NCBI RefSeq assembly: GCF_026571515.1
Contig: NW_026862559.1
Span: forward strand, 1-64,000
Length of the DNA: 64,000 nucleotides
Direction: 5' to 3'
From: Ruditapes philippinarum
Taxonomy: Eukaryota
The position numbers were made by a program, and so were the translations under genes. Below the pieces are notes generated by a model. That model worked only from the letters and a program-made list of their open reading frames with translations. It did not search any database and had not been told where the DNA came from. This document shows positions 1 to 64,000 of this stretch, one piece after another. Each line of letters starts with the position of its first letter. Positions within the stretch are counted from its first letter, which is position 1.

Positions 1-364
1 TGTCTTTCTTCCCTTTCTTTTTCTAACTGTCTTTCTTCCCTTTCTTTTTTCTAACTGTCTTTCTTCCCTTTTTTTTCAAACTGCATTTTTTCTAGTTCAA
101 ATTTAAATTGTAATTCAAGCTCTTTTTTTTTATTTCAGAAATTTCAGAGTGTTTTTCAACAATGTGAGAAAGTGCATCTTGTCCAAAAATATCTTCATCC
201 ACAAAATAATGAATCAGAAGATTTTTAATTTCTTGTTTACGCATTGAAGATTTAATTTCTGATAAATTATACTTTTTTGCAAGATCGAGCAAATCAGTTT
301 TCTTAGCCAAATCTAATACCTCCTGGGAAGGTTCAGCTACAAACTTTTCTAAATCAAAAGACAT
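1..364 (-). CDS. gag: Gag N-terminus of the Gypsy element (partial, frameshift in an A-run near 123-131)
   Basis: ORF MSFDLEKFVAEPSQEVLDLAKKTDLLDLAKKY... lies just downstream of the PBS. After a frame change it continues ELELQFKFELEKMQFEKKREERQLEK (EK/ER coiled-coil repeats), which resembles Gmr1-like Gypsy gag. Confidence 0.7.
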
Positions 365-538
365 GACTGCTTGCTGCTGGTTTTAAACTTAAATAGTGGT
401 GTGTTTAAAAAATTTCAAAATGAAAAGCACACTTAATAGAACAACTATGGTATCAACTCAAATGAGTAAATACGTTAATAACAAAATGTAAAATAAACAG
501 TAATAATTTCCAATAATGTAGCAAAAAAGAAATATTCA

Positions 539-556
539 ATCCCGGACGAGCCCCCA
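539..556 (-). promoter_or_regulatory. Primer-binding site for tRNA-Pro
   Basis: Plus-strand ATCCCGGACGAGCCCCCA equals the 18-nt 3' end of tRNA-Pro including CCA, and lies next to the LTR end. Confidence 0.9.
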
Positions 557-1532
557 ATTTCTGTTACGAGCCAGGCGTAACTAGAAAGAAAAGCCAGCAA
601 CAAACTTGTAACAATAACAAATTTATTACAGAAAAATTATTAAAGAAAAATAAAATAACAAATTGTGTTTACAAATACCTGAAGTCCAAATAAAAATGTA
701 AAATCTAATGTCTAGTCTGATCCTGGAATGATCCTTTTTGAATAGCACAGTTAAAATCCAAGTTAAATCCAAGAACACTTTAGAATAAATTCCCACAATA
801 AAATCCACAAGAATAATTTATTTTAAAATCCAAGCTCCAATAATTCACTTAATATCCAATTTGAATAATACTCCAAATATATTGATGACTTAAAAAGTAA
901 CTGATGACTTAAAAGGTAAAAGAAATGAAAAATATGCCGTAATATATATAAACTAGGAACATTCCAGAATAGTCTATTATGTTCTAGTGTAATCATAATC
1001 TAGCACTTTCAACAATAAAGAACAGTCCGGAAGTTTCTAACTAAATATAATGCATGAGTTTATCTATAACAATTAAGAAAGTTCTAGTACATACATGTAG
1101 TTTATGTTCTAAAAATAGAACAATGATAATATTGGAAATACCAACTGGTCAGATACAAACTATATACATGTAATATGTTGCATACATAACAATTCTTAAA
1201 CAAATATTAGTAATATGACGTCTTTGTTTATTCCATTTCGAATGGAGACAACAGTGCCATAAAAGAACAACTTGATTATAATAGAAAAATTTTGTTCTTC
1301 GTAGTGCAAAGCCCTTTCGTGCAAAAGTACCATCAAGATATACCTAGCACTATCATTGATTAACACTGACTCGTCAGAGAACTTTACAATACATTTTCTA
1401 ATAAACCAATCATTGTATAGAACTCATATGAACCCATATGAGACCAATAGCAAAAGTACACCAAGAACATAATTACACAATCAGAAAGAGTTTATGGAAA
1501 TTACTTTACTATATTTCTTCAAATTTAATATC

Positions 1533-1866
1533 CACGGGGGAGGAAGTGTTACACGAAGGATGGAGTTCTTATGATAACTTGTTTGGAGTTCTTATGATAA
1601 CTGTCACGGAGTTCCTGGAAAAAGATTTTTTCAGAAACAAAATACAATATGTAGGGCAAGCTTAATTATCAAAGTTAAATTAAGCACCTCAAACTCCCCA
1701 TTTAAAGTTAAAAATAACCATTTTTTACGCGAGTTCTCTAAGTATATAGAAAGGTTTTCCACAGAAATCCGTAACGTTTTCCAGGAACTCCGTGACAGTT
1801 ATCATAAGAACTCCAAACAAGTTATCATAAGAACTCCATCCTTCGTGTAACACTTCCTCCCCCGTG
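1533..1866. mobile_element. Non-autonomous DNA transposon (MITE), Transib-like
   Basis: 90-bp perfect terminal inverted repeats (CACGGGGGAGGAAGTG... at 1533-1622 and 1777-1866). 5-bp TSD ATATC at 1528-1532 and 1867-1871. The paralogous empty site near 14509 has a single ATATC. Confidence 0.85.
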
Positions 1867-2050
1867 ATATCTAACGTATAACGTATAAGTATCGCTCAAT
1901 TCCGGATTGTAAACGTACAGATTGTAAACTTTTTCTGTTTGACCTCGAGCTGTAAGATATTGTTGAAAATATAACAATGACAATTTGGCACGGTCTATGC
2001 ATAATTGGCACATTAATGTAACCTTTCCAGCGCATGTGCTTTTTGTTGTT

Positions 2051-3697
2051 TTTAGTCCTCTACCGGTTTGCGTGGTAATTTTAATTTATGTGGTAATTTT
2101 AGTGGTTTATGGGGTAAAATGCCACATTAAGGTCAAAGAAAAAGCACATTAACCACAATTGTTGACACTTCGGTCCGTCCGTCTGGCAGTCCGTCCGTCC
2201 ACAAACACGATAACGCAAAAAGTAATGAAACTATTTTTATGAAACGTGATATATGGATAGATGGCAGTATGGAGATTTTGCACGTATTTTTCTTTTCTTC
2301 TTAATTTGAAAACTCTGGTTGCTATGGCAACAAAAAGACTGAAAATATGGCAAATTTTACACATAAACTGGATCCAGTGATAAGGCAAAAAGTACATGAA
2401 ATATTTTTATGAAACTTGAAATATATGTAGATGGTAGTCTGGAAATTATGCACATCTTTTTCTGTTCTTCCTATGTTGACAATTCTGGTTGCTATGACAA
2501 GAAATATACTGCAAATAAGGCAAATTTAACAGATAAACTGGATCTAGTGATAATGCTAAAGTACTAGAAATATCTTTATGAAACTTGAAATATGGGTAGA
2601 TGGCAGTATGGAGATTATGCATGTTTTTTCTTTTCACCTTTTTTGAAAATAATTGGTTGCCATGGCTTAAAACATGGCACATATAACAATATTATTTTGT
2701 GATAAGTCAAAAAAGCTGAAATTTGTTATGAAACTTAAAATATGGATAGATGGTAGTATGGTGATTATCACATCATTTTAATCTTGACTATAGGGAGTAT
2801 GTTAAGAGCTGTCACACTTAACAAACGTCGGCAACCTGTTCTAGTTTTTAGGCTTTTTCACTATAAAATTCTTTATTTCTTAAGGTATTTATTTCTAACT
2901 TCAAACATACGTTTCTGGTCATTAACCACATCATATGTGACATCATATGTGACAAGTTTTAAGCACACACATTATCAGAATTGTCTCCCTTGAACTTACA
3001 TGAAAAAAAATGTGTTTTTTTTAATAACATCTTAATTTCTTCAAACTTCATATATAGGCTATATCTTTATTATTATCACTCAAATCATTTGTGAGAACTC
3101 TAGCAAGACTATTTCCAGAATAAATTCCCCCTTGAACTTAGATTTTTTTTTTGAGAAATTGGTATACATTTATTTTACTCCAACTTCTTCATTACTGATA
3201 GGATTTACTTCAAACTCCCACATCATAATAATATGACAAGGTTTATAAATCTAGCATCCTTATTTCCAGAATTATCTCCTCCTTAAACGTTTTAAACTTT
3301 GAATTTTTTCTTATTAATTCTTCTAACTTCCTTTTCCTTCAAATTCAAATAAACATTCATTATGAACAGCTTCATTACTAATTGTTCTTTGTTACACTCA
3401 CATCATGTATGACATCTTGGATATTTATTTCAAGAGTTAGCCCCTCTTTAAGAATTTTGCTTTTAAACAGGTTATATTTTGGTAACATGGATGTTTAAGA
3501 AATCAATTTTAGAGTGTTCTTCAGTCTGTCTGTTCATAAAAACTGTTTCATATGATCACTTTTAAAAAAATTGTCCAACACATTTTCTTAAAAAAGAGAA
3601 AAATTGAAACATTTGTGAATGGCCCTTCAGAATGTTGCCGGGGTTCTAACTGGCAGGGGACTTATGGATTGCTTGCAATACTATGATAATTGTTTGT
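2051..3697 (+). mobile_element. HINE/DINE-1-like (Helentron-associated) non-autonomous element
   Basis: Starts tttagtcc in a T-run, carries a (GTCC)n microsatellite at ~2170-2200, degenerate internal tandem repeats and a 3' hairpin (gattgcttgcaat). It is absent from the paralogous site at ~14680. Confidence 0.7.
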
Positions 3698-6600
3698 TTT
3701 ATATACAAAACAATTCGCTCAAGGTAATGTTCTGTTTTGCTGTGTGTATATTAAACAATAAATTATACATGAACAGTACCAGTTTTTGACGTCAATTTCT
3801 TAAGATGACGTAACGGGTCATATTGATTAAATTACAACCTTATTATCACATTTTAAATTTGAAACGGAAGTTACTTTGTTTCTAATGTAATTGCGATGCT
3901 AATATACTTTTCTCGTATCTCTACGCCAAATAATCGTTTTGTTTCATGCTCTCATCTGAAATGAAGACGCAAGTTTGATCATGGAACTGATAAAGCTCAT
4001 ATGAATAATAATAAAAAAAAGAATAAACATGTTTTGTTATGATTATTGACAGGAATTACTTTAGAACCTATTTGTTGTTCATTATTAATGAATGACTAGG
4101 TGAGATCAAAAGTGAAATGTGATTTTTTAATTATTAGTTATTATGAAATACTATCTGTTATGGTTCAAAGACTATATATTATAATGAAACGTTTCCCTCT
4201 TAAGGTGACTTAGACTTTAATCGTTCTCTATTATAGAAATACGACCATGTCTTTATATTTATTATTTAGGCAGTTAAATAACATTCACATAAAATCCAGC
4301 TAAAATTAGTATTGTATAATGCTTGATAAAATCAATTATATTTACATCATGCACGGTTTCAAGGACTTGTTTTTACTCCATTATCAGTCTTTAGCAGATG
4401 ACATGGTCCACGTTTTGAAATAGCTAATTAATTTGTCACAAGTAATCTAGGCTGCGGTAAAATTCAATAATTATTTGTTATTGTTTACAAACGCTCAATT
4501 GTTATAATCATTTTAAATGTTATAGTTCTATTATTTGTAAAAATAAAAAAATCCACAAGAATTCTTACTTTTTAACACATGCGATGTTTGATTCAGATCA
4601 TAATATAGATAATTGATAATGGTAACGGTACATTCCGAACAATATTTATAGAAATGTCCGTGGATCATGTGTATTATTGTTTAGTTTTGCATAGTAAAAT
4701 ATAAATTGGAAACAACTATGGAAAAAAGTAAATACACTTTCACTGACCATTTACACTTGAATGGGCCTGTCATTTTAAATAAAGGGATAAAATGAATATT
4801 TATGTCAAGAGATACGACTATATATAATCTCAAAAGGAAGAAACAAGGTTCAAATTAATAAATGTTCTACGTATTGACAAAAGAATTTGAGAAAAGACCA
4901 CATGTTTGTTATCTGACCAATCAACGCAATTTATTTTTTTTTCTTTTGATGATTGTTTAACACATTTAGATGACATTTATAATTTAAAATACGTTATTTT
5001 TAAGATATTTATGTTATTTGTAGTCAATAGCGATCGGAATGTATTTATTACATAAATCAAACACATCATTTAATATAATAGCACATTGCTAGTGTAATAA
5101 AGTTTTATATAAAAGACCTGCTACCAATATAACATGCAGAGATATAACAGGAAACAGAAATATCACAACTCTTACACATGTATTTCTCTTTTATATATTA
5201 ACAGAAATACAATTTAAGTCAATCCGCTTTTTTCTATGGACTGTAACATGTCGGACATCTCTTCCGCAAACCTACCGAGAACATTAATTAGTGGACCATT
5301 TGTTACTCGTTACTTGTCTGGGGGATTTCAATGCAATTACTAAGAAATCACGGTTTCTGTCCATTTTGTTTGTGTAACAGTTGTAGATTTGTGCATGCTT
5401 TCATTAACTTAGTGACGATTTCCAACATTTTGGACCTTCGTGTAGCTTCTTGTATTTCTCATGCATACATTTTTTCAATTCTGTTTCCATATTTTGATAT
5501 ATATATATAACTTAAAGAAAAACAATTTAATTGGCACCATTTTCCTTCTTTTAATTGCTGCATTTCAAATATTAGTCTTATGAGCAATATCGGGATTTTT
5601 AAGAAGCATTCTTCCAAACAAAATCTAAAAGTTTATGTAAGACTGTATAACTTTTCTGACGTGTTGAATTAATCAAATCGTTTAGTGCGCTCATCACTTT
5701 TCCTCTTTGTGGAAAGGGATACAAAATAAAGGATGATTCTTTTTTGTACAATTACCTCCTTGCATATCTATAACATATTGGTTTAGATATAACTGTTCCA
5801 CAAGGAGAAAAAATAATACATACAATATATTTATATAAAAATATTTGAAAGGAATACACAACAATAAGTATTCAAACAGCTTTTAAAAATTTCTGCCGAG
5901 CTTTATTATTGTCTGAAAGTTGTGATTTCTCGACATCTATTTTATATTCAAGTAGTCTGTCCTTTAAAATAATGAGAAATTTACGCTACATTTTTTTTTC
6001 AGTTAAAAGCGTTGATATTTCCGAGCACTCTCTCTCTCTTTACAGACAGCTTAAATGTCTTTCACAAACAATGGAAAGAAACTTAAGTAAAAGTGATGTA
6101 AAATGACGGAAACAAATCTCATGACAACATACTATGTGATAGTATTCTGTAAAGCTTGGTGAAATTTGAAATCATAGGTCATTCATTAAATATTCAAAAT
6201 GTTTGATATCAATTATGCGGACTAAATCATCTTGCATCAACAGTGTAAGCTCTTGACACAAATCTCATTACCATATTAATACTGAAAGAAAAAGAAGATT
6301 AACTCAAAATAATTTGATTTTGCTAAAATATTAATTGACACAAAATTTATAATATGTCATAATATCGTTTTGTTGGAACACGATTGTTGATAAAAATATG
6401 AAAAAGATCAACAAGGAAGGACGGCATTCAGTGAAAGCATTCACCAACACAAAATAGCATCATCGGCTAGGGACCTGCAAACCGAGCCTGCACGATTTGT
6501 AATGTTGCCGTTGTGGGCTTTCTTTAGGGATTCCTATTTTCTCTATTTTAGTACCTTGATACAGTTTCAAATATAAACTCATTTGCCCCCCACCCTTAAA

Positions 6601-7449
6601 ATATCTCTGCTCCTTTTGCTTTGTTGGCTATTGGTAAAATCAAACTGAAAAAGTATTTTGCATGGAATAGAAAAAATAAGAATGATCTCTAAAGATAGTC
6701 CAACTGGGCACAATTTAAAATGTTGCAGGCTTGGTTTGATAGAGTCTGTTCATGGATGATACTGCCAAGTAAAATCTACCGTCCACGCCTCCTAGCGGAA
6801 TTCAACATTTAACATGAACTAATACAATTTTATAATTTTGAAACATCCGCAGATGGTCCCCAAGTAATACAATGCGCGTTCCAAATAAATATACTACTTC
6901 GTTTACATTTAGCTACCTTCACAAAACATTTTTATCATTTCTTAAAGAATTGATTAGTATGGATTTTTGAAGCATACTGTGCCTTTAAGTGTGAGCTCAT
7001 AATGCATTAAGCTTGAATTAAGTTGGTAGCCTCAATCAAACCGACTTTCGGCTATGCAGAAATCATTTTTAAAAATATATTTGTGTAAGTGTTTTGTAAC
7101 GTTAAACATATTATTCGTTCTAAATAAAAGTTTTGTATTCGCGTAAATACACTTTTAACAACAGGGTATTAGATACAACGTGTTCTTCTATAATTGATAC
7201 CTAAATTGTGTATTTCAATATAATGGACAAAAAATTGCCTTTATGGTAACTTCACTCAATAATAAATCAATTCCGCGACACAAACTATATTTGCGTACCA
7301 AATGTCATAAGCGGATAGAAAGATCTGCTCAAACCGGTGATTAGTTGCACTACCCGGTATCAGAGAGTGTTTTACTAAATATTCATCAGATACAAAAGAT
7401 GAGATTTTTTCATACAGTCTAACATTTATTTTTCCACTATATTTACCAT

Positions 7450-9270
7450 AATGACCCTGAACTTTACATATCTGGTTCTAAAATTCCAGTAGTTGATGAA
7501 GCTAAGTTTTAGGAATTATATTTGATAAAAAACTTTCTTTCATACCATATATTAAACATTTGAAAACTAAATGCCTAAAAGCTTTAAATTAACTAAGGGT
7601 TTTATCAAGTACAAATCGGGGATCAAATTCTTCCACATTATTGAAATTATACAGAAGTCTTATCCGATGAAAATTAGAGTATGGTTCTATAGTACATGTA
7701 TATGGATCTGCAAGAAAATAATATCTTCAAATGCTAGATACCATACATCACCAGGTTAAGGTGCTTTTCGCACCTCACCTGTAGAAAGTCTATATGCGGA
7801 AGCTGGGGAACCATCACTTCATCTTCGTCGAAAAAAGCTATCACTTCAATATACAACTAGAATTTCATGTAATAGCAAAAATCCAGCTAAAAATATTATT
7901 TTCAAAACAAGTTATACTGACAAATTTGAACCATTAGGCCTTCGTTTAAAAGTTTATTTAGATAAACTTAAAATTAATCCAGACAGTTTTGTTTGTTTGT
8001 TTGTTTCATTTTACGCCTTTTTCCAACAGTATTTCAGTCATATAGGCGGGTAGTTTCCTAACCATCGTTCCTGGAGAGTTACACCAGTACTAGACAACCT
8101 TCCTCCGCGCTAAACTACCAAAGCATCTCCCGGGGATCGAACCCACGCCAGAGAGGTACCTGGATTAGAAGTCATCGACTCTAACCCCTCGACCAAGGAG
8201 GCGGTAATCCAGACAGTATCCTTCAAAATGACTATGAAGATGTTCCACATTGGACTTATAATTTCCCAAAATTAAATATTAACCTTTCAAATATGAAAAA
8301 GTCATCAAAATCACCTGAACATTTCAAAGAGAAGTTTCTAGCAATTAAGGAAGAACATGAAGATTTTATACATATTTAGACGGTTCAAAAGAAGGTTGCA
8401 AGGTAGGTGCAGCTGTGTTTGAAAATAATTTTACATCTAGTATAAGATTACCAGATAATGCATCAATTTTTACTGCTGAAGCAAAAGCTATAGATTTAGC
8501 ATTGTCATACATAGAACAGCATACCCATGATAAATTTGTGATATTTTCTGACTCGCTTTCTGTTTTAATATCCATTAAAAATAAAAAATCTGACAATGTC
8601 ATGATAAAGAAACTTCTTTTACGATTTCATGATATACTTAAAACAAAATTGGATTCCAAGTCATGTAGGTATACGAGGAAATGAAAAAGTAGATGCTTTA
8701 GCTAAACAATCATTAAATTTTCAAAAAACTGACTTATTGTTGTTACCTGCTTGTGATTAAAGACCGGCTTTAAATAAACTCGTATCATCTGAATGGAAAG
8801 CAAATTGGGACAATGCCGTTTTTAATAAACTTTCTATATAAACCACTCTCTTGATGTGTCACCATCTCTATCTCTGGCAAACCGCCATGATCAAACAGTT
8901 CTTCTTCGATGCCAAATTGGACACACTAAAATTATCCACTCTTATCTCCTTACGAATGACAATGCCCCCTTCTGTATAGGTTGTAATAAACATTTTACTG
9001 TCAAGCATTTTCTTCTTGAATGTCATGATTTTTCACAGGCCCGTAATAGATTTTATTCTGTAAATTCACTCAAAAAACTCTTTAATACAATTCCATCAAA
9101 AAAATATCATTGATTATTTAAAAGAGATAAATTTGTATTCTAGGATCAAATTGGCTCATTTTTATTGTCATTTACAAGTTTTACATAACATTTTTAGCCT
9201 ATTATAATAGCATTCGGCACGATATGGCCAGTTATGTGTTGACGTGTCGTCCAAATACAAACAAACAAAA
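7450..9270 (+). mobile_element. 5'-truncated, degenerate I-group (I/Nimb/Ingi-like) LINE with RNase H
   Basis: Fragments GAFRTSPVESLYAEAGEPSLHLRRKKLSLQY (~7760-7855); RNase H ..YLDGSKEG..GAAV..SIFTAEAKAI..IFSDSLS (8370-8600); C-terminal CIGC..FTVKHFLLEC zinc motif; (CAAA)n tail near 9255-9270. Absent from copy B at ~25360. Confidence 0.85.
7988..8204 (-). mobile_element. tRNA-derived SINE (CORE-like centre) nested in the LINE
   Basis: Minus-strand A box TGGTCGAGGGG and B box GGTTCGATCC, (AAAC)n tail, and a perfect 13-bp TSD TAATCCAGACAGT at 7975-7987 and 8205-8217. Confidence 0.9.
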
Positions 9271-12200
9271 CATATTTACAAACTGATGTGGAGGTTAGCT
9301 CAATCATGGCTGGCAGTGTATCACCTGGAGCTAAGGTGTGTTACAACCGGTGCTAGGTATCTAGAAGGTCATTACTATTTACTGGTACTGTCTAGAAAAT
9401 GGCCATTGACGAAGCATTATATAATATAATTACTCTATAAAAAAAGTGTATGTACCTAAATTCTTATTTTCTCCATTTTGGTTTGTTTGGTTTTACGGCG
9501 CACAAACAGAGTATGAAACATTTGGTGCCGAAACAGGAAAGATGACTTTTGCTTCCATCGGGTATCAGAAGTCAAAACTTTATCACCTGCTTCCGCCAAA
9601 GGTGCATTAAATGCTAGTTGATATTTGTTCTATTTTTTTTTTCCAATTCTGTAAACTTAATGTTTGAATATTTCATGTTTTATTACTTACATGAACCAAT
9701 GTATGTCGACTTAATCTGCTTTCTCTTACTTAATTTATGACCGCGGGCTATAACACCATATTGTAAAGAAAATAGCAATGACCATTCTGTTCCGTGAATA
9801 TCGCTGTTCCGTGAATATCGCTCTCCCTTGTTAATCTTAAAGCTCGATAAAATTTGTAACTGTTAATTATTGATACTTTTAGTATAAGTCGAACACGACA
9901 TTATTCGGTCGTATCATTGTGATATAATGGATTATGCAAGTATTTCAATTTGTACATTTTTCTTTTTTTACTACAATATAGAAGAGTAAAAGTGAACATG
10001 AAAATGTAAATCCGGGTAGCGTAGTGATTAGAGAGTTCATGTTAATATGAAAATTTAGGTAATGAAAATTATGTAACGAGTTCAATTCTGCAATTGTGCA
10101 CAAGTTTTTATCATTGCTTTTACTTTCAGAATATTATTTTGTGTAGTTTATTAGGAAACTTTCCATTTGTCTATTATAATTAGCAATTAATTTAATGTTT
10201 TGTACAATTTAAAGTTAAACTTATAACGGTTACGCATTATTGATGTATTTGGCTTTTTAACGGGCATTGGACAAATCGAATACATGTAGTATTATGTATT
10301 TTATTCTTAACTCCAATGGCCACATTTCTAACAATTTTGTTGACTTTCCTTTTGAACATTTGATGTCATTGTTGGAGGAGCTGGTAGAAGCACTGTTGGT
10401 ATTATAATTCTGATTTGTGGTTTCAGTTGGAGAGTTAGTACTTTTGTCCTTCAGGTTGTTGTTGCCATCCTTGTTATTTTCTTTATTAGACGCCGCGCTG
10501 CACGCTGTACAACATGTCATTGAGAATTAAAATTAACGTTAAACTGAAGTGATAGTGTCATGTCTGAATGTCATAATCTTTTTATCATTAAGTTATTTTA
10601 TTTACCAAATAAATAACGTGCCAATGAGCCAGTCTATAGTCGACCGTTTTCAAACTTAACAGTTGAGAGAGGTAACAACTGACGCAGAATCAATCACTTT
10701 ATTTGTTCCGCCACTGTTGAAGTACGGCTCCGCCTTAAATTGTCACCAAATTTAATATGATGTTTACTCTATATGCTAGCATTTAGTCTCCGTTGACTTG
10801 GGGAAGGTAACAAGGACAACTATTATCAATATCATTTCCCTGCAACATAAGGACGAATCATTAAATTGCAAGTAACAAAGCCTAAACCACGCCTACTATC
10901 AGAGAGGCGGTTCTCTCTCAATCGTAAAGGAAATACGCTCAGCTCACAGATCCGTGAGGCAAATGTGCAATCTTGTGTTTAATCAAGTAGCTCAATCTTT
11001 TAGGAATAAAAAAGCAATATGTAACTAAGAAATGATTATATTTAAAATTTATTCATAACTATTATTTGATATTACAGACATACTTTTGCTTTTTGTAAAA
11101 TAACAGAACAGTTCGTCCTCATTTCATTCGAACATGATGCGATTCGCTCTAATATTTAAATTGACATTCATTTGTATTCTCGGGGCAACGAATATATCTT
11201 TTACCTTTGTCTTTGTCTCAAATTTATTTTAAGTATACCAGTCGTAAATTTATTTTAAGTATACCAATCATTTCAATTTTACGTGTTATCCAATTTGTTT
11301 TGCTTCGACAAGACCTTTCAATCTTTGTCGCAACAGACAAACATTTCAGAATTTCAGACACGGAATTACAGGGAATTTATGCATTAAGCTATATATTTTT
11401 ACAAAAATATGCAACGTTATTATTAAACAGCGAGCACATACCAAGAACATAGAAATAAAATTGACTAGTATTTCGGATATTCAACTGTATTAGAAAACGA
11501 TGATTTTCAAGGCTGATTTTGTGCATTACCTTTGACTGTTCCCTTCATTTGGCGGCGTCTCAGATGTGCAGCATCAACATTTAACTTGTAACTTGCTTGA
11601 ATGTATTCATCGAAATCAGAATCAAACAAATCTAGAGTGCTTTGTAGGGCTATTTGGGACGCGTTCTGTTTCATTGCAGCAAGCTGCTTTTTCAGCAAAC
11701 AATTTTCTTGAATCAAGTTTGTTCTTTCATCACACATTTTTGACACTGATTCATAATTGCGTTGTAAATATTAAAGTTGTGCTTTTTAAGTCCTCTTTTT
11801 CTGTACCCGAAATAGTCATGTTTACCTTACAGGATTTAAACGTCTTGCCACTGTTTCCAATTTCCTCTTAGCTTGTATGACTCTCCCAACATTTCAAGAT
11901 GTAAAGCCTTCATGCTTTCAAGAGGATCCATTATAACCTTCAGAATAAAAGAAAAGTATAATAATACGACTTTTATGAAATGAATTCAGAAATAATTTTA
12001 TTGGCTATGTAATATTAAGTTATGCAGTTATCATTGAATGTGGAATAAAAGTATTAAGCACACCTTTGTTATTGTTTAAGAGTTGAACGGTTGAAGGTAT
12101 TGTTTTTCGGAAGAAAAGTAGTCAATGGAATTTAACTGAAAATATAGAGAATACAAATTTAAATGGAATCTTTCTATTCATATAAGTATCACTTGATGTT

Positions 12201-12569
12201 ATACTCTGGAGGCAAGAGGTGTGACTTTTCTCTTTAAGCATGTAGCATTCTTCAGCATCATTTGAACAAAATGATGCAAAGTTAAAAAAAATGGTAGTTT
12301 GATAATAAGAAATTATTGTTTTCATTATTTTTCAGGACTTGTAGATAATGATTTGAAAAATACACGATGCTGCCATAGCCAATTAAAAAGTAATAAGAGC
12401 AACGAGAAGTGAACTTTAAAGAAATAGATAATATTTTATACTTATTAAGGAAAGATAAAGTATTTCAGTGAAAATTGAAAGACACGAAACTCTACATTTC
12501 TGTGCACAAATTTGATGAATATTCTGCTAGTAAAGGAAAAAGGTACCGACAGAAAAAATAAATAAGTAC

Positions 12570-13319
12570 TAAATTTCAGTTTTCCCAGAGTATAACTCAT
12601 GAAACTACAGAGTTATGCAACTTGTGTTAGAGAAGACTAAATACATGAATCAGATATGAGTTTTGTTCAGTGATTCATATTTATGAACAGAAAATATACA
12701 CATGAAGTCTCAAGTTTGTATCTTTAATAGTTTCAGAGATATGCAAAACTTGCATGTAAAACTTTACCAAGAAAAGGAGATTTGTTTTAGTACAAAAAGG
12801 AGCATAATTTAGTCATCATACATGGCAGAGTAATGGATCTTGAAATGTGATCTTCAATAATGACCTTAAGTACATGTGTTAAGTTTCAAGGAGATATCTT
12901 TTATAGTCCTTAAGACTTTTAACTTTTAACCAAAAGTGTCATGGGCATAATTGTGCAAATATTGCAGTTAGAGTTCTACAACTTTGCAAACTAATGAACA
13001 TTGTTACTATAAAAAAGTATTGTAAATTTCAATTAAATATCTCAAGCAATAATTGAGACATTTGACTTCACAAAAAACTTTAACCAACATTTCTAGGTTA
13101 AAAAGGACATAATTCTGTAAATATTGTAGGTAGAGTTATCCAACTTGTCAATCCAATGAACATTGTTACTATAAATAAGTATTGTTAGTTTCAATTGAAT
13201 ATCTCAAGCAATAATTGAGATATTTGACTTTACAAAAAACTTTAACCAATGCCGACGCCGACGACGACCCGGGGCGACTGCAATAGCTCCCCATATTCTT
13301 CGAAAGGTCGAGCTAAAAA
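12570..13319 (-). mobile_element. HINE/DINE-1-like element (partial)
   Basis: Terminus ...gccgacgccgacgacgacc...atagctcc..ttcttcgaa..gtcgagctaaaaa resembles the terminus at 21880-21956. Contains degenerate internal tandem repeats. Confidence 0.7.
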
Positions 13320-15025
13320 CACTTTGATGACAAATGATACAATATCTCACAATCAACAATGGCACGCACTGAAACATAAAACGTTCTGCTATCAAATGTA
13401 GCCAGGACGAATACATGTATAATGTTTTGTTTTGAAAGTGTTTCATAATTTCTGATAAATGTCTTAACTTTACACAGAAATGTGTAAGCTACAAAGACCT
13501 GTTCTATTTTCTCCAACAACTATAATATATCAAAGTCGACTTTGTTTGTTTGGTTGCTTTCACGGCACACCAACACAGTTTTAGTGAATAACGTTTGACA
13601 AATGAAGCTTAATGTATGTTCATGAAGTATAAGACAGGATAAAACGATGCTGTAAAACAATGAAAAATGTACACTTATGTGGTTAATTTGTTAAGAAATG
13701 GTATGAAATTGTGTCGATGATATCACAATGAATGATTCGGTGAGGTCAGGGAAAGCATCATAACATAATGTAAACATTTTTTATAGCAATTTAATATACA
13801 CTTTATTAATCATGGTACATACAAATTAACATATAATTCATTTTTGCCAGACCTCTTGTAAATTGATCGTTTTGGGTCTATATTTCTGTATAAAACATCT
13901 GACCCCAACTCCAACATACATGTAAACATCCACAACTTCCTACAAGCAGCTGCTACAAATACATATAGTTTTGCGCTGCACATTGAACGAATATGTTAAA
14001 AATGTTCTTATGCTCCATGAACATTCTTAATCAAATATTATTAATAGGACGTCTTTGCTTATTACATTTCGAATGGAGGCAACAGTGCCATAAAAGAACA
14101 GCTCGATTATAAAAGAACAATCTTGTTCTTCGTAGTTCAAAGCCCTTTCGTGCTAAAGTAACATCAAGACGTACCTAACACTATCATTGACAAACACTGA
14201 CCAACTGCTTTTGACTCGTCAGAGAACTTTACAATACATTCTTTATTAATCCAACATTGTAAACATTCTTGTTCGAACCCATATGAACCCATATAGGACC
14301 AAATAGAGAAAATACACCAAGAACATGCGACACTCCAAGGTGCAAAACCTGCATTGCCATGAATTTACCGAGTACTGATTAATTTAACAACACTAGATAA
14401 TTTTAACGACATTTGACAAAGTTCTAAAACGTTCTCGGTCATTATATTAATAATTTCACAACCAGAAAGTGTTTATGGAAATTATTTTGCTATATTTCTT
14501 CAAACCTAATATCTAAGTCATAAACATGATTATCGCTCAATTTCTGAACGTACAAATTTTAAACTTAATCTGTTTGACCTCGAGCTGTAAGATATTGTTA
14601 AAAATATAGCACTAACAATTTGTAACGGTCTATGCACATTATTGTAACCTTTCCAGCGCATGTGCTTTTTTGTTGTTTTTTATATACAAAACAATTCGCT
14701 CAAGGCAATTTTCTGTTTCACTGTGTTTCTGTTTCACTGTGTGTATACTAAACTATAAATTATACATGAACAGTACCCATTTTTTGCCGTCAATTCATCG
14801 TTATTTCTTAAAATGACGTAACAGGTCATATTGATTAAATTACAACCTTATTAGTACATTTATTTTAAATTTAAAACGGCAATTACTTCGTTTTTAATGT
14901 AATTGCGATGCTTATGTACTTCTCTCGTATCTCTACGACAAAAATCGTTTTGTTTCATGCTCTCTGAAATGAAGACGCAAGTGTGATCATGGGACTCATA
15001 AACCCATATGAATAATAATAAAAAA

Positions 15026-17845
15026 CAACTCAACCCATTACGTGAAAAGATATCTACTACGAATACTCGCAACTGCACCTATACTGTATACTTAACTCTC
15101 AAAGATATTTCATCAAAAATAAGTGAGGGATTCTTGTCAATAATAATATCTTGGTCTTGTCGAAACGAAACACAAGATCAACATATTACTTTTACAGTCA
15201 CACGAAATAAAAGTTTGTTTACACATTTGATATCAATCCAGGTACAATCAAGATATAAAGCAAAAAGAATGAGTGTGTATAAGTAAGATACAGTACCTAA
15301 CTTGTATAAAGTTGACCTTGTCAATATGAAAACACAAAGTAAACTTATGGAATTTATATCACTTAAGTGTATCTTTAATACATATATATTTTATCAATTG
15401 TACCTGTTATACATATCAAGAAACATACACATATCAAGAAACATACACATATCAAGAAACATATCAAGAAACATACACAATATCTGTATACTAACTATAA
15501 ATAACTATAAATCTAACTATTTAAATCTGCTTACGAAATATATATAATTTCCCTCCTAATCTGAAAAGCACTAGCTACAAAATGTACAAGGTTACGAGTT
15601 AATTTTTCTTTATCTGTATTTAACAATTCCAATAATTTTTGCATATTCGGACGTCTCCAATAAAAGGACGGGATAAAACGTTGTCTCAATTCAGCGTATA
15701 CATTACATTCTAATATAAAATGAAATTCATCTTCTAAAATACCATATGCATAACAGATTCTTTCATTTATATGTGTACTATTTGGTTTCGTCCATCTACC
15801 AGTTTCAATATGTAATCTATGTGAGGACACCCTCAGACGTGCTAGTTCGCAATAATATTTTTTCACACCTAAAATACTTTTGCAAAATTGCATATGCACT
15901 CTTTCTATAGTGTTACCTATAACAAAACCCCAAACTTCGCTACCATAATTCAAAATAGGACTAAAAGGTAATCATTACCTTAGTTTTAGTAGGGTTTACA
16001 CTGAGTTTCCACCTATCGCAGTAGGCCGAAATAATATTTAGACTTGTTTGTAACTCATCTTTGGTATTAGCAAACACTACAATATCATCAGCATATAAAA
16101 TTAAAAATATTTTAAACATATTAATATCTATTCCAGGTACACCACTATTGATAAAACTGTGTTCTAAATCATTTAAAAACATGGAAAAAAGAAACGGAGA
16201 TAAACACTCTCCCTGACGAACGCCTAGTGAACATACATACTCATCACTTAGTTCATTACACAACTTTACTGTTGTTTCTTGAACGTATGATATTTAAAAT
16301 GTGACCACGTATGCCAAGCTTAATCATCTTAAACCACAGGTTATCTCTAACAATGTAATCAAAAGCTTTAGTAAAATCGATAAACGCACAGTAAAGTTGT
16401 CTCCCATTATTCATCATGTGACTTATTAAACCATGTAGCACAAAAATATTATCTACAGTACCCATATGCGATCTAAAACCTGCTTGGGCCTCTATATAAA
16501 CACTGTATTCTTCTGCCCAGTTTGACGGTCTATTATTTAATATTCGGGTAAACAATTTTCCAAGAACGTTTAACAAAGTGATACCTCTGAAATTATTGAC
16601 ATCATTTAAACTACCTTTTTGTGTAAAGGAATAAATAAACCTTCTGACCAATTTTCAGGAAAATATCCAGTCTGAAAAATTTTGTTAAATAATATAAGTT
16701 ATGAAGGCATTAGCATTTGTCTACCATGTATAAAAATTCATTTAAAAAAGGCATCTGGGCCACCACTTTTACCAGATTTTAGCTGTTTAATAGCTTTTGT
16801 TATCTCTAACTCACTTATTTGTACATTTAATTCATCAAACAAAACGTTAAATTCCTCTCTTTCATATCTTTCATTAAAATATATAACATCTTCATCTGGT
16901 GTATAAAATAGATCGGCTGGGTTATTCACAGACTTAAATATTGAGCAAAAGTGTCTAATTGTACATTTGACTGCTTAACACCAGCAGTCCCTTTTAACAT
17001 ACTCCAATAGAGTTTTGCATTATTAAATCTAGCTTGTGTAAGTTTCAAAGACTCAGCTTTGTCAAAGTCATATCTACATTTCCTAATACATGTTTTATAT
17101 TGTGACCTGGCATTAACTAAACTAATCTTATTTTCTTCGCTTTTATTTAATCTATATCTATTTAACATTCTATTAAAAATAATTCTCTTTTCATGACAAT
17201 CTTCAGTGAACCAAGGCTGATCCGAATATACTACATTATCTTTATTATTAACACCGATATTTCTCTTAAACAAAGGGAAGCAACTTCGTCCAAGATATTT
17301 GAAAAACTGTCTACACATTCATTTATATCATGCATATCCACAGCAGAATTTATTTGCACGTTTAAACAATTAAATTTCTGTCTAGATCTTTCTGACAACA
17401 ATTCATCTGTATAAACTGATTTTAAATTACCTGACCATATATATTTATAACTAACATGATCATGGCTATCGCTTATATCTACATTGATAGGATTATCAAA
17501 TTCAAGTACAAAATTGATTAAACAGTGGTCCGATAAAATATTTGGTTCTGAAACATCAAAACGTTTAACAGATTTTAAAAGATTTTGCGTACCAATAACA
17601 TAATCAACTAAACTTGAGCCTCTATGGCCAACAAAAGTATATCGCCCCATTCCCTTATCACTGCCGACACGACCATTAAAAATGCGCAGACCTGTCTGTT
17701 TACAAAAGTCAAGTAACAAAATACCATTATTATTCGTGTGGCCTTTATCTTGTGAATGGCGTTCCATAACGGTATCAATCACATAATCATCTGGCAACAT
17801 AGTCATGTATTTAAAATTATCGCCTGTTACATAATCTGGATTAGT
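15026..17845 (-). mobile_element. CR1/L2-group LINE, degenerate ORF2 (endonuclease - RT - C-terminal domain)
   Basis: EN motifs (NNNGILLLDFC, YTFVGHRGSSLVDY, SDHC); RT motifs (NFRGITLL, QAGFR, FIDFTKAFD, GVRQGECLSPFLF, LYADD); C-terminal RVSSHRLHIETGRW...EDEFHFILEC. Multiple frameshifts and deletions. Confidence 0.9.
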
Positions 17846-18434
17846 TATTTGTTATTGTTTACAAACGCTCAATTGTTATAATCATTTTAAATATTATAGT
17901 TATATTATTTGTAAAAAAAAAAGAAATAAATAAAATCCACAAGAAATTACAAATGTAATTTGTTAACACATGCGATGTTTGATTCAGATCATAATATAGA
18001 TAATTGATAAAGGTAACGGTACATTCCGAACAATATTTATAGAAATGTCCGTTGATCATGTGCATTATTGTTTAGTTTTGCATAGTAAAATATAAAATTG
18101 GAAACAATTATGGAAAAAAAACGTAAGTATTTTTGGACCTATCATTTACACTTGAATAGGCCTGTCATTTTAAATAAAGGCATACCCTGAATATTTCATG
18201 TCAAGAGATACAACTACACTAAACGAAACTTATAAGTACTCCGACCAATTTTTTTATTATATTGTGTTAGAATTACTATAGCTAGTCTAAGTCGATACTG
18301 TATAAACTTTAATCATTAGTATCATCATTTTATAATAGTAAATGCATTTTACAATTACTCAAACTTATCAGAAAATCAGTAACTGAGATCACCATTGTAA
18401 AAAAATCCAATGCCTTCAAGTTTAGTCAATTTAG

Positions 18435-19552
18435 TCAATACCTCGTATGTCCTCCGTTTGCTCTGATTACAGCTAGGCATCGTGCGCGCATAGACATTAT
18501 GTAATTTCGGAAATAACCAACCGGAATGTTCGCCCACTCTTGAACAAGTCTGTTTTGTAGCTCCTGTTGGGTAGTGGATGCATTTTGACCTCTGTATACA
18601 CGCCGACCCAGCTCATCCCAAATGTTCTCTATAGGATTGAGATCGGGCGACTTTGAAGGCCATGGAAGAACGTTTATTCTCTGTTGTTGTAAGAGTGTTC
18701 GTGTGGTCTGTGCAGTATGACACGTAGCACCGTCATGCATGAGAATCATTCCCCTATTCTGTTGAATCATGGGAATTGCAACGGGGCGCAGAATTTCAAC
18801 CTGATAACGGACTGCATTTAAATTTCCACGAACTACAACGAGTGGCGTTTTCTGGCGCAATGAAATGCCAGCCAATATCATCACAGACCCGCCACGGAAC
18901 TGATCCCGTTCTACCACGCACGGATCTGTGTATCTTTCTCAACGTCGGCGATAAACACGTCCCGGCCGTCGTTACTCTGAACATTAAAACGGGACTCGTC
19001 CGTAAACAAGACTTGCGCCCAGTCAGCACGCGTGAATCATAAATGTGCTCTTGCCCAACGTACACGTGCAAGTCGATGGTTTCTGCTAAGTACTATACCA
19101 CGGAATGGTCTTCTTGCACGTAGTCCTGCAGATCTGAGGCGATTTCGAACGGTATTGTCACTAATTGGTCGTCCTTGGGTGCCGACTGTCGCCCTTGATG
19201 TTTCGACCGATGTGCACCTCCGCTGACGGAGATGTGTTATCTTTCTTGAGTACGTGTTGTTGCTCTACCACGCGGCCGTCCCGGGAGATTGGCGATACTT
19301 CCGGTTCGTCTGTAATTAACTAGGAGCTTAGTACTGCTTCTCTTCTGTACATGCATTGCACGGGCTACCTAGATAAACTAAACGATATCAATGTCAAGAA
19401 ATTTGATACACAACAAACCAGCAAAAGTATATTTTGAAAAAGCGCAATAAATAAACAAAATTGCGTGTTTAAAATTCCTACCTCTGCATGCGATGCGCCG
19501 CCCTGTAATAGCCAAATGGCAATTCCTCTTTGTTGCAGGACATTCGGGCCAT
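18435..19552 (-). pseudogene. Tc1 transposase, frameshifted
   Basis: GGSVM..AGIS and MHDGATCH...WPSKSPDLNPIENIW, with 34 residues between D and E. C-terminus ANGGHTRY. N-terminal HTH fragments (QQRGIAI.LLQGG; TVRNRLRSAGLRARRP) lie in other frames. Confidence 0.88.
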
Positions 19553-19972
19553 TTTGTGTTTTTATGTTAGGCACATCAATAAACTACTGTATAAGTACTT
19601 ATTTTGGCGGGGGTTTATATTTGGCTATATTGGCGGTCAGGGTCAGTAGCGCCAATTCAAAACACCGCCAATTTAAAGCACCGCCATTTTAGATCATCGC
19701 CATTATTCTTTGAAAGGTAGATAACTCATGGTAAAATAGCTTTGGTTTGTCCGAGTAATCTCCCTTGATTATTTGTAATAAAAAAAACATTACAAGTAAG
19801 CTGAAAAGAATTTGTTTATTTTTAAGTCTTGGTACGAAATTCATTTAATTATATATCTATATACTGTATTTATTACGAAGATGATCACACGACGAGAAAC
19901 AAATCTAAATGTCATATAAAAATCAGATATGGAATCATGTTACACTTTGTACATTTAATTACTTAACGAAAT

Positions 19973-20480
19973 TTATAGTCCTGCCTTAGAGAAAGACTCG
20001 GCAATGATGTCGGGCTTTGTGGCTAGTTTAGAAACAGCCTTGACCAGCCATTGTGCATGCAATGGTTTCACAACAGAAGTCCGCAGGTCAATTTTTATAT
20101 CTGACAAATCCGTCCCAGCAGCTAACCGTTTTTGAATTTCATCACCGTAAAATGATTGAAACTCTGCCTTAAGATAAGACTTAAATAAATTGTTAGGAAT
20201 GAGATCCAATGGCTGGAGGCGATCCGTACAAGCACCAGGTACAAACACAGCTTTGATTCCATTCCTGTCTAAAAGGTCTAACAGGCTTTGACCCCTATGC
20301 GCCTTGTATACGTCAAATATACACAGAGCACGTTGACGTAATGGTAAGTCATCTTCCTCCCGAACATGATCGATGTAAGGAACAATTACATTCTCAACAT
20401 ATCTTAACATGGTTTCTTCCGTAGACCGTAGACCAGTGAGATGGAGAATGAAATATATCCCATCCCTCCGGGAACGTGTA
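19973..20480 (-). pseudogene. pogo-family transposase C-terminal (DDE_1) fragment
   Basis: LCIFDVYKAH...VPGACTDRLQPLDL..N...K motifs typical of pogo/Tigger DDD transposases. Confidence 0.85.
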
Positions 20481-20961
20481 CTAGTATTAACTATGATTTT
20501 ATGTTATATTTAACTTCTTGCTTGTGGCCTAACTTACAAGTTGAAAAAATACAGCTAAATAAATGATACATGGTTTAGCGGCGCCTATATATACCTATAA
20601 ATAGCAAAATATTTGTGATATCAGCTCAACAAATTGCTCGTGCTAATGTTATTCCTATTCATTTGAGAAACATCTCTCTAATCACGATACAAATAATAAC
20701 AAAAATAGTTCATGTTTTTATTAAAATCGTTCAGAATTAGCACGATGTAAAGATAAAGGTGACCAAGCATAGGTATACCGTATGCCGTAAAATAAACGAG
20801 GACAGTCAACTACTGCGTGACCGGTGTTATTTTATTTATTTTTTTTATTCTTTATTTGTAATCGCCAATTCATGACCCCATATTTATGCCAACAAGTGTT
20901 TTAATTTGGCGGTCTAAAAGCGTTTGCGCCAATTTATGACCCCGCCAATTCAAAACACTTT

Positions 20962-21956
20962 AAACAAGAGCTGTCAGAAGGACAGCGCGCTCGACTTTTT
21001 TAGTGCTTGCCTATAAAACAAAACTTTGACAGTTAAGGGCACACAAGACTTTAACTAGGAATTTCTAAGTACAAATCAAGAAACATTTTCACAGAGTTAT
21101 CTTCTCTTGCTTACAGATAGGTCTCATGATGGCACATAAGAACTCCAACTTCCAAAGTAATATCTCAAATGGTTAGGTCAACAAGTGGACAAGAATGAAA
21201 ATTTTAACTGAGTTTCTAAGTCAAAAAGGGCCATAATTCAAATAAAATCCTTAACAGAATTACCTTCTCCTGCCCATGTTTGGGACCATGATGGTAAACA
21301 AGTATTCCAACTTTCAATTTAATATCTCAACCAGTTCAGTCAAAAAGTTGACTGGTACAAAAAACTTAACCAAGATTCTAAGTCGATAAAAGGCCTCAAT
21401 TTTTAAAACAAATCCCTGACAGAGTTACCTTCTCTTGCGTACAGATGGGGGTAATGATGTGAAATAGCATTAAAAGTTTCAAAGCAATATCTCAAAGGGT
21501 TAAGGCAATAAGTGGATTTTACCCATATTCAATGTATTTTCTAAGTCAAAAAGGGGCATAATTCTGTCAAAAACCTTGACAGAGTTATGTCCTCTTGTCT
21601 GTTGATGAAGGTCGTGATGGTAAACAAGTATGGTCAGTTACAAAGCAATACCTCCAATGGTTTTGAAATAAAGTGAGGTGGTACAAAAAACTTAACCAAG
21701 CTCAATACACTTTCTAAGTCAAAAAAGGGCCATAATTCTGTCAAAAACCTTGACAGAGTTATGTACTCTTGTCTGTAGATGGAGGTTATGATGGTGAACA
21801 AGTATGGTAAGTTTCAAAGCCATACTTGTAATACTTCTGAAATAAAGTGGGGTGGTACGAAAAACTTAACCAAGGTGTGACGCCAACGCCGACGCCGACG
21901 CCGACGCCGGGGCGAGTAGGATAGCTCCCCTTTTCATAGAAAAGTCGAGCTAAAAA
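20962..21956 (-). mobile_element. Complete HINE/DINE-1-like element nested in the pogo element
   Basis: Terminal hairpin gctgtcagaaggacagc, subterminal inverted repeats ctcgactttt/aaaagtcgag, (GACGCC)n microsatellite, several ~170-bp internal tandem repeats, and insertion into an A/T run. Confidence 0.85.
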
Positions 21957-23165
21957 CGCCAACATTTGACACCGCAGATATAATGCGCTATACAGTAACA
22001 ATTTGCATCAAAATACACAATATGGGCATCTTGCACGAAATGCACGTGCCCATTTTCGGGTTTTTGCATGTGACCGCCATATTGCGTTTCGGATGATTGA
22101 TTTTGTTTTAAAATCATTCATGCAGTCGGAAAGTAGAGTCAGTACACATTTTCAACATTGATTTGGTATATATTTTAAAAACCGGAGTTTTCCTGCAAGT
22201 TTGAAATCGGAGTACTTATAAGTTTCGTTAAGTGTATATATATAATTTCAAAAAGAAGGAACAAGGTTTCAAATAAATAAATGTTCTACGTATTGACAAA
22301 AAGTTATGAGAAAAGACCACATGTTTGTTACCTGACCAATCAACGCAAGTTGTTCTATTTTCTTTTGATGATTGTTTAATATAATAAGATGACAGATCGT
22401 GTGGGAACTGGACACGAGTAATCAACATAAAGATAAATTTATATGGGAAAGACAGATGTGTGAAAATCTGTATAATTATAATCAAACACATATTGTGACT
22501 TGTGACCATATTTGCAAATACATGAACTCTTTGCTCTCTTTTAACCAATCATTAAAAATAAGTTAGTTTCAGATATTTATGATATTTGTGGTCAATAGCG
22601 ATCGGAATGTAAAAAATACTAAACATGACGTTTCTGATTACAATCAATTGATTAAACGTAGAATTACAGTATTCTTTATTCATTATTGACTGTCAATCAA
22701 TCGCAATTTATAACTGGTATTTATTTAAAACAGTGATTCGAATTGTATTTATTACACAAACAAAACATATCATTTCATATTATAGCACATTGCCAGTGTA
22801 ATTAAGTTTAATATAAGAGACCTGTAACCAATATAACATGAACAGATATAACAGGAAACAGAAATATCACAACTCTTACACATGTATTTTTCTTTTATAT
22901 ATTAACGGAAATACAATTTAATTCAATCCGATTTTTTTAATGGACTGTAACATGTCGGACATCACTTCCGCAAACCTACCGAGAAAATAAGTGGACCATT
23001 TGTTACTCGTTTTTGGGATTGCAATGCAATACAAAGAAAACACGGTGTCTGTCCATTTTGTTTTAGTTACAATTGCATATTTCTTCCATACTTTCATTTT
23101 ACTTAGTGATGATTTTCAACTTTTAAGACCTTCGTGTAGCTTCTTGTATTTCTCATGCATAACCT

Positions 23166-23609
23166 TTTTAGCTCACCTGTCACAAAGTGACATTATATAT
23201 ACATTATAAGTATATAGTAAAAACTTAAAAAATCTTCTTTATAAACCCAAAACAATTAACGCTTAGATATAAGGCATAAAACATCTTCTTGTGAGTGTCA
23301 ACCAAGTTTGTTCAAATAAAAGCCCTTTAGGGAACTGATTTTCCTTATATGTCTATAGTAAAAACTAAAAAAATCTTCTTTTAAATAAGTCATAGACCTA
23401 TAGCTTAGATTATAAGCATGAAACATCTTCTAGTGAGTTTCTACCAAATTTGTTCAAATAAAAGCCCCTGGGGTAAAATTAACCCCGCCCCAAGGGCCTA
23501 TGTGCAGGTGAGCGATTTCAGGGCCACCATATATAATATATATATATATATCTCGATATATGGAACAGAAATAAACAAGAGGGCCATGGTGGCCCTGAAA
23601 TCGCTCACC
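23166..23609 (+). mobile_element. Short HINE-like element with a rearranged (inverted) 3' end
   Basis: tttagctcacctgtcacaaagtgaca start, ggtgagcg subTIR partner, and the terminal gggccaccatggccctcttgtt present in inverted orientation. Absent from copy A at ~5470. Confidence 0.75.
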
Positions 23610-26059
23610 TTATATATATATAACTAAAAGAAAAACAATTAATTTGGCATCATTTTCCTACTTTAAATTGCTGCATTTCAATAACAAATATCTGTCTAAT
23701 GAGAAATATCGGGATATTTAAGTAGCATTCTTCCAAACAAAACCTAAAAGTTTATATCAGGCTGAATCACATTTTTAACGTGTTGCATTATTCAAATCGT
23801 TTCGTCCGTTCATTGCTTTTCTTCTTTGTAGGGGGATACAAAATAAAAAGATACAAAAGATTCTTTTGTGTATGATTACCTCCTTGCATATCTATAATAC
23901 ATTGGCTAAGATATAAATGTTTAACAAGAAGAAAAAATAACACATTACTTTCTTCATTGGAATATAATAATTATGTTTATTAAGAAGTACACAATTATAA
24001 GTGTTCAAACAGCCTTTTAAATTTTCAGAGGTATGTCGAACTTTACTATTCAGTAAAAGTTAGTTTGATACTTGCCTCAAAATTGTGATTTCTCGACATC
24101 TATTTTAAATTCAAGTAGTCTTTCCTTTTAATGAGAAATTTACGCAACATTTAAATTAAAACTATATGACAAAAACCAGCGTCAAGGAGCCCAGGAGGAC
24201 CCAATTAACTATTGCAACAAAATATCTAAATATGTACATGAATTAACATTTATTGTGAATGTTTCCACAAAATAATCCTACTTTTTAAAACAACACATTC
24301 GGACAAAAGATTTAAGACTATCTTTGACTTTTAAGATTTTCCTCATTTTCATTTATTAATCATTTTAAGGGCAATTAACTTTTCATCAAGGACATAATTA
24401 AGATTTACAACCCTATTACAGTGATTGCATACTCTTGTCAGAAGGAACGGTTATTACTTCTAAATTGCATGACTTTGTATTTTCATAACGTACTCGTGAT
24501 GTTTGCGTCTCTTTTCCTCGTAAATTTAGCGGGTGTACCACAAATACGTAATATACGCTTGGCGCTAATTTGCAATAACTTAAAATAAATGATTTCATTG
24601 CATGAAAAATGAAACATTATGCCTCAGAAATCATTTTTTTATCAAAATCTGTTTACTTTTGGTACCTTGTTACAATTTCAATAAAATACTAATTTGCCAT
24701 AAAAATGATTTATCTTTGCTTCTTTTGCTCTGTTGACAATTTGGTATAATTATAGTGAATTAGTATTTTGTATGGAATTCAAAATACTACTTTGCTTACT
24801 TACATTTTGCTACCTTTGCAACACATAACTGCACAACATATATTTAACATTTCTAAATAATTAAATAAGTATATTGTGCCTTTAAGTATAAGATCATAAG
24901 TTTATTAAGCATTAAGTTTGTAGACTCAATCAAACCGACTCTAGATTTCCATGTTATTTTGTTGAATTTAATGCTTCGCAGGAATCATATTTAGCAGAAA
25001 TTTGTGTAAATTATTTAAACATAAGAAAAATATTCACTCTAAATAAATGTTATTGTCTTCGCGTAAATACACTATAAATAACAGGGTAATAGATACGCCG
25101 TGTTCTTCTATAATTGATACCTTAAATGAGTATTTCAATAGAATGTACAAAACATTTCCTTTATAGTAACTTCACTCAATAATATATCAATTCCGCGACA
25201 CAAACTATATTTGAGTATGTCATAATCTTATAGTAATATCTGCGCAAACCGGTGTTTGGGTGCACTACCCGGTATCAGCGAGTGTTTTACTAAATATTCA
25301 TCAGATACAGAATATGAGAATTTTTTGTACAGTCTAACATTTATTTTTCTACTATATTTACAATATCATGTGGAGGACAGCTGGCAGTGTATCACCTTGA
25401 GCTATTGTGTAACAATCGGTGCTGGGTACCTAACAGGTTAATACTTTTCCATCTTGACGAAGCATTCGATAACATATATCTATAGGAAAAAACATTATGT
25501 ACCTAAATTCTTATTTTCTCGACTTTGGTTTGTTTGGTTTTACGGCGCACAAACACAGTATAGGGGATATAGTGCCGACACAGGAAAGCTGACTTTTGCA
25601 TATATCGGGTATTATAAATTCAAAGTTACATCAGGAGTCAAAACTACCTCACCTGCTTGAGCCAAAGATGCATAGACTTTCATTTGATTTTCTTTATTCT
25701 ATTTTCCAATTCTAAAAATATAATGTTTTACTATTTCATGTTTTGTTACATGAACCAATATAATTCGAATTAATATGTCCTCTCACTGAATTTATGACCG
25801 CGGGCTATAACATAGTGTAAAGAAAATAACAATGACCATTCGGTTCCGTGAATATCGCTCTTCTTTGTTAATCCTAAAGATCGATAAAATTTGTATCGAG
25901 TTTCTTGCAACTGTTTGAGAGTTAATATTTGATACTACAAGTATAAGTCGAACAGGATAACGTTTACATTATTCGGTCGTATAATTATGATATAATGGGT
26001 TGTGTAAGTAATTCAATTATTTACTACAATATATAGAAGAGTAAAAGTGAACATGAGAG

Positions 26060-26200
26060 TAGGGTCGATTTCCGACAGGGACTTTGGTTTGTTCCATGTG
26101 TGCAAGTAATCCAACTATCCAACATGTGCATGACATAATGCACTGAATGAACTGAGGGGGACTGGAGGTCTTCCTCCACTAGTGCAGCTGGAAAGTATTA
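26060..26200 (+). mobile_element. Meta-type SINE fragment
   Basis: gggactttgg...ttccatgtg...ataatgcac...gaggtcttcctccac..gctggaaagt resembles the Meta-SINE core seen in bivalves. Confidence 0.55.
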
Positions 26201-27092
26201 TGTACTTTCTCAGACCTTGACTGAACGATGAATCGTGTAAATTGCAAATTAGACTGTTATAAGAACTAAATGTACTTTTATTAACATTGATTATTTATTA
26301 TGACATCACCCAAACGATATGGTCCCATCAACGTCAAAATTAGGGGTTCCACTATTACGGCAAACGGAATCATCGGATTGTAATTCATGTATTGATTGAC
26401 ACGATCCCTTTTACTTGTTGGCAAATATATTTTTTAAAGTCTTCTGACACAAAACTTGACCTGTGTTTCCTTGACCTTGTTCCGTAGGTTATCAATATCT
26501 GACAATACATTGCCAACAAAATATTGCATTTTGTCGAAAATATAATTCGGTAAGTCTAGATTAGTTATTTATCAACATCTTCCGTAAAAAATATTACAAT
26601 TTAAGAGAAGTCACTGGTGCAACTGAAGTGAAATAAAACTATAGCCCACAATAAAACAGTGTCATTCCATGAAATGGGCGGGAACACGTTGTTGTTTACA
26701 AAATAAAATCGAACAAAGAAATGGTGAAAGTTTGAATGTCAAGTTCATTAAGTGAACATATTGCACGTAATTACCGATTTATAAGTGAATGTTATTTTAT
26801 GGGGCAAAATGACAAATTGTTTTTGTTTAACCATAATTGTAACATCCTGTCAGAAGACAATTTTACGGAATACACCCTTTAATATATTATATCATATATA
26901 GTATATGTGTACGTATGGACTTTTGTCTACGCGTACATGTAGGATCTAGGTCTGCACCATTTGACAAGGACGTTTAATCATAAATCTAACGAATCGAAGA
27001 AATTAATTTTAGCCTACTAAACGTTAAAAAACGAATATATCAAAAATAAAATAACAAATACAATATTTATTTCTAAGCTTTTATGTTTCTCC

Positions 27093-30000
27093 CTAGTCCG
27101 CTGAAACTAGTGCACCACTGAACATTGATGTCTGATTGTGATCCACGTATTCCCAACCGCCGCACGAGATATCTATGACGTCACCAGTGACGCAATGTAC
27201 GTAAGTTGACGCAGACGCCGACTTCCAGTCTGTGTTTGCTGTAGTCAATGCATAAACGAGAACGTCCCTATTCTTCCTTATGAAACACTGTGTAGTGGAA
27301 TGGGTTGTAACAAAAGTTACAAAGAACTGGTAGATGCCTGGAACTGGGACATTGAATGTTCCAGTAGATATGTCATAGGCGTTTCCCTCATTAATAACAA
27401 TCTTTGAGAACACGGGATGGTGGTCACTGTACAGATGCCCTGTTGGCGTGTTCACCGAGAAATAAACCCGCATTGTCGCGGATGTAACTGGAAATAATAA
27501 TATCTCTATATTTAGCTATGTTCTTCTATTTTATCAGACACTTTTGTCCCTTTGGTAGATCTGTTGCCACTACGTTTTCTGGAGGTAATTCAAGCTCTAG
27601 GTGTCATTTTAGATGTAATGGTACATAGATAGATCTAGTTTCATTATTTTTTCAACAATGTGCATACTTATTGTAAGGAATGGTTGGGTCGAACGAACAA
27701 TTCCGAAATAATGAGAATTATGAAAAAATGAAGCAAACTTGAAAATTAAAAGCCGAAATTCCTACCTGGTGCCGAATTGGCATATTCAATGTGATACAGA
27801 CTGTCGTCTGCTGTCAGTCAATAATTACCTGGACATACTGCAGAATTACAAGAGGCATATTCCATATTGTTTCCTGCGCACTGTCTACCTAGCAACGATG
27901 GTTTTGGGTTACTGCACGTGCGCTGTCTTGACTTTAGACCGCCATTACACGTAACCGTGCATGTACCCCAAGTAGACCACGAAGACCAACCGCCATCTGC
28001 AAAAACACGTGTACATACTTCTGTATTTTTTGAAGAAACAATATTATCATAAATAAAAATAATCTGTTTTATCACATACCCGTGCCGATTTTGCGACTCC
28101 GTAAAAATGGTATTGCACGGCCGGGCATATACTTTGACGTGACGTCATTTGAGTTATAATAACATAGCGTCCAGACGCGCTAAATGTTAGCGTTATACTA
28201 TAGCCGAGTCAATAAAAAATGTTTCTTAATCACTTTAAATGGTCTTTATTTTTGGTATGTGATAAATAGAATGTTAAATTCGTGTAAATTCATTACTAAA
28301 TTTAACCTAAGTCAAGCTACTTCAATTAATCTTACTGTAAAACTAATACAGGACAGTTAAGGTGATAGTGGATTTTGTCAATCCTAGAACAGGTATATCT
28401 TAGAACTTTTATTTATTGTGAATAAGTAGAACCTAATGCATAAATTCACAAAGAATGCCATTCCTGATATTCTGACTAAACCAATGTTTGTCTGTTGCAA
28501 CAAAAATTGAAAGATCTGGTCAAAGGAAATAAATGCGCGTTAAAAATCAACAAAAATCTACGTTGGCTGTCAAGAAATGCCGTTAGTACACTGAATTAAA
28601 AATCTTCAAATCAATCCATTTTACCTTTCAAATGTTAGTTCACACTTATTCTAAAATGATTCCTAAATATAAGGAAGTAAAAGTCGATTGAAAAATACAT
28701 TACTGTAACAGTAAATAACGGAATTACAACAGATTATACCCTAATCTCTGGTTTACTGTCCAAATTTGCCTGCATTAGATATAGCCTGGCTCAATGACAC
28801 GTTGTTTATTAGGTAAATTAAAAAGATAGAAATAAAAAGAACACGATATTCAAACATGGCGCTATCACTTAAGATAAAAGTTTATATAGCTCGGTGACAT
28901 GTTGAACACCAGAAAAACTATTTTTATCAGTTTTATTATCTGAAAAAAAAAATAAAAAAAAATAGCAAGACTAAAATTTCCCTATAATTGCTGAATATCC
29001 AAACGCGGCGTCCAACAAAAACGTATTACCAGTTAATGGGAGTTAAGTAGTACTAATACTGAATACGGAGGCAAGTAGGAGTTACGCGCCCTGGGTGTAT
29101 CAGAAATATTCCCGATGAGTGTGGTATTTCATATATACATGTACAATGTATATTATACTATGTATGTAGACTAATGCATTAAAATCCTCTAAGAAATGTT
29201 ATAATTATACCTTAACTAAATCATTGAAATGTAACATGTCTATATGACAAAATGGCAGTCTACAAAAATAAACCTTCATGTATTAATTAAGCAAGACTGG
29301 TGTAATCGCATTACAAATCTTGCACGTTTTTCACGTCAATTCTCATTGGGCAACCGTGACTTTTAAAAATTTGTATGCGCACGGCTGCTGTAACTCAACT
29401 GTAAAGACTCTTTTTTTGTTTCAAAGAAATTAAATGATTGTGTAGTTTTAAAAATGGTTTTATAAATACATTTTACATGTTATTTTGCCGTGTGTTAACG
29501 GTTGTTTTCTAAATAACTAATGACTAACGACTTGGGTAATATAAGTTTACAATGGTTTGTACTGTTATATAACCTGTGAAGATTCTTTAAAATTATTTGA
29601 CTTACTACAGCCAAATCTGACTATTTCTTTCCCTGTCAAATGTTTAAAACCTATAATTACCCATGCATGGCATGCCGAAACAAATTTTGTCTTCAACGGA
29701 GTCACCGAAACAATGATCACCTCCATGGCTAGGATACGGATTCGAGCAAGTACGATCCCGACGCTGAAGACCAACGCCACACGTCTTGCTGCATGCAGTC
29801 CAAGGCGTCCAACCACTCCAGCCTCCTGCCACTTTATAAACAAAAATATTTACGTACTATATCTTTTTAAGTAACTTTTTATTCATGCAATAGCAAACAA
29901 TTTTAATTGTAATTTATTTTAATCACGTGACAAGATATTTTCAAATGTGACGTCTCTATTACAAATGAGCGCAGCGGAGTGAATTAAAAGTTCGTTTACT

Positions 30001-33000
30001 TGCACACCTGGGTTCCTTGAACCATACATAACCGGACATGGATATGAACTCCTGGCCCGATTCCATCCCAATGCAATCAAGTCCTCCCATAAGCATGATA
30101 TTGCTTATTTTTTTCTCTTTTAGCTTCTTTTCATGAAGCTGCTACAGTAAGCAGTGCTCATTTATATTTTTTTTTATATTTTAAGCCACTCGAACACGTG
30201 ACAGACCCAGTCTCACACCATAGACCATCACCTTCTTAAAATAAGTAAGGCATATGTAATATTGATTTTTAGGTTTGTAAATGATGAATCTAATAAACGA
30301 TCAAAATTTTAAGGTTTGTATAATAAATGAAAACTTTTTAAAAAAAATCCTACCCGGACATGGTTTCATGGAACAATTCCTATACTCGATTCCGCTTCCA
30401 ATACAATCAAGTCCTCCATGAGCTGGTGCCGGGTCATCACACGCTCGCACTCTTACCTGTTGACTTTTGCCACAAGTCCTTTCACACATAGACCAATCAC
30501 CCCAAGCTCCCCAAACGCCATCCACTGCAATGAGTAAAAGGGTTATTCTATATACATTTTCTTACATTACGATATTTCCATAGCAACGGAGGCAATATTT
30601 CGCGCATGCTGGTATTACGTAGGGCAAAAAGTGATATTTGACCAACCAATGGAAAATATCAACATCATGATCGAATCCTTAAAAACCGCTAACTAAATGT
30701 TTTGAAGAAAAAAAAACACAGCAAACATGCGAGCAGTAAATAGGCTTTCTGTTTAAAGTATCATTAACAGAAACAATTATATCTATATATTTTTCTGGAA
30801 CAAAAATAAATACTGTACAAATAAATGTTTTGGACCTTTATAAAAAGATATTTAACAACGATGACGAACTGCTTCCAAGTGCGGTCTCTTGATATGCTTT
30901 TAGTTTTCTTTTATATGAATGATGAGTAGAAATGGCAATAAGAATTAAGTATGAAAATGTGAATATTTTCTGGCTCATTATAAAATCATCACCTTTATGT
31001 CTTAAAAATTATACTATTAGCAATATATTATTCTTAAGTGAAATAACTGAGACATGTCTATGAACGTCTACATATCTACATATATTTCTGTGAAGGACAC
31101 TGGTTTCTTTACTTAATATTGCGCATGCGCGAATAAACAATGCTTCCCATTGATTTTGCAAAGCAATGAGCGCATTATTAAAATAATTTAAGACTTATTT
31201 CTTTTATTTGTGGAAGCATACTGTAACACATTTGGATCGACATTTTCATTGCACTTACTTAAATAGCGTGTATCTAATTCAGAAAGAAGACTTTGTGGAC
31301 GATAATAGAATAACAATATCCACTCCAATTCAAAATCACCGATTGTTTTGTTAAACATCTCTCCTACGATTTTATTAAATAAAAAACAATCTTTTAAATA
31401 GTCTTATGTTGGAATTGAGAAGGGGGGGGGGGCACTTTACGTACCGAGATCGCAAAGTCCACAAAATTTTCGGCAGACGATTTTCGCGTGGTGAACATAT
31501 CCGCATATGTTGAATGTACTGCTGATCAACGGACAATTGTAGTCAGGACTGTCTACGCATGAACCGGAAGTTGTGATAGCTGTAAAATATATAGTAATAG
31601 CTGAACCATATAGAGTTATAGCTTCCAAACATATAGTATTTTAATTTCAAATATAGAGTTATAGCTGTCAAATATATAGTTACTGCACTTTAAATATATA
31701 AAATTAAAATTCTATAGTGGAAAATGAAATAAAAATATTAAATTCATCGCTTGTTTGTTTGTTGTTGTTGTTTTTTCTATTTATTTTTGTTTGGGGGTAT
31801 GGTTTATATTTTCATTTAACATTATAAAATTCAATATATTTCACTCGCCGTTCCGACTCGTAAACTAAAGGGAATTTTAAAATGTTTCCTTAAAAGATAT
31901 TCCATGTTTCACTCGACGGAAAAATATTCTGTTAGTAGCTGTAAAAAAGTCGAGTTATAGTTGTAAGTTATAAAGTTACTGCTGTATAATATACACATGC
32001 AGTTATGCATATTGCTGTAAAATATAGAATAACAGTTGTAAAATAAAGTTATAGGTCTAACATATCAAATATATAGTTTTAGCTGAACAATATATAGTTA
32101 CTGATGTAAATATATAGTTACTGTGTAAATATATAGTTACTGATGTAAATATATAGTTACTGTGTAAATATGTAGTTACTGTGTAAATATTATTAATACT
32201 GGTAGTTGTAGCTTTAGAATATGGAGTTATAGCTGTAAAATTATAACATCTGTAAAATATATACAAATTCATGCTTGTTGCTTTAAATGAGTAAGTTACA
32301 GCGGTAAAATATATAGTTTCAGCTGTAAATAATAGAGTAACAGCTCTAAAATATATGGTTACAGCTGTAAAATTAAGAGAAACTGGTTACTGTTGTAAAA
32401 TATATATGCTGGTAGTTACAGCTGTAAAATACATACAAATATGCAGTAATGCTTATTGCTTTAAATAATATAGTTACAGCTGTAAAATACATACAAATAT
32501 GCAGTTATGCTTATTGCTTTAAATAATATAGTTACAGCTGTAAAATACATACAAATATGCAGTAATGCTTATTGCTTTAAATAATATAGTTACAGCGGTA
32601 AAATACATACAAATATGCAGTAATGCTTATTGCTTTAAATAATATAGTTACAGCTGTAAAATACATACAAATATGCAGTTATGCTTATTGCTTTAAATAA
32701 TATAGTTACAGCGGTAAAATACATACAAATATGCAGTAATGCTTATTGCTTTAGATAATATAGTTACAGCTGTAAAATACATACAAATATGCAGTAATGC
32801 TTATTGCTTTAGATAATATAGTTACAGCTGTAAAATACATACAAATATGCAGTAATGCTTATTGCTTTAGATAATATAGTTACAGCTGTAAAATACATAC
32901 AAATATGCAGTAATGCTTATTGCTTTAAATAATATAGTTACAGCTGTAAAATACATACAAATATGCAGTTATGCTTATTTCTTTAGATAATATAGTTACA

Positions 33001-35263
33001 GCTGTAAAATACATACAAATATGCAGTTATGCTTATTGCTTTAAATAATATAGTTACAGCTGTAAAATACATACAAATATGCAGTAATGCTTATTGCTTT
33101 AAATAATATAGTTACAGCTGTAAAATACATACAAATATGCAGTAATGCTTATTGCTTTAAATAATATAGTTACAGCGGTAAAATACATACAAATATGCAG
33201 TAATGCTTATTGCTTTAAATAATATAGTTACAACGGTAAAATACATACAAATATGCAGTAATGCTTATTGCTTTAAATAATATAGTTACAACGGTAAAAT
33301 ACATACAAATATGCAGTAATGCTTATTGCTTTAAATAATATAGTTACAGCGGTAAAATACATACAAATATGCAGTTATGCTTATTGCTTTAAATAATATA
33401 GTTACAGCTGTAAAATACATACTAATATGCAGTTATGCTTATTGCTTTAAATAATATAGTTACAGCGGTAAAATACATACAAATATGCAGTAATGCTTAT
33501 TGCTTTAAATAATATAGTTACAGCGGTAAAATACATACAAATATGCAGTAATGCTTATTGCTTTAAATAATATAGTTACAGCGGTAAAATACATACAAAT
33601 ATGCAGTAATGCTTATTGCTTTAAAAAATATAGTTACAGGGGTAAAATATACATTTGCAGCACTGTTACAACTGTTAAATATAAAGATATCGATGTAATA
33701 ATTATATTATCAATTAGATTTTAAGCATATGTAAAACTATTGATGACTTTGCCGTTAACTCTGATGAATATCCGACTTAAATTCGGTTTCAACACTCATA
33801 GAACTTATTAGTATATAGATATCGTATTGTTTACTTTTATATCTACAAATGTAGATATTTTAGGTAAAATTTTACTTGATATATTTGAAAAAAAAGCTTG
33901 TCAACAACTGCCAGCACTAAATGACTATTTTTTACATGTTAGTTTCTTAGCGTATGTTAGTTCGAGGTCCAATTCGAAAGGGCCGAAAAGGTGCGATTGT
34001 TCCGTCAGTCTGCTGATAAGGACTATGGTAATGAATAAGGGACAAGGTGTTCCGATTGTTTTGAAATCTGATGTCATTTAATACAATCTCAGTTACCAAC
34101 ATGCATTTTTGCAATCGGAGCATCTCGGGTATTTTTCATAAGACAGACGGAAAAGGGCCTTTTTGGTTACATTTTTTTTTGTACAACATGTAGAAGGGAC
34201 TCTGGTTAAAAGGGGATGTGGATAATAAAGCAGACGAAAAAATTGCTTCAAATCGTACCGTTTTTAATGAATTAAATTATTTGTTAATGTGAAGAGGAAT
34301 GAAAAAGTGATTGAACGTAACAATTCAGAAAAAGATGTCCGCATGTATATGAAAATAAAATGTTAGTTAAAATTGTATTTCAAACTAATTTGGTATAAAA
34401 TAATCGTAAGGAAAGATATAATATTTACTTCCTCCAGAGTGACTGCATACGTCTCTATTGCAGTAATCGATAGAACAGCACTGATTACATCCCGTTGGAT
34501 TTGCAATGAAAACTCTTCTCTTAAGATCTCGCCCAACGAGACTTCCTCCTGAAGATGTATGCCCATAGCATTGCTATATATGGAATTGCAGAAAATATAT
34601 ACCTTTTGAAACACATAACTTATTAAATGCTATGATTGTGGCGGGGCGAAAAGGTGAAATTAAAAAATAATCAAATTGTTACAAAGATATGTATGGATGG
34701 ATGGATGGATGTATGGATGGATGGATGGATGGCTGGATAGATGGAAATTCTAAAGAGATATTTGGTTATTCCTTTGATCTTCTTTTGATCTTTTTATCCT
34801 TACAGTCAACCTATTTAAACCCACATTACCTTTAATGACTTACATTTGGTATGTAATAAATCTCATAATGTTAAATTTGAAAACAAAGACTTTTTCCACA
34901 ACGTCTCCCTGTGGACAGACAGACAGACAGATGGACGGACGGATGGATTAAAATCTCAACAAATATTATTTTTTCACTTCTGATACTTCTTTGCAAATCT
35001 TATTTTACATTACAATTTCGCCCCCATTACTTATGTTCATTCAAGTAACATTTATATGTATCTGATTTATGTTCTATGTAGATGTATGTGTTTAAAACAT
35101 ACCGCTGAGGGACGACATCCTAGACTGTATACAACACTGCTTCCAAAGTCGTCTGCTTTTGTATAACAATGCTAAAAAAATATAAATAGCAAATAAAAGT
35201 TACTTCCATTTACCACCGTTTTAGTGTTCATCTCCCTCAGTTTTTTTTTTTTTTTTCTGTTCT

Positions 35264-35298
<35 letters not shown>

Positions 35299-37520
35299 TG
35301 TGTGTGCATCATTTCCGTCAAATGGTGGTTTCAACTATGCTAGTGAAAAACATAACCACCAGATACGCAAATAATCGAACGAATTTTAAAAGTAAATTAT
35401 AAAAAAGATGTTACTAGAAATAAGTACATTCGAGTAAAGTATTTATGAATTATCTCGTTAAAATTCAAAGTTTATTATAAAATCTTAACGATTTCAGGAA
35501 ACGATTGCGTGAACAAACCAGTTATAATATCAAAATGTTGTACGACTCTGTGTTTTGCCGCCAAATCTGCAAACGAATTTGATTGGTATAATGACCTGAA
35601 CTTGCGAGCTGATGTATATACCTAGATCTACTGTTCTCTATATTGAACCGATACGTTAAGTACAATAAAAAAGACAATTTTCTATAAACCAAAAATATAC
35701 GGACAAATATTTTAAGATTTCAGAACTTACTGTATTCCTAGAAATGTTCGCGGATACAGTATTTCGCTTTTATCACAACGTCGGCATTTTCGCGGATACA
35801 AACTTTAATAGTAAACAAAAATCGTAAGTTCAGTATTATGATGTATGAGGAAATAAAAAAGGAAGACAAATTTTCTTGAAATTCAGAAAATCAATTGAAT
35901 TTCGGAAGTTGTTGTATTTTAGATGATCTGGGTTTATGTTTCTTACATTAAATTGTATTCATTTAAACGCAGAATGACTCTTTAAATTAAAATAAATACT
36001 TCATATTGTGAACACGTTGTAGTCACGTGACAGTTCGCCGTATGATTCACGCCATTGCACGATAAACATTCCAATGCACGCACTACCTCTGAAAAGATAC
36101 ATCATTGTATAAAAAATATGGAAAATTATCGGCATAATGGAAAATAGAGTGCCAACATGTCACAAAATACGCCCATCACAAATGTTAACGACACTTATGA
36201 GTGTGAACATTTCAATAATTACTAAGAAAAACAATACGTGTATGCAGAAGATAACACCGCTCCGGAAAAATCCGAACACTGGCTGATAGTCGCCTGTCCG
36301 AAGGGTCGGTCCCATTTTCACTTTTTTAAAGGGCGTCAAGAAAGGCGTAGTATCACTTTCATCAATATGATGTAACCGAGACGTCATGAAAATCCACACA
36401 CGTAGTGTGGTCTACAGAAAGTTCCTGATTTTTACATAATTACCTAAAAGTGGCAGCCATTTAGAGGTTCAATATTTTATATAATATACATATAATAGAC
36501 AAAATATGAAAGAAATCGTTATAAACAGCCAATTATATAATTATGAGATAATTTTTTTATCTTATCTTAAGCATATGATGATATATTGGGCCGGAATGAC
36601 ATCCAATTGGCTTTCGGGTGGGTAATAAGCACAAGAAAAGCATCTATATATTTTATTGTTCAGAACCCTAAACTAGTAGGCTTACAAAATAAGAAATATT
36701 TAACTCGATTCCAAACAGTGTGACACGACTGATATCTGACTGATATATTTTAGTATCTCATAAAATAGAATATAATTTAATATTCATACCTGGTCCAACG
36801 GTGATAAAGAGAATAATGCAAATCTCAATATCTGTAAATCGAATAGAAAAACAAACAAAAGTGTAACAAGGTCAATAAATTATCATTTTACGGACAAAAG
36901 TTCTTAAAACACGATTACACCATCTTATAAATCATTGAATTCCGGATACCCTCATCTATACGAGTATCTCTTGAATATTCACCAAGCAAAATAACTGATC
37001 TGTGCTGAGTGTCTAAAATGTTACATGGTCTGTCCAACCTGACTTTATAAATAATATTCATATATTTCATTCAATTCTTCATTTGCATACAACATGAACA
37101 CCCAAGTCAACCTGAGTAATCCTGCATGTAATTTAGTGCTTTCAGCGCTTTGATCTTTCAGCATAGTGCTTACGTTAGAGTCACTACAACTTTTGATACT
37201 ATCGCGGCTCACTAAATTTCGTTTCAAGTAAAAATCAAAATCTTGAAGCATGATAACACCATGTGATAATTAGCTTAGAATTCCGCGTACCCTGTATCAT
37301 ATTTCCAGATTATTCATCAACTAATAGAAATTATCCATGAAAAAGTATTAAAATCGAGTGAAATACGTTTTAAATACGATGTCTAACTTTAGTGGGCCAC
37401 CTTAAGGTTTATAACTGAGGAAATCAGCAAGCTTACGAGAAAATAGAAAATACATATATTTATTTCAAATTGAAATGAAAACGCAATTTAAGGCAACTGC
37501 ATGGTGAACTTACATGTCAT
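27093..37520 (-). CDS. Secreted modular protein, 463 aa: signal peptide - Ly6/uPAR (three-finger)-like - ShKT-like - 3x TSP1 - C-terminal gC1q
   Basis: Ten phase-compatible GT-AG exons: 37520-37514, 36831-36790, 36088-36000, 35171-35103, 34573-34429, 31579-31445, 30524-30354, 29831-29661, 27996-27829, 27487-27093. Translation: MTYIEICIILFITVGPEVVRA|LECLSC...QCCSIDYCN; CVDSPDYNC...CRKFCGLC; three WxxWxxWxxCxxTC TSP1 repeats; gC1q (N.G.AYD..TG.F.VP.PG.Y.F...FSG.LV). AATAAA at ~27066-27071. The first (7-nt) exon is the least certain. Confidence 0.85.
28067..28267. mobile_element. Small inverted-repeat-bounded element in an intron
   Basis: tttatcacatacc ... ggtatgtgataaa inverted termini (~13 bp). 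Confidence 0.5.
30028..30232 (-). pseudogene. Degenerate duplicate of the TSP1 exon (pseudo-exon)
   Basis: The segments accggacatgg, cgattcc..ccaatgcaatcaagtcctcc and tcacaccatagaccatcacc match exon 30354-30524, with indels. Confidence 0.6.
31580..32420 (-). repeat. Degenerate ~21-bp repeats resembling the acceptor of the ShKT exon
   Basis: Plus-strand atatagttacagctgtaaaat variants start immediately at the exon boundary (minus strand ATATTTTACAG|CT). Interrupted by unrelated sequence at ~31700-31930. Confidence 0.65.
32421..33650 (-). repeat. Homogeneous 58-bp minisatellite (~21 copies)
   Basis: Unit gttacagctgtaaaatacatacaaatatgcagtaatgcttattgctttaaataatata. Confidence 0.95.
34693..34745. 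repeat. (GGAT)n microsatellite
   Basis: Direct reading. Confidence 0.9.
35243..35306. repeat. poly-T / (GT)n microsatellite
   Basis: Direct reading. Confidence 0.9.
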
Positions 37521-40351
37521 GATAAAACTGACAATCCGATCTGTCTCCCTTTTGAAATTAACCAACGGTTTAGAAACACTGTATCTTTAAGGCATATAAA
37601 AATCGAAAAGGTCCCAGAGGTCAAGGTGGTCATATTAAAATTAATGATAAGGAAATGATAATGGTACTATATAATTACATTGTACATGTATGATTTGATG
37701 TGTATACGTGTACTTTAGCATGGTCGAGATCAGTTTAATCTAAGACCTGTATCACAGACGTTCTATGAGCGACTATTTCATGTAGTAAACAATAATGTTT
37801 TTTTGTAATTTGAAGCCAACGACGAAGTTAATTGATTTTTTCATATTATTTTATCAATGTCATAAAAATCGTATTTTAACTATCGCTCCACTACCTTTCG
37901 TTTGGAGCGAAGAGTAACGGAGCGAAAACGATGATCTGATTTTAAGGAGATTGTTTATGCACCGTAGCCGGTGTTAAACTTGCATTGCGTTGATAACTTG
38001 TTACTTCCCCTGGTCATTGGCTCGTGTATATGTAGCTATTTTCCTACTTTGTTCTAACAATATCGTAAAAAGGGTCAAACATTTATGTATGTGTGTGCGC
38101 GTGCGTGCGTGGGTGCGTGCGTGCATGTTTGTATGTATTCTAGGCATAATGAGGGTTCATCCGCCCTTTCAGGCACTGAGAGTACTTTTAAATTCTGTAA
38201 TTTACTGAATGACACTAAATATTTATGCAAGTCGATTTGTGTGATTATACCATTTAGATGCACGGGAGGCCAATGAGACCATTATATGCATCATGGAGAA
38301 AAATAAATGTTGAGCTTGACTGACCAATAAGATTATGCAACTCGCAATGATACCTGATTATGAAACTCGCAATGATACCTGACACACATTTTCCCTATGC
38401 ACGACTGACATGCACGAGCATTCTTTACAGGCGAATTGGGAATGAAATTTTAGCCAAACATCGGTTTTTTTCAATTTTGTATAATACTAATAATGAAAAT
38501 TTTCCCATACTGTTGAAATTTTAAATACATAAAAATTACATATGTAAGATACAACAAGTGATACAGACCATCTCAAATTCGTTTTATTTTCCTTCTATTG
38601 AGGGTAGCTTTTGACTCCATTCTATATCATTTTTGCAGATGCTCATATGAGTGTAATTGTTGAGTTGGTGGCCCCGTCAATATTCTAAGGAATACGTCTC
38701 AAATGGGGTTGCGATGTGAAATGACTGTATTTTTTATTTAATAGCAAACACTATATTCCTTCCTTTATTACAATTATGCCCATTCATAATCATATAATAT
38801 AATTATAAGGTCTGATATGACATATTTTGTTCGTTCTTAACATAGTGTCAATAAAATGCTGCAGTAGAAAAATAAAATGAGAGAATATGCTATGAATATT
38901 TTATGTGAAATTATCCTACCTAAATGTTTCTATTTAAGCTCAATGAAGTTAGAATAAATATTTCGATACATCTGCTTCAATAACATCATACCTGATCACG
39001 ATTTTAATTTAAAACCGAGGTCTCACCGACTGGTGTATGCGAAACTTATTTTGAAGTTAATGATATTGCGTTTTATCACGAAACATATCTTATGTACAAA
39101 TATACATAAAATCATATATCATATTACATAGTTACGCAAGGGCAATTTTCTCATTCAATTTTAACAATTTATGCACAAATGCATTATATATAAATGATTT
39201 CGCACATAAAACCCTAAAACATTTGTAAATGTCACTGTGTTATTGATATAATTTTACTATTCATATGTTCCGCTACTTAAATTTCAACTTTCTCTGAATT
39301 TGTAAACTAAAATGATATTTTGTCAGTAACATCTTCCTTGAATTCAACGAGAAATATAACAAGATCTTTGCCAAATGTTTACTTCATAATTAATGCATGA
39401 ATTAAGCTATTTGTTACTTTTTTTAATACCATTATACATTGAACTATTCAAGAAAAGCAGTAAAATTTTATATACCAAATTATATAAGGGAAATTCATTA
39501 GTAACTTTAGTGGCATAATAGTTTCATGTAAACGTCGGTACCGTTTTTTGTCTAAGGTTCTGAATGACCGCATTGGGCGGAGCAATCTCTTCTCTGGCGT
39601 AATATCAATTGTATAAATAATGTACTATACATATGCTAATTAAAATAATGTTCTCATTACTAAATGTTGTTCTTTATTTGCTGTTTTATTATGTGTGCTA
39701 TAAGAACAGAGCGGGATATTTCTATGGATTTGTAACCTGTAATGGTTTATTATGAATTATACAAAGTACCAACCACCTATTTCACTACGAAGTACTTTGA
39801 TAACAATAACAACAAATCTAGCTACTATAGTATAACTTATTATATACAGGCATGCACTTGTATCAAAGTGAATTATAGAAGTAACTATGAAGCCTGTATA
39901 AACAAACAAATCAGTCTCTTTTATCTCTGGTTGAGATGAGGACGCATGTTTTCTTATTTTTATCATGAGTATGGGCTGTTCTTCAGCCTGATGGACATTA
40001 TATGTCCTCGTAATTCATACTTGTTCTTATATTTTTAGTATTCTTGTTTGGTTTGATGTAAGTATTCAGTGCGCCACGCAACGCATCCCTTGTAGGGTGC
40101 CTACCGACAAAGTATTTAATATACATGTAGTTTATTTTCATTGTATTGATAGTATTATTTTAGTTCTCAGTCGGTGAATCGTTATACCACTAGTGAGGTG
40201 ACTACTTTCTTTACATAGTTTATTTATCATTCATTATATTTATTATTTTTGTCTTGACTGTTGTTAAATACTACCAGCCAAAGTTCCCTTGGACCTCTCG
40301 ACAAGGAGATTTAACTATTGTATTTTTGTAAATTTTGATGTTTTACATTAT

Positions 40352-40950
40352 ACAATTATTGACTAGTGAGCCATTGAATATGATGTGATATTCACCGGTA
40401 GATGACATATTGACCGAGGCGATAGCCGAGGTCAATATGACTTTCTGCCAGTGAATATCACATCATATTCAATGGCTCACTAGTCAATAATTGTTTTATT
40501 ATATGTATAGGCTAAGAATTAAAAAAGAAATCACGAAAAAGTACAACTTTATATACATGTACAAATTTTGCCTCGTTGAAGCGCGGGAAAAAAGACGCAC
40601 GTGCGAGGCGTGCAACGACTACGCGAACGCTGCGCATACAAAAGTAATTCAAGTTTATACTCATCGATGCGGTTTAGCCTTTAAGTATAACAGTAAAGTA
40701 ATGATATTTCAATCGAGAAATATGCTATAAAGAACAAAACGCAACAATTATTTTTTAATTAACACAAGTAATTAACAGTCTACGGTGTATGGTCATTGAA
40801 TATGAGTCTCAATCTATTTTTAGACTTGGAAAATCCAATTCAGCCAGTTAATATGATACTACACCCAGTGAATATGATTTTATAAAAAGTTCTGTTGACT
40901 ACAGTTTGGACCAATGAGATTGCAGCTATTTTTAGATCAAATAATAAATT
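40352..40950. mobile_element. Non-autonomous element with a 143-bp near-perfect palindrome (40352-40494)
   Basis: acaattattgactagtgagccattgaatatgatgtgatattcac ... gtgaatatcacatcatattcaatggctcactagtcaataattgt around a central ccgaggcgatagccgagg. The right boundary is approximate. Confidence 0.6.
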
Positions 40951-43004
40951 AGATTAAATTTGTAATTGTAGATATAATTAACATCATATCTACATATCGG
41001 ACCACTGTCTGTATTTACAAATAAAATTTTTGTTACATACCAGTATGGAGCAGCCCCTACCCCCAGAACACAAATTAATATGTTCTGGGCAGCAATAGCT
41101 AAATCATTATTGTGCCAACTTAGCGAGCCTGTCCAAAGATATGTGTATACCTGTGGGGCAGTTGCATACTAAAGCTTGCCTTGCCTAGTTCCACACTCAT
41201 AGACAATTCCTCGGCATTTCAATCCCATTTTATAAAGCGGCGATCTTTAATGCGATACAATGTACTTTATTTAATTATATCCATAGTAAATTAAATTTAT
41301 TTGTAAATTGTGTATCTTTTATGAATTTGAATATAGCAATGCGAACTTCACCATTTTTACTTATATGTAAGTTAGCTGTGACTAGACTTTCTGTAATTTT
41401 ATGACTTTTACTTGTTAATGTTAAATCGATGTTAACATGGCGATATTTCAATTACTGTTTCATAACACGGTCGGCGATAGTTAAATCATCGATTTCATAT
41501 TCGTTAATCAATTGTGTTATTCTTTGTGCATATGGCATTTTATATTGTTTTTATAGTTTTTTTTATTCAGACCTAGTGTCTGCTTTTCACCATAGTCATT
41601 TCATACCATGTCACCCGGAAGTGGCGTGAAATAAGCTGGTAGTTTTGCAATTGTATGGTTAAAATAAGTAGACCTATAATGTAGATAATGTTTATAAAAA
41701 AATAAATAAAAAATGAAAAAAATATAACTTAATTAATTGCATGGAGTACAATAGACGTAATCGTAACAAAGCAAACTACATGTATCAGCTGTTGAATTAA
41801 AAATAGAATATAATCAATGTCTAGGTTTGTCATAATTTTTTCTTTTTCAGCATTGATTAAACTTAAAATATTCTCCAAACATTATGTAAGAATTTACTAG
41901 GCCAAATGTTTGAACGTTCATCATAATTCGGTAAATATATTATCATTATTAATCTATCAAGCGCATGAAGAAATTGTCATCTTTTTTTACACTTGTTAAT
42001 AAAACATTAGATTTTCTTTTTTCTGCCATGCATTGCCTCTAAGTCAATACCCAATAGACGGCGGGCCTGCCCAGGTATAGCTGCGATATTGTAAAATCAA
42101 TAGAATAACGTGAATTTCAATCAAGCGCATCTTAAACAACGGTGCTGTCAATATATGTTTTAAGTAACTCTTTCCGGTATTCTACATGGTCTATACAAAT
42201 AAATAATTCTGTTTAAAAGTAAACCGCTTTGAGCGTACTATTATATTTAAACACAATTGCTATTTTTAGATAGTCATGTTCAAGCCGGGTAGATTTTAAG
42301 CGGATGTAAACAAAGCAATATTGATTCAATATCCGTTAATACACGGTCAAGTCTGATCGCGTAAAATCTTTTCAGTGAATTTCAATAATATTAATGCATA
42401 TATTATAGTTGGAATTTTAATGGTATAACATCACGCTGATTTTTGATCGCTTTTTTTATAAAAATGCACCGCGTGTTACACTTAACATCGACTTTGGGTA
42501 TATAATACATGTATATAACGGCTGTCGTCTGCTATATAAATATATAAATAGTAGACTATCAAATGGATTAATAAGGTAACTTCAGAAAGGTAGGTCATTT
42601 ATATGTATGATACATTGATAACTAAAATATACATTAAATCTGATATCATTTGGTTGGTAAATTTAAAACCTAGTTGAAATATAATACATTAAAATAGTGT
42701 TATATATCAAGTTATTTATGTATAATGTATTTATATTTCAAACTTAAACGAAAGAATTCTTATATAATTTCATTTTTATGGGAAAAAAAATAGAATTGCA
42801 CTCGTGCGATCATTGTATACATGTTGATAATATCACATGGGAACAAACAGCTCAATAGTAAGTATGTCTGCACAATAGTTTAAATTAGTACAGTAGTAAG
42901 TTCAGTTAGCTCAATAGTTAAGTTCAATATTTACAATTAGTTTAAGAGTAGCTTCATGTTTATATAAGCTTCAATATGTCAAGCACAATGGTACAGTACC
43001 TCAA

Positions 43005-43105
43005 CAGTCAGCGTCCTTGCACGCCTCGGTCCTCTGTGTTCGAATCCCGCTAGTAACTTTTGGATACTTTCATGTGAGGATGCCTCCCAGCAAGCTCACG
43101 GCAGA
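43005..43105 (+). mobile_element. tRNA/Meta-type SINE 5' fragment
   Basis: B box GTTCGAATCC followed by tttggatactttcatgtgaggatgcctcccagcaagctcacgg. Confidence 0.55.
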
Positions 43106-43219
43106 TTATATAAAACAAAAGGATAAGCTTTATTGTACTAACATTTGCCATAAATATGGAACAAAGCCAAAAGATCCGAACAGGTCGTTATTATGAGGCT
43201 GCTGTGATTAAGCTAGTAC

Positions 43220-43500
43220 TTGACTGATTGATTGATTGAATGATTGACTGACTGATTGACTGACTGATTGATTGAATAATTGTGTGATAAATTGATTGAA
43301 TGAGATTTCAACTGAGGTAATATTTGATTGATTAATTGATTGATTGACTCTTTCGGCTGCTTTATCTGTTTGATTGGTTGATATTGCAATTGATAATTTA
43401 TTAATTGTTGATTAAAAGTTTATTAATTGATTGATTGGTTGAATGGTTGGTTGATTGATTGATTGATCGATTGATTGATAGGTTGGTCGCTTGCTTGAAT
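43220..43500. repeat. Degenerate (GATT/GACT)n microsatellite
   Basis: Direct reading. Confidence 0.85.
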
Positions 43501-44020
43501 GAATGATCATTTAGTCATTTTTTTCATTTGTTTTCAGAGCAATTCGGAAACTAACGTTACACAATTTCCAATTTTAAGTGAGACAAATTCGTTACATATG
43601 GTTAATATACATGTATTTTATGACCTTTGTTTTTTATCGTCTGCTGTTGACATCCTTTACATATTACATACTTATTTCTTCTAGCAACAATGAAATATTT
43701 TAGTTTCTGTTTTTTTCGCGTTTTACTTAAGCAGAAAAGTTGAACAAAAAGTTGTAAATGGAGACCTGCGGATTGGTTGAACAGAAGAGAACAGAATAAA
43801 ACAGAAAAGAACAACATAAATATCTTTTAACAGGGCTATGATGGAAAAAGTAAGCAATATTTCTTATCGTCATGTTTTACTTTTTAAAATAATTCTTTTT
43901 ACATAATTATATATGTACTTTACAAAATTTTATTGACAAAAAAATCCACCAGGAAAGCAGTAGATCTATTTCAATTATAAGTTTGCAGAAAATTTCTGCG
44001 AGTTCTAACCGACATAGATT

Positions 44021-47000
44021 ATGACAACGAAAATGTCACGAAACTTAAAGGTACATTATGGCCCGAAAACGAATATATATTTCCATCTTTAGAAAGGGCA
44101 ACCATGAGTTTCAAAATGATTAAACTGATAAAACAATTATTTTAGAGCATGATAGATATTTATCTTCAGAAAAAAGTAGCACTGAGTATAAAATCACTTG
44201 ACATTATTGCATGATATTATATGGAAGTCAAAATATTACTTTGTTTACAATTTGCTTTACTTTGTCATTACCCATTAGGTTTTTAGTGTTTGTTGTTGCT
44301 GTTGTTGTTGTTGAAAAGGCCGTGTGTGAAGTAAAATACATACAACATTTTAATAGCTTTAATACAATTCTCCAGGTTGACAGAAACAAGCCGACGTTCT
44401 TTTTACAACTTCGTCTTCTGCTATGGAAAAATTGTATAACCAAAAGAAGACATCCGGTAAGTGTAGCTAAACTAATATCACTAATCCTTATAAACAATAA
44501 AAACTATCATATAGTTTCTAAAAGAATAAGGCAAGGCAATTCTTATTTGTTAAAAAATGACTGCTTGTGAGTGGATTTTGAACCACTATACCTTCCGCAG
44601 GCGTGGGTTGAATAATGTTGTCTTAGTTTGTAAATCACAGGTAAGGTAGAGAATTACCTGCAGTACATGTAGCTTATTATGTGATTAACTACCATGCTTC
44701 TAATTAATGACCTTAGTTGATGTTAGTTTTTTATGTTAAAAGTGTGTAATAGGCGTAAACGTTTTCAATGAATACAGATCCGCTTCAAATGTCCCTATAT
44801 AACGCTAGTTAGATATACATGTATTCAGCTTCAAAATTAAACCGCCTTATTAGCCCGGTAGTGCGGGGACAGGTGGAATTTGTTTAAATATCTTTTAAAA
44901 TAATGATGACCAGCATTGTTCACAGTATATAAACAATTCACCTTCTGTTATCGCAAGAAAGATGCAAGTTAAAATATATAGGCTCCCACATTGTGTACAC
45001 CGGTCTTACTGATATTTGATTCGATATTTGAGAGACCGGTGTGTATACAATATAGGCTCCCAAGTAAGGTACCGATATATAAGGTAGGATATATACAATA
45101 TATTAATGCCCAACGAACTGTCTTAAAGCATCATTTATTATTCATGAATATAATCGCTGTAGTGGGTCTCATAATTATGTATACTCATTGTCGCGCTGAT
45201 ATCCTAAATGGACTTGTCAATATTTCAATCCGTCATTTTTATGGAAATTTCGAAAAATACGTAGTGATTGGAACAATGTAGACCCTGAAAAGACATCGTA
45301 CAAAAAGTGACAAGGAACTGCATCTGTGTATTGCAAATCGATTATTTTTGATTGATAAGATCTTCATGCAAAACAAACCTGTATCTCTTGGGTAGTTAAA
45401 GGCAATGTTCATAAAATATTTATTACTTTACTGTTCTGTTTGAGAAAGTATATGGGCAAATACTCACGACACATTTTTAATGAAGTGAGCTACGAGCCAA
45501 AATTTTATGAAAATAATTTAAAATTCCTAAAATATACTTATAATTCTTTTAATGTTCTTCTATTTCAGATAATATTTCTTCTCGAAGTTTTCATACCCCT
45601 AACACTGTTTATTGTAATTCTGTGTATCCGCCGCACACAGGTAGCTTACCCAATCAACGAAGGTAAGATAAGATAACACTTGGATAAATAAAGCTCGTTT
45701 TCCGAACAAAATTTAGAAATTTTACTCATGGAGTCCTATTTACCATTTTGCTACAGTTAAACAAAATAAAAACTCTACTTGTGTGTGATTGCTCCAGCAC
45801 AACTTTTCAACAAAAGAAAAGAGCAAACAAACAAAACCAACAACCAGAACACAAAATTTAAACCAGCAAACGTACAAAAACAAATCAAGCTTTTGCTACA
45901 GTTACAGTGGTGCCGTTCTCGTCCATATACTTTAACACTAATCATCAATGGAAATCTTTCATCTTTTTGGACACATACACACTTTGGACAAGGCATTTAA
46001 GAATGTTAGATTGAATTTGACCCTAAACTTTGACATGGACATTCAATGTCAAATTAGGATATTCAATGTCAAATTATGTTATCTTACTCATTTAATGTCT
46101 GTTTATGGATCCGATTCATTCTTGTACAAAACAACACTTATGAAATCTTGTCGTTGTTTTTTTGGGTGTAAATTTGACCTTGACCTTGCTTTTGGTCGTC
46201 ATACAATGTCAAATTAAATTGAGCTTAATTTGCAATAAAAGTTGTTTTATTTCTGGATCTGACTTAATGTATACAAAACGACACTCAAGAAAAAACCGAC
46301 ATGTTGAAATGTCCACGTTTGACTAAGCTTGACTCAGAAAGGCCATCGGCAATTAAGGTTAAACTATTGAAATTTGCTTTTAAAATCGTGATTTTTGTAC
46401 AAAAATAAACATCAGTGAGACAACAGACATGTAAAATAATTCAAATTATGACCTTGACCTTTAACTGATTTTTATCATCAGGATAAGATATCGTAGAAAA
46501 AAGTGTATAACCTATTTGAAGAACTATTTTACGGTATTTTCTTATTTCGTTTCAGAACATTACTCACCGAAACCACTTCCCTCTGCGGGGATTATACCTG
46601 TTCTACAGGCATTCTGTGGCGATGACGCGAATGTATTCGAGAAAAACAACACCAGGTTGAAATTTTACTAATATAGCAAGATTTTACTCATACTTCCTAA
46701 ACGGATAGTTTTTCCAAATATGAATGAGTTACTTCCCCTTTTATATATAATCAGCCTCCATTTGTAAGTAGACTGATAGCACATTTTGTATTATAATGTG
46801 ATTTTTACCTGCTGTCTTTATCTTGAAGACGATTGAACTGAGTCTCTGCGTGATAGGGAAGTATAAGGGAAATTTGGTTAATTTAGTTTCATTTTGTTTT
46901 CTGTACCTTTCAATTTAAATAGATTCTAATTAAATTTTAAACTTTATTCATATTATCAAAATTATCCCCCCTTAATCAAGTCACATTGTAAATATATGTT

Positions 47001-50000
47001 TACATTAAGATAAACTTGCAGGGAAATTTTCAAATCAATTACAATGTTTAAATTCCTAAACATTCTTGAAGCTTTTTAGAAAATTTGACTTTCTTGTTAT
47101 GGGTATAGAGCGTTGTAGGGTATTATGAAAATCAAACTGCAGGCCAAGTACTGAGACTTTGAGAAAAGTAAAAATATTCAAGATAAAAGTAATAATTTCC
47201 ATGTTATGTGTGATTTATGACTGATTTGCATTATTTTTCACCATACTTCTACCATGTTATTAACGCCGTAAGGGTTATTTTGACCTCTTTTTTTGTTAAT
47301 AACATAGGTTGTATGTGAAAATTGTTTTCTCTGTTCACTTCACTTAGTACATTTTCAAAATGTCATGAAAATTAGCATTTATCTGGAGACCTGCTGCTTT
47401 AAGGGGGGAGAAAAGTTACCTTGTTTTAAGTGGTGTAGTTCCCTTCCAGCAGTTGTTTTGTATTGTTAAATATATTAAACAGTATGATATAATTATATAT
47501 CAGATAAGACGTAGCGACAAAATTATGGTATAACACAGCAAGTCCACCCAATAAATCAAAGATTAACTGATTTCATTTTCAACTTCCTACAGTTTCCATT
47601 TTAGGTTGGGATTGAGAGTTGGCAGAGTTCCAACATATAGTTTTTGTTCCTTACTGTGAAATGATTTAATCGAAACTTTAGTCACGTAGAATTCTCCACT
47701 ATTCCCTTTGGTGGAGGGTTAATTGAACTTCTGCACTTTTTGGGGAGGTTTGGTTAAACAATCCCTTGTTAAAAATAGGGCATATCTTTTACACAAATTC
47801 AGCAGGGAAAGCAAATATAATATTATAATTATATTGTATATGTTTCAGATTGTATACGTATTTTGAGAAATTTCATGAAGTGTTACAAAAGAATGGTGAT
47901 ACTTTGCAAAGTTTACCAACTGACTTTATAGATCAGTTATTGGGGAAACTTGTTCCTGACAGTGGTGTCCTTAATGTTTCACAGATTCTTCTTTTATCAA
48001 AAGGTAATCAGATTTTAAACATCTATTTTAAAAATAAACAACAAAAAATGGGGTGGGAGAGTTAAATGTCTAAACATATAAGAATAACTCAAACATTTTT
48101 TCTTTCATTCTTTAATTTGCAAGACATAAAAAGGACTCCAATGAGGTTTTTTGACATTGCAGAACTGTAAATAATTTTTTGAGGTTAATGATCTATTTGA
48201 TTCAGGTTAAGCCCAATATTTTGTATGCACAATTTCAGATCATGCACTCATTCCATTTATCCGGAATAATTAGTCCAATTGTGAAAAATGACCCAAATTG
48301 AAAAATGATGCAATTGGACTAAGAATAGCACAAAAAAAAATTAATTTGTTTCTCAAGTATATTTCTCAATCTTTTTGTTTTAAGTGCCCGTGCTGACCTA
48401 TGTAAGAAAACTTAGATTTAATGTTTTAAGCTCTTGGACTTTAGTGAAGTTCCTGTAAGATTTTAAATATTATTTTCACATTCTATAAATGATATATTTT
48501 ACTCATGATTTTTCAGAATTTCCCTTTAACTTGTTAATTGACAGTATAACAAGTTATGTTTCAAGCATACATGATTTGCCAAGTTCTGATGTTGACAAGT
48601 TGTGTAGCACAGATGATACAACTTCCTCACAATCTCTGGTAATTAATGGTTATTTACATATATATCTTTATTTAACACATGTATAGAATTATTCTGGTTT
48701 TAGTTTTGATACTGTTTAACCCTTCTTTTTCTTCCAGAACTTTAATCAAAGTGTATTTATCATATAATCTTTAACCAAATCTAAAGTAAAATAAAGAAAA
48801 GTTTCTGAAGCATCAGATGATATAAAATCCTCAGACAAGCAGATTGAACTGTAAGTGTTACAGTTGTACCTGTATCGTTGCCATCATTTAGCTATCATTG
48901 TCGAAGAGTTTTTTTATTGTTGGTTTTTTAGATGGATTGAATCAAAGTAAAGGTAACAAAAGATGGTTTAATATATACTGTCCTTATCTAACAGACACAA
49001 TTTAATCAGTGTCATCAATTTCCTTTCATTAATTCTGTTTTCGTTTCGCTTTTAAGGATCTCCAATTTTTATGCCCCTTTTTATGAGGAGAGGTAATAGA
49101 TATGCCTTTGTTCATCTGTCTCTTCTCCCAGGGGGGGGGGGGGGTAATAGTTATGCCTTTGTTCATCTGTCTCTCGTCTCAGGAGGAGGGGAGGTAATAG
49201 ATATGCCTTTGTTCATCTGTCTCTCCTCTCACGAGGAGGGGAGGTAATAGATATGCCTTTGTTCATCTGTCTCTCATCGTAGGAGGCGAGCTAATAGATA
49301 TGCTCTTGTTCATCTGTCTTTCCCCTACGAGGAGGTGAGGTAATAGATATGCACTTGTTCATCTGTCTTTCCCCTAGGAGTAGGGGAGGTAATAGATATA
49401 CCTTTGTTTATCTGTCTTTCCCCTTAGGAGAAGGGGAGGTAATAAATATACCCTTGTTCATCTGTCTTTTCCCTAGGAGAAAAGGAGGTAATAAATATGC
49501 CCTTGTTAATCTTTTTTCCCTTAGGAGAAGCGGAGGTAATAAATATGTCCTTGTTCATCTGTCTTTTCCCCAGGAGAAAGACAGGTAATAAATATGCCAT
49601 TGTTCATCTGTATTTCCCCTAGGAGGAGGGAAGGTAATAGATATGCTTTGTTCATCTGCCATTTCCCTAGGAGGAGGGGAGTTAATAGATATGCCCCTGT
49701 TCATCTGTCTTTCCCCTTAATAGAAGGGTAAGTAATAAATATGGCCGTGTTCATTAGTCTTTCCCCTAGGAGCAGGGGAGGAAATAATATGCCCTTGTTC
49801 ATCTGTCTTTCCCCTAGGAGGAGGGGAGGTATTAGATATGCCTTTGTTCATCTGTCTTTCCCCTAGGAGGAGGGGAAGTAACAAATATGCCCTTGTGTAT
49901 TTGTCTTTCCCCTTAGAAAAAAGGGAGGTAATAGTTATTCCCTTGTTCATCTGTTTTTCCCCTTAGGAGAAGGGGAGGTAATAAATATGCCCTTGTTCAT

Positions 50001-53000
50001 CTGTTTTCCCCTAGGAGGAAGGGAGGTAATAGATATGCCTTTGTTCATGTGTCTTTCCCCTAGGGAGGGGAGGTAATAAATATGCCTTTTTTCATCTGTC
50101 TATCCCCTAGGAGGAGGGGAGGTAATATATATGCCTTTGTTCATCTGTCTTTCCCCTAGGAGGAAGGGAGGTAATATACGTGGGTTGTCCCAATATTATG
50201 TGACAAGATTGTTTAAAAGCTAGATAAAACAGGTACGAATTTGATATTTTAATATGTTATAAACCCATATAATTTAAACATTTTCACAAATTTTCAAAGA
50301 AAAATATCAACAAACAACAAAAATATGCCATAAACACCGTGGCAACTAACTGAATCGCGGCTCACGTCCAACGTCAAAAACGGCGTTAAATCTATATAAG
50401 GCGCCTTTCTCAAATACTCTTAATGGCTTTCAACGCAATAATGATACCCATAAATCGTCAATTTCTGACTTAAATCATGTGGTTGTTAATGTCTGTTGAC
50501 TGTTTTGATGGCATACATTAATTTTTTCTATACGCAAACTTCCGGTCTCGTTACACCTGTTTTTAGCTGTAGGAAATAGGTGACGAAGATCGGTCTTCCT
50601 ATCCGTGTTTTCCTTATTTTCGCTTTTTGTAGCGCAACGCTCTGGTTCCGTTTATGCCTTTTGTACACAAGTGCTCAGGATATGTTGCTAAACTGTTCTA
50701 TTTGGTATATTTGTTTAAAATTGTAATATGTGTCATCTCGAAATAGTCATGGAACCTGAGTGACATGTTCACTGTGCCGCGAATTCTTCGAACGTCGCCA
50801 TTTTAACTTTCCTATTTCCTATGAGAAGTGTTCATTTACTTGTTCGTTTCTTAAGTTTTTTAATTAAAATTTTCTGAGTTGATGTAAACATAGCAGCAGA
50901 GGATGTCAACGTGTCTGTCTTTTCCCTAGGAGGAGGGGAGGTAATATATATGCCTTTGTTCATCTGTCTTTCCCCTTGGAGAAGGGGAGGTAATACATAT
51001 GCCCTTGTCCATCTGTCTTTCTCCTGAGGAGAAGGGTAGGTAATAAATATGCCCTTGTTCATCTGTCTATCCCCTAGGAGCAGGGGAGGTAATAATATGC
51101 CCTTGTTCATCTGTCTTTCCCCTAGGAGGAGGTGAGGTCATAAATATGCCCTTGTGTATCTGTCTTTCCCCTTAGGAAAAGGGGAGGTTATAGATATGCC
51201 CTTGTTCATCTGTCTTTTCCCCAGAAGGAGGGGAGGCAATATATATGCCTTTGTTCCCTAGGAGAAGGGGAGGTAATAAATATGCCCTTATTCATCTGTC
51301 TTTCCCCTAGGAGGAGGGAGGTAATAGATATGCCCTTGTTCACCTGTCTTTCCCCTTGAAAGGGAGGTAAAAGATATGCTCTTGTTCTTCTGTCTCGCTT
51401 TCACCTAACCTGCTGTCACACTGACTGTCTGTTCACTGACAAAACAAAGACTTGTTTGGACCGCTGTGTCCTCTATGTGTCTAGACACATTTCTAGTTAC
51501 ATCTTTAATAATTTCTATTTTGATTATGTTTCCTTATTGAATCAAGCATTAGTTGGTACATTCTGACCAGGCATAAAGTGTTTGCATCTCAATTTTTCTC
51601 TTTACTGAACTTGTCACATGTGACCTTAATTCATAAACGGACTGTTCTAAATTTAAAGCTCGGCAAGTCGATTATATAAATTCAGTAAGGTAAGGGGTAA
51701 ACCAATGTTTACATTTCTTTATTTCATATATAGCCAGAAACATCAAAAAAGAAGAAGATGAAACATTTCAATTCAATATGGCAGAATATTGAACCTCTAT
51801 TATGCGGAAAAAATAACGCTGTCGTCACAGACAACATAAACAACAACACTCGTCAAAATAACAGTGAAGTCCCTCCACATCAGGGTAAGATTTGTATCTT
51901 TTATACCCCGGTTAGTTCACAATGTGATGTCTGTAGGAAAAAGGGAGATGAATGGCTTAGGTGTTAGATAACTGTTTTATTTGCCTTTCTATAACTAAAG
52001 CATGCAATTGTCATTGATTATGTAACTGTTGTCCAGGGGTTATTGTTGTTGTGGGTTTTAATTGTAGACCCCACATATATAGTATACTAGATAGTACAGA
52101 GTTCAAAAAGTACTATGTAATATATAAGTATGTAGGGGAAAAAATCTGAGATTCTTTTAGTATAACTGGGTATCAAAAATTAATTTTGGGTACCATAAAT
52201 CATCTTTTGATGTGTCCGGTATATCCATCATCGGAACCTACGATACACTTTCCGAATATATTTATTTAATACTAGTATAAGGTAAAGAGCCTGGGTTACC
52301 GAGGATGAGGTATATCAAGTATATTTCAAGGTACATGAGGGCCCACAAGTAGAAACTGGAACAACAATAACTCAAACAGCCTTAGTTAAATAGATTAAAT
52401 AACCAAAGATTACAACATCCATGTTTATATAACTTTAAGTTATAATTATAACTTTGTCTTATATAATATCAATAAATATAACACCAACATTTAAAATTTG
52501 TGACCAAATAACAAGCATATTTTACTTTCTGTTATTTTAGATATGGAGAGTTTTGAGAAGAAGATAGAAATATTGACGCATATCTTGTACAACAATCCCA
52601 AAATCCTCTTTGCTCCAAATAATACACTTGCCAACAAAATTATACAAAAGGTGAATTACATAAGCATATGAAAACATGTTACTTTCATGAATAAATAAAT
52701 AAGCAAATAAAGTTAACAAACAGGCAAAAATTACAGATGCATGCTTTGGATGTTTTCCTTTTTTGTTTTGAATAATGGCTCCAAACTGGCTGCCACTTTT
52801 GTCAATGGAGGTAAATATTGTAAAGATCTGAAACTTATAATCTATTATTTTAGGTGAATTCAAGCATGGCAATGTACAGTAATATAACATACTATGCTGA
52901 ACAGTGGCAGAAGATGTCTGGAAATATTAGTAAACAGATTTATATCTTAAAGGTAACTAGTGCTAAATGTACATTTTTACAAAATGATGAAGTTTTGTTT

Positions 53001-56000
53001 TGTTGCTTTACCCCTTTTTTAACATGTTAATAAATACAAAAAAGGGTTGTGACTGGTTGCTCTAAAGCAGTGCCCCATACATCATTTCAGTGTAAAGTTT
53101 TGCCCAATACTTTATCTCAGTGTTAAATGGTGTCCCTTGCCTCATCTCAGTATAAAATGTGCCATATCCTTCATCTCAGTGTAAAATGTTGCCCCAAACT
53201 TCATCTTAGTGTAAAGGTTGCCTGATACTTCAATCAAAATCTGCAATTTACGTCTATGTAGGTTTAATTGCTTTCATTTTCCAGAATTTATTTTAGCATT
53301 GTGCCAGTCCTGTGTGATTTAAATATTTTATTTGACCTCTTTTTAGGTCTTTTGTTCCTCACGGATATTGAAATATATCAAAAGTACATATATAGCATGG
53401 TTTTAGGCTTAAATAGAGACTGGTAAAAACATAGAGGAATATTCCTCCTTTCTTAACCCCAAATTAGACAATTTATTAGTCTGTAATAACTTGAAATTTA
53501 TACAATGTTAAAGACACCCATGTACTGGGAAAAATATTTCAGAGTGGAGACATTGCTGGAATGGATAAGGAGGAAATTTCGACATTGAGTCAAGTGTTCT
53601 CATTTCTGGACAACATTGCCTGCGCTTGGCTAAACCTGGTGAAAGATGTAGATATGAACTTCTTCACTGGCTTCAGTTCTGAGGATGAACTAGAATATTA
53701 TTTCTTAAACAGACAGTTCCAGGATAATGTCACCGTTGTGGCAGGTTTGTTGTTTATTTTTGTGTCGCCTTAAAAAGGGCGACATATAGGGGTTAGTTAG
53801 GAGTACCCTTAGGCTTGTCCTGAGCATAACTCAGCCATATTGACAACAAACTTTGTATGTATGCTTCTTTTAATGTCCAGAAGTGCAGTGCACTAGATTC
53901 TTACCTTGTGCACTCCATATATTTTAGTGATTGCCCTTTGTTAATTTTCATACTTTAATTTTGCCCAGGCCATTTCTTCTAAATCATAAAAGCTATGGAC
54001 TTGAAACTTCATACGATGATAGATTTCATTAAGAAACAGTGCAATGCACAAGAACTGGTACTCTCTACTTCATGATTTTTTACTTATTGTTCTTTGTTAA
54101 TTTTCAAAGTTTTTTTTCCAGGCCATTTCTCTTACACTTTAAAATCTATTGACTTGAAACGGCATAGGATGAAGGATCTTTTTGAGAAGAAGTGCAGTAC
54201 ACAAGAACTTGTAAACTGCACTTCATGATCTTTTAAATATTGCCCTTTGTTAGTTTTCATACTTTATAGGCTTGTAAAGAGCATAACTTGGTCACTATAA
54301 GTTTGATTGACTCCAAATTTGGTAGGCAAGCTTTTTTCCCCATTGACCTGAAGTGCAGAGCTTAAGAATCCATCACAGAGCCCTCCATTTGATCTGTCAG
54401 TGTATAATTGTTCCATGGTATTTTTATTATTGATGATATAACAGTTTTATTAATCCTGACATTAAATTGTTACAATCAGTTCAAATGCCACTAAAGTTAA
54501 AGGTACATGTACATTGCAAAAGTAGTGTTTATAAATAACCTACAAAATGCCTATGTGACAGCTATATTGTTGACAAGTCGATACATCCGACTCGAGTTAT
54601 AATGGAAACTTAAACTTTATAGATAAGCAAATTTTAAATGAATCATGAGTCAAGAACAATAACTCACTTTTGCGTAATTTTGAGCAATTTGCCCTTGCAA
54701 GTTTTCATACTCAATTTTGCTGAGTTAGAACTTAAATTTATTATTACTTTTGAAACTCCATAGATGGATAGATATTATTACAAAAATATAGTACACAAGA
54801 ATCGCAACTCTCTTTTGCATAATTTTGGATTAATAACCATTTGTATTTTTTTTCATTCTTTTTTTTACTGTGGCATAATTCAAAAGTTATAAGTTTAATG
54901 AAACTTTATTGGGGGATAATCTCATTAAGAAGTGAAAAAGAAATTTATTTTGTATAATGTTGGAGTTATTGCTCTTTGTTATTTTTCATACTTAATTAGT
55001 TTGTCTAGAGCATGTGATGTTATGTTTATAATACCTTATAAAGCAGTGTAATTTATTAATATTTTATATACATGTATATATTTTTATCATTAGTAACTGA
55101 TTTTTCTATTGTTATATTTCAGGGCTGGTTTTCGAGAACTTTAATGATCACGTGTACACACTGCCGTCACATGTCCGCTATAAGATCAGACAAAACGCAA
55201 CATTAAATCCGGAAACCAACAAAATTAGACCACCATTCTGGTACCCGAGCCCCGGTTCAAATAATTTACTCTACTATGACTTTGGTTTTGTGTGGATACA
55301 GGTAAAAAAGTTAAAATTATTTTCTGGCATTTCCTTCTGAATGCTAGATGATATCATACTTTAATACAAATTTACCTATATTCAAGAGCTTTCCTTTTAA
55401 CCTATTAAAATTTGTCCTTGACCTTTAAGAGTCCTTGACATTCAAGGTAAAGAACCTTTAAGGTTTTTTTTTCTAAATTCCGGACATTTCAACACCTTTT
55501 TCAACACATTTTTGTTGACAATAATTGAGACAGAGTAATACGTCTCTTAAAGGGACTCCACTGAGATTTTTGATGTGATGAGGCTGAAAATAGTTTTTCA
55601 AGATTAATTTTCCATTTGATGTAGGTCTAGACCAATAACTTTTTTGCAAAATTTCAGATCATTTTCTCATTCTGTTTTTCCAAAATAATTATTCTTAATG
55701 TGCAAAATGACCAAAATTAAAAAGTTATGTCATGTTTTCACTCACTAAGAATAGCACGAAAATAGGCTTTCAAATTAATTTCTTTATATAATTTTAATTA
55801 TATTTTAAATATATTTTCAGTTTGCCCAAGCTTTCTATATAAGAAATTCAAATTTTCTGGTTTTAGGTTTTTGAATCCAAGTTGAGTTCCTTTAAGGTTA
55901 CAATTCTAATACTGGAATCATTGTAATCATATTTATTACTTTACATCCATACAGGACCTGGTAGAGAGAGCAATTATTGAGATACAGGTTGGGAAGCCGG

Positions 56001-59000
56001 TAACCAGACCAGGAACTTTCCTACACAGAATGCCATATCCTTGTTGGCTGTGGGATGCGTGAGTTGTCTCCCTTGATACTCTGTTAACTATAAGAGTTCA
56101 ATATTTTGAAAATTAGACTGAAGCTACATTTATCAATTTGAAGGTTTCATTTTGTCTTAGACTTTCTAAAATGTTTTGGACTTTTCATGTACAACTCATT
56201 TTATAATAATAAAAACATTAATGTAGTAATTTATAAGTGATTTAGTAACAATTTGTAAAAAAAGTTATTGTTGCTATTATTAAGTTATGAAGACATTTAT
56301 TACTTCATCTCCATTGGTAAAGCTTTTTTGTGAAGGGTTTGTTATCTCCTAATATTAATTATGTAATTAAGGCACTTGTTACCTCCCCTTATAAAATTTG
56401 TTAACTTATTATGACAATAAATTTTTGTTTTCAGATTTATCTGGCTTATACAACATGTTATACCGCTATGTTGAATTTCAGATTTATCTGGCTAATACAA
56501 CATATTATACCACTATGTTTGATTTCAGATTTATCAGGCTAATACAACATATTATACCACTATGTTTGATTTCAGATTCATCTGGCTAATACAACATATT
56601 ATACCACTATGTTTGATTTCAGATTTATCTGGCTAATACAACATATTATACCACTATGTTTGATTTCAGATTCATCTGGCTAATACAACATATTATACCA
56701 CTATGTTTGATTTCAGATTTATCTGGCTAATACAACATATTATACCACTATGTTTGATTTCAGATTTATCTGGCTAATACAAGATATTATACCACTATGT
56801 TTGATTTCAGATTTATCTGGCTAATACAAGATATTATACCACTATGTTTGATTTCAGATTTATCTGGCTAATACAACATATTACACCACTATGTTTGATT
56901 TCAGATTCATCTGGCTAATACAACATATTATACCACTATGTTTGATTTCAGATTTATCTGGCTAATACAACATATTATACCACTATGTTTGATTTCAGAT
57001 TCATCTGGCTAATACAACATATTATACCACTATGTTTGATTTCAGATTTATCTGGCTAATACAACATATTATACCACTATGTTTGATTTCAGATTTATCT
57101 GGCTCATACAACATATTATACCACTATGTTTGATTTCTGATTCATCTGGCTAATACAACATATTATACCACCATGTTTGATTTCAGATTCATCTGGCTAA
57201 AACAACATATTATACCACTATGTTTGATTTCAGATTTATCTGGCTAATAGAAACATATTATACCACTATGTTTGATTTCAGATTTATCTGGCTAATACAA
57301 CATATTTTACCACTATGTTTGATTTCAGATTCATCTGGCTAATACAACATGTTATACCACTATGTTTGATTTCAGATTCATCTGGCTAATACAACATATT
57401 ATAATACCATGTTTGATTTCAGATTAATCTGGCTAATACAACATATTATACCACTATGATTGATTTCAGATGAATCTGGCTAATACAACATATTATACCA
57501 CTATGTTTGATTTCAGATTTATCTGGCTAATACAACATATTATACCACTATGTTTGATTTCAGATTTATCTGGCTAATACAACATATTATACCACTATGT
57601 TTGATTTCAGATTCATCTGGCTAATACAACATATTATACCACTATGTTTGATTTCAGATTCATCTGGCTAATACAACATATTATACCACTATGTTTGATT
57701 TCAGATTCATCTGGCTAATACAACATATTATACCACTATGTTTGATTTCAGATTTATCTGGCTAATACAACATATTATACCACTATGTTTGATTTCAGAT
57801 TCATCTGGCTAATACAACATATTATACCACTATGTTTGATTTCAGATTCATCTGGCTAATACAACATATTATACCACTATGTTTGATTTCAGATTTCATC
57901 TGGCTAATACAACATATTATACCACTATGTTTGATTTCAGATTCATCTGGCTAATACAACATATTATACCACTATGTTTGATTTCAGATTATCTGGCTAA
58001 TACAACATATTATACCACTATGTTTGATTTCAGATTCATCTGGCTAATACAACATATTATACCACTATGTTGATTTCAGATTCATCTGGCTAATACAACA
58101 TATTATACCACTATGTTTGATTTCAGATTTCATCTGGCTATTTCAGACAACATATTATACCACTATGTTTGATTTCAGATTCATCTGGCTAATACAACAT
58201 ATTATACCACTATGTTTGATTTCAGATTTATCTGGCTAATACAACATATTATACCACTATGTTTTGATTTCAGATTCATCTGGCTAATACAACATATTAT
58301 ACCACTATGTTTGATTTCAGATTTATCTGGCTAATACAACATATTATACCACTATGTTTGATTTCAGATTTATCTGGCTAATACAACATATTATACACCA
58401 TGTTTGATTTCAGATTTCATCTGGCTAATACAACATATTATACCACTATGTTTGATTTCAGATTCATCTGGCTAATACAACATATTATACCACTATGTTT
58501 GATTTCAGATATTATCTGGCTAATTCAACATATTATACCACTATGTTTGATTTCAGATTTCATTCTGGCTAATACAACATATTATACCATTATGTTTGAT
58601 TTCAGATTTATCTGTCTAATACTACATTTTATACCACTATGTTTGATTTCAGATTAATCTGTCTAATACAACATTTTATACCACTATGTTTGTTTTCAGA
58701 TTCATCTGGCTAATACAACATGTTATACCAATATGTTTAATTTCAGATATATCTGGCTAATACAACATATTTTACCACATGTTTGATTTCAGATTTATCT
58801 GGCTATACAACATATTATACCACTATGTTTGATTTCAGATTTATCTGGCTAATACAACATATTATACCACTATGTTTGATTTCAGATTCATCTGGCTAAT
58901 ACAACATATTATACCACTATGTTTGATTTCAGATTTATCTGGCTAATACAACATATTATACCACTATGTTTGATTTCAGATTCATCTGGCTAATACAACA

Positions 59001-61293
59001 TATTATACCACTATGTTTGATTTCAGACTTATCTGGCTAATACAACATATTATACCACTATGTTTAATTTCAGATTTATCTCGCTTATACAACATATTAT
59101 ACCACTATGTTTGATTTTAGATTCATCTGGCTCATACAACATATTATACCACTATGTTTAGTTTCAGATTTATCTGGCTAATACAACATATTATACCACT
59201 ATGTTTGATTTCAGATTTATCTGGCTAATACAACATATTATACCACTATGTTTGATTTCAGATTCATCTTGCTAATTCAACATGTTATACCACTATGTTT
59301 GATTTCAGATTTATCTGGCTTATACAACATATTATACCACTATGTTTGATTTCAGATTTATCTGGCTAATACAACATGCTATACCACCATGTTTGATTTT
59401 AGATTTATCTGGCTAATAAAACATATTATACCACTATGTTTGATTTAAGATTCATTTGGCTAATACAGCATATTATATACCACTATGTTTGATTTCAGAT
59501 TTATCTGGCTTATACAACATATAATACCACTATGTTTGATGTTGTCATGGGTTTATTCAGTAGCTATGCTCGTACAGAAAATTGTCTATGAAAAGGAGAA
59601 GAGATTAAAAGAGGTTTGAAATACTTGTAAATTTTTGTTATCTTATTTTACCTCTTTAATATTTTGCCTTTTTTGTTTTGTTTTCAAATGACTTGTTGGC
59701 ACTCCTGATATTGCATGTTAATATCCCTTAAAATGGTTATTAAGTATTTTTTGCTTTTCTTTGGTTTCCATAAAATATTTTACAAGCATTTATGAACGTA
59801 TAATGATTATAGTATTCTTGTTTATTAAAAATGTTATACTGAAGCAGCATATTCTAAAAACTGAACTTGCTTTTTATGTGTGATATATGTGGTCAACAAT
59901 GAGCGATATAGGATGAATGATATATGATAAACGATATAGGTTATATTTCACTCATTAGTTATGTATCCCACTATTATAATATAAGATTTATTCATACAGG
60001 TAATGAAGATGATGGGCTTATCAGACAGTGTACACTGGTGGGCGTGGTTTATAACTGCCGCGGTACAGATGACTGTTACCGTGGTAACGCTGACGTTAAT
60101 GTTATATTATGGACGTGTACTATCTCATAGTAATCCAGTCATAGTGTTTATGTTCCTGGAAATGTTTGCCCTGTCTTCTATTGCCTTTTCGTAAGTATAT
60201 CAGTTAAAGGAACTAAGACTGAGGTCGAAAAGCCATGAAATTTAAAAATCATACATAGAATAAACAGAAACATATGAAAAAACATAAAAAAATGTACTTG
60301 TAATTCAATTGAAGATCATTATATGGTGTCATTGAAGCCCAAATTGAGTTAAAAACATCTAATTTGTTCTTGTTTTTCTATTGTATTTCAGGTTTTTGAT
60401 TAGCAGTATGTTCTCGCGAGCTAAACTTGCTGCAGCATGTGCGGGTATATTTTACTTTATAACATACGTACCATACATGTATATAGCCATCAGAGAGGAT
60501 TTAACGGGGACCAGGATACCAGCATACATTAAAACTATTGCTGTAAGTAACTGACATCTATACATGTTGGCCCTTACCCTGCCATAACCAAGTAGCACGC
60601 CTTTGACATTATTATAGGGTCAGGCCAGCCTTTATATTCTTGCTAGAAACTTGTAGAATTAAGTTGATTAAAAGAGTAAAAACTGTTGGAGGCAATAATT
60701 AGTCCTTGTTTCCTTAAGCAAGAAATTTTACACACATTTACACTCAGTACTGATTGGTTTCAGGAACAGATTTGCAAGTATGTCTATTATACGCTTATAG
60801 ATTCATACACAATCAAAGTTAAGTAAATTCTGAGTAAAGCAAAATAGTAAGTCACTATAATGTTTCTAATTCACAGAAGGCAATAAAACCAAAATATGGT
60901 TCAGTTGTGAAATGGCCGATAAACTGTCTATAAACTACAACAGAACACCAAAACTAAAATGCTTTGTGAAATAAAAATAATAACATTTCTGAGGGATATT
61001 TTGTCTTAAAAATAGGAAAATTGAAATTAATGAAACAGAATACATTGTATTTTTTATATAATCTCAGTAATAAAAACTTATTTTTCAGGCAATATTTCCA
61101 ACATCAGCTCTGGGTCTAGGTGGGAAGTATTTCCTGTTTTATGAGTTAGAGGGTTCAGGTGTACAGTGGGAGAACCTACATGTGTCACCACGGGAATATG
61201 ATAATTTTAGTCTACAGATTGTGTTGATAATGATAGCAGTAGACACTGTTTTTTACTTTATACTGGCCTGGTATATAGAGAATGTAAATCCAG
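44021..61293 (+). CDS. ABCA2: ABC transporter subfamily A, ABCA2-like; 5' part (TM1, ECD1, TMD1); gene continues past the window
   Basis: Phase-compatible exons: 44021-44050 (tentative start), 44376-44456 ([13 protein letters not shown]), 45569-45662, 46556-46655 ([15 protein letters not shown]), 47849-48003, 48517-48638, 51734-51884, 52541-52650 (NPKILFAP), 52854-52952, 53543-53744 (DNIACAW...QDNVTV), 55123-55301 ([15 protein letters not shown]), 55955-56058 (MPYPC), 59499-59613 ([11 protein letters not shown]), 60000-60190, 60392-60542 (SRAKLAAAC), 61089-61293 ([13 protein letters not shown]). The NPKIL.AP, DN.AC.W and QDNVTV motifs recall ABCA2. Orthology is untested. Confidence 0.88.
48130..48460. 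mobile_element. Degenerate copy of the Kolobok-like MITE
   Basis: Shares aaggactcca..gag, aatttcagatcat, aaaatgacc.aaatt.aaaa, ctaagaatagcac and the gttcct.taag end with 55551-55891. Confidence 0.6.
49085..51395. repeat. ~49-bp minisatellite (~30 copies) split by an insertion at ~50179-50911
   Basis: Unit gaggaggggaggtaatagatatgcccttgttcatctgtctttcccctag. Confidence 0.92.
50179..50911. mobile_element. Probable truncated DNA-transposon fragment inserted at TA within the minisatellite
   Basis: Non-repeat sequence starting TA|CGTGGGTTGTCC interrupts the array. No matching right TIR was found. Confidence 0.4.
53758..55010 (+). mobile_element. HINE/DINE-like element(s), degenerate
   Basis: ttttgtgtcgccttaaaaagggcgacatatagg terminal hairpin followed by ~140-bp degenerate repeats (acaagaact..taactct..ttgccctttgttaattttcatac). 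Confidence 0.6.
55551..55891. mobile_element. Kolobok-like MITE
   Basis: TTAA on both sides, with imperfect TIRs AGGGACTCCACT / AGTTGAGTTCCT. Confidence 0.65.
56435..59540 (+). repeat. 47-bp tandem array (~65 copies) made of the first 41 nt of an ABCA exon plus the splice acceptor; the last copy is the functional exon start
   Basis: Unit ATTTATCTGGCTAATACAACATATTATACCACTATGTTTGATTTCAG translates [13 protein letters not shown], identical to the start of exon 59499-59613. Confidence 0.95.
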
Positions 61294-61629
61294 GTAAAAT
61301 TAGAACTTAGTCTTTTATTCTTTTTAGAACTGGTATATGTAATTAACCGTTCTTCTTGCAAATTATCCTGGATTTTCTAGTTTTTGCATGGAAAATGCCA
61401 TCAACTTACGTTCATCCTATATATCAAATGAGTCACATTCTTTAGATATAATTTCCATTATGCCAGGAATAATGGCATACCAAAGCATTATTTCAGAAAC
61501 ATTATAATAACTGTCTACCATAGCCATGGTATTGTTTCATTATTTAATGAACTTCCAGTATACAAAAGCCAATACAAGACCCATATTATTTTCTTTGTAC
61601 ATGTACATCAAACCATATAGTGATTTCCA

Positions 61630-61940
61630 TTATATCAGGAACTAATATGGTATATTTGGGCCATGGCATTTTTCATTATTTCAGAATGTTATGGTATATT
61701 TAGGTCATGGCAGTTTTTTTTATTATTTCAGAATCTTATAGTATATTTATGCTATGGCATTTTTTATTATTTCAGAATCTTATGGTACATTTAGGCCATG
61801 GCTTTTTTTATTATTTTAAAATCTTACGGTATATTTAGGCCATGACTTTTTTCGTTATTTCAGAATCTTATGGTATATTTAGGCCATGGCATTTTTCATT
61901 ATTTCAAAATCTTATGGTATATTTAGGCCATTGCACTTTT
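61630..61940 (+). repeat. ~44-bp tandem array (~7 copies) derived from the acceptor/start of the next ABCA exon
   Basis: Unit AATCTTATGGTATATTTAGGCCATGGCATTTTTCATTATTTCAG reads SYGIFRPWHF in the phase left by the preceding exon, matching the ABCA motif PG.YG.PRPWYF. Confidence 0.8.
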
Positions 61941-64000
61941 TATTAGCTCACCAGAGCCGAAGGCTCAGGGTGAGCTGTTATTATCAAAGAGGGATGCTCC
62001 GGCGTCCATCGTCCGTCGTCATGCGTCAACAATCATCTTCTTCTCTGAAACTACTAAGCCAATTTACTTCAAATTTGGTCTGTAGCATCCTTGTGACAGT
62101 CACACTTGTATTTGCTCATATTATTCCAGTTGGCCGCTGTTAGGGGTCAGCAGAGCTAAAAATAGAAAAACCTTTAAACATCTTCTTCTACAGAACTAAT
62201 GGATGGATGATCACCAAACTTTGTCTGTAGCATTCTTGGGAAGTCTTTTATCAAGTTTGCTCATATTAATTTGATTGGCCCCTTTAAGGGGTCTCTTGGG
62301 CTAAAAATAGAAAAACCTTTAGACATCTTCTTCTACAGAACCAATGGATGGATGATCACCAAACTTTGTCTGTAGCATTCTTGGGTAGTCTTTTATCAAG
62401 TTTGCTCATATGAATTTGATTGGCACCTTTTAGGGGCCGCTAAAGCTAAAAATATAAAAACCTTTAAATGTCCATTTCTACAGAACTAATTGATGGATGA
62501 TCACCAAACTTTGTCTGTAGCATTCTTGGGTAGTGTTTAATCAAGTTTGCTCATATTAATTTGATTGGCCCCTTTTAGGGGCCGCTAAAGCTAAAAATAG
62601 AAATACCTTTATATGTATATTTTTAGAGAACTGATTGATGGATGATCACCAAACTTTGTCTGAAGCATTGTTGGGTAGTCTGTTATCAAGTTTGCTCATA
62701 TTATTTGATTGGCCCCTTTTAGGGGCCGCTTAAATTAAAAATAGATATACATTTAAACGTCTATTGCTACAGAATTAATTGATGGATGGTTACCAAACTT
62801 TGTCTGTAGCATTCTTTGGAAGTCTTTTATCAAGTTTGCTCATATTAATTTGATTGGCCTCTTTTAGGGGTCTCTAGGGCTAAAAATAGAAAAACATTTA
62901 AACATCTTCTCCTACAGAACCAATGGATAGATGATCACCAAACTTTGTCTGTAGCATTCTTGGGTAGTCTTTTATCAAGTTTGCTGATATTAATTTGATT
63001 GGCCTCTTTTAGGGGCGGCTAAAGCTAAAAATAGAAAAACCTTTAAATGTCTATTTCTACAGAACTAATTAATTGATGATCACCAAACTTTGTCTGTAGC
63101 ATTCTTGGGTAGTGTCTTATAAAGTTTGCTTATATTAATATGATTGGCCCCTTTTAGGGGCCGCTAAAGCTAAAAATAGAAATACCTTAAAATGTCTATT
63201 TCTAGAGAACTTATTGGTGGATGATCACTAAACTTTGTCTGTAGCATTCTTAGGTAGTCTTTTATCCAGTTTGCTAATATAATTTTGATTGGCCCCTTTT
63301 AGGGGTCTGTAGGGCTAAAAATAGAAAAACCTTTAAACATCTTCTCCTACAGAACTAATTGATGGATGATCACCAAACTTTGTCTGTAGCATTCTCGGGA
63401 TGTGTTTTATCAAATTTGCTCATATTAAATTCAAGTTTGCTCATATTAAATTGATTGGCCCGTTTTAGGGGCCGCAAAAGCTAAAAAATAGAAATACCTT
63501 TAAATGTCTATTTCTACACAACTAATTGATGGAAGATCACCAAATTTTTTTGTAGCATTCTTGGGTAGTCTTTTATCAAGTTTGCTCATATTAATATGAT
63601 AAGCCCCTTTAACGGGCCTTTATAACTAAAAATAGAAATACCTTTAAATGTCTATTTCTACAGAACTAATGGATGAATGATCACCAAACTTTGTCTGAAG
63701 CATTGTTGGGTAGTCTTTTATCAAGTTTGCTCATATTATTTGATTGGCCCCTTTTAGGGGCCGCTTAAATTAAAAATAGATATACATTTAAACGTCTATT
63801 GCTACAGAACTAATTGATGGATGGTTACCAAACTTTGTCTGTAGCATTCTTTGGTAGTCTTTTATTAATTTTGCTCATATTAATTTGATATGCCCCTTTT
63901 AGGGGCTGCTAAAATTAAAAATAGAAATACGTTTAAACATCTTCTCCTACAGAACTAATTAATGGATGATCACCAAACTTTGTCTGTAGCATTCTTGGGT
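61941..64000 (+). mobile_element. HINE/DINE-like element with an expanded ~145-bp internal satellite (~13 copies, runs off the window)
   Basis: ttagctcaccagagccgaaggctcagggtgagct hairpin, cgtccatcgtccgtcgtc microsatellite, then a tandem unit containing gatcaccaaactttgtctgtagcattcttggg. Confidence 0.85.

What the first reader, a model, noticed from the sequence alone, without database searches (positions are those of the whole stretch)
31445..61940. Recurrent pattern: tandem arrays seeded specifically at 3' splice sites in three introns of two unrelated genes
Seen: three arrays unrelated in sequence (21/58 bp at 31.6-33.65 kb on minus; 47 bp at 56.4-59.5 kb; 44 bp at 61.6-61.9 kb) each contain a T-rich CAG acceptor plus the first bases of the adjacent or expected downstream exon, in the sense orientation of the host gene. 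No equivalent donor-anchored array was noticed. Inference: this may be a lineage-wide process that duplicates intron-exon junctions, such as transcription- or splicing-coupled slippage or repair. Alternatively it may be a selective filter, since duplications spanning an acceptor are tolerated when the last copy restores the exon. I know of no named system for this but cannot search the literature.
Basis: partly seen in the sequence, partly recalled or inferred. Interest (0 to 1): 0.82.

Follow-up and report, generated by a model that had tools for sequence, protein, structure and literature searches.

The report
Tandem repeats built from splice-acceptor junctions
Three intronic repeat arrays really are tandem copies of a 3' splice site plus the start of the next exon, but this is the known "mirage" type of exon-boundary minisatellite, explained here by slippage between short direct repeats, and nothing shows it is specific to acceptors.

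Summary
TRF confirms all three arrays. The 47-bp unit is 5 intron bases (TTCAG) plus the first 42 bases of a real ABCA exon. At least 14 paralogous copies elsewhere in the genome carry this unit once. The 44-bp array is copies of the acceptor and start of the 'SYGIPKPWYF' exon. That exon lies just beyond the window, behind a 2.4-kb transposon inserted into the array. The 21/58-bp array ends in the acceptor of a ShK-like exon and its periodicity reaches only about 7 nt into it.

None of the three units is a dispersed TE.

The proposed mechanism is not needed. Single-copy paralogs carry a 9-bp direct repeat exactly 47 bp apart across the acceptor. A third acceptor array (76 bp, in paralogs) sits between 7-bp repeats exactly 76 bp apart. 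This is classic minisatellite birth by slippage.

The kind is already named: "mirages" in amphioxus, at both exon boundaries. Donor-spanning minisatellites are known in human F7, IFI6 and CBS.

The scan found this before on other DNA: unverified first-reader notes from other windows of this genome list 13 'donor tandem' and 11 'acceptor tandem' findings. Acceptor specificity is therefore unsupported.

RNA evidence could not be obtained.

The parts
31445..31579 (-). ShK-like exon. Acceptor AG at 31581-31580, donor GT at 31444-31443. Encodes ..ITTSGSCVDSPDYNCPLISSTFNICGYVHHAKIVCRKFCGLCDL.
   Evidence: Read from the sequence. Six-Cys ShKT spacing found once in the contig. Weak Pfam ShK hit, E=0.17, profile 1-37/37. 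No paralog elsewhere in the genome.
31576..31698 (-). Proximal 21-bp sub-array of array 1. Its last unit is the polypyrimidine tract, AG and first ~7 nt of the ShK exon.
   Evidence: TRF; sequence. A 6/7 match of the exon start to the unit has a background of 0.3%.
32067..32373 (-). 19/21-bp sub-arrays of the same motif (TTTACAG-CTGTAACTATAT variants).
   Evidence: TRF; sequence.
32413..33649 (-). 58-bp x21.3 array: the 21-bp acceptor-like motif plus 37 further bases, 97% matches. Unique to this locus.
   Evidence: TRF. The own-genome search finds it only at C11046.
55955..56058 (+). ABCA exon A ([35 protein letters not shown]), single copy here. In at least 9 paralogous loci its acceptor and first ~59 nt form a 76-bp array of 2-11 copies.
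56424..59540 (+). Array 2: 47-bp x66, unit = TTCAG + first 42 nt of exon B. 55 copies carry TTTCAG, and 57 carry the branch-point-like CTAAT.
   Evidence: TRF; sequence; counts. Paralogs carry the unit once.
59499..59613 (+). ABCA exon B, the authentic last copy. It is the only acceptor that keeps the frame open to the donor.
   Evidence: Pfam ABC2_membrane_3 profile positions 163-194.
60000..60190 (+). ABCA exon C.
   Evidence: PDB ABCA1 match, E=2.5e-8. Pfam ABC2_membrane_3 positions 196-257.
60392..60542 (+). ABCA exon D.
61089..61293 (+). ABCA exon E. Its donor opens the intron that holds array 3.
61646..61945 (+). Array 3: 44-bp x6.8, unit = ~8-11 intron nt with CAG + ~33 nt of the start of exon F. 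Older decayed copies lie further upstream, from about 61440.
   Evidence: TRF; sequence. The true exon F is at C11046:64395-64574. The array is shared by the paralogs, at 2 to 14 copies.
61946..64000 (+). Young non-autonomous TE inserted into array 3 (runs to about C11046:64333), with an internal 145-bp array. It is not part of the junction array.
   Evidence: Both ends match about 1,800-2,000 candidate loci at 94-99% identity. TRF.
49085..51395 (+). Control: a 49-bp intronic array in two blocks, unique to this locus. Its unit has acceptor-like and donor-like motifs, but no exon is adjacent.
   Evidence: TRF; own-genome search; exon map.

Best explanation
These are boundary minisatellites of the 'mirage' type. 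A short segment straddling a 3' splice site was duplicated in tandem by slipped-strand mispairing or unequal exchange between two short direct repeats. One repeat lay in the T-rich end of the intron and the other a few dozen bases into the exon. The array then grew by further unequal exchange.

The array persists because its 3'-most copy stays joined to the rest of the exon and to the exon's donor. The upstream copies are donor-less decoys inside the intron.

Shown: the unit boundaries, the single-copy ancestral state, the direct repeats at exactly the unit spacing, locus specificity, and that only the last copy is productive.

Inferred: that slippage or unequal exchange is what acted on those repeats, that the spliceosome uses the last copy, and that the gene is functional.

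The process is not specific to acceptors, and the recurrence in this genome is about what a high minisatellite density predicts.
For: The 47-bp unit is single-copy in at least 14 paralogous loci. Several of these (L009, L010, L013) carry ATGTTTGAT twice, exactly 47 bp apart, at intron -14..-6 and exon +34..+42; other paralogs have diverged versions of the repeat. The array ends with that partial repeat.

Paralogs with the 76-bp exon-A array carry AACTTTC exactly 76 bp apart across the acceptor. The window copy lacks the perfect repeat and has no array.

The units of arrays 1 and 2 (and of the 49-bp array) are locus- or family-specific, not TE-borne (for array 3).

Copy number varies among paralogs: array A 1-11 copies, array 3 from 2 to 14.

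Only the acceptor at 59499 gives an open frame. All other AG-bearing copies meet a stop within 1-44 codons.

The window's ABCA exons are open, whereas most paralogs examined carry stops, frameshifts or exon deletions.

Unit lengths modulo 3 are 0, 1, 2, 2 and 1, so there is no in-frame bias.

Published precedent exists at both boundaries (PMC3087553, PMC3902484, PMC1557585). The birth model is published (Taylor & Breden 2000 and Haber & Louis 1998, as summarised in PMC3389668).

Other windows of this genome were noted with donor arrays about as often as acceptor arrays (unverified).
Against: Three acceptor arrays (exons A, B, F) and no donor array in one gene lineage is more than uniform placement predicts. 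The expectation is about 2-3% per array, so 3 of about 11 locally born arrays gives p of about 0.004. That figure is post hoc, because two of the three arrays are why the window was picked.

The pre-duplication state of arrays 1 and 3 is not recoverable, so their direct repeats are not shown.

Use of the last acceptor, and expression of the gene at all, are inferred.

The donor-array notes were not verified by me.
Confidence: 0.75

Rival explanations
1. A lineage-wide mutational process targets 3' splice sites, or splice junctions in general. It could be transcription- or splicing-coupled slippage or repair, or slippage favoured because polypyrimidine tracts find T-rich partners in nearby exon sequence. 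Junction arrays would then arise more often than array density predicts.
For: Three different exons of one ABCA lineage have acceptor arrays and none has a donor array. In both resolved cases the intronic repeat lies in the polypyrimidine tract, and for the 76-bp array the exonic partner is itself acceptor-like. Many junction arrays were noted elsewhere in this genome.
Against: The direct repeats at exact unit spacing already explain the births without any coupling to RNA processing. Donor arrays were noted as often as acceptor arrays elsewhere in the genome (unverified). A rough expectation from the array density seen here is about 1 locally born array per 9 kb. That gives roughly 1,500 junction-spanning arrays genome-wide, or about 55 in the 802 windows read, which is more than the roughly 25-30 noted. 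The local excess is post hoc.
Confidence: 0.12
2. The arrays are selected features: banks of decoy acceptors that tune splicing efficiency, trigger nonsense-mediated decay or create isoforms.
For: Each 47-bp unit is a complete 3' splice-site module: CTAAT, a T-rich tract and CAG. The 47-bp and 58-bp arrays are highly homogeneous (94-97% matches).
Against: Every upstream copy leads to an early stop. Copy number varies freely among paralogs, most of them visibly degraded. Array 3 tolerates a 2.4-kb TE insertion. Homogeneity is what recent unequal exchange gives. There are no RNA data.
Confidence: 0.05
3. The acceptor resemblance is coincidental, at least for array 1. An AT-rich minisatellite whose unit happens to contain TTTACAG pre-existed, and the ShK exon simply uses the last copy as its acceptor. 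In that case the array seeded the splice site, not the reverse.
For: Only about 7 nt of exon are shared with the unit. Acceptor-like hexamers occur in 3.5-9% of random unit-sized windows. The deep-intronic 49-bp array also has an acceptor-like motif without an exon.
Against: A 6/7 match beyond the AG has a 0.3% background. This rival is excluded for arrays 2 and 3, where 33-42 nt of conserved coding sequence are in the unit and paralogs show the single-copy state.
Confidence: 0.05
4. The units belong to dispersed TE families, or the copy numbers are assembly artefacts.
For: The neighbouring 145-bp array is TE-internal. Mis-assembly of a mirage was reported in amphioxus (PMC3087553).
Against: The 58-bp and 47-bp tandem forms occur only at this locus. 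The 44-bp array occurs only in the ABCA paralogs, at the same junction. The arrays carry internal variants and decayed edges, as real arrays do. Copy number could not be checked against reads.
Confidence: 0.03

Closest known systems
'Mirage' minisatellites of amphioxus (Adh3, globins BflGb6/BflGb9, troponin C, PGBD5)
   Same: Minisatellite-like tandem duplications whose unit spans an exon-intron boundary, with the authentic copy at the edge of the array. Copy number is unstable. BflGb6 repeats the 3' end of an intron plus the 5' part of exon 2, exactly as here (PMC3087553, PMC3902484).
   Different: Copy numbers are much higher here (66 versus 2-6 in the globins). Here the pre-duplication state with its flanking direct repeats can be seen in paralogs, whereas the amphioxus papers call the mechanism unclear. 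Normal splicing was shown by RT-PCR there and is untested here.
Human donor-spanning intronic minisatellites (F7 IVS7 37-bp VNTR, IFI6/6-16, CBS IVS13, LMNB2, PDGF)
   Same: The first monomer spans an exon-intron boundary, so the authentic splice site is followed by identical pseudo-sites that normally stay silent or are used only next to the real one (PMC1557585).
   Different: Those are at 5' splice sites, where the first copy is authentic. Here the arrays are at 3' splice sites and the last copy is authentic.
Minisatellite birth by slippage at non-contiguous short direct repeats (Taylor & Breden 2000; Haber & Louis 1998, as summarised in PMC3389668)
   Same: A segment flanked by 5-10-bp direct repeats is duplicated. 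The period equals the repeat spacing, and the array ends in a partial unit. Seen here for the 47-bp and 76-bp arrays.
   Different: It is a general mechanism with no link to splice sites. Here the intronic repeat lies in the polypyrimidine tract.
Internal tandem repeats remodelling recent paralogs in human segmental duplications (PMC2812944)
   Same: Minisatellite expansions differ between young paralogs and can fall on exon-intron boundaries.
   Different: There the emphasis is on new introns and elongated exons in expressed genes. Here most paralogs examined are visibly degraded (stops, frameshifts or lost exons), and the arrays lie on the intron side.

Membership tests
Mirage (exon-intron boundary minisatellite) | The repeat unit contains the end of an intron plus the adjoining part of the exon. 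| tested here: met
   Array 2: TTCAG + 42 exon nt. Array 3: ~8-11 intron nt + ~33 exon nt. Array 1: only ~7 exon nt, background 0.3%.
Mirage (exon-intron boundary minisatellite) | Head-to-tail tandem array with the authentic, transcribed copy at the edge next to the rest of the exon. | tested here: met
   TRF. The last unit is contiguous with exon B and exon F, and only it keeps the frame.
Mirage (exon-intron boundary minisatellite) | Copy-number instability. | tested here: inconclusive
   Copy number varies among paralogs: 76-bp array 1-11 copies, 44-bp array 2 to 14. Allelic or somatic variation could not be tested because no reads were available.
Mirage (exon-intron boundary minisatellite) | Regular splicing is maintained despite the repeated splice signals. 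| not testable with these tools
Minisatellite born by slippage between non-contiguous direct repeats | The pre-duplication sequence has 5-10-bp direct repeats spaced by exactly one unit, and the array ends in a partial unit. | tested here: met
   ATGTTTGAT x2 at 47 bp spacing in single-copy paralogs. AACTTTC x2 at 76 bp. Array 2 ends ...ATGTTTGAT|GTTG. Not recoverable for arrays 1 and 3.
TE-internal tandem arrays (tandem-repeat-containing non-autonomous elements) | The unit and its conserved flanks recur at many unrelated loci. | tested here: not met
   The 58-bp and 49-bp units occur only at this locus. The 47-bp unit recurs only as a single copy inside ABCA paralogs, and the 44-bp array only at the same ABCA junction. 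In contrast the 145-bp array meets this test.
ABCA transporter (host gene of arrays 2 and 3) | TMD (ABC2_membrane_3) followed by an ABC_tran NBD, with ABCA-specific sequence. | tested here: met
   Exon-by-exon Pfam hits are colinear. Exon C matches ABCA1/4/7/3 structures, best E=2.5e-8.
ShK (ShKT) domain (host exon of array 1) | Six-cysteine pattern C-x-C-x-C-x-C-x3-C-x2-C matching PF01549. | tested here: inconclusive
   The Cys spacing fits and covers the whole profile 1-37/37, but the score is 12.9 bits against a cut-off of 20.9.

The most novel reading that the evidence does not exclude
Splice-junction minisatellites are genuinely over-represented in this genome compared with uniform minisatellite birth. 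One possible cause is that polypyrimidine tracts pair with T-rich coding sequence, such as membrane-protein exons, as slippage substrates. This lineage would then be a second 'mirage-rich' one after cephalochordates. It would offer hundreds of natural arrays of up to about 65 identical decoy splice sites for studying how the true site is chosen.
Probability: 0.15. Interest if true: 0.6.

Novelty: new member of a known kind. Interest (0 to 1): 0.35.

Why it matters
The phenomenon has been described gene by gene in amphioxus and in a handful of human genes. This locus adds two things.

First, it gives a clean view of how such an array is born, because paralogs preserve the single-copy state with its 9-bp and 7-bp flanking repeats.

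Second, it is an extreme natural test case for 3' splice-site choice. About 65 complete decoy modules (branch-point-like motif, pyrimidine tract and CAG) lie upstream of the one productive acceptor.

If the scan's other notes hold up, junction minisatellites at both exon ends are common in this genome. That would affect gene annotation, since gene finders can pick a wrong copy. It also bears on models of intron gain and intron sliding through boundary duplications. On its own, the finding is not a new mechanism.

Tried and rejected
I would not have sent it the 3-kb array in any case, because the tool rules out long repeats.

I did not try to obtain more whole-genome letters through other tools; later own-genome searches asked for no loci.

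TE origin of the three units: rejected.

Hairpin or unusual-structure-driven expansion: two-unit stretches fold no better than shuffles, with z from -0.94 to +0.83.

Reading Canestro et al. 2002 directly: not held. It is cited through PMC3087553 and PMC3902484.

Search for earlier reports in bivalves or molluscs: nothing relevant among the 15 best-ranked of 338 papers.

Donor-spanning arrays in the ABCA part of this contig: none, even at a low TRF threshold.

Exons were searched one by one by reference. The only joining was an in-script frame check.
Full report
**What is there**

- On the minus-strand gene: a 21-bp x5 array at 31576-31682, 19/21-bp sub-arrays at 32067-32373, and a 58-bp x21.3 array at 32413-33649.
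- On the plus strand: a 47-bp x66 array at 56424-59540 and a 44-bp x6.8 array at 61646-61945.

These are a 49-bp array in two blocks (49085-50176 and 50914-51395) and a 145-bp array from 62111 to the end of the window.

**Host genes**

The plus-strand gene is an ABCA transporter. I searched its exons one at a time by reference and searched no joined model.
- The Pfam hits are colinear: ABC2_membrane_3 positions 163-194 for exon B and 196-257 for exon C, then ABC_tran for two later exons.
- Exon C matches ABCA1, ABCA4, ABCA7 and ABCA3 structures, best E=2.5e-8.
- Exact exon coordinates: A 55955-56058, B 59499-59613, C 60000-60190, D 60392-60542, E 61089-61293, F at C11046:64395-64574 (beyond the window, locus L023).

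The minus-strand exon 31445-31579 has the six-cysteine spacing of a ShK domain. It is the only such pattern in the contig. The Pfam score is below threshold (12.9 bits).

**Array 2 (47 bp)**

The last unit reads straight on into exon B...TTTCAG|ATTTATCTGG...CCACTATGTTTGAT|GTTGTCATGG..., in frame with exon A. It encodes [38 protein letters not shown]. The unit is therefore TTCAG plus the first 42 nt of the exon.

An own-genome search found the unit as a single copy on at least 14 other contigs. blastn showed that these are paralogous ABCA copies. They align on both sides of the array, including the introns, at 72-91% identity. Most paralogs examined are visibly degraded, with in-frame stops, frameshifts or lost exons. 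All examined exons of the window copy are open.

Several single-copy paralogs (L009, L010, L013) carry ATGTTTGAT twice, at intron -14..-6 and at exon +34..+42, exactly 47 bp apart; other paralogs have diverged versions of the repeat. The window's array ends with that partial repeat. This is the textbook substrate and footprint of minisatellite birth by slippage or unequal exchange between non-contiguous direct repeats (Taylor & Breden 2000; Haber & Louis 1998; both summarised in PMC3389668).

A motif search picked up 60 unit starts in the array. Of these, 58 are preceded by AG and 55 by TTTCAG. There are 57 CTAAT branch-point-like motifs. Only the acceptor at 59499 keeps the frame open to the donor at 59613. 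Every other AG-bearing copy meets a stop within 1-44 codons.

**Array 3 (44 bp)**

It exists...TTATATTAG|GATCTTATGGTATACCAAAGCCATGGTATTTTCC... at C11046:64395-64574, encoding SYGIPKPWYFPFTSTYWCG. One more decayed unit sits directly upstream of it.

Between that unit and 61945 lies a 2.4-kb insertion (61946 to about 64333). Both its ends match roughly 1,800-2,000 candidate loci in the genome at 94-99% identity. The 145-bp array is its internal array. So a young TE has landed inside array 3.

Every paralog examined has the 44-bp array at the same junction, with 2 to 14 copies and older decayed copies further upstream. The array is therefore old and its copy number is labile.

**A third acceptor array in the same gene lineage**

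At least 9 paralogs carry 2-11 tandem copies of a 76-bp unit made of the last 17 nt of the intron plus the first 59 nt of exon A. Upstream of the first unit the intron reads AACTTTCATTCATACAG, and the exon contains AACTTTCCTACACAG. The 7-mer AACTTTC thus occurs twice, exactly 76 bp apart. The window copy has ACTTTAC in the intron instead and has no array.

**Array 1 (21/58 bp)**

The 58-bp unit is unique to this locus, and the ShK exon has no paralog. The last 21-bp unit provides the pyrimidine tract and AG of the exon. Beyond the AG the exon starts CTATCAC, against CTATAAC or CTATTAC in the neighbouring units. A match this good follows only 0.3% of the CAG sites in the window outside the array.

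So the periodicity probably crosses the junction, but by about 7 nt only. It cannot be decided whether the junction seeded the array or the exon adopted an acceptor from an existing array.

**Chance and specificity**

An acceptor-like hexamer occurs in 3.5-9% of random unit-sized windows on a given strand. Three sense-oriented hits are therefore not chance. They are explained by the units containing real junctions. The motif alone proves nothing, however. The deep-intronic 49-bp array is also unique to this locus and carries CTTTCCCCTAG|G with no exon beside it.

Within the ABCA part of this contig no array spans a donor, even at a low TRF threshold.

Among about 11 locally born arrays in the ABCA family, three span acceptors. 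Uniform placement predicts 2-3% each. That is nominally unusual (p of about 0.004), but two of the three arrays are the reason this window was chosen.

At genome scale no excess is needed. This contig has roughly one locally born array per 9 kb. A rough estimate is about 1,500 junction-spanning arrays genome-wide, or about 55 in the 802 windows the scan has read. This is my inference and rests on assumed gene and exon densities.

The scan's own notes from other windows of this genome list 11 'acceptor tandem' and 13 'donor tandem' findings. These are unverified AI notes, and I could not fetch those loci. They are many and specific, and they speak against acceptor specificity.

**What is known**

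The pattern has a name. Cañestro et al. [quoted passage not shown] Amphioxus globin genes show them at both the 5' and 3' boundaries of exons. BflGb6 repeats the intron 3' end plus the exon 5' part exactly as here, and RT-PCR shows normal splicing (PMC3087553). PGBD5 and troponin C are further cases (PMC3902484).

In humans, donor-spanning minisatellites are known in F7 IVS7, IFI6 (6-16), CBS, LMNB2 and PDGF. There only the authentic site, or the sites nearest to it, are used (PMC1557585). Minisatellite changes on exon-intron boundaries between young paralogs are documented in human segmental duplications (PMC2812944). Among the top-ranked results of one literature search I saw no report of the phenomenon in molluscs.

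**How it most likely works**

Shown:
- The units straddle the 3' splice site.
- The ancestral state was a single copy.
- For two arrays, short direct repeats flanked the unit at exactly the unit spacing.
- The arrays are not TE-borne.
- Copy number drifts among paralogs.
- Only the last copy is productive.

Inferred:
- Slippage or unequal exchange acted on those repeats.
- The spliceosome picks the last acceptor because only it is followed by the full exon and a donor (exon definition).
- Upstream use would be removed by NMD.

Unit lengths modulo 3 (21:0, 58:1, 47:2, 44:2, 76:1) show no in-frame bias, as expected for sequence that stays intronic. The units have no unusual single-strand structure.

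**Limits**

- The organism was not identified.
- Copy numbers rest on the assembly alone.

**Verdict**

It is a new member of a known kind, not a new process. The claimed acceptor specificity is unsupported.

Noticed in passing
L009-L038 (contigs C3248, C7353, C8169, C6040, C8148, C7913, C478, C3973, C13686, C13372, C6577, C1807, C15270, C10714, C14024): At least 15 dispersed, intron-containing copies of the ABCA gene at 72-91% DNA identity to the window copy. Most of those examined carry in-frame stops, frameshifts or exon deletions. In L028, for example, exon F runs directly into exon J. The window copy looks like the intact member. How the copies spread is unknown.
   Followed up: partly
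L010:243-1078, L011:2446-3001, L012:709-1087, L013:390-1061, L016:1937-2164, L017:828-1054, L019:1970-2276, L020:2703-3101: A 76-bp tandem array (3-11 copies in the listed loci; L015 has 2) made of the exon-A acceptor plus the first 59 nt of the exon. It is absent from the window copy. It is flanked by the 7-bp direct repeat AACTTTC at 76 bp spacing.
   Followed up: yes
window 61946-64000, continuing to C11046:~64333 (L023:~333): A young, very abundant non-autonomous TE (about 1,800-2,000 candidate loci, ends 94-99% identical). It has an internal 145-bp tandem array, GCTCACCAGA-like inverted termini and a palindrome GGGCCATCATGGCCC at its 3' end. It is inserted inside array 3. It resembles the tandem-repeat-carrying Helitron/Helentron-like or MITE elements described in bivalves; that comparison is from memory and was not tested.
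   Followed up: partly
window 49085-50176 and 50914-51395: A 49-bp intronic array unique to this locus. Its unit has both an acceptor-like site (CTTTCCCCTAG|G) and a donor-like site (GAG|GTAATA), but no exon is adjacent. The two blocks are separated by about 740 bp of other sequence.
   Followed up: partly
L014:2093-2656, L030:7793-8356, L013:1826-2003, L026:9821-10000, L033:9811-10000 (homologous to window 59883-59955): A purely intronic 38-50-bp array, up to about 14 copies, in the intron before exon C of several paralogs. It is only a 14-bp x2.6 trace in the window. It is an example of a locally born array that does not touch a junction.
   Followed up: partly
L021:1717-2398, L030:3723-4966, L036:849-1750, L037:185-785: A 17-bp array (CTTATAACAATATACCG), 35-73 copies, lying in different introns of different ABCA paralogs. 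Its origin is unexplained.
   Followed up: no
window 53911-54267; C11046:66473-67043, 67468-69032, 70778-71965; many paralog loci: Families of 145-175-bp tandem repeats fill several ABCA introns in the window copy and in the paralogs. They are probably internal arrays of dispersed elements.
   Followed up: no

What the first reader, a model, noticed from the sequence alone, without database searches (positions are those of the whole stretch)
56420..59613. An ABCA exon preceded by ~65 tandem copies of its own splice acceptor and first 41 coding bases
Seen: the intron after exon 55955-56058 reaches a normal acceptor (aatttttgttttcag, ending 56434). The exon then starts, stops after 41 nt and restarts behind a new TTTCAG about 65 times over 3.06 kb. 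Only the last copy (59499) continues [12 protein letters not shown]...EKEKRLKE to a GT donor. The unit is 47 nt, so read-through shifts frame and meets stops. Inference: the spliceosome must skip ~65 near-identical YAG acceptors, including the ancestral one with the better pyrimidine tract. The acceptor now in use takes its upstream signals from former coding sequence (ACTATGTTTGATTTCAG). This is intron growth by exon-start amplification. It is a natural test of exon definition and could act as a copy-number-dependent NMD or splicing rheostat.
Basis: partly seen in the sequence, partly recalled or inferred. Interest (0 to 1): 0.88.

Follow-up and report, generated by a model that had tools for sequence, protein, structure and literature searches.

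The report
Splice-acceptor mirage minisatellite in ABCA gene
An intron of an apparently intact clam ABCA transporter gene ends in 65 tandem copies of its own splice acceptor plus the first 41 bases of the next exon; this is an unusually large example of the 'mirage' minisatellites already known from amphioxus, and nothing yet shows that it regulates anything.

Summary
A 47-nt unit (TTTCAG plus the first 41 nt of the exon) is repeated 66.1 times at 56424-59540. Only the last copy continues into the conserved exon.

The gene looks intact. About 42 exon-sized pieces on the 298-kb contig align end to end with a 2095-aa ABCA2-like protein of Mercenaria.

At least 15 decayed pseudogene copies elsewhere in the genome keep this junction single-copy. 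They show the ancestral state: a 9-nt direct repeat (ATGTTTGAT) at the intron end and again 47 nt later in the exon. This fits origin by slippage and growth by unequal exchange.

The same gene has an older 44-nt array before a later exon. The pseudogenes have a 76-nt array before the preceding exon.

This kind is known: amphioxus 'mirages' (PMC3087553, PMC3902484) and the human F7 intron 7 repeat (PMC1557585). The scan has noted such arrays before on other DNA of this genome (s1-793113, s1-808180).

Use of the last acceptor is inferred only. The proposed rheostat role is unsupported.

Verdict: a new member of a known kind, notable for its size and its traceable origin.

The parts
55955..56058 (+). 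Upstream exon ('B'): [34 protein letters not shown] plus GC of a split codon. The donor is tgc|GTGAGT at 56059.
   Evidence: It aligns to Mercenaria P0220 up to residue 468.
56059..56434 (+). The original 376-nt intron with its acceptor ttgttttCAG (56432-56434). This is now the first decoy acceptor.
   Evidence: The flank is 82-89% identical to the same intron in the paralog loci.
56435..59498 (+). 65 tandem units, mostly 47 nt, each made of the first 41 nt of the exon plus TTTCAG. They carry 60 CAG, 2 TAG and 1 AAG decoy acceptors; one site is lost (CTG). The last CAG (59496-59498) is the acceptor that gives the conserved protein.
59460..59464 (+). Branch-point-like CTAAT (A at 59463), 36 nt before the authentic acceptor. 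It is supplied by former exon sequence of unit 65. Most units have the same motif at -34.
   Evidence: motif scan. Its use as a branch point is inferred.
59499..59613 (+). Authentic exon ('C', 115 nt): (A)[38 protein letters not shown]. The donor is gag|GTTTGA at 59614.
   Evidence: It is 95% identical to Mercenaria P0220 residues 469-508.
60000..60190 (+). Next exon ('D'), [14 protein letters not shown]..., in frame with exon C.
61646..61945 (+). Second, older array in the same gene: 44 nt x 6.8 copies, 86% matches. The unit is ttattatttCAG plus the first 32 nt of the exon that encodes SYGIPKPWYF.
   Evidence: It is shared with the paralog loci.
61946..64000 (+). An insertion that carries a 145-nt satellite and splits the second array. 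It ends at about contig position 64335. One more decayed unit follows, and the true exon starts at contig 64394 (L040:394).

Best explanation
This is a 'mirage'-type minisatellite: a tandem repeat whose unit spans an intron-exon boundary.

Origin. The ancestral junction had a 9-nt direct repeat (ATGTTTGAT), once just before TTCAG at the intron end and once 47 nt later inside the exon. Slippage or unequal exchange between these two copies duplicated the 47 nt that hold the acceptor and the exon start. Further unequal exchange expanded and homogenised the array to 65 extra units, lengthening the intron from 376 nt to about 3.44 kb.

Why it is tolerated. The exon-proximal copy stays joined to the rest of the 115-nt exon and its donor. 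Each unit brings its own branch-point-like CTAAT, a modest pyrimidine tract and an AG. The last unit can therefore serve the authentic acceptor, which is chosen through pairing with the nearby downstream donor (exon definition). Any use of an upstream decoy gives a frameshifted mRNA with an early stop, which nonsense-mediated decay would remove.

The array is most likely neutral or slightly costly, not a regulator.

What is shown and what is inferred. Shown: the anatomy, the uniqueness of the array, the ancestral state, the intact gene and the concerted-evolution pattern. Inferred: the slippage mechanism, use of the last acceptor, and NMD of mis-spliced forms.
For: Array anatomy.

Ancestral state. 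Fourteen single-copy paralog loci show ...aataaATGTTTGATTTCAG|ATTT...CT ATGTTTGAT gttgtc, with the two 9-mers 47 nt apart. None has more than one unit.

The gene is intact.
- Mercenaria ABCA2-like X1 (P0220, 2095 aa) aligns over residues 2-2095 to contig 44367-93838 in about 42 exon-sized pieces.
- The Walker and signature motifs are present, and there are no stops within the exon parts.
- All 15 paralog loci carry stops or frameshifts.

The junction is conserved without any insert. Mercenaria has PYPCWLWD|QFIWLIQHV, and an mRNA-contig protein of another bivalve (P0271) has PYPCWLWD|QFVWLIQHV.

Concerted evolution. Central units are 97.6-98.7% identical to the consensus, unit 1 is 89.4% and the last nine are 94.6%.

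Decoys give stop codons.

The same process has acted three times in this gene family.
- The 44-nt array before the SYGIPKPWYF exon is shared with the paralogs.
- The 76-nt array before exon B is present only in the pseudogenes. It lies between two similar ACTTT..ACAG motifs 74 nt apart.

Precedent. Amphioxus mirages in Adh3, globin, TnC and PGBD5 do not disturb splicing. In the human F7 IVS7 VNTR, the exon-proximal site of a row of identical 5' splice sites is used.
Against: - Expression and acceptor choice are therefore unverified.
- With a 376-nt first interval, intron definition or 'first come, first served' co-transcriptional splicing could favour the first decoy, so mis-splicing might be substantial.
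- The window's own first acceptor reads ATTTTTGTT, matching the 9-mer at only 7 of 9 positions. The microhomology is therefore inferred from the paralogs.
- The copy number rests on a single assembly.
Confidence: 0.75

Rival explanations
1. Regulatory array. The decoy acceptors divert part of the pre-mRNA into NMD substrates, so copy number sets the output of the transporter. Alternatively, the array sequesters U2AF or U2.
For: - Every unit is a complete module of branch point, tract and AG, and 63 unit-end decoys plus the ancestral acceptor keep an AG.
- The two decoys nearest the authentic site are the weakened ones (TAG at -96, AAG at -49). Only 4 of 64 decoy unit ends deviate from CAG. That both nearest decoys are among them has a chance of about 0.003 if the changes fell evenly. 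It is about 0.003-0.03 when the higher divergence of the array's edge is allowed for. This is a post hoc observation.
Against: - No expression data.
- The array is absent from all paralogs. Whether orthologues carry it could not be checked, because only their proteins were available and those show no insert at the junction.
- The pattern of a homogenised centre and diverged edges is that of neutral minisatellite turnover.
- Amphioxus mirages were reported not to affect splicing.
- Edge units mutate more anyway, which can explain the weakened nearest decoys.
Confidence: 0.08
2. Assembly artefact. The array is real but much shorter, or was over-expanded or mis-joined by a long-read assembler.
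For: 13 of 65 units have off-length variants, mostly single-base homopolymer changes typical of unpolished long reads. No second haplotype contig carries the array.
Against: - Units carry many distinct substitutions in a non-periodic order, which collapse or expansion artefacts do not create.
- The array sits inside a 298-kb contig, and both flanks are collinear with the paralogs and the orthologue.
- Assemblers tend to collapse such arrays rather than expand them.
Confidence: 0.08
3. A dead or silent gene. The window copy is just another pseudogene or is untranscribed, so no acceptor choice takes place.
For: The genome holds at least 15 decayed copies of this gene. No transcript of this species was found.
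Against: All of the roughly 42 exon pieces are open and collinear with a 2095-aa orthologue, with 88% amino-acid identity over exons A-F. Every paralog has stops or frameshifts within only six exons.
Confidence: 0.07
4. Junction-targeted amplification. This genome has a mechanism that preferentially duplicates splice junctions, rather than random minisatellite birth filtered by selection.
For: - One gene holds four junction-spanning repeats: 47 nt x 66, 44 nt x about 9, a 30-nt donor-side triplet and a 31-nt acceptor-side duplicate.
- A fifth lies in its pseudogenes.
- Other genes of this genome were noted by the scan.
- With the transposon-borne 145-156-nt satellites left out, about 1.1 such repeats are expected and 4 are seen (and a Poisson calculation by hand, P about 0.03).
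Against: - After removing the array that drew attention to this gene, 3 are seen against about 1.0 expected (P about 0.08).
- With all 29 arrays counted, 2.9 are expected.
- Tandem arrays make up 27.5% of the gene span, so hits on junctions are expected.
- All three large arrays have short direct repeats at their borders, as ordinary slippage predicts.
Confidence: 0.1

Closest known systems
'Mirage' minisatellites of amphioxus: Adh3 (Canestro et al. 2002, Nucleic Acids Res, PMID 12087171, cited in PMC3902484), globins BflGb6 and BflGb9 (PMC3087553), troponin C, PGBD5 (PMC3902484)
   Same: - Tandem repeats whose unit spans an exon-intron boundary and carries the splice signal.
- BflGb6 is the same acceptor-side type (3' end of the intron plus 5' part of the exon).
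- The units show concerted evolution, with the cluster borders left out of homogenisation.
- The authentic copy stays in use.
   Different: - A different phylum: a heterodont bivalve rather than a cephalochordate.
- Far more copies: 66 against the 3-6 repeat units given for globin BflGb6 (the copy numbers of the other amphioxus cases were not read here).
- A 47-nt unit, within the 10-72 bp range of Adh3.
- The founding microhomology can be read from pseudogene outgroups.
- Splicing was not tested here, whereas the amphioxus cases have RT-PCR data.
Human F7 intron 7 37-bp VNTR, whose first unit spans the exon 7 donor (Borensztajn et al. 2006, PMC1557585)
   Same: A minisatellite that places a row of identical splice sites next to the authentic one. 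The pseudo-sites are functional but silent, and the exon-proximal site is chosen.
   Different: The F7 repeat is on the donor (5') side and has only a few copies. Its mechanism (5'-to-3' scanning) was shown by experiment. The array here is on the acceptor side, where the authentic site is the last one transcribed, not the first.
Intron gain or intron sliding by tandem duplication (Rogers model; Drosophila cases PMC2891723; potato RdRp PMC4974935)
   Same: A tandem duplication that includes splice signals changes intron structure while the protein stays unchanged.
   Different: No new intron is created here. An existing intron is lengthened ninefold, and the duplication has grown into a long array.
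NAGNAG and other tandem acceptors (established knowledge)
   Same: Several AG acceptors compete at a single exon start.
   Different: Those sites lie 3 nt apart and give in-frame isoforms. Here they lie 47 nt apart and almost all give premature stops.

Membership tests
Mirage minisatellite (junction-spanning tandem repeat) | Head-to-tail tandem repeat with a minisatellite-sized unit (10-160 bp in the described cases) | tested here: met
   47-nt period, 66.1 copies, 94% matches.
Mirage minisatellite (junction-spanning tandem repeat) | The unit spans an exon-intron boundary and contains the splice signal | tested here: met
   The unit is TTTCAG plus the first 41 nt of the exon. Of the 65 unit ends, 61 are CAG, 2 TAG and 1 AAG. 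The exon's identity is fixed by alignment to orthologous ABCA proteins.
Mirage minisatellite (junction-spanning tandem repeat) | One terminal copy is continuous with the rest of the exon, and the gene stays intact | tested here: met
   The last copy runs into the 115-nt exon. The whole gene is collinear with the 2095-aa P0220.
Mirage minisatellite (junction-spanning tandem repeat) | Concerted evolution inside the array, with the border units left out of homogenisation | tested here: met
   Identity to the consensus is 97.6-98.7% in central blocks, 89.4% for unit 1 and 94.6% for the last nine units.
Mirage minisatellite (junction-spanning tandem repeat) | Regular splicing is not disturbed (the authentic site is used) | not testable with these tools
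This feature is only inferred from the intact gene and the conserved junction.
Mirage minisatellite (junction-spanning tandem repeat) | Length polymorphism or instability between haplotypes and individuals | not tested
   There is only one assembly and no second haplotype contig for this locus. Indirect hint: the related 76-nt array varies from 2 to 12 copies among the paralog loci.
ABCA full transporter (ABCA2-like clade) | Two halves, each with a transmembrane domain and a nucleotide-binding domain carrying Walker A, signature and Walker B motifs, collinear with known ABCA proteins | tested here: met
   tblastn of P0220, P0021 and P0022 finds GHNGAGKTT, LSGGMQRKLS and ILDEPTAGVD in the first half, and GVNGAGKTT, LSGGNKRKLS and DEPTSGMD in the second. 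It is not the strict ABCA2 orthologue: identity to mollusc ABCA2 is about 57-61%, against 88% to the Mercenaria 'ABCA2-like X1' clade.

The most novel reading that the evidence does not exclude
Splice junctions in this bivalve genome are preferred sites of tandem amplification, or the arrays are kept because they tune mRNA output through decoy splicing and NMD. On this reading, the 66-copy ABCA array with its weakened nearest decoys is a selected state rather than neutral minisatellite turnover.
Probability: 0.1. Interest if true: 0.7.

Novelty: new member of a known kind. Interest (0 to 1): 0.4.

Why it matters
If the gene is expressed, the spliceosome must pick the last of about 65 near-identical acceptor modules spread over 3.1 kb, although the decoys are transcribed first. 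This is the acceptor-side mirror of the human F7 VNTR that was used to show 5' splice-site scanning. It is a much harsher test than the 3-6-copy amphioxus mirages.

It also shows, with pseudogene copies as outgroups, how an intron can grow ninefold from a 9-nt microhomology. It shows that junction-spanning duplications are tolerated repeatedly in one gene family.

In kind, however, it is already described, and no function is shown.

Tried and rejected
RNA evidence:
The orthologous introns behind P0151 and P0152 could not be fetched.

Transcript evidence through proteins:
- A search with the exon-C reading frame found only two genomic exon fragments of other species.
- Two region searches with P0021 and P0220 found orthologues and an mRNA-contig protein of another bivalve (P0271). 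The species of this window was not among them.

Hypotheses rejected:
- The unit as a dispersed satellite or transposon cargo. The roughly 56-nt matches elsewhere are single copies inside collinear multi-exon paralogs.
- The window copy as a pseudogene: unlikely.
- Features on the other strand: no minus-strand ORF of 50 aa or more, and no Rfam match in 55000-62200.

Other:
- The original mirage paper (PMC117041) is not held.
Exons were searched by reference, one at a time. The joined reading was made only inside scripts, to count stop codons.
- The enrichment test for junction-spanning repeats was inconclusive.
Full report
OBSERVATION

- Tandem Repeats Finder reports one array at 56424-59540, with period 47, 66.1 copies, 94% matches and score 5464.
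- Cutting the array unit by unit gives 65 units between 56435 and 59498. Of these, 52 are exactly 47 nt.
- Each unit is the first 41 nt of the exon (ATTTATCTGGCTAATACAACATATTATACCACTATGTTTGA) followed by TTTCAG.
- The intron that leaves exon 55955-56058 (donor tgc|GTGAGT) reaches its original acceptor ttgttttCAG at 56434.
- The only copy that runs on into the coding sequence starts at 59499. It reads (A)[38 protein letters not shown] up to gag|GTTTGA at 59614.
- The next exon starts at 60000 in frame (VMKMMGLSD...).
- Unit ends are 61 CAG, 2 TAG, 1 AAG and 1 CTG. The 65th CAG is the authentic acceptor.
- Counting every AG in 56401-59498, there are 71 upstream of the authentic one, 68 of them YAG.
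- Joining the upstream exon to any of these, done inside a script only, gives an in-frame stop, most often after 20 codons (37 sites). The single exception is CAG 59466-59468, which would add 30 nt in frame.
- The minus strand holds no ORF of 50 aa or more, and Rfam finds nothing.

THE GENE
- Six-frame reading and tblastn with ABCA proteins from the protein searches place exons on the + strand from about 44.4 kb onward.
- The window is the first 64 kb of a 298-kb contig.
- The closest named protein is Mercenaria mercenaria 'ABCA2-like isoform X1' (P0220, 2095 aa).
- It aligns over residues 2-2095 to contig positions 44367-93838, in about 42 exon-sized pieces. Both nucleotide-binding domains are intact and there are no stops within the exon parts.
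- Identity over six exons is 88%, against about 57-61% to true mollusc ABCA2. The organism is therefore a heterodont bivalve related to, but not the same as, Mercenaria. The gene belongs to a bivalve ABCA2-like side clade.
- The junction in question is conserved without any insert. Mercenaria has ...PYPCWLWD|QFIWLIQHV..., and a 2102-aa protein from a 6.6-kb (mRNA-sized) contig of another bivalve has ...PYPCWLWD|QFVWLIQHV....
- The conserved protein can therefore only be made from the last acceptor.

PARALOGS AS OUTGROUPS
- A search of the whole assembly with array sequence found multi-copy matches only at this locus. It also found single matches of about 56 nt on many other contigs.
- These are not satellite or transposon copies. 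They are collinear, intron-containing copies of several exons of the same gene, 82-92% identical at the DNA level.
- All 15 loci examined carry stop codons or frameshifts in the six exons tested, so they are pseudogenes. Some may be allelic pairs.
- They keep the junction in its single-copy state...gacaataaATGTTTGATTTCAG|ATTTATCTGG...CCGCT ATGTTTGAT gttgtc.
- The intron therefore ended in ATGTTTGAT-TTCAG, and the same 9-mer recurred in the exon exactly 47 nt downstream. The match is 9 of 9 in several loci and 8 of 9 in others.
- A direct repeat bracketing the later unit is the classic substrate for slipped-strand or unequal-exchange duplication.
The 14 nt in front of the acceptor in use are the same as the ancestral intron end. 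Only the sequence further upstream comes from former coding sequence, including a branch-point-like CTAAT at -36.
- The ancestral and unit acceptors have the same pyrimidine count at -20..-4, 11 of 17.

ARRAY DYNAMICS
- Units are on average 96.7% identical to the consensus. Thirteen are exact, and 16 are the exact T4C variant.
- Central blocks are 97.6-98.7% identical to the consensus, unit 1 is 89.4% and the last nine are 94.6%.
- This pattern of a homogenised centre and diverged borders was also described for the amphioxus globin mirage. It points to ongoing unequal exchange.
- None of the paralogs has the array. It therefore arose in the intact gene after those copies split off.

THE SAME THING HAS HAPPENED REPEATEDLY
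1. At 61646-61945 the same gene has a 44-nt x 6.8 array (86% matches) made of ttattatttCAG plus the first 32 nt of the exon that encodes SYGIPKPWYF.
   - An insertion carrying a 145-nt satellite splits this array. One more decayed unit and the true exon follow at contig 64336-64394.
   - This confirms the scan note s1-804328 and locates the 'missing' true exon.
   - The paralogs share this array, with up to about 16 copies, so it predates their origin.
2. Most pseudogenes carry 2-12 copies of a 76-nt unit made of the acceptor plus the first 65 nt or so of exon B. The intact gene lacks it.
   - In the intact gene the corresponding positions hold two similar motifs, ACTTTACATCCATACAG and ACTTTCCTACACAG, 74 nt apart.
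3. Two small junction-spanning repeats lie further along the gene: a 30-nt donor-side triplet at contig 84660-84740 and a 31-nt acceptor-side duplicate at 88035-88096.

Is this more than chance?
- Tandem arrays make up 27.5% of the gene's 49.5 kb, in 29 arrays.
- If founder duplications fell at random, 2.9 would span a junction. The figure is about 1.1 if the transposon-borne 145-156-nt satellites are left out. Four are seen.
- After removing the array that drew attention to this gene, 3 are seen against about 1.0 expected (Poisson P about 0.08, calculated by hand).
- The test is inconclusive. A very high birth rate of minisatellites, plus tolerance of junction-spanning ones, is enough to explain the pattern.

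HOW IT MOST LIKELY WORKS
- Shown: the anatomy, the ancestral microhomology, the intact gene and the concerted evolution.
- Inferred: every unit is a self-contained 3' module, with CTAAT at -34, a modest pyrimidine tract and CAG.
- The last unit serves the authentic acceptor, and its branch-point A would be at 59463.
- The extra CAG at 59466-59468 lies only 5 nt after that A. By established knowledge of AG selection, that is too close to be used.
- The authentic site is the only one with a real donor within exon-definition range, 115 nt downstream. The GT inside each unit (tat|GTTTGA) lies only 35 nt from its acceptor and has a poor exonic context.
- Decoy use would give stop-containing mRNAs that are open to NMD.
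- The two decoys nearest the authentic site are the weakened ones (TAG at -96, AAG at -49). This could reflect selection, or simply the faster decay of border units.

COMPARISON WITH WHAT IS KNOWN
I checked it in the literature.
- Ebner et al. [quoted passage not shown] They state that the term 'mirage' was coined for Adh3.
- In those globins, BflGb6 has 3-6 units of the 3' intron end plus the 5' part of the exon. The authors add that RT-PCR suggests no interference with splicing.
- Pavelitz et al. 2013 (PMC3902484) add PGBD5 and cite troponin C.
- The human F7 IVS7 VNTR is the donor-side counterpart. It was used to show that the exon-proximal site of identical 5' sites is chosen (PMC1557585).
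- In the open-access library, 'mirages' in this sense appear only for amphioxus. I found no description in molluscs.
- The present case meets the four structural criteria of a mirage. The criterion of undisturbed splicing could not be tested with these tools, and length polymorphism was not tested.

LIMITS
- Copy number rests on one assembly. Thirteen off-length units, mostly homopolymer changes, may be sequencing error.

VERDICT
This is a real and striking but ordinary-in-kind structure: a very large acceptor-side mirage minisatellite in an apparently functional ABCA gene of a bivalve. Its origin is traceable. The proposed regulatory role is unsupported.

Noticed in passing
L011-L039 (e.g. 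G000:C7353:16500-23600, C8169:12200-15500, C6040:79100-85800): At least 15 intron-containing pseudogene copies of this ABCA gene, 82-92% identical in DNA, all with stops or frameshifts. Most carry 2-12 tandem copies of a 76-nt unit made of the acceptor plus the first 65 nt or so of the exon that lies at window 55955-56058.
   Followed up: partly
window 49085-50176 and 50914-51395: An intronic 49-nt minisatellite (about 22 plus about 10 copies), found only at this locus in the genome. Its unit reads like an acceptor, an 11-nt mini-exon and a donor (TTTCCCCTAG|GAGAAGGGGAG|GTAATA). No exon of the orthologue is missing here. Its origin is unclear.
   Followed up: partly
L042:660-740 (contig C11046 84660-84740): A donor-side mini-repeat of 30 nt x about 3, spanning the last 10 nt or so of an exon (..LFLLYG) and its GTATG donor. 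The third copy keeps a GT.
   Followed up: no
L042:4035-4096 (contig C11046 88035-88096): An acceptor-side 31-nt duplication (1.9 copies) spanning the start of the exon that begins GATAAAGGAGAATATTTC.
   Followed up: no
window 59466-59468: An A-to-G change in the last unit makes an extra CAG 30 nt before the authentic acceptor. It is the only upstream AG whose use would stay in frame without a stop, adding 10 residues. It lies 5 nt after the branch-point-like CTAAT, so it is probably skipped.
   Followed up: partly
window 61946-64000 and L040:1-335: An insertion of about 2.4 kb carrying a 145-nt satellite (about 14 copies), with hairpin-like ends (gctcaccagagccgaaggctcagggtgagc ... ggtgagcgactcagggcc). 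It sits inside the older 44-nt array. Similar 145-156-nt satellites recur in other introns of the gene and next to the paralogs.
   Followed up: no
window 7570-9110: Open reading frames that look like a non-LTR retrotransposon, including an RNase H-like stretch (DGSKEGCKVGAAV...). They lie upstream of the ABCA gene.
   Followed up: no
window 56435-59498: 13 of 65 units differ in length (46, 48, 49 or 52 nt), mostly by one base in a T run. This may be real slippage or unpolished long-read error.
   Followed up: no
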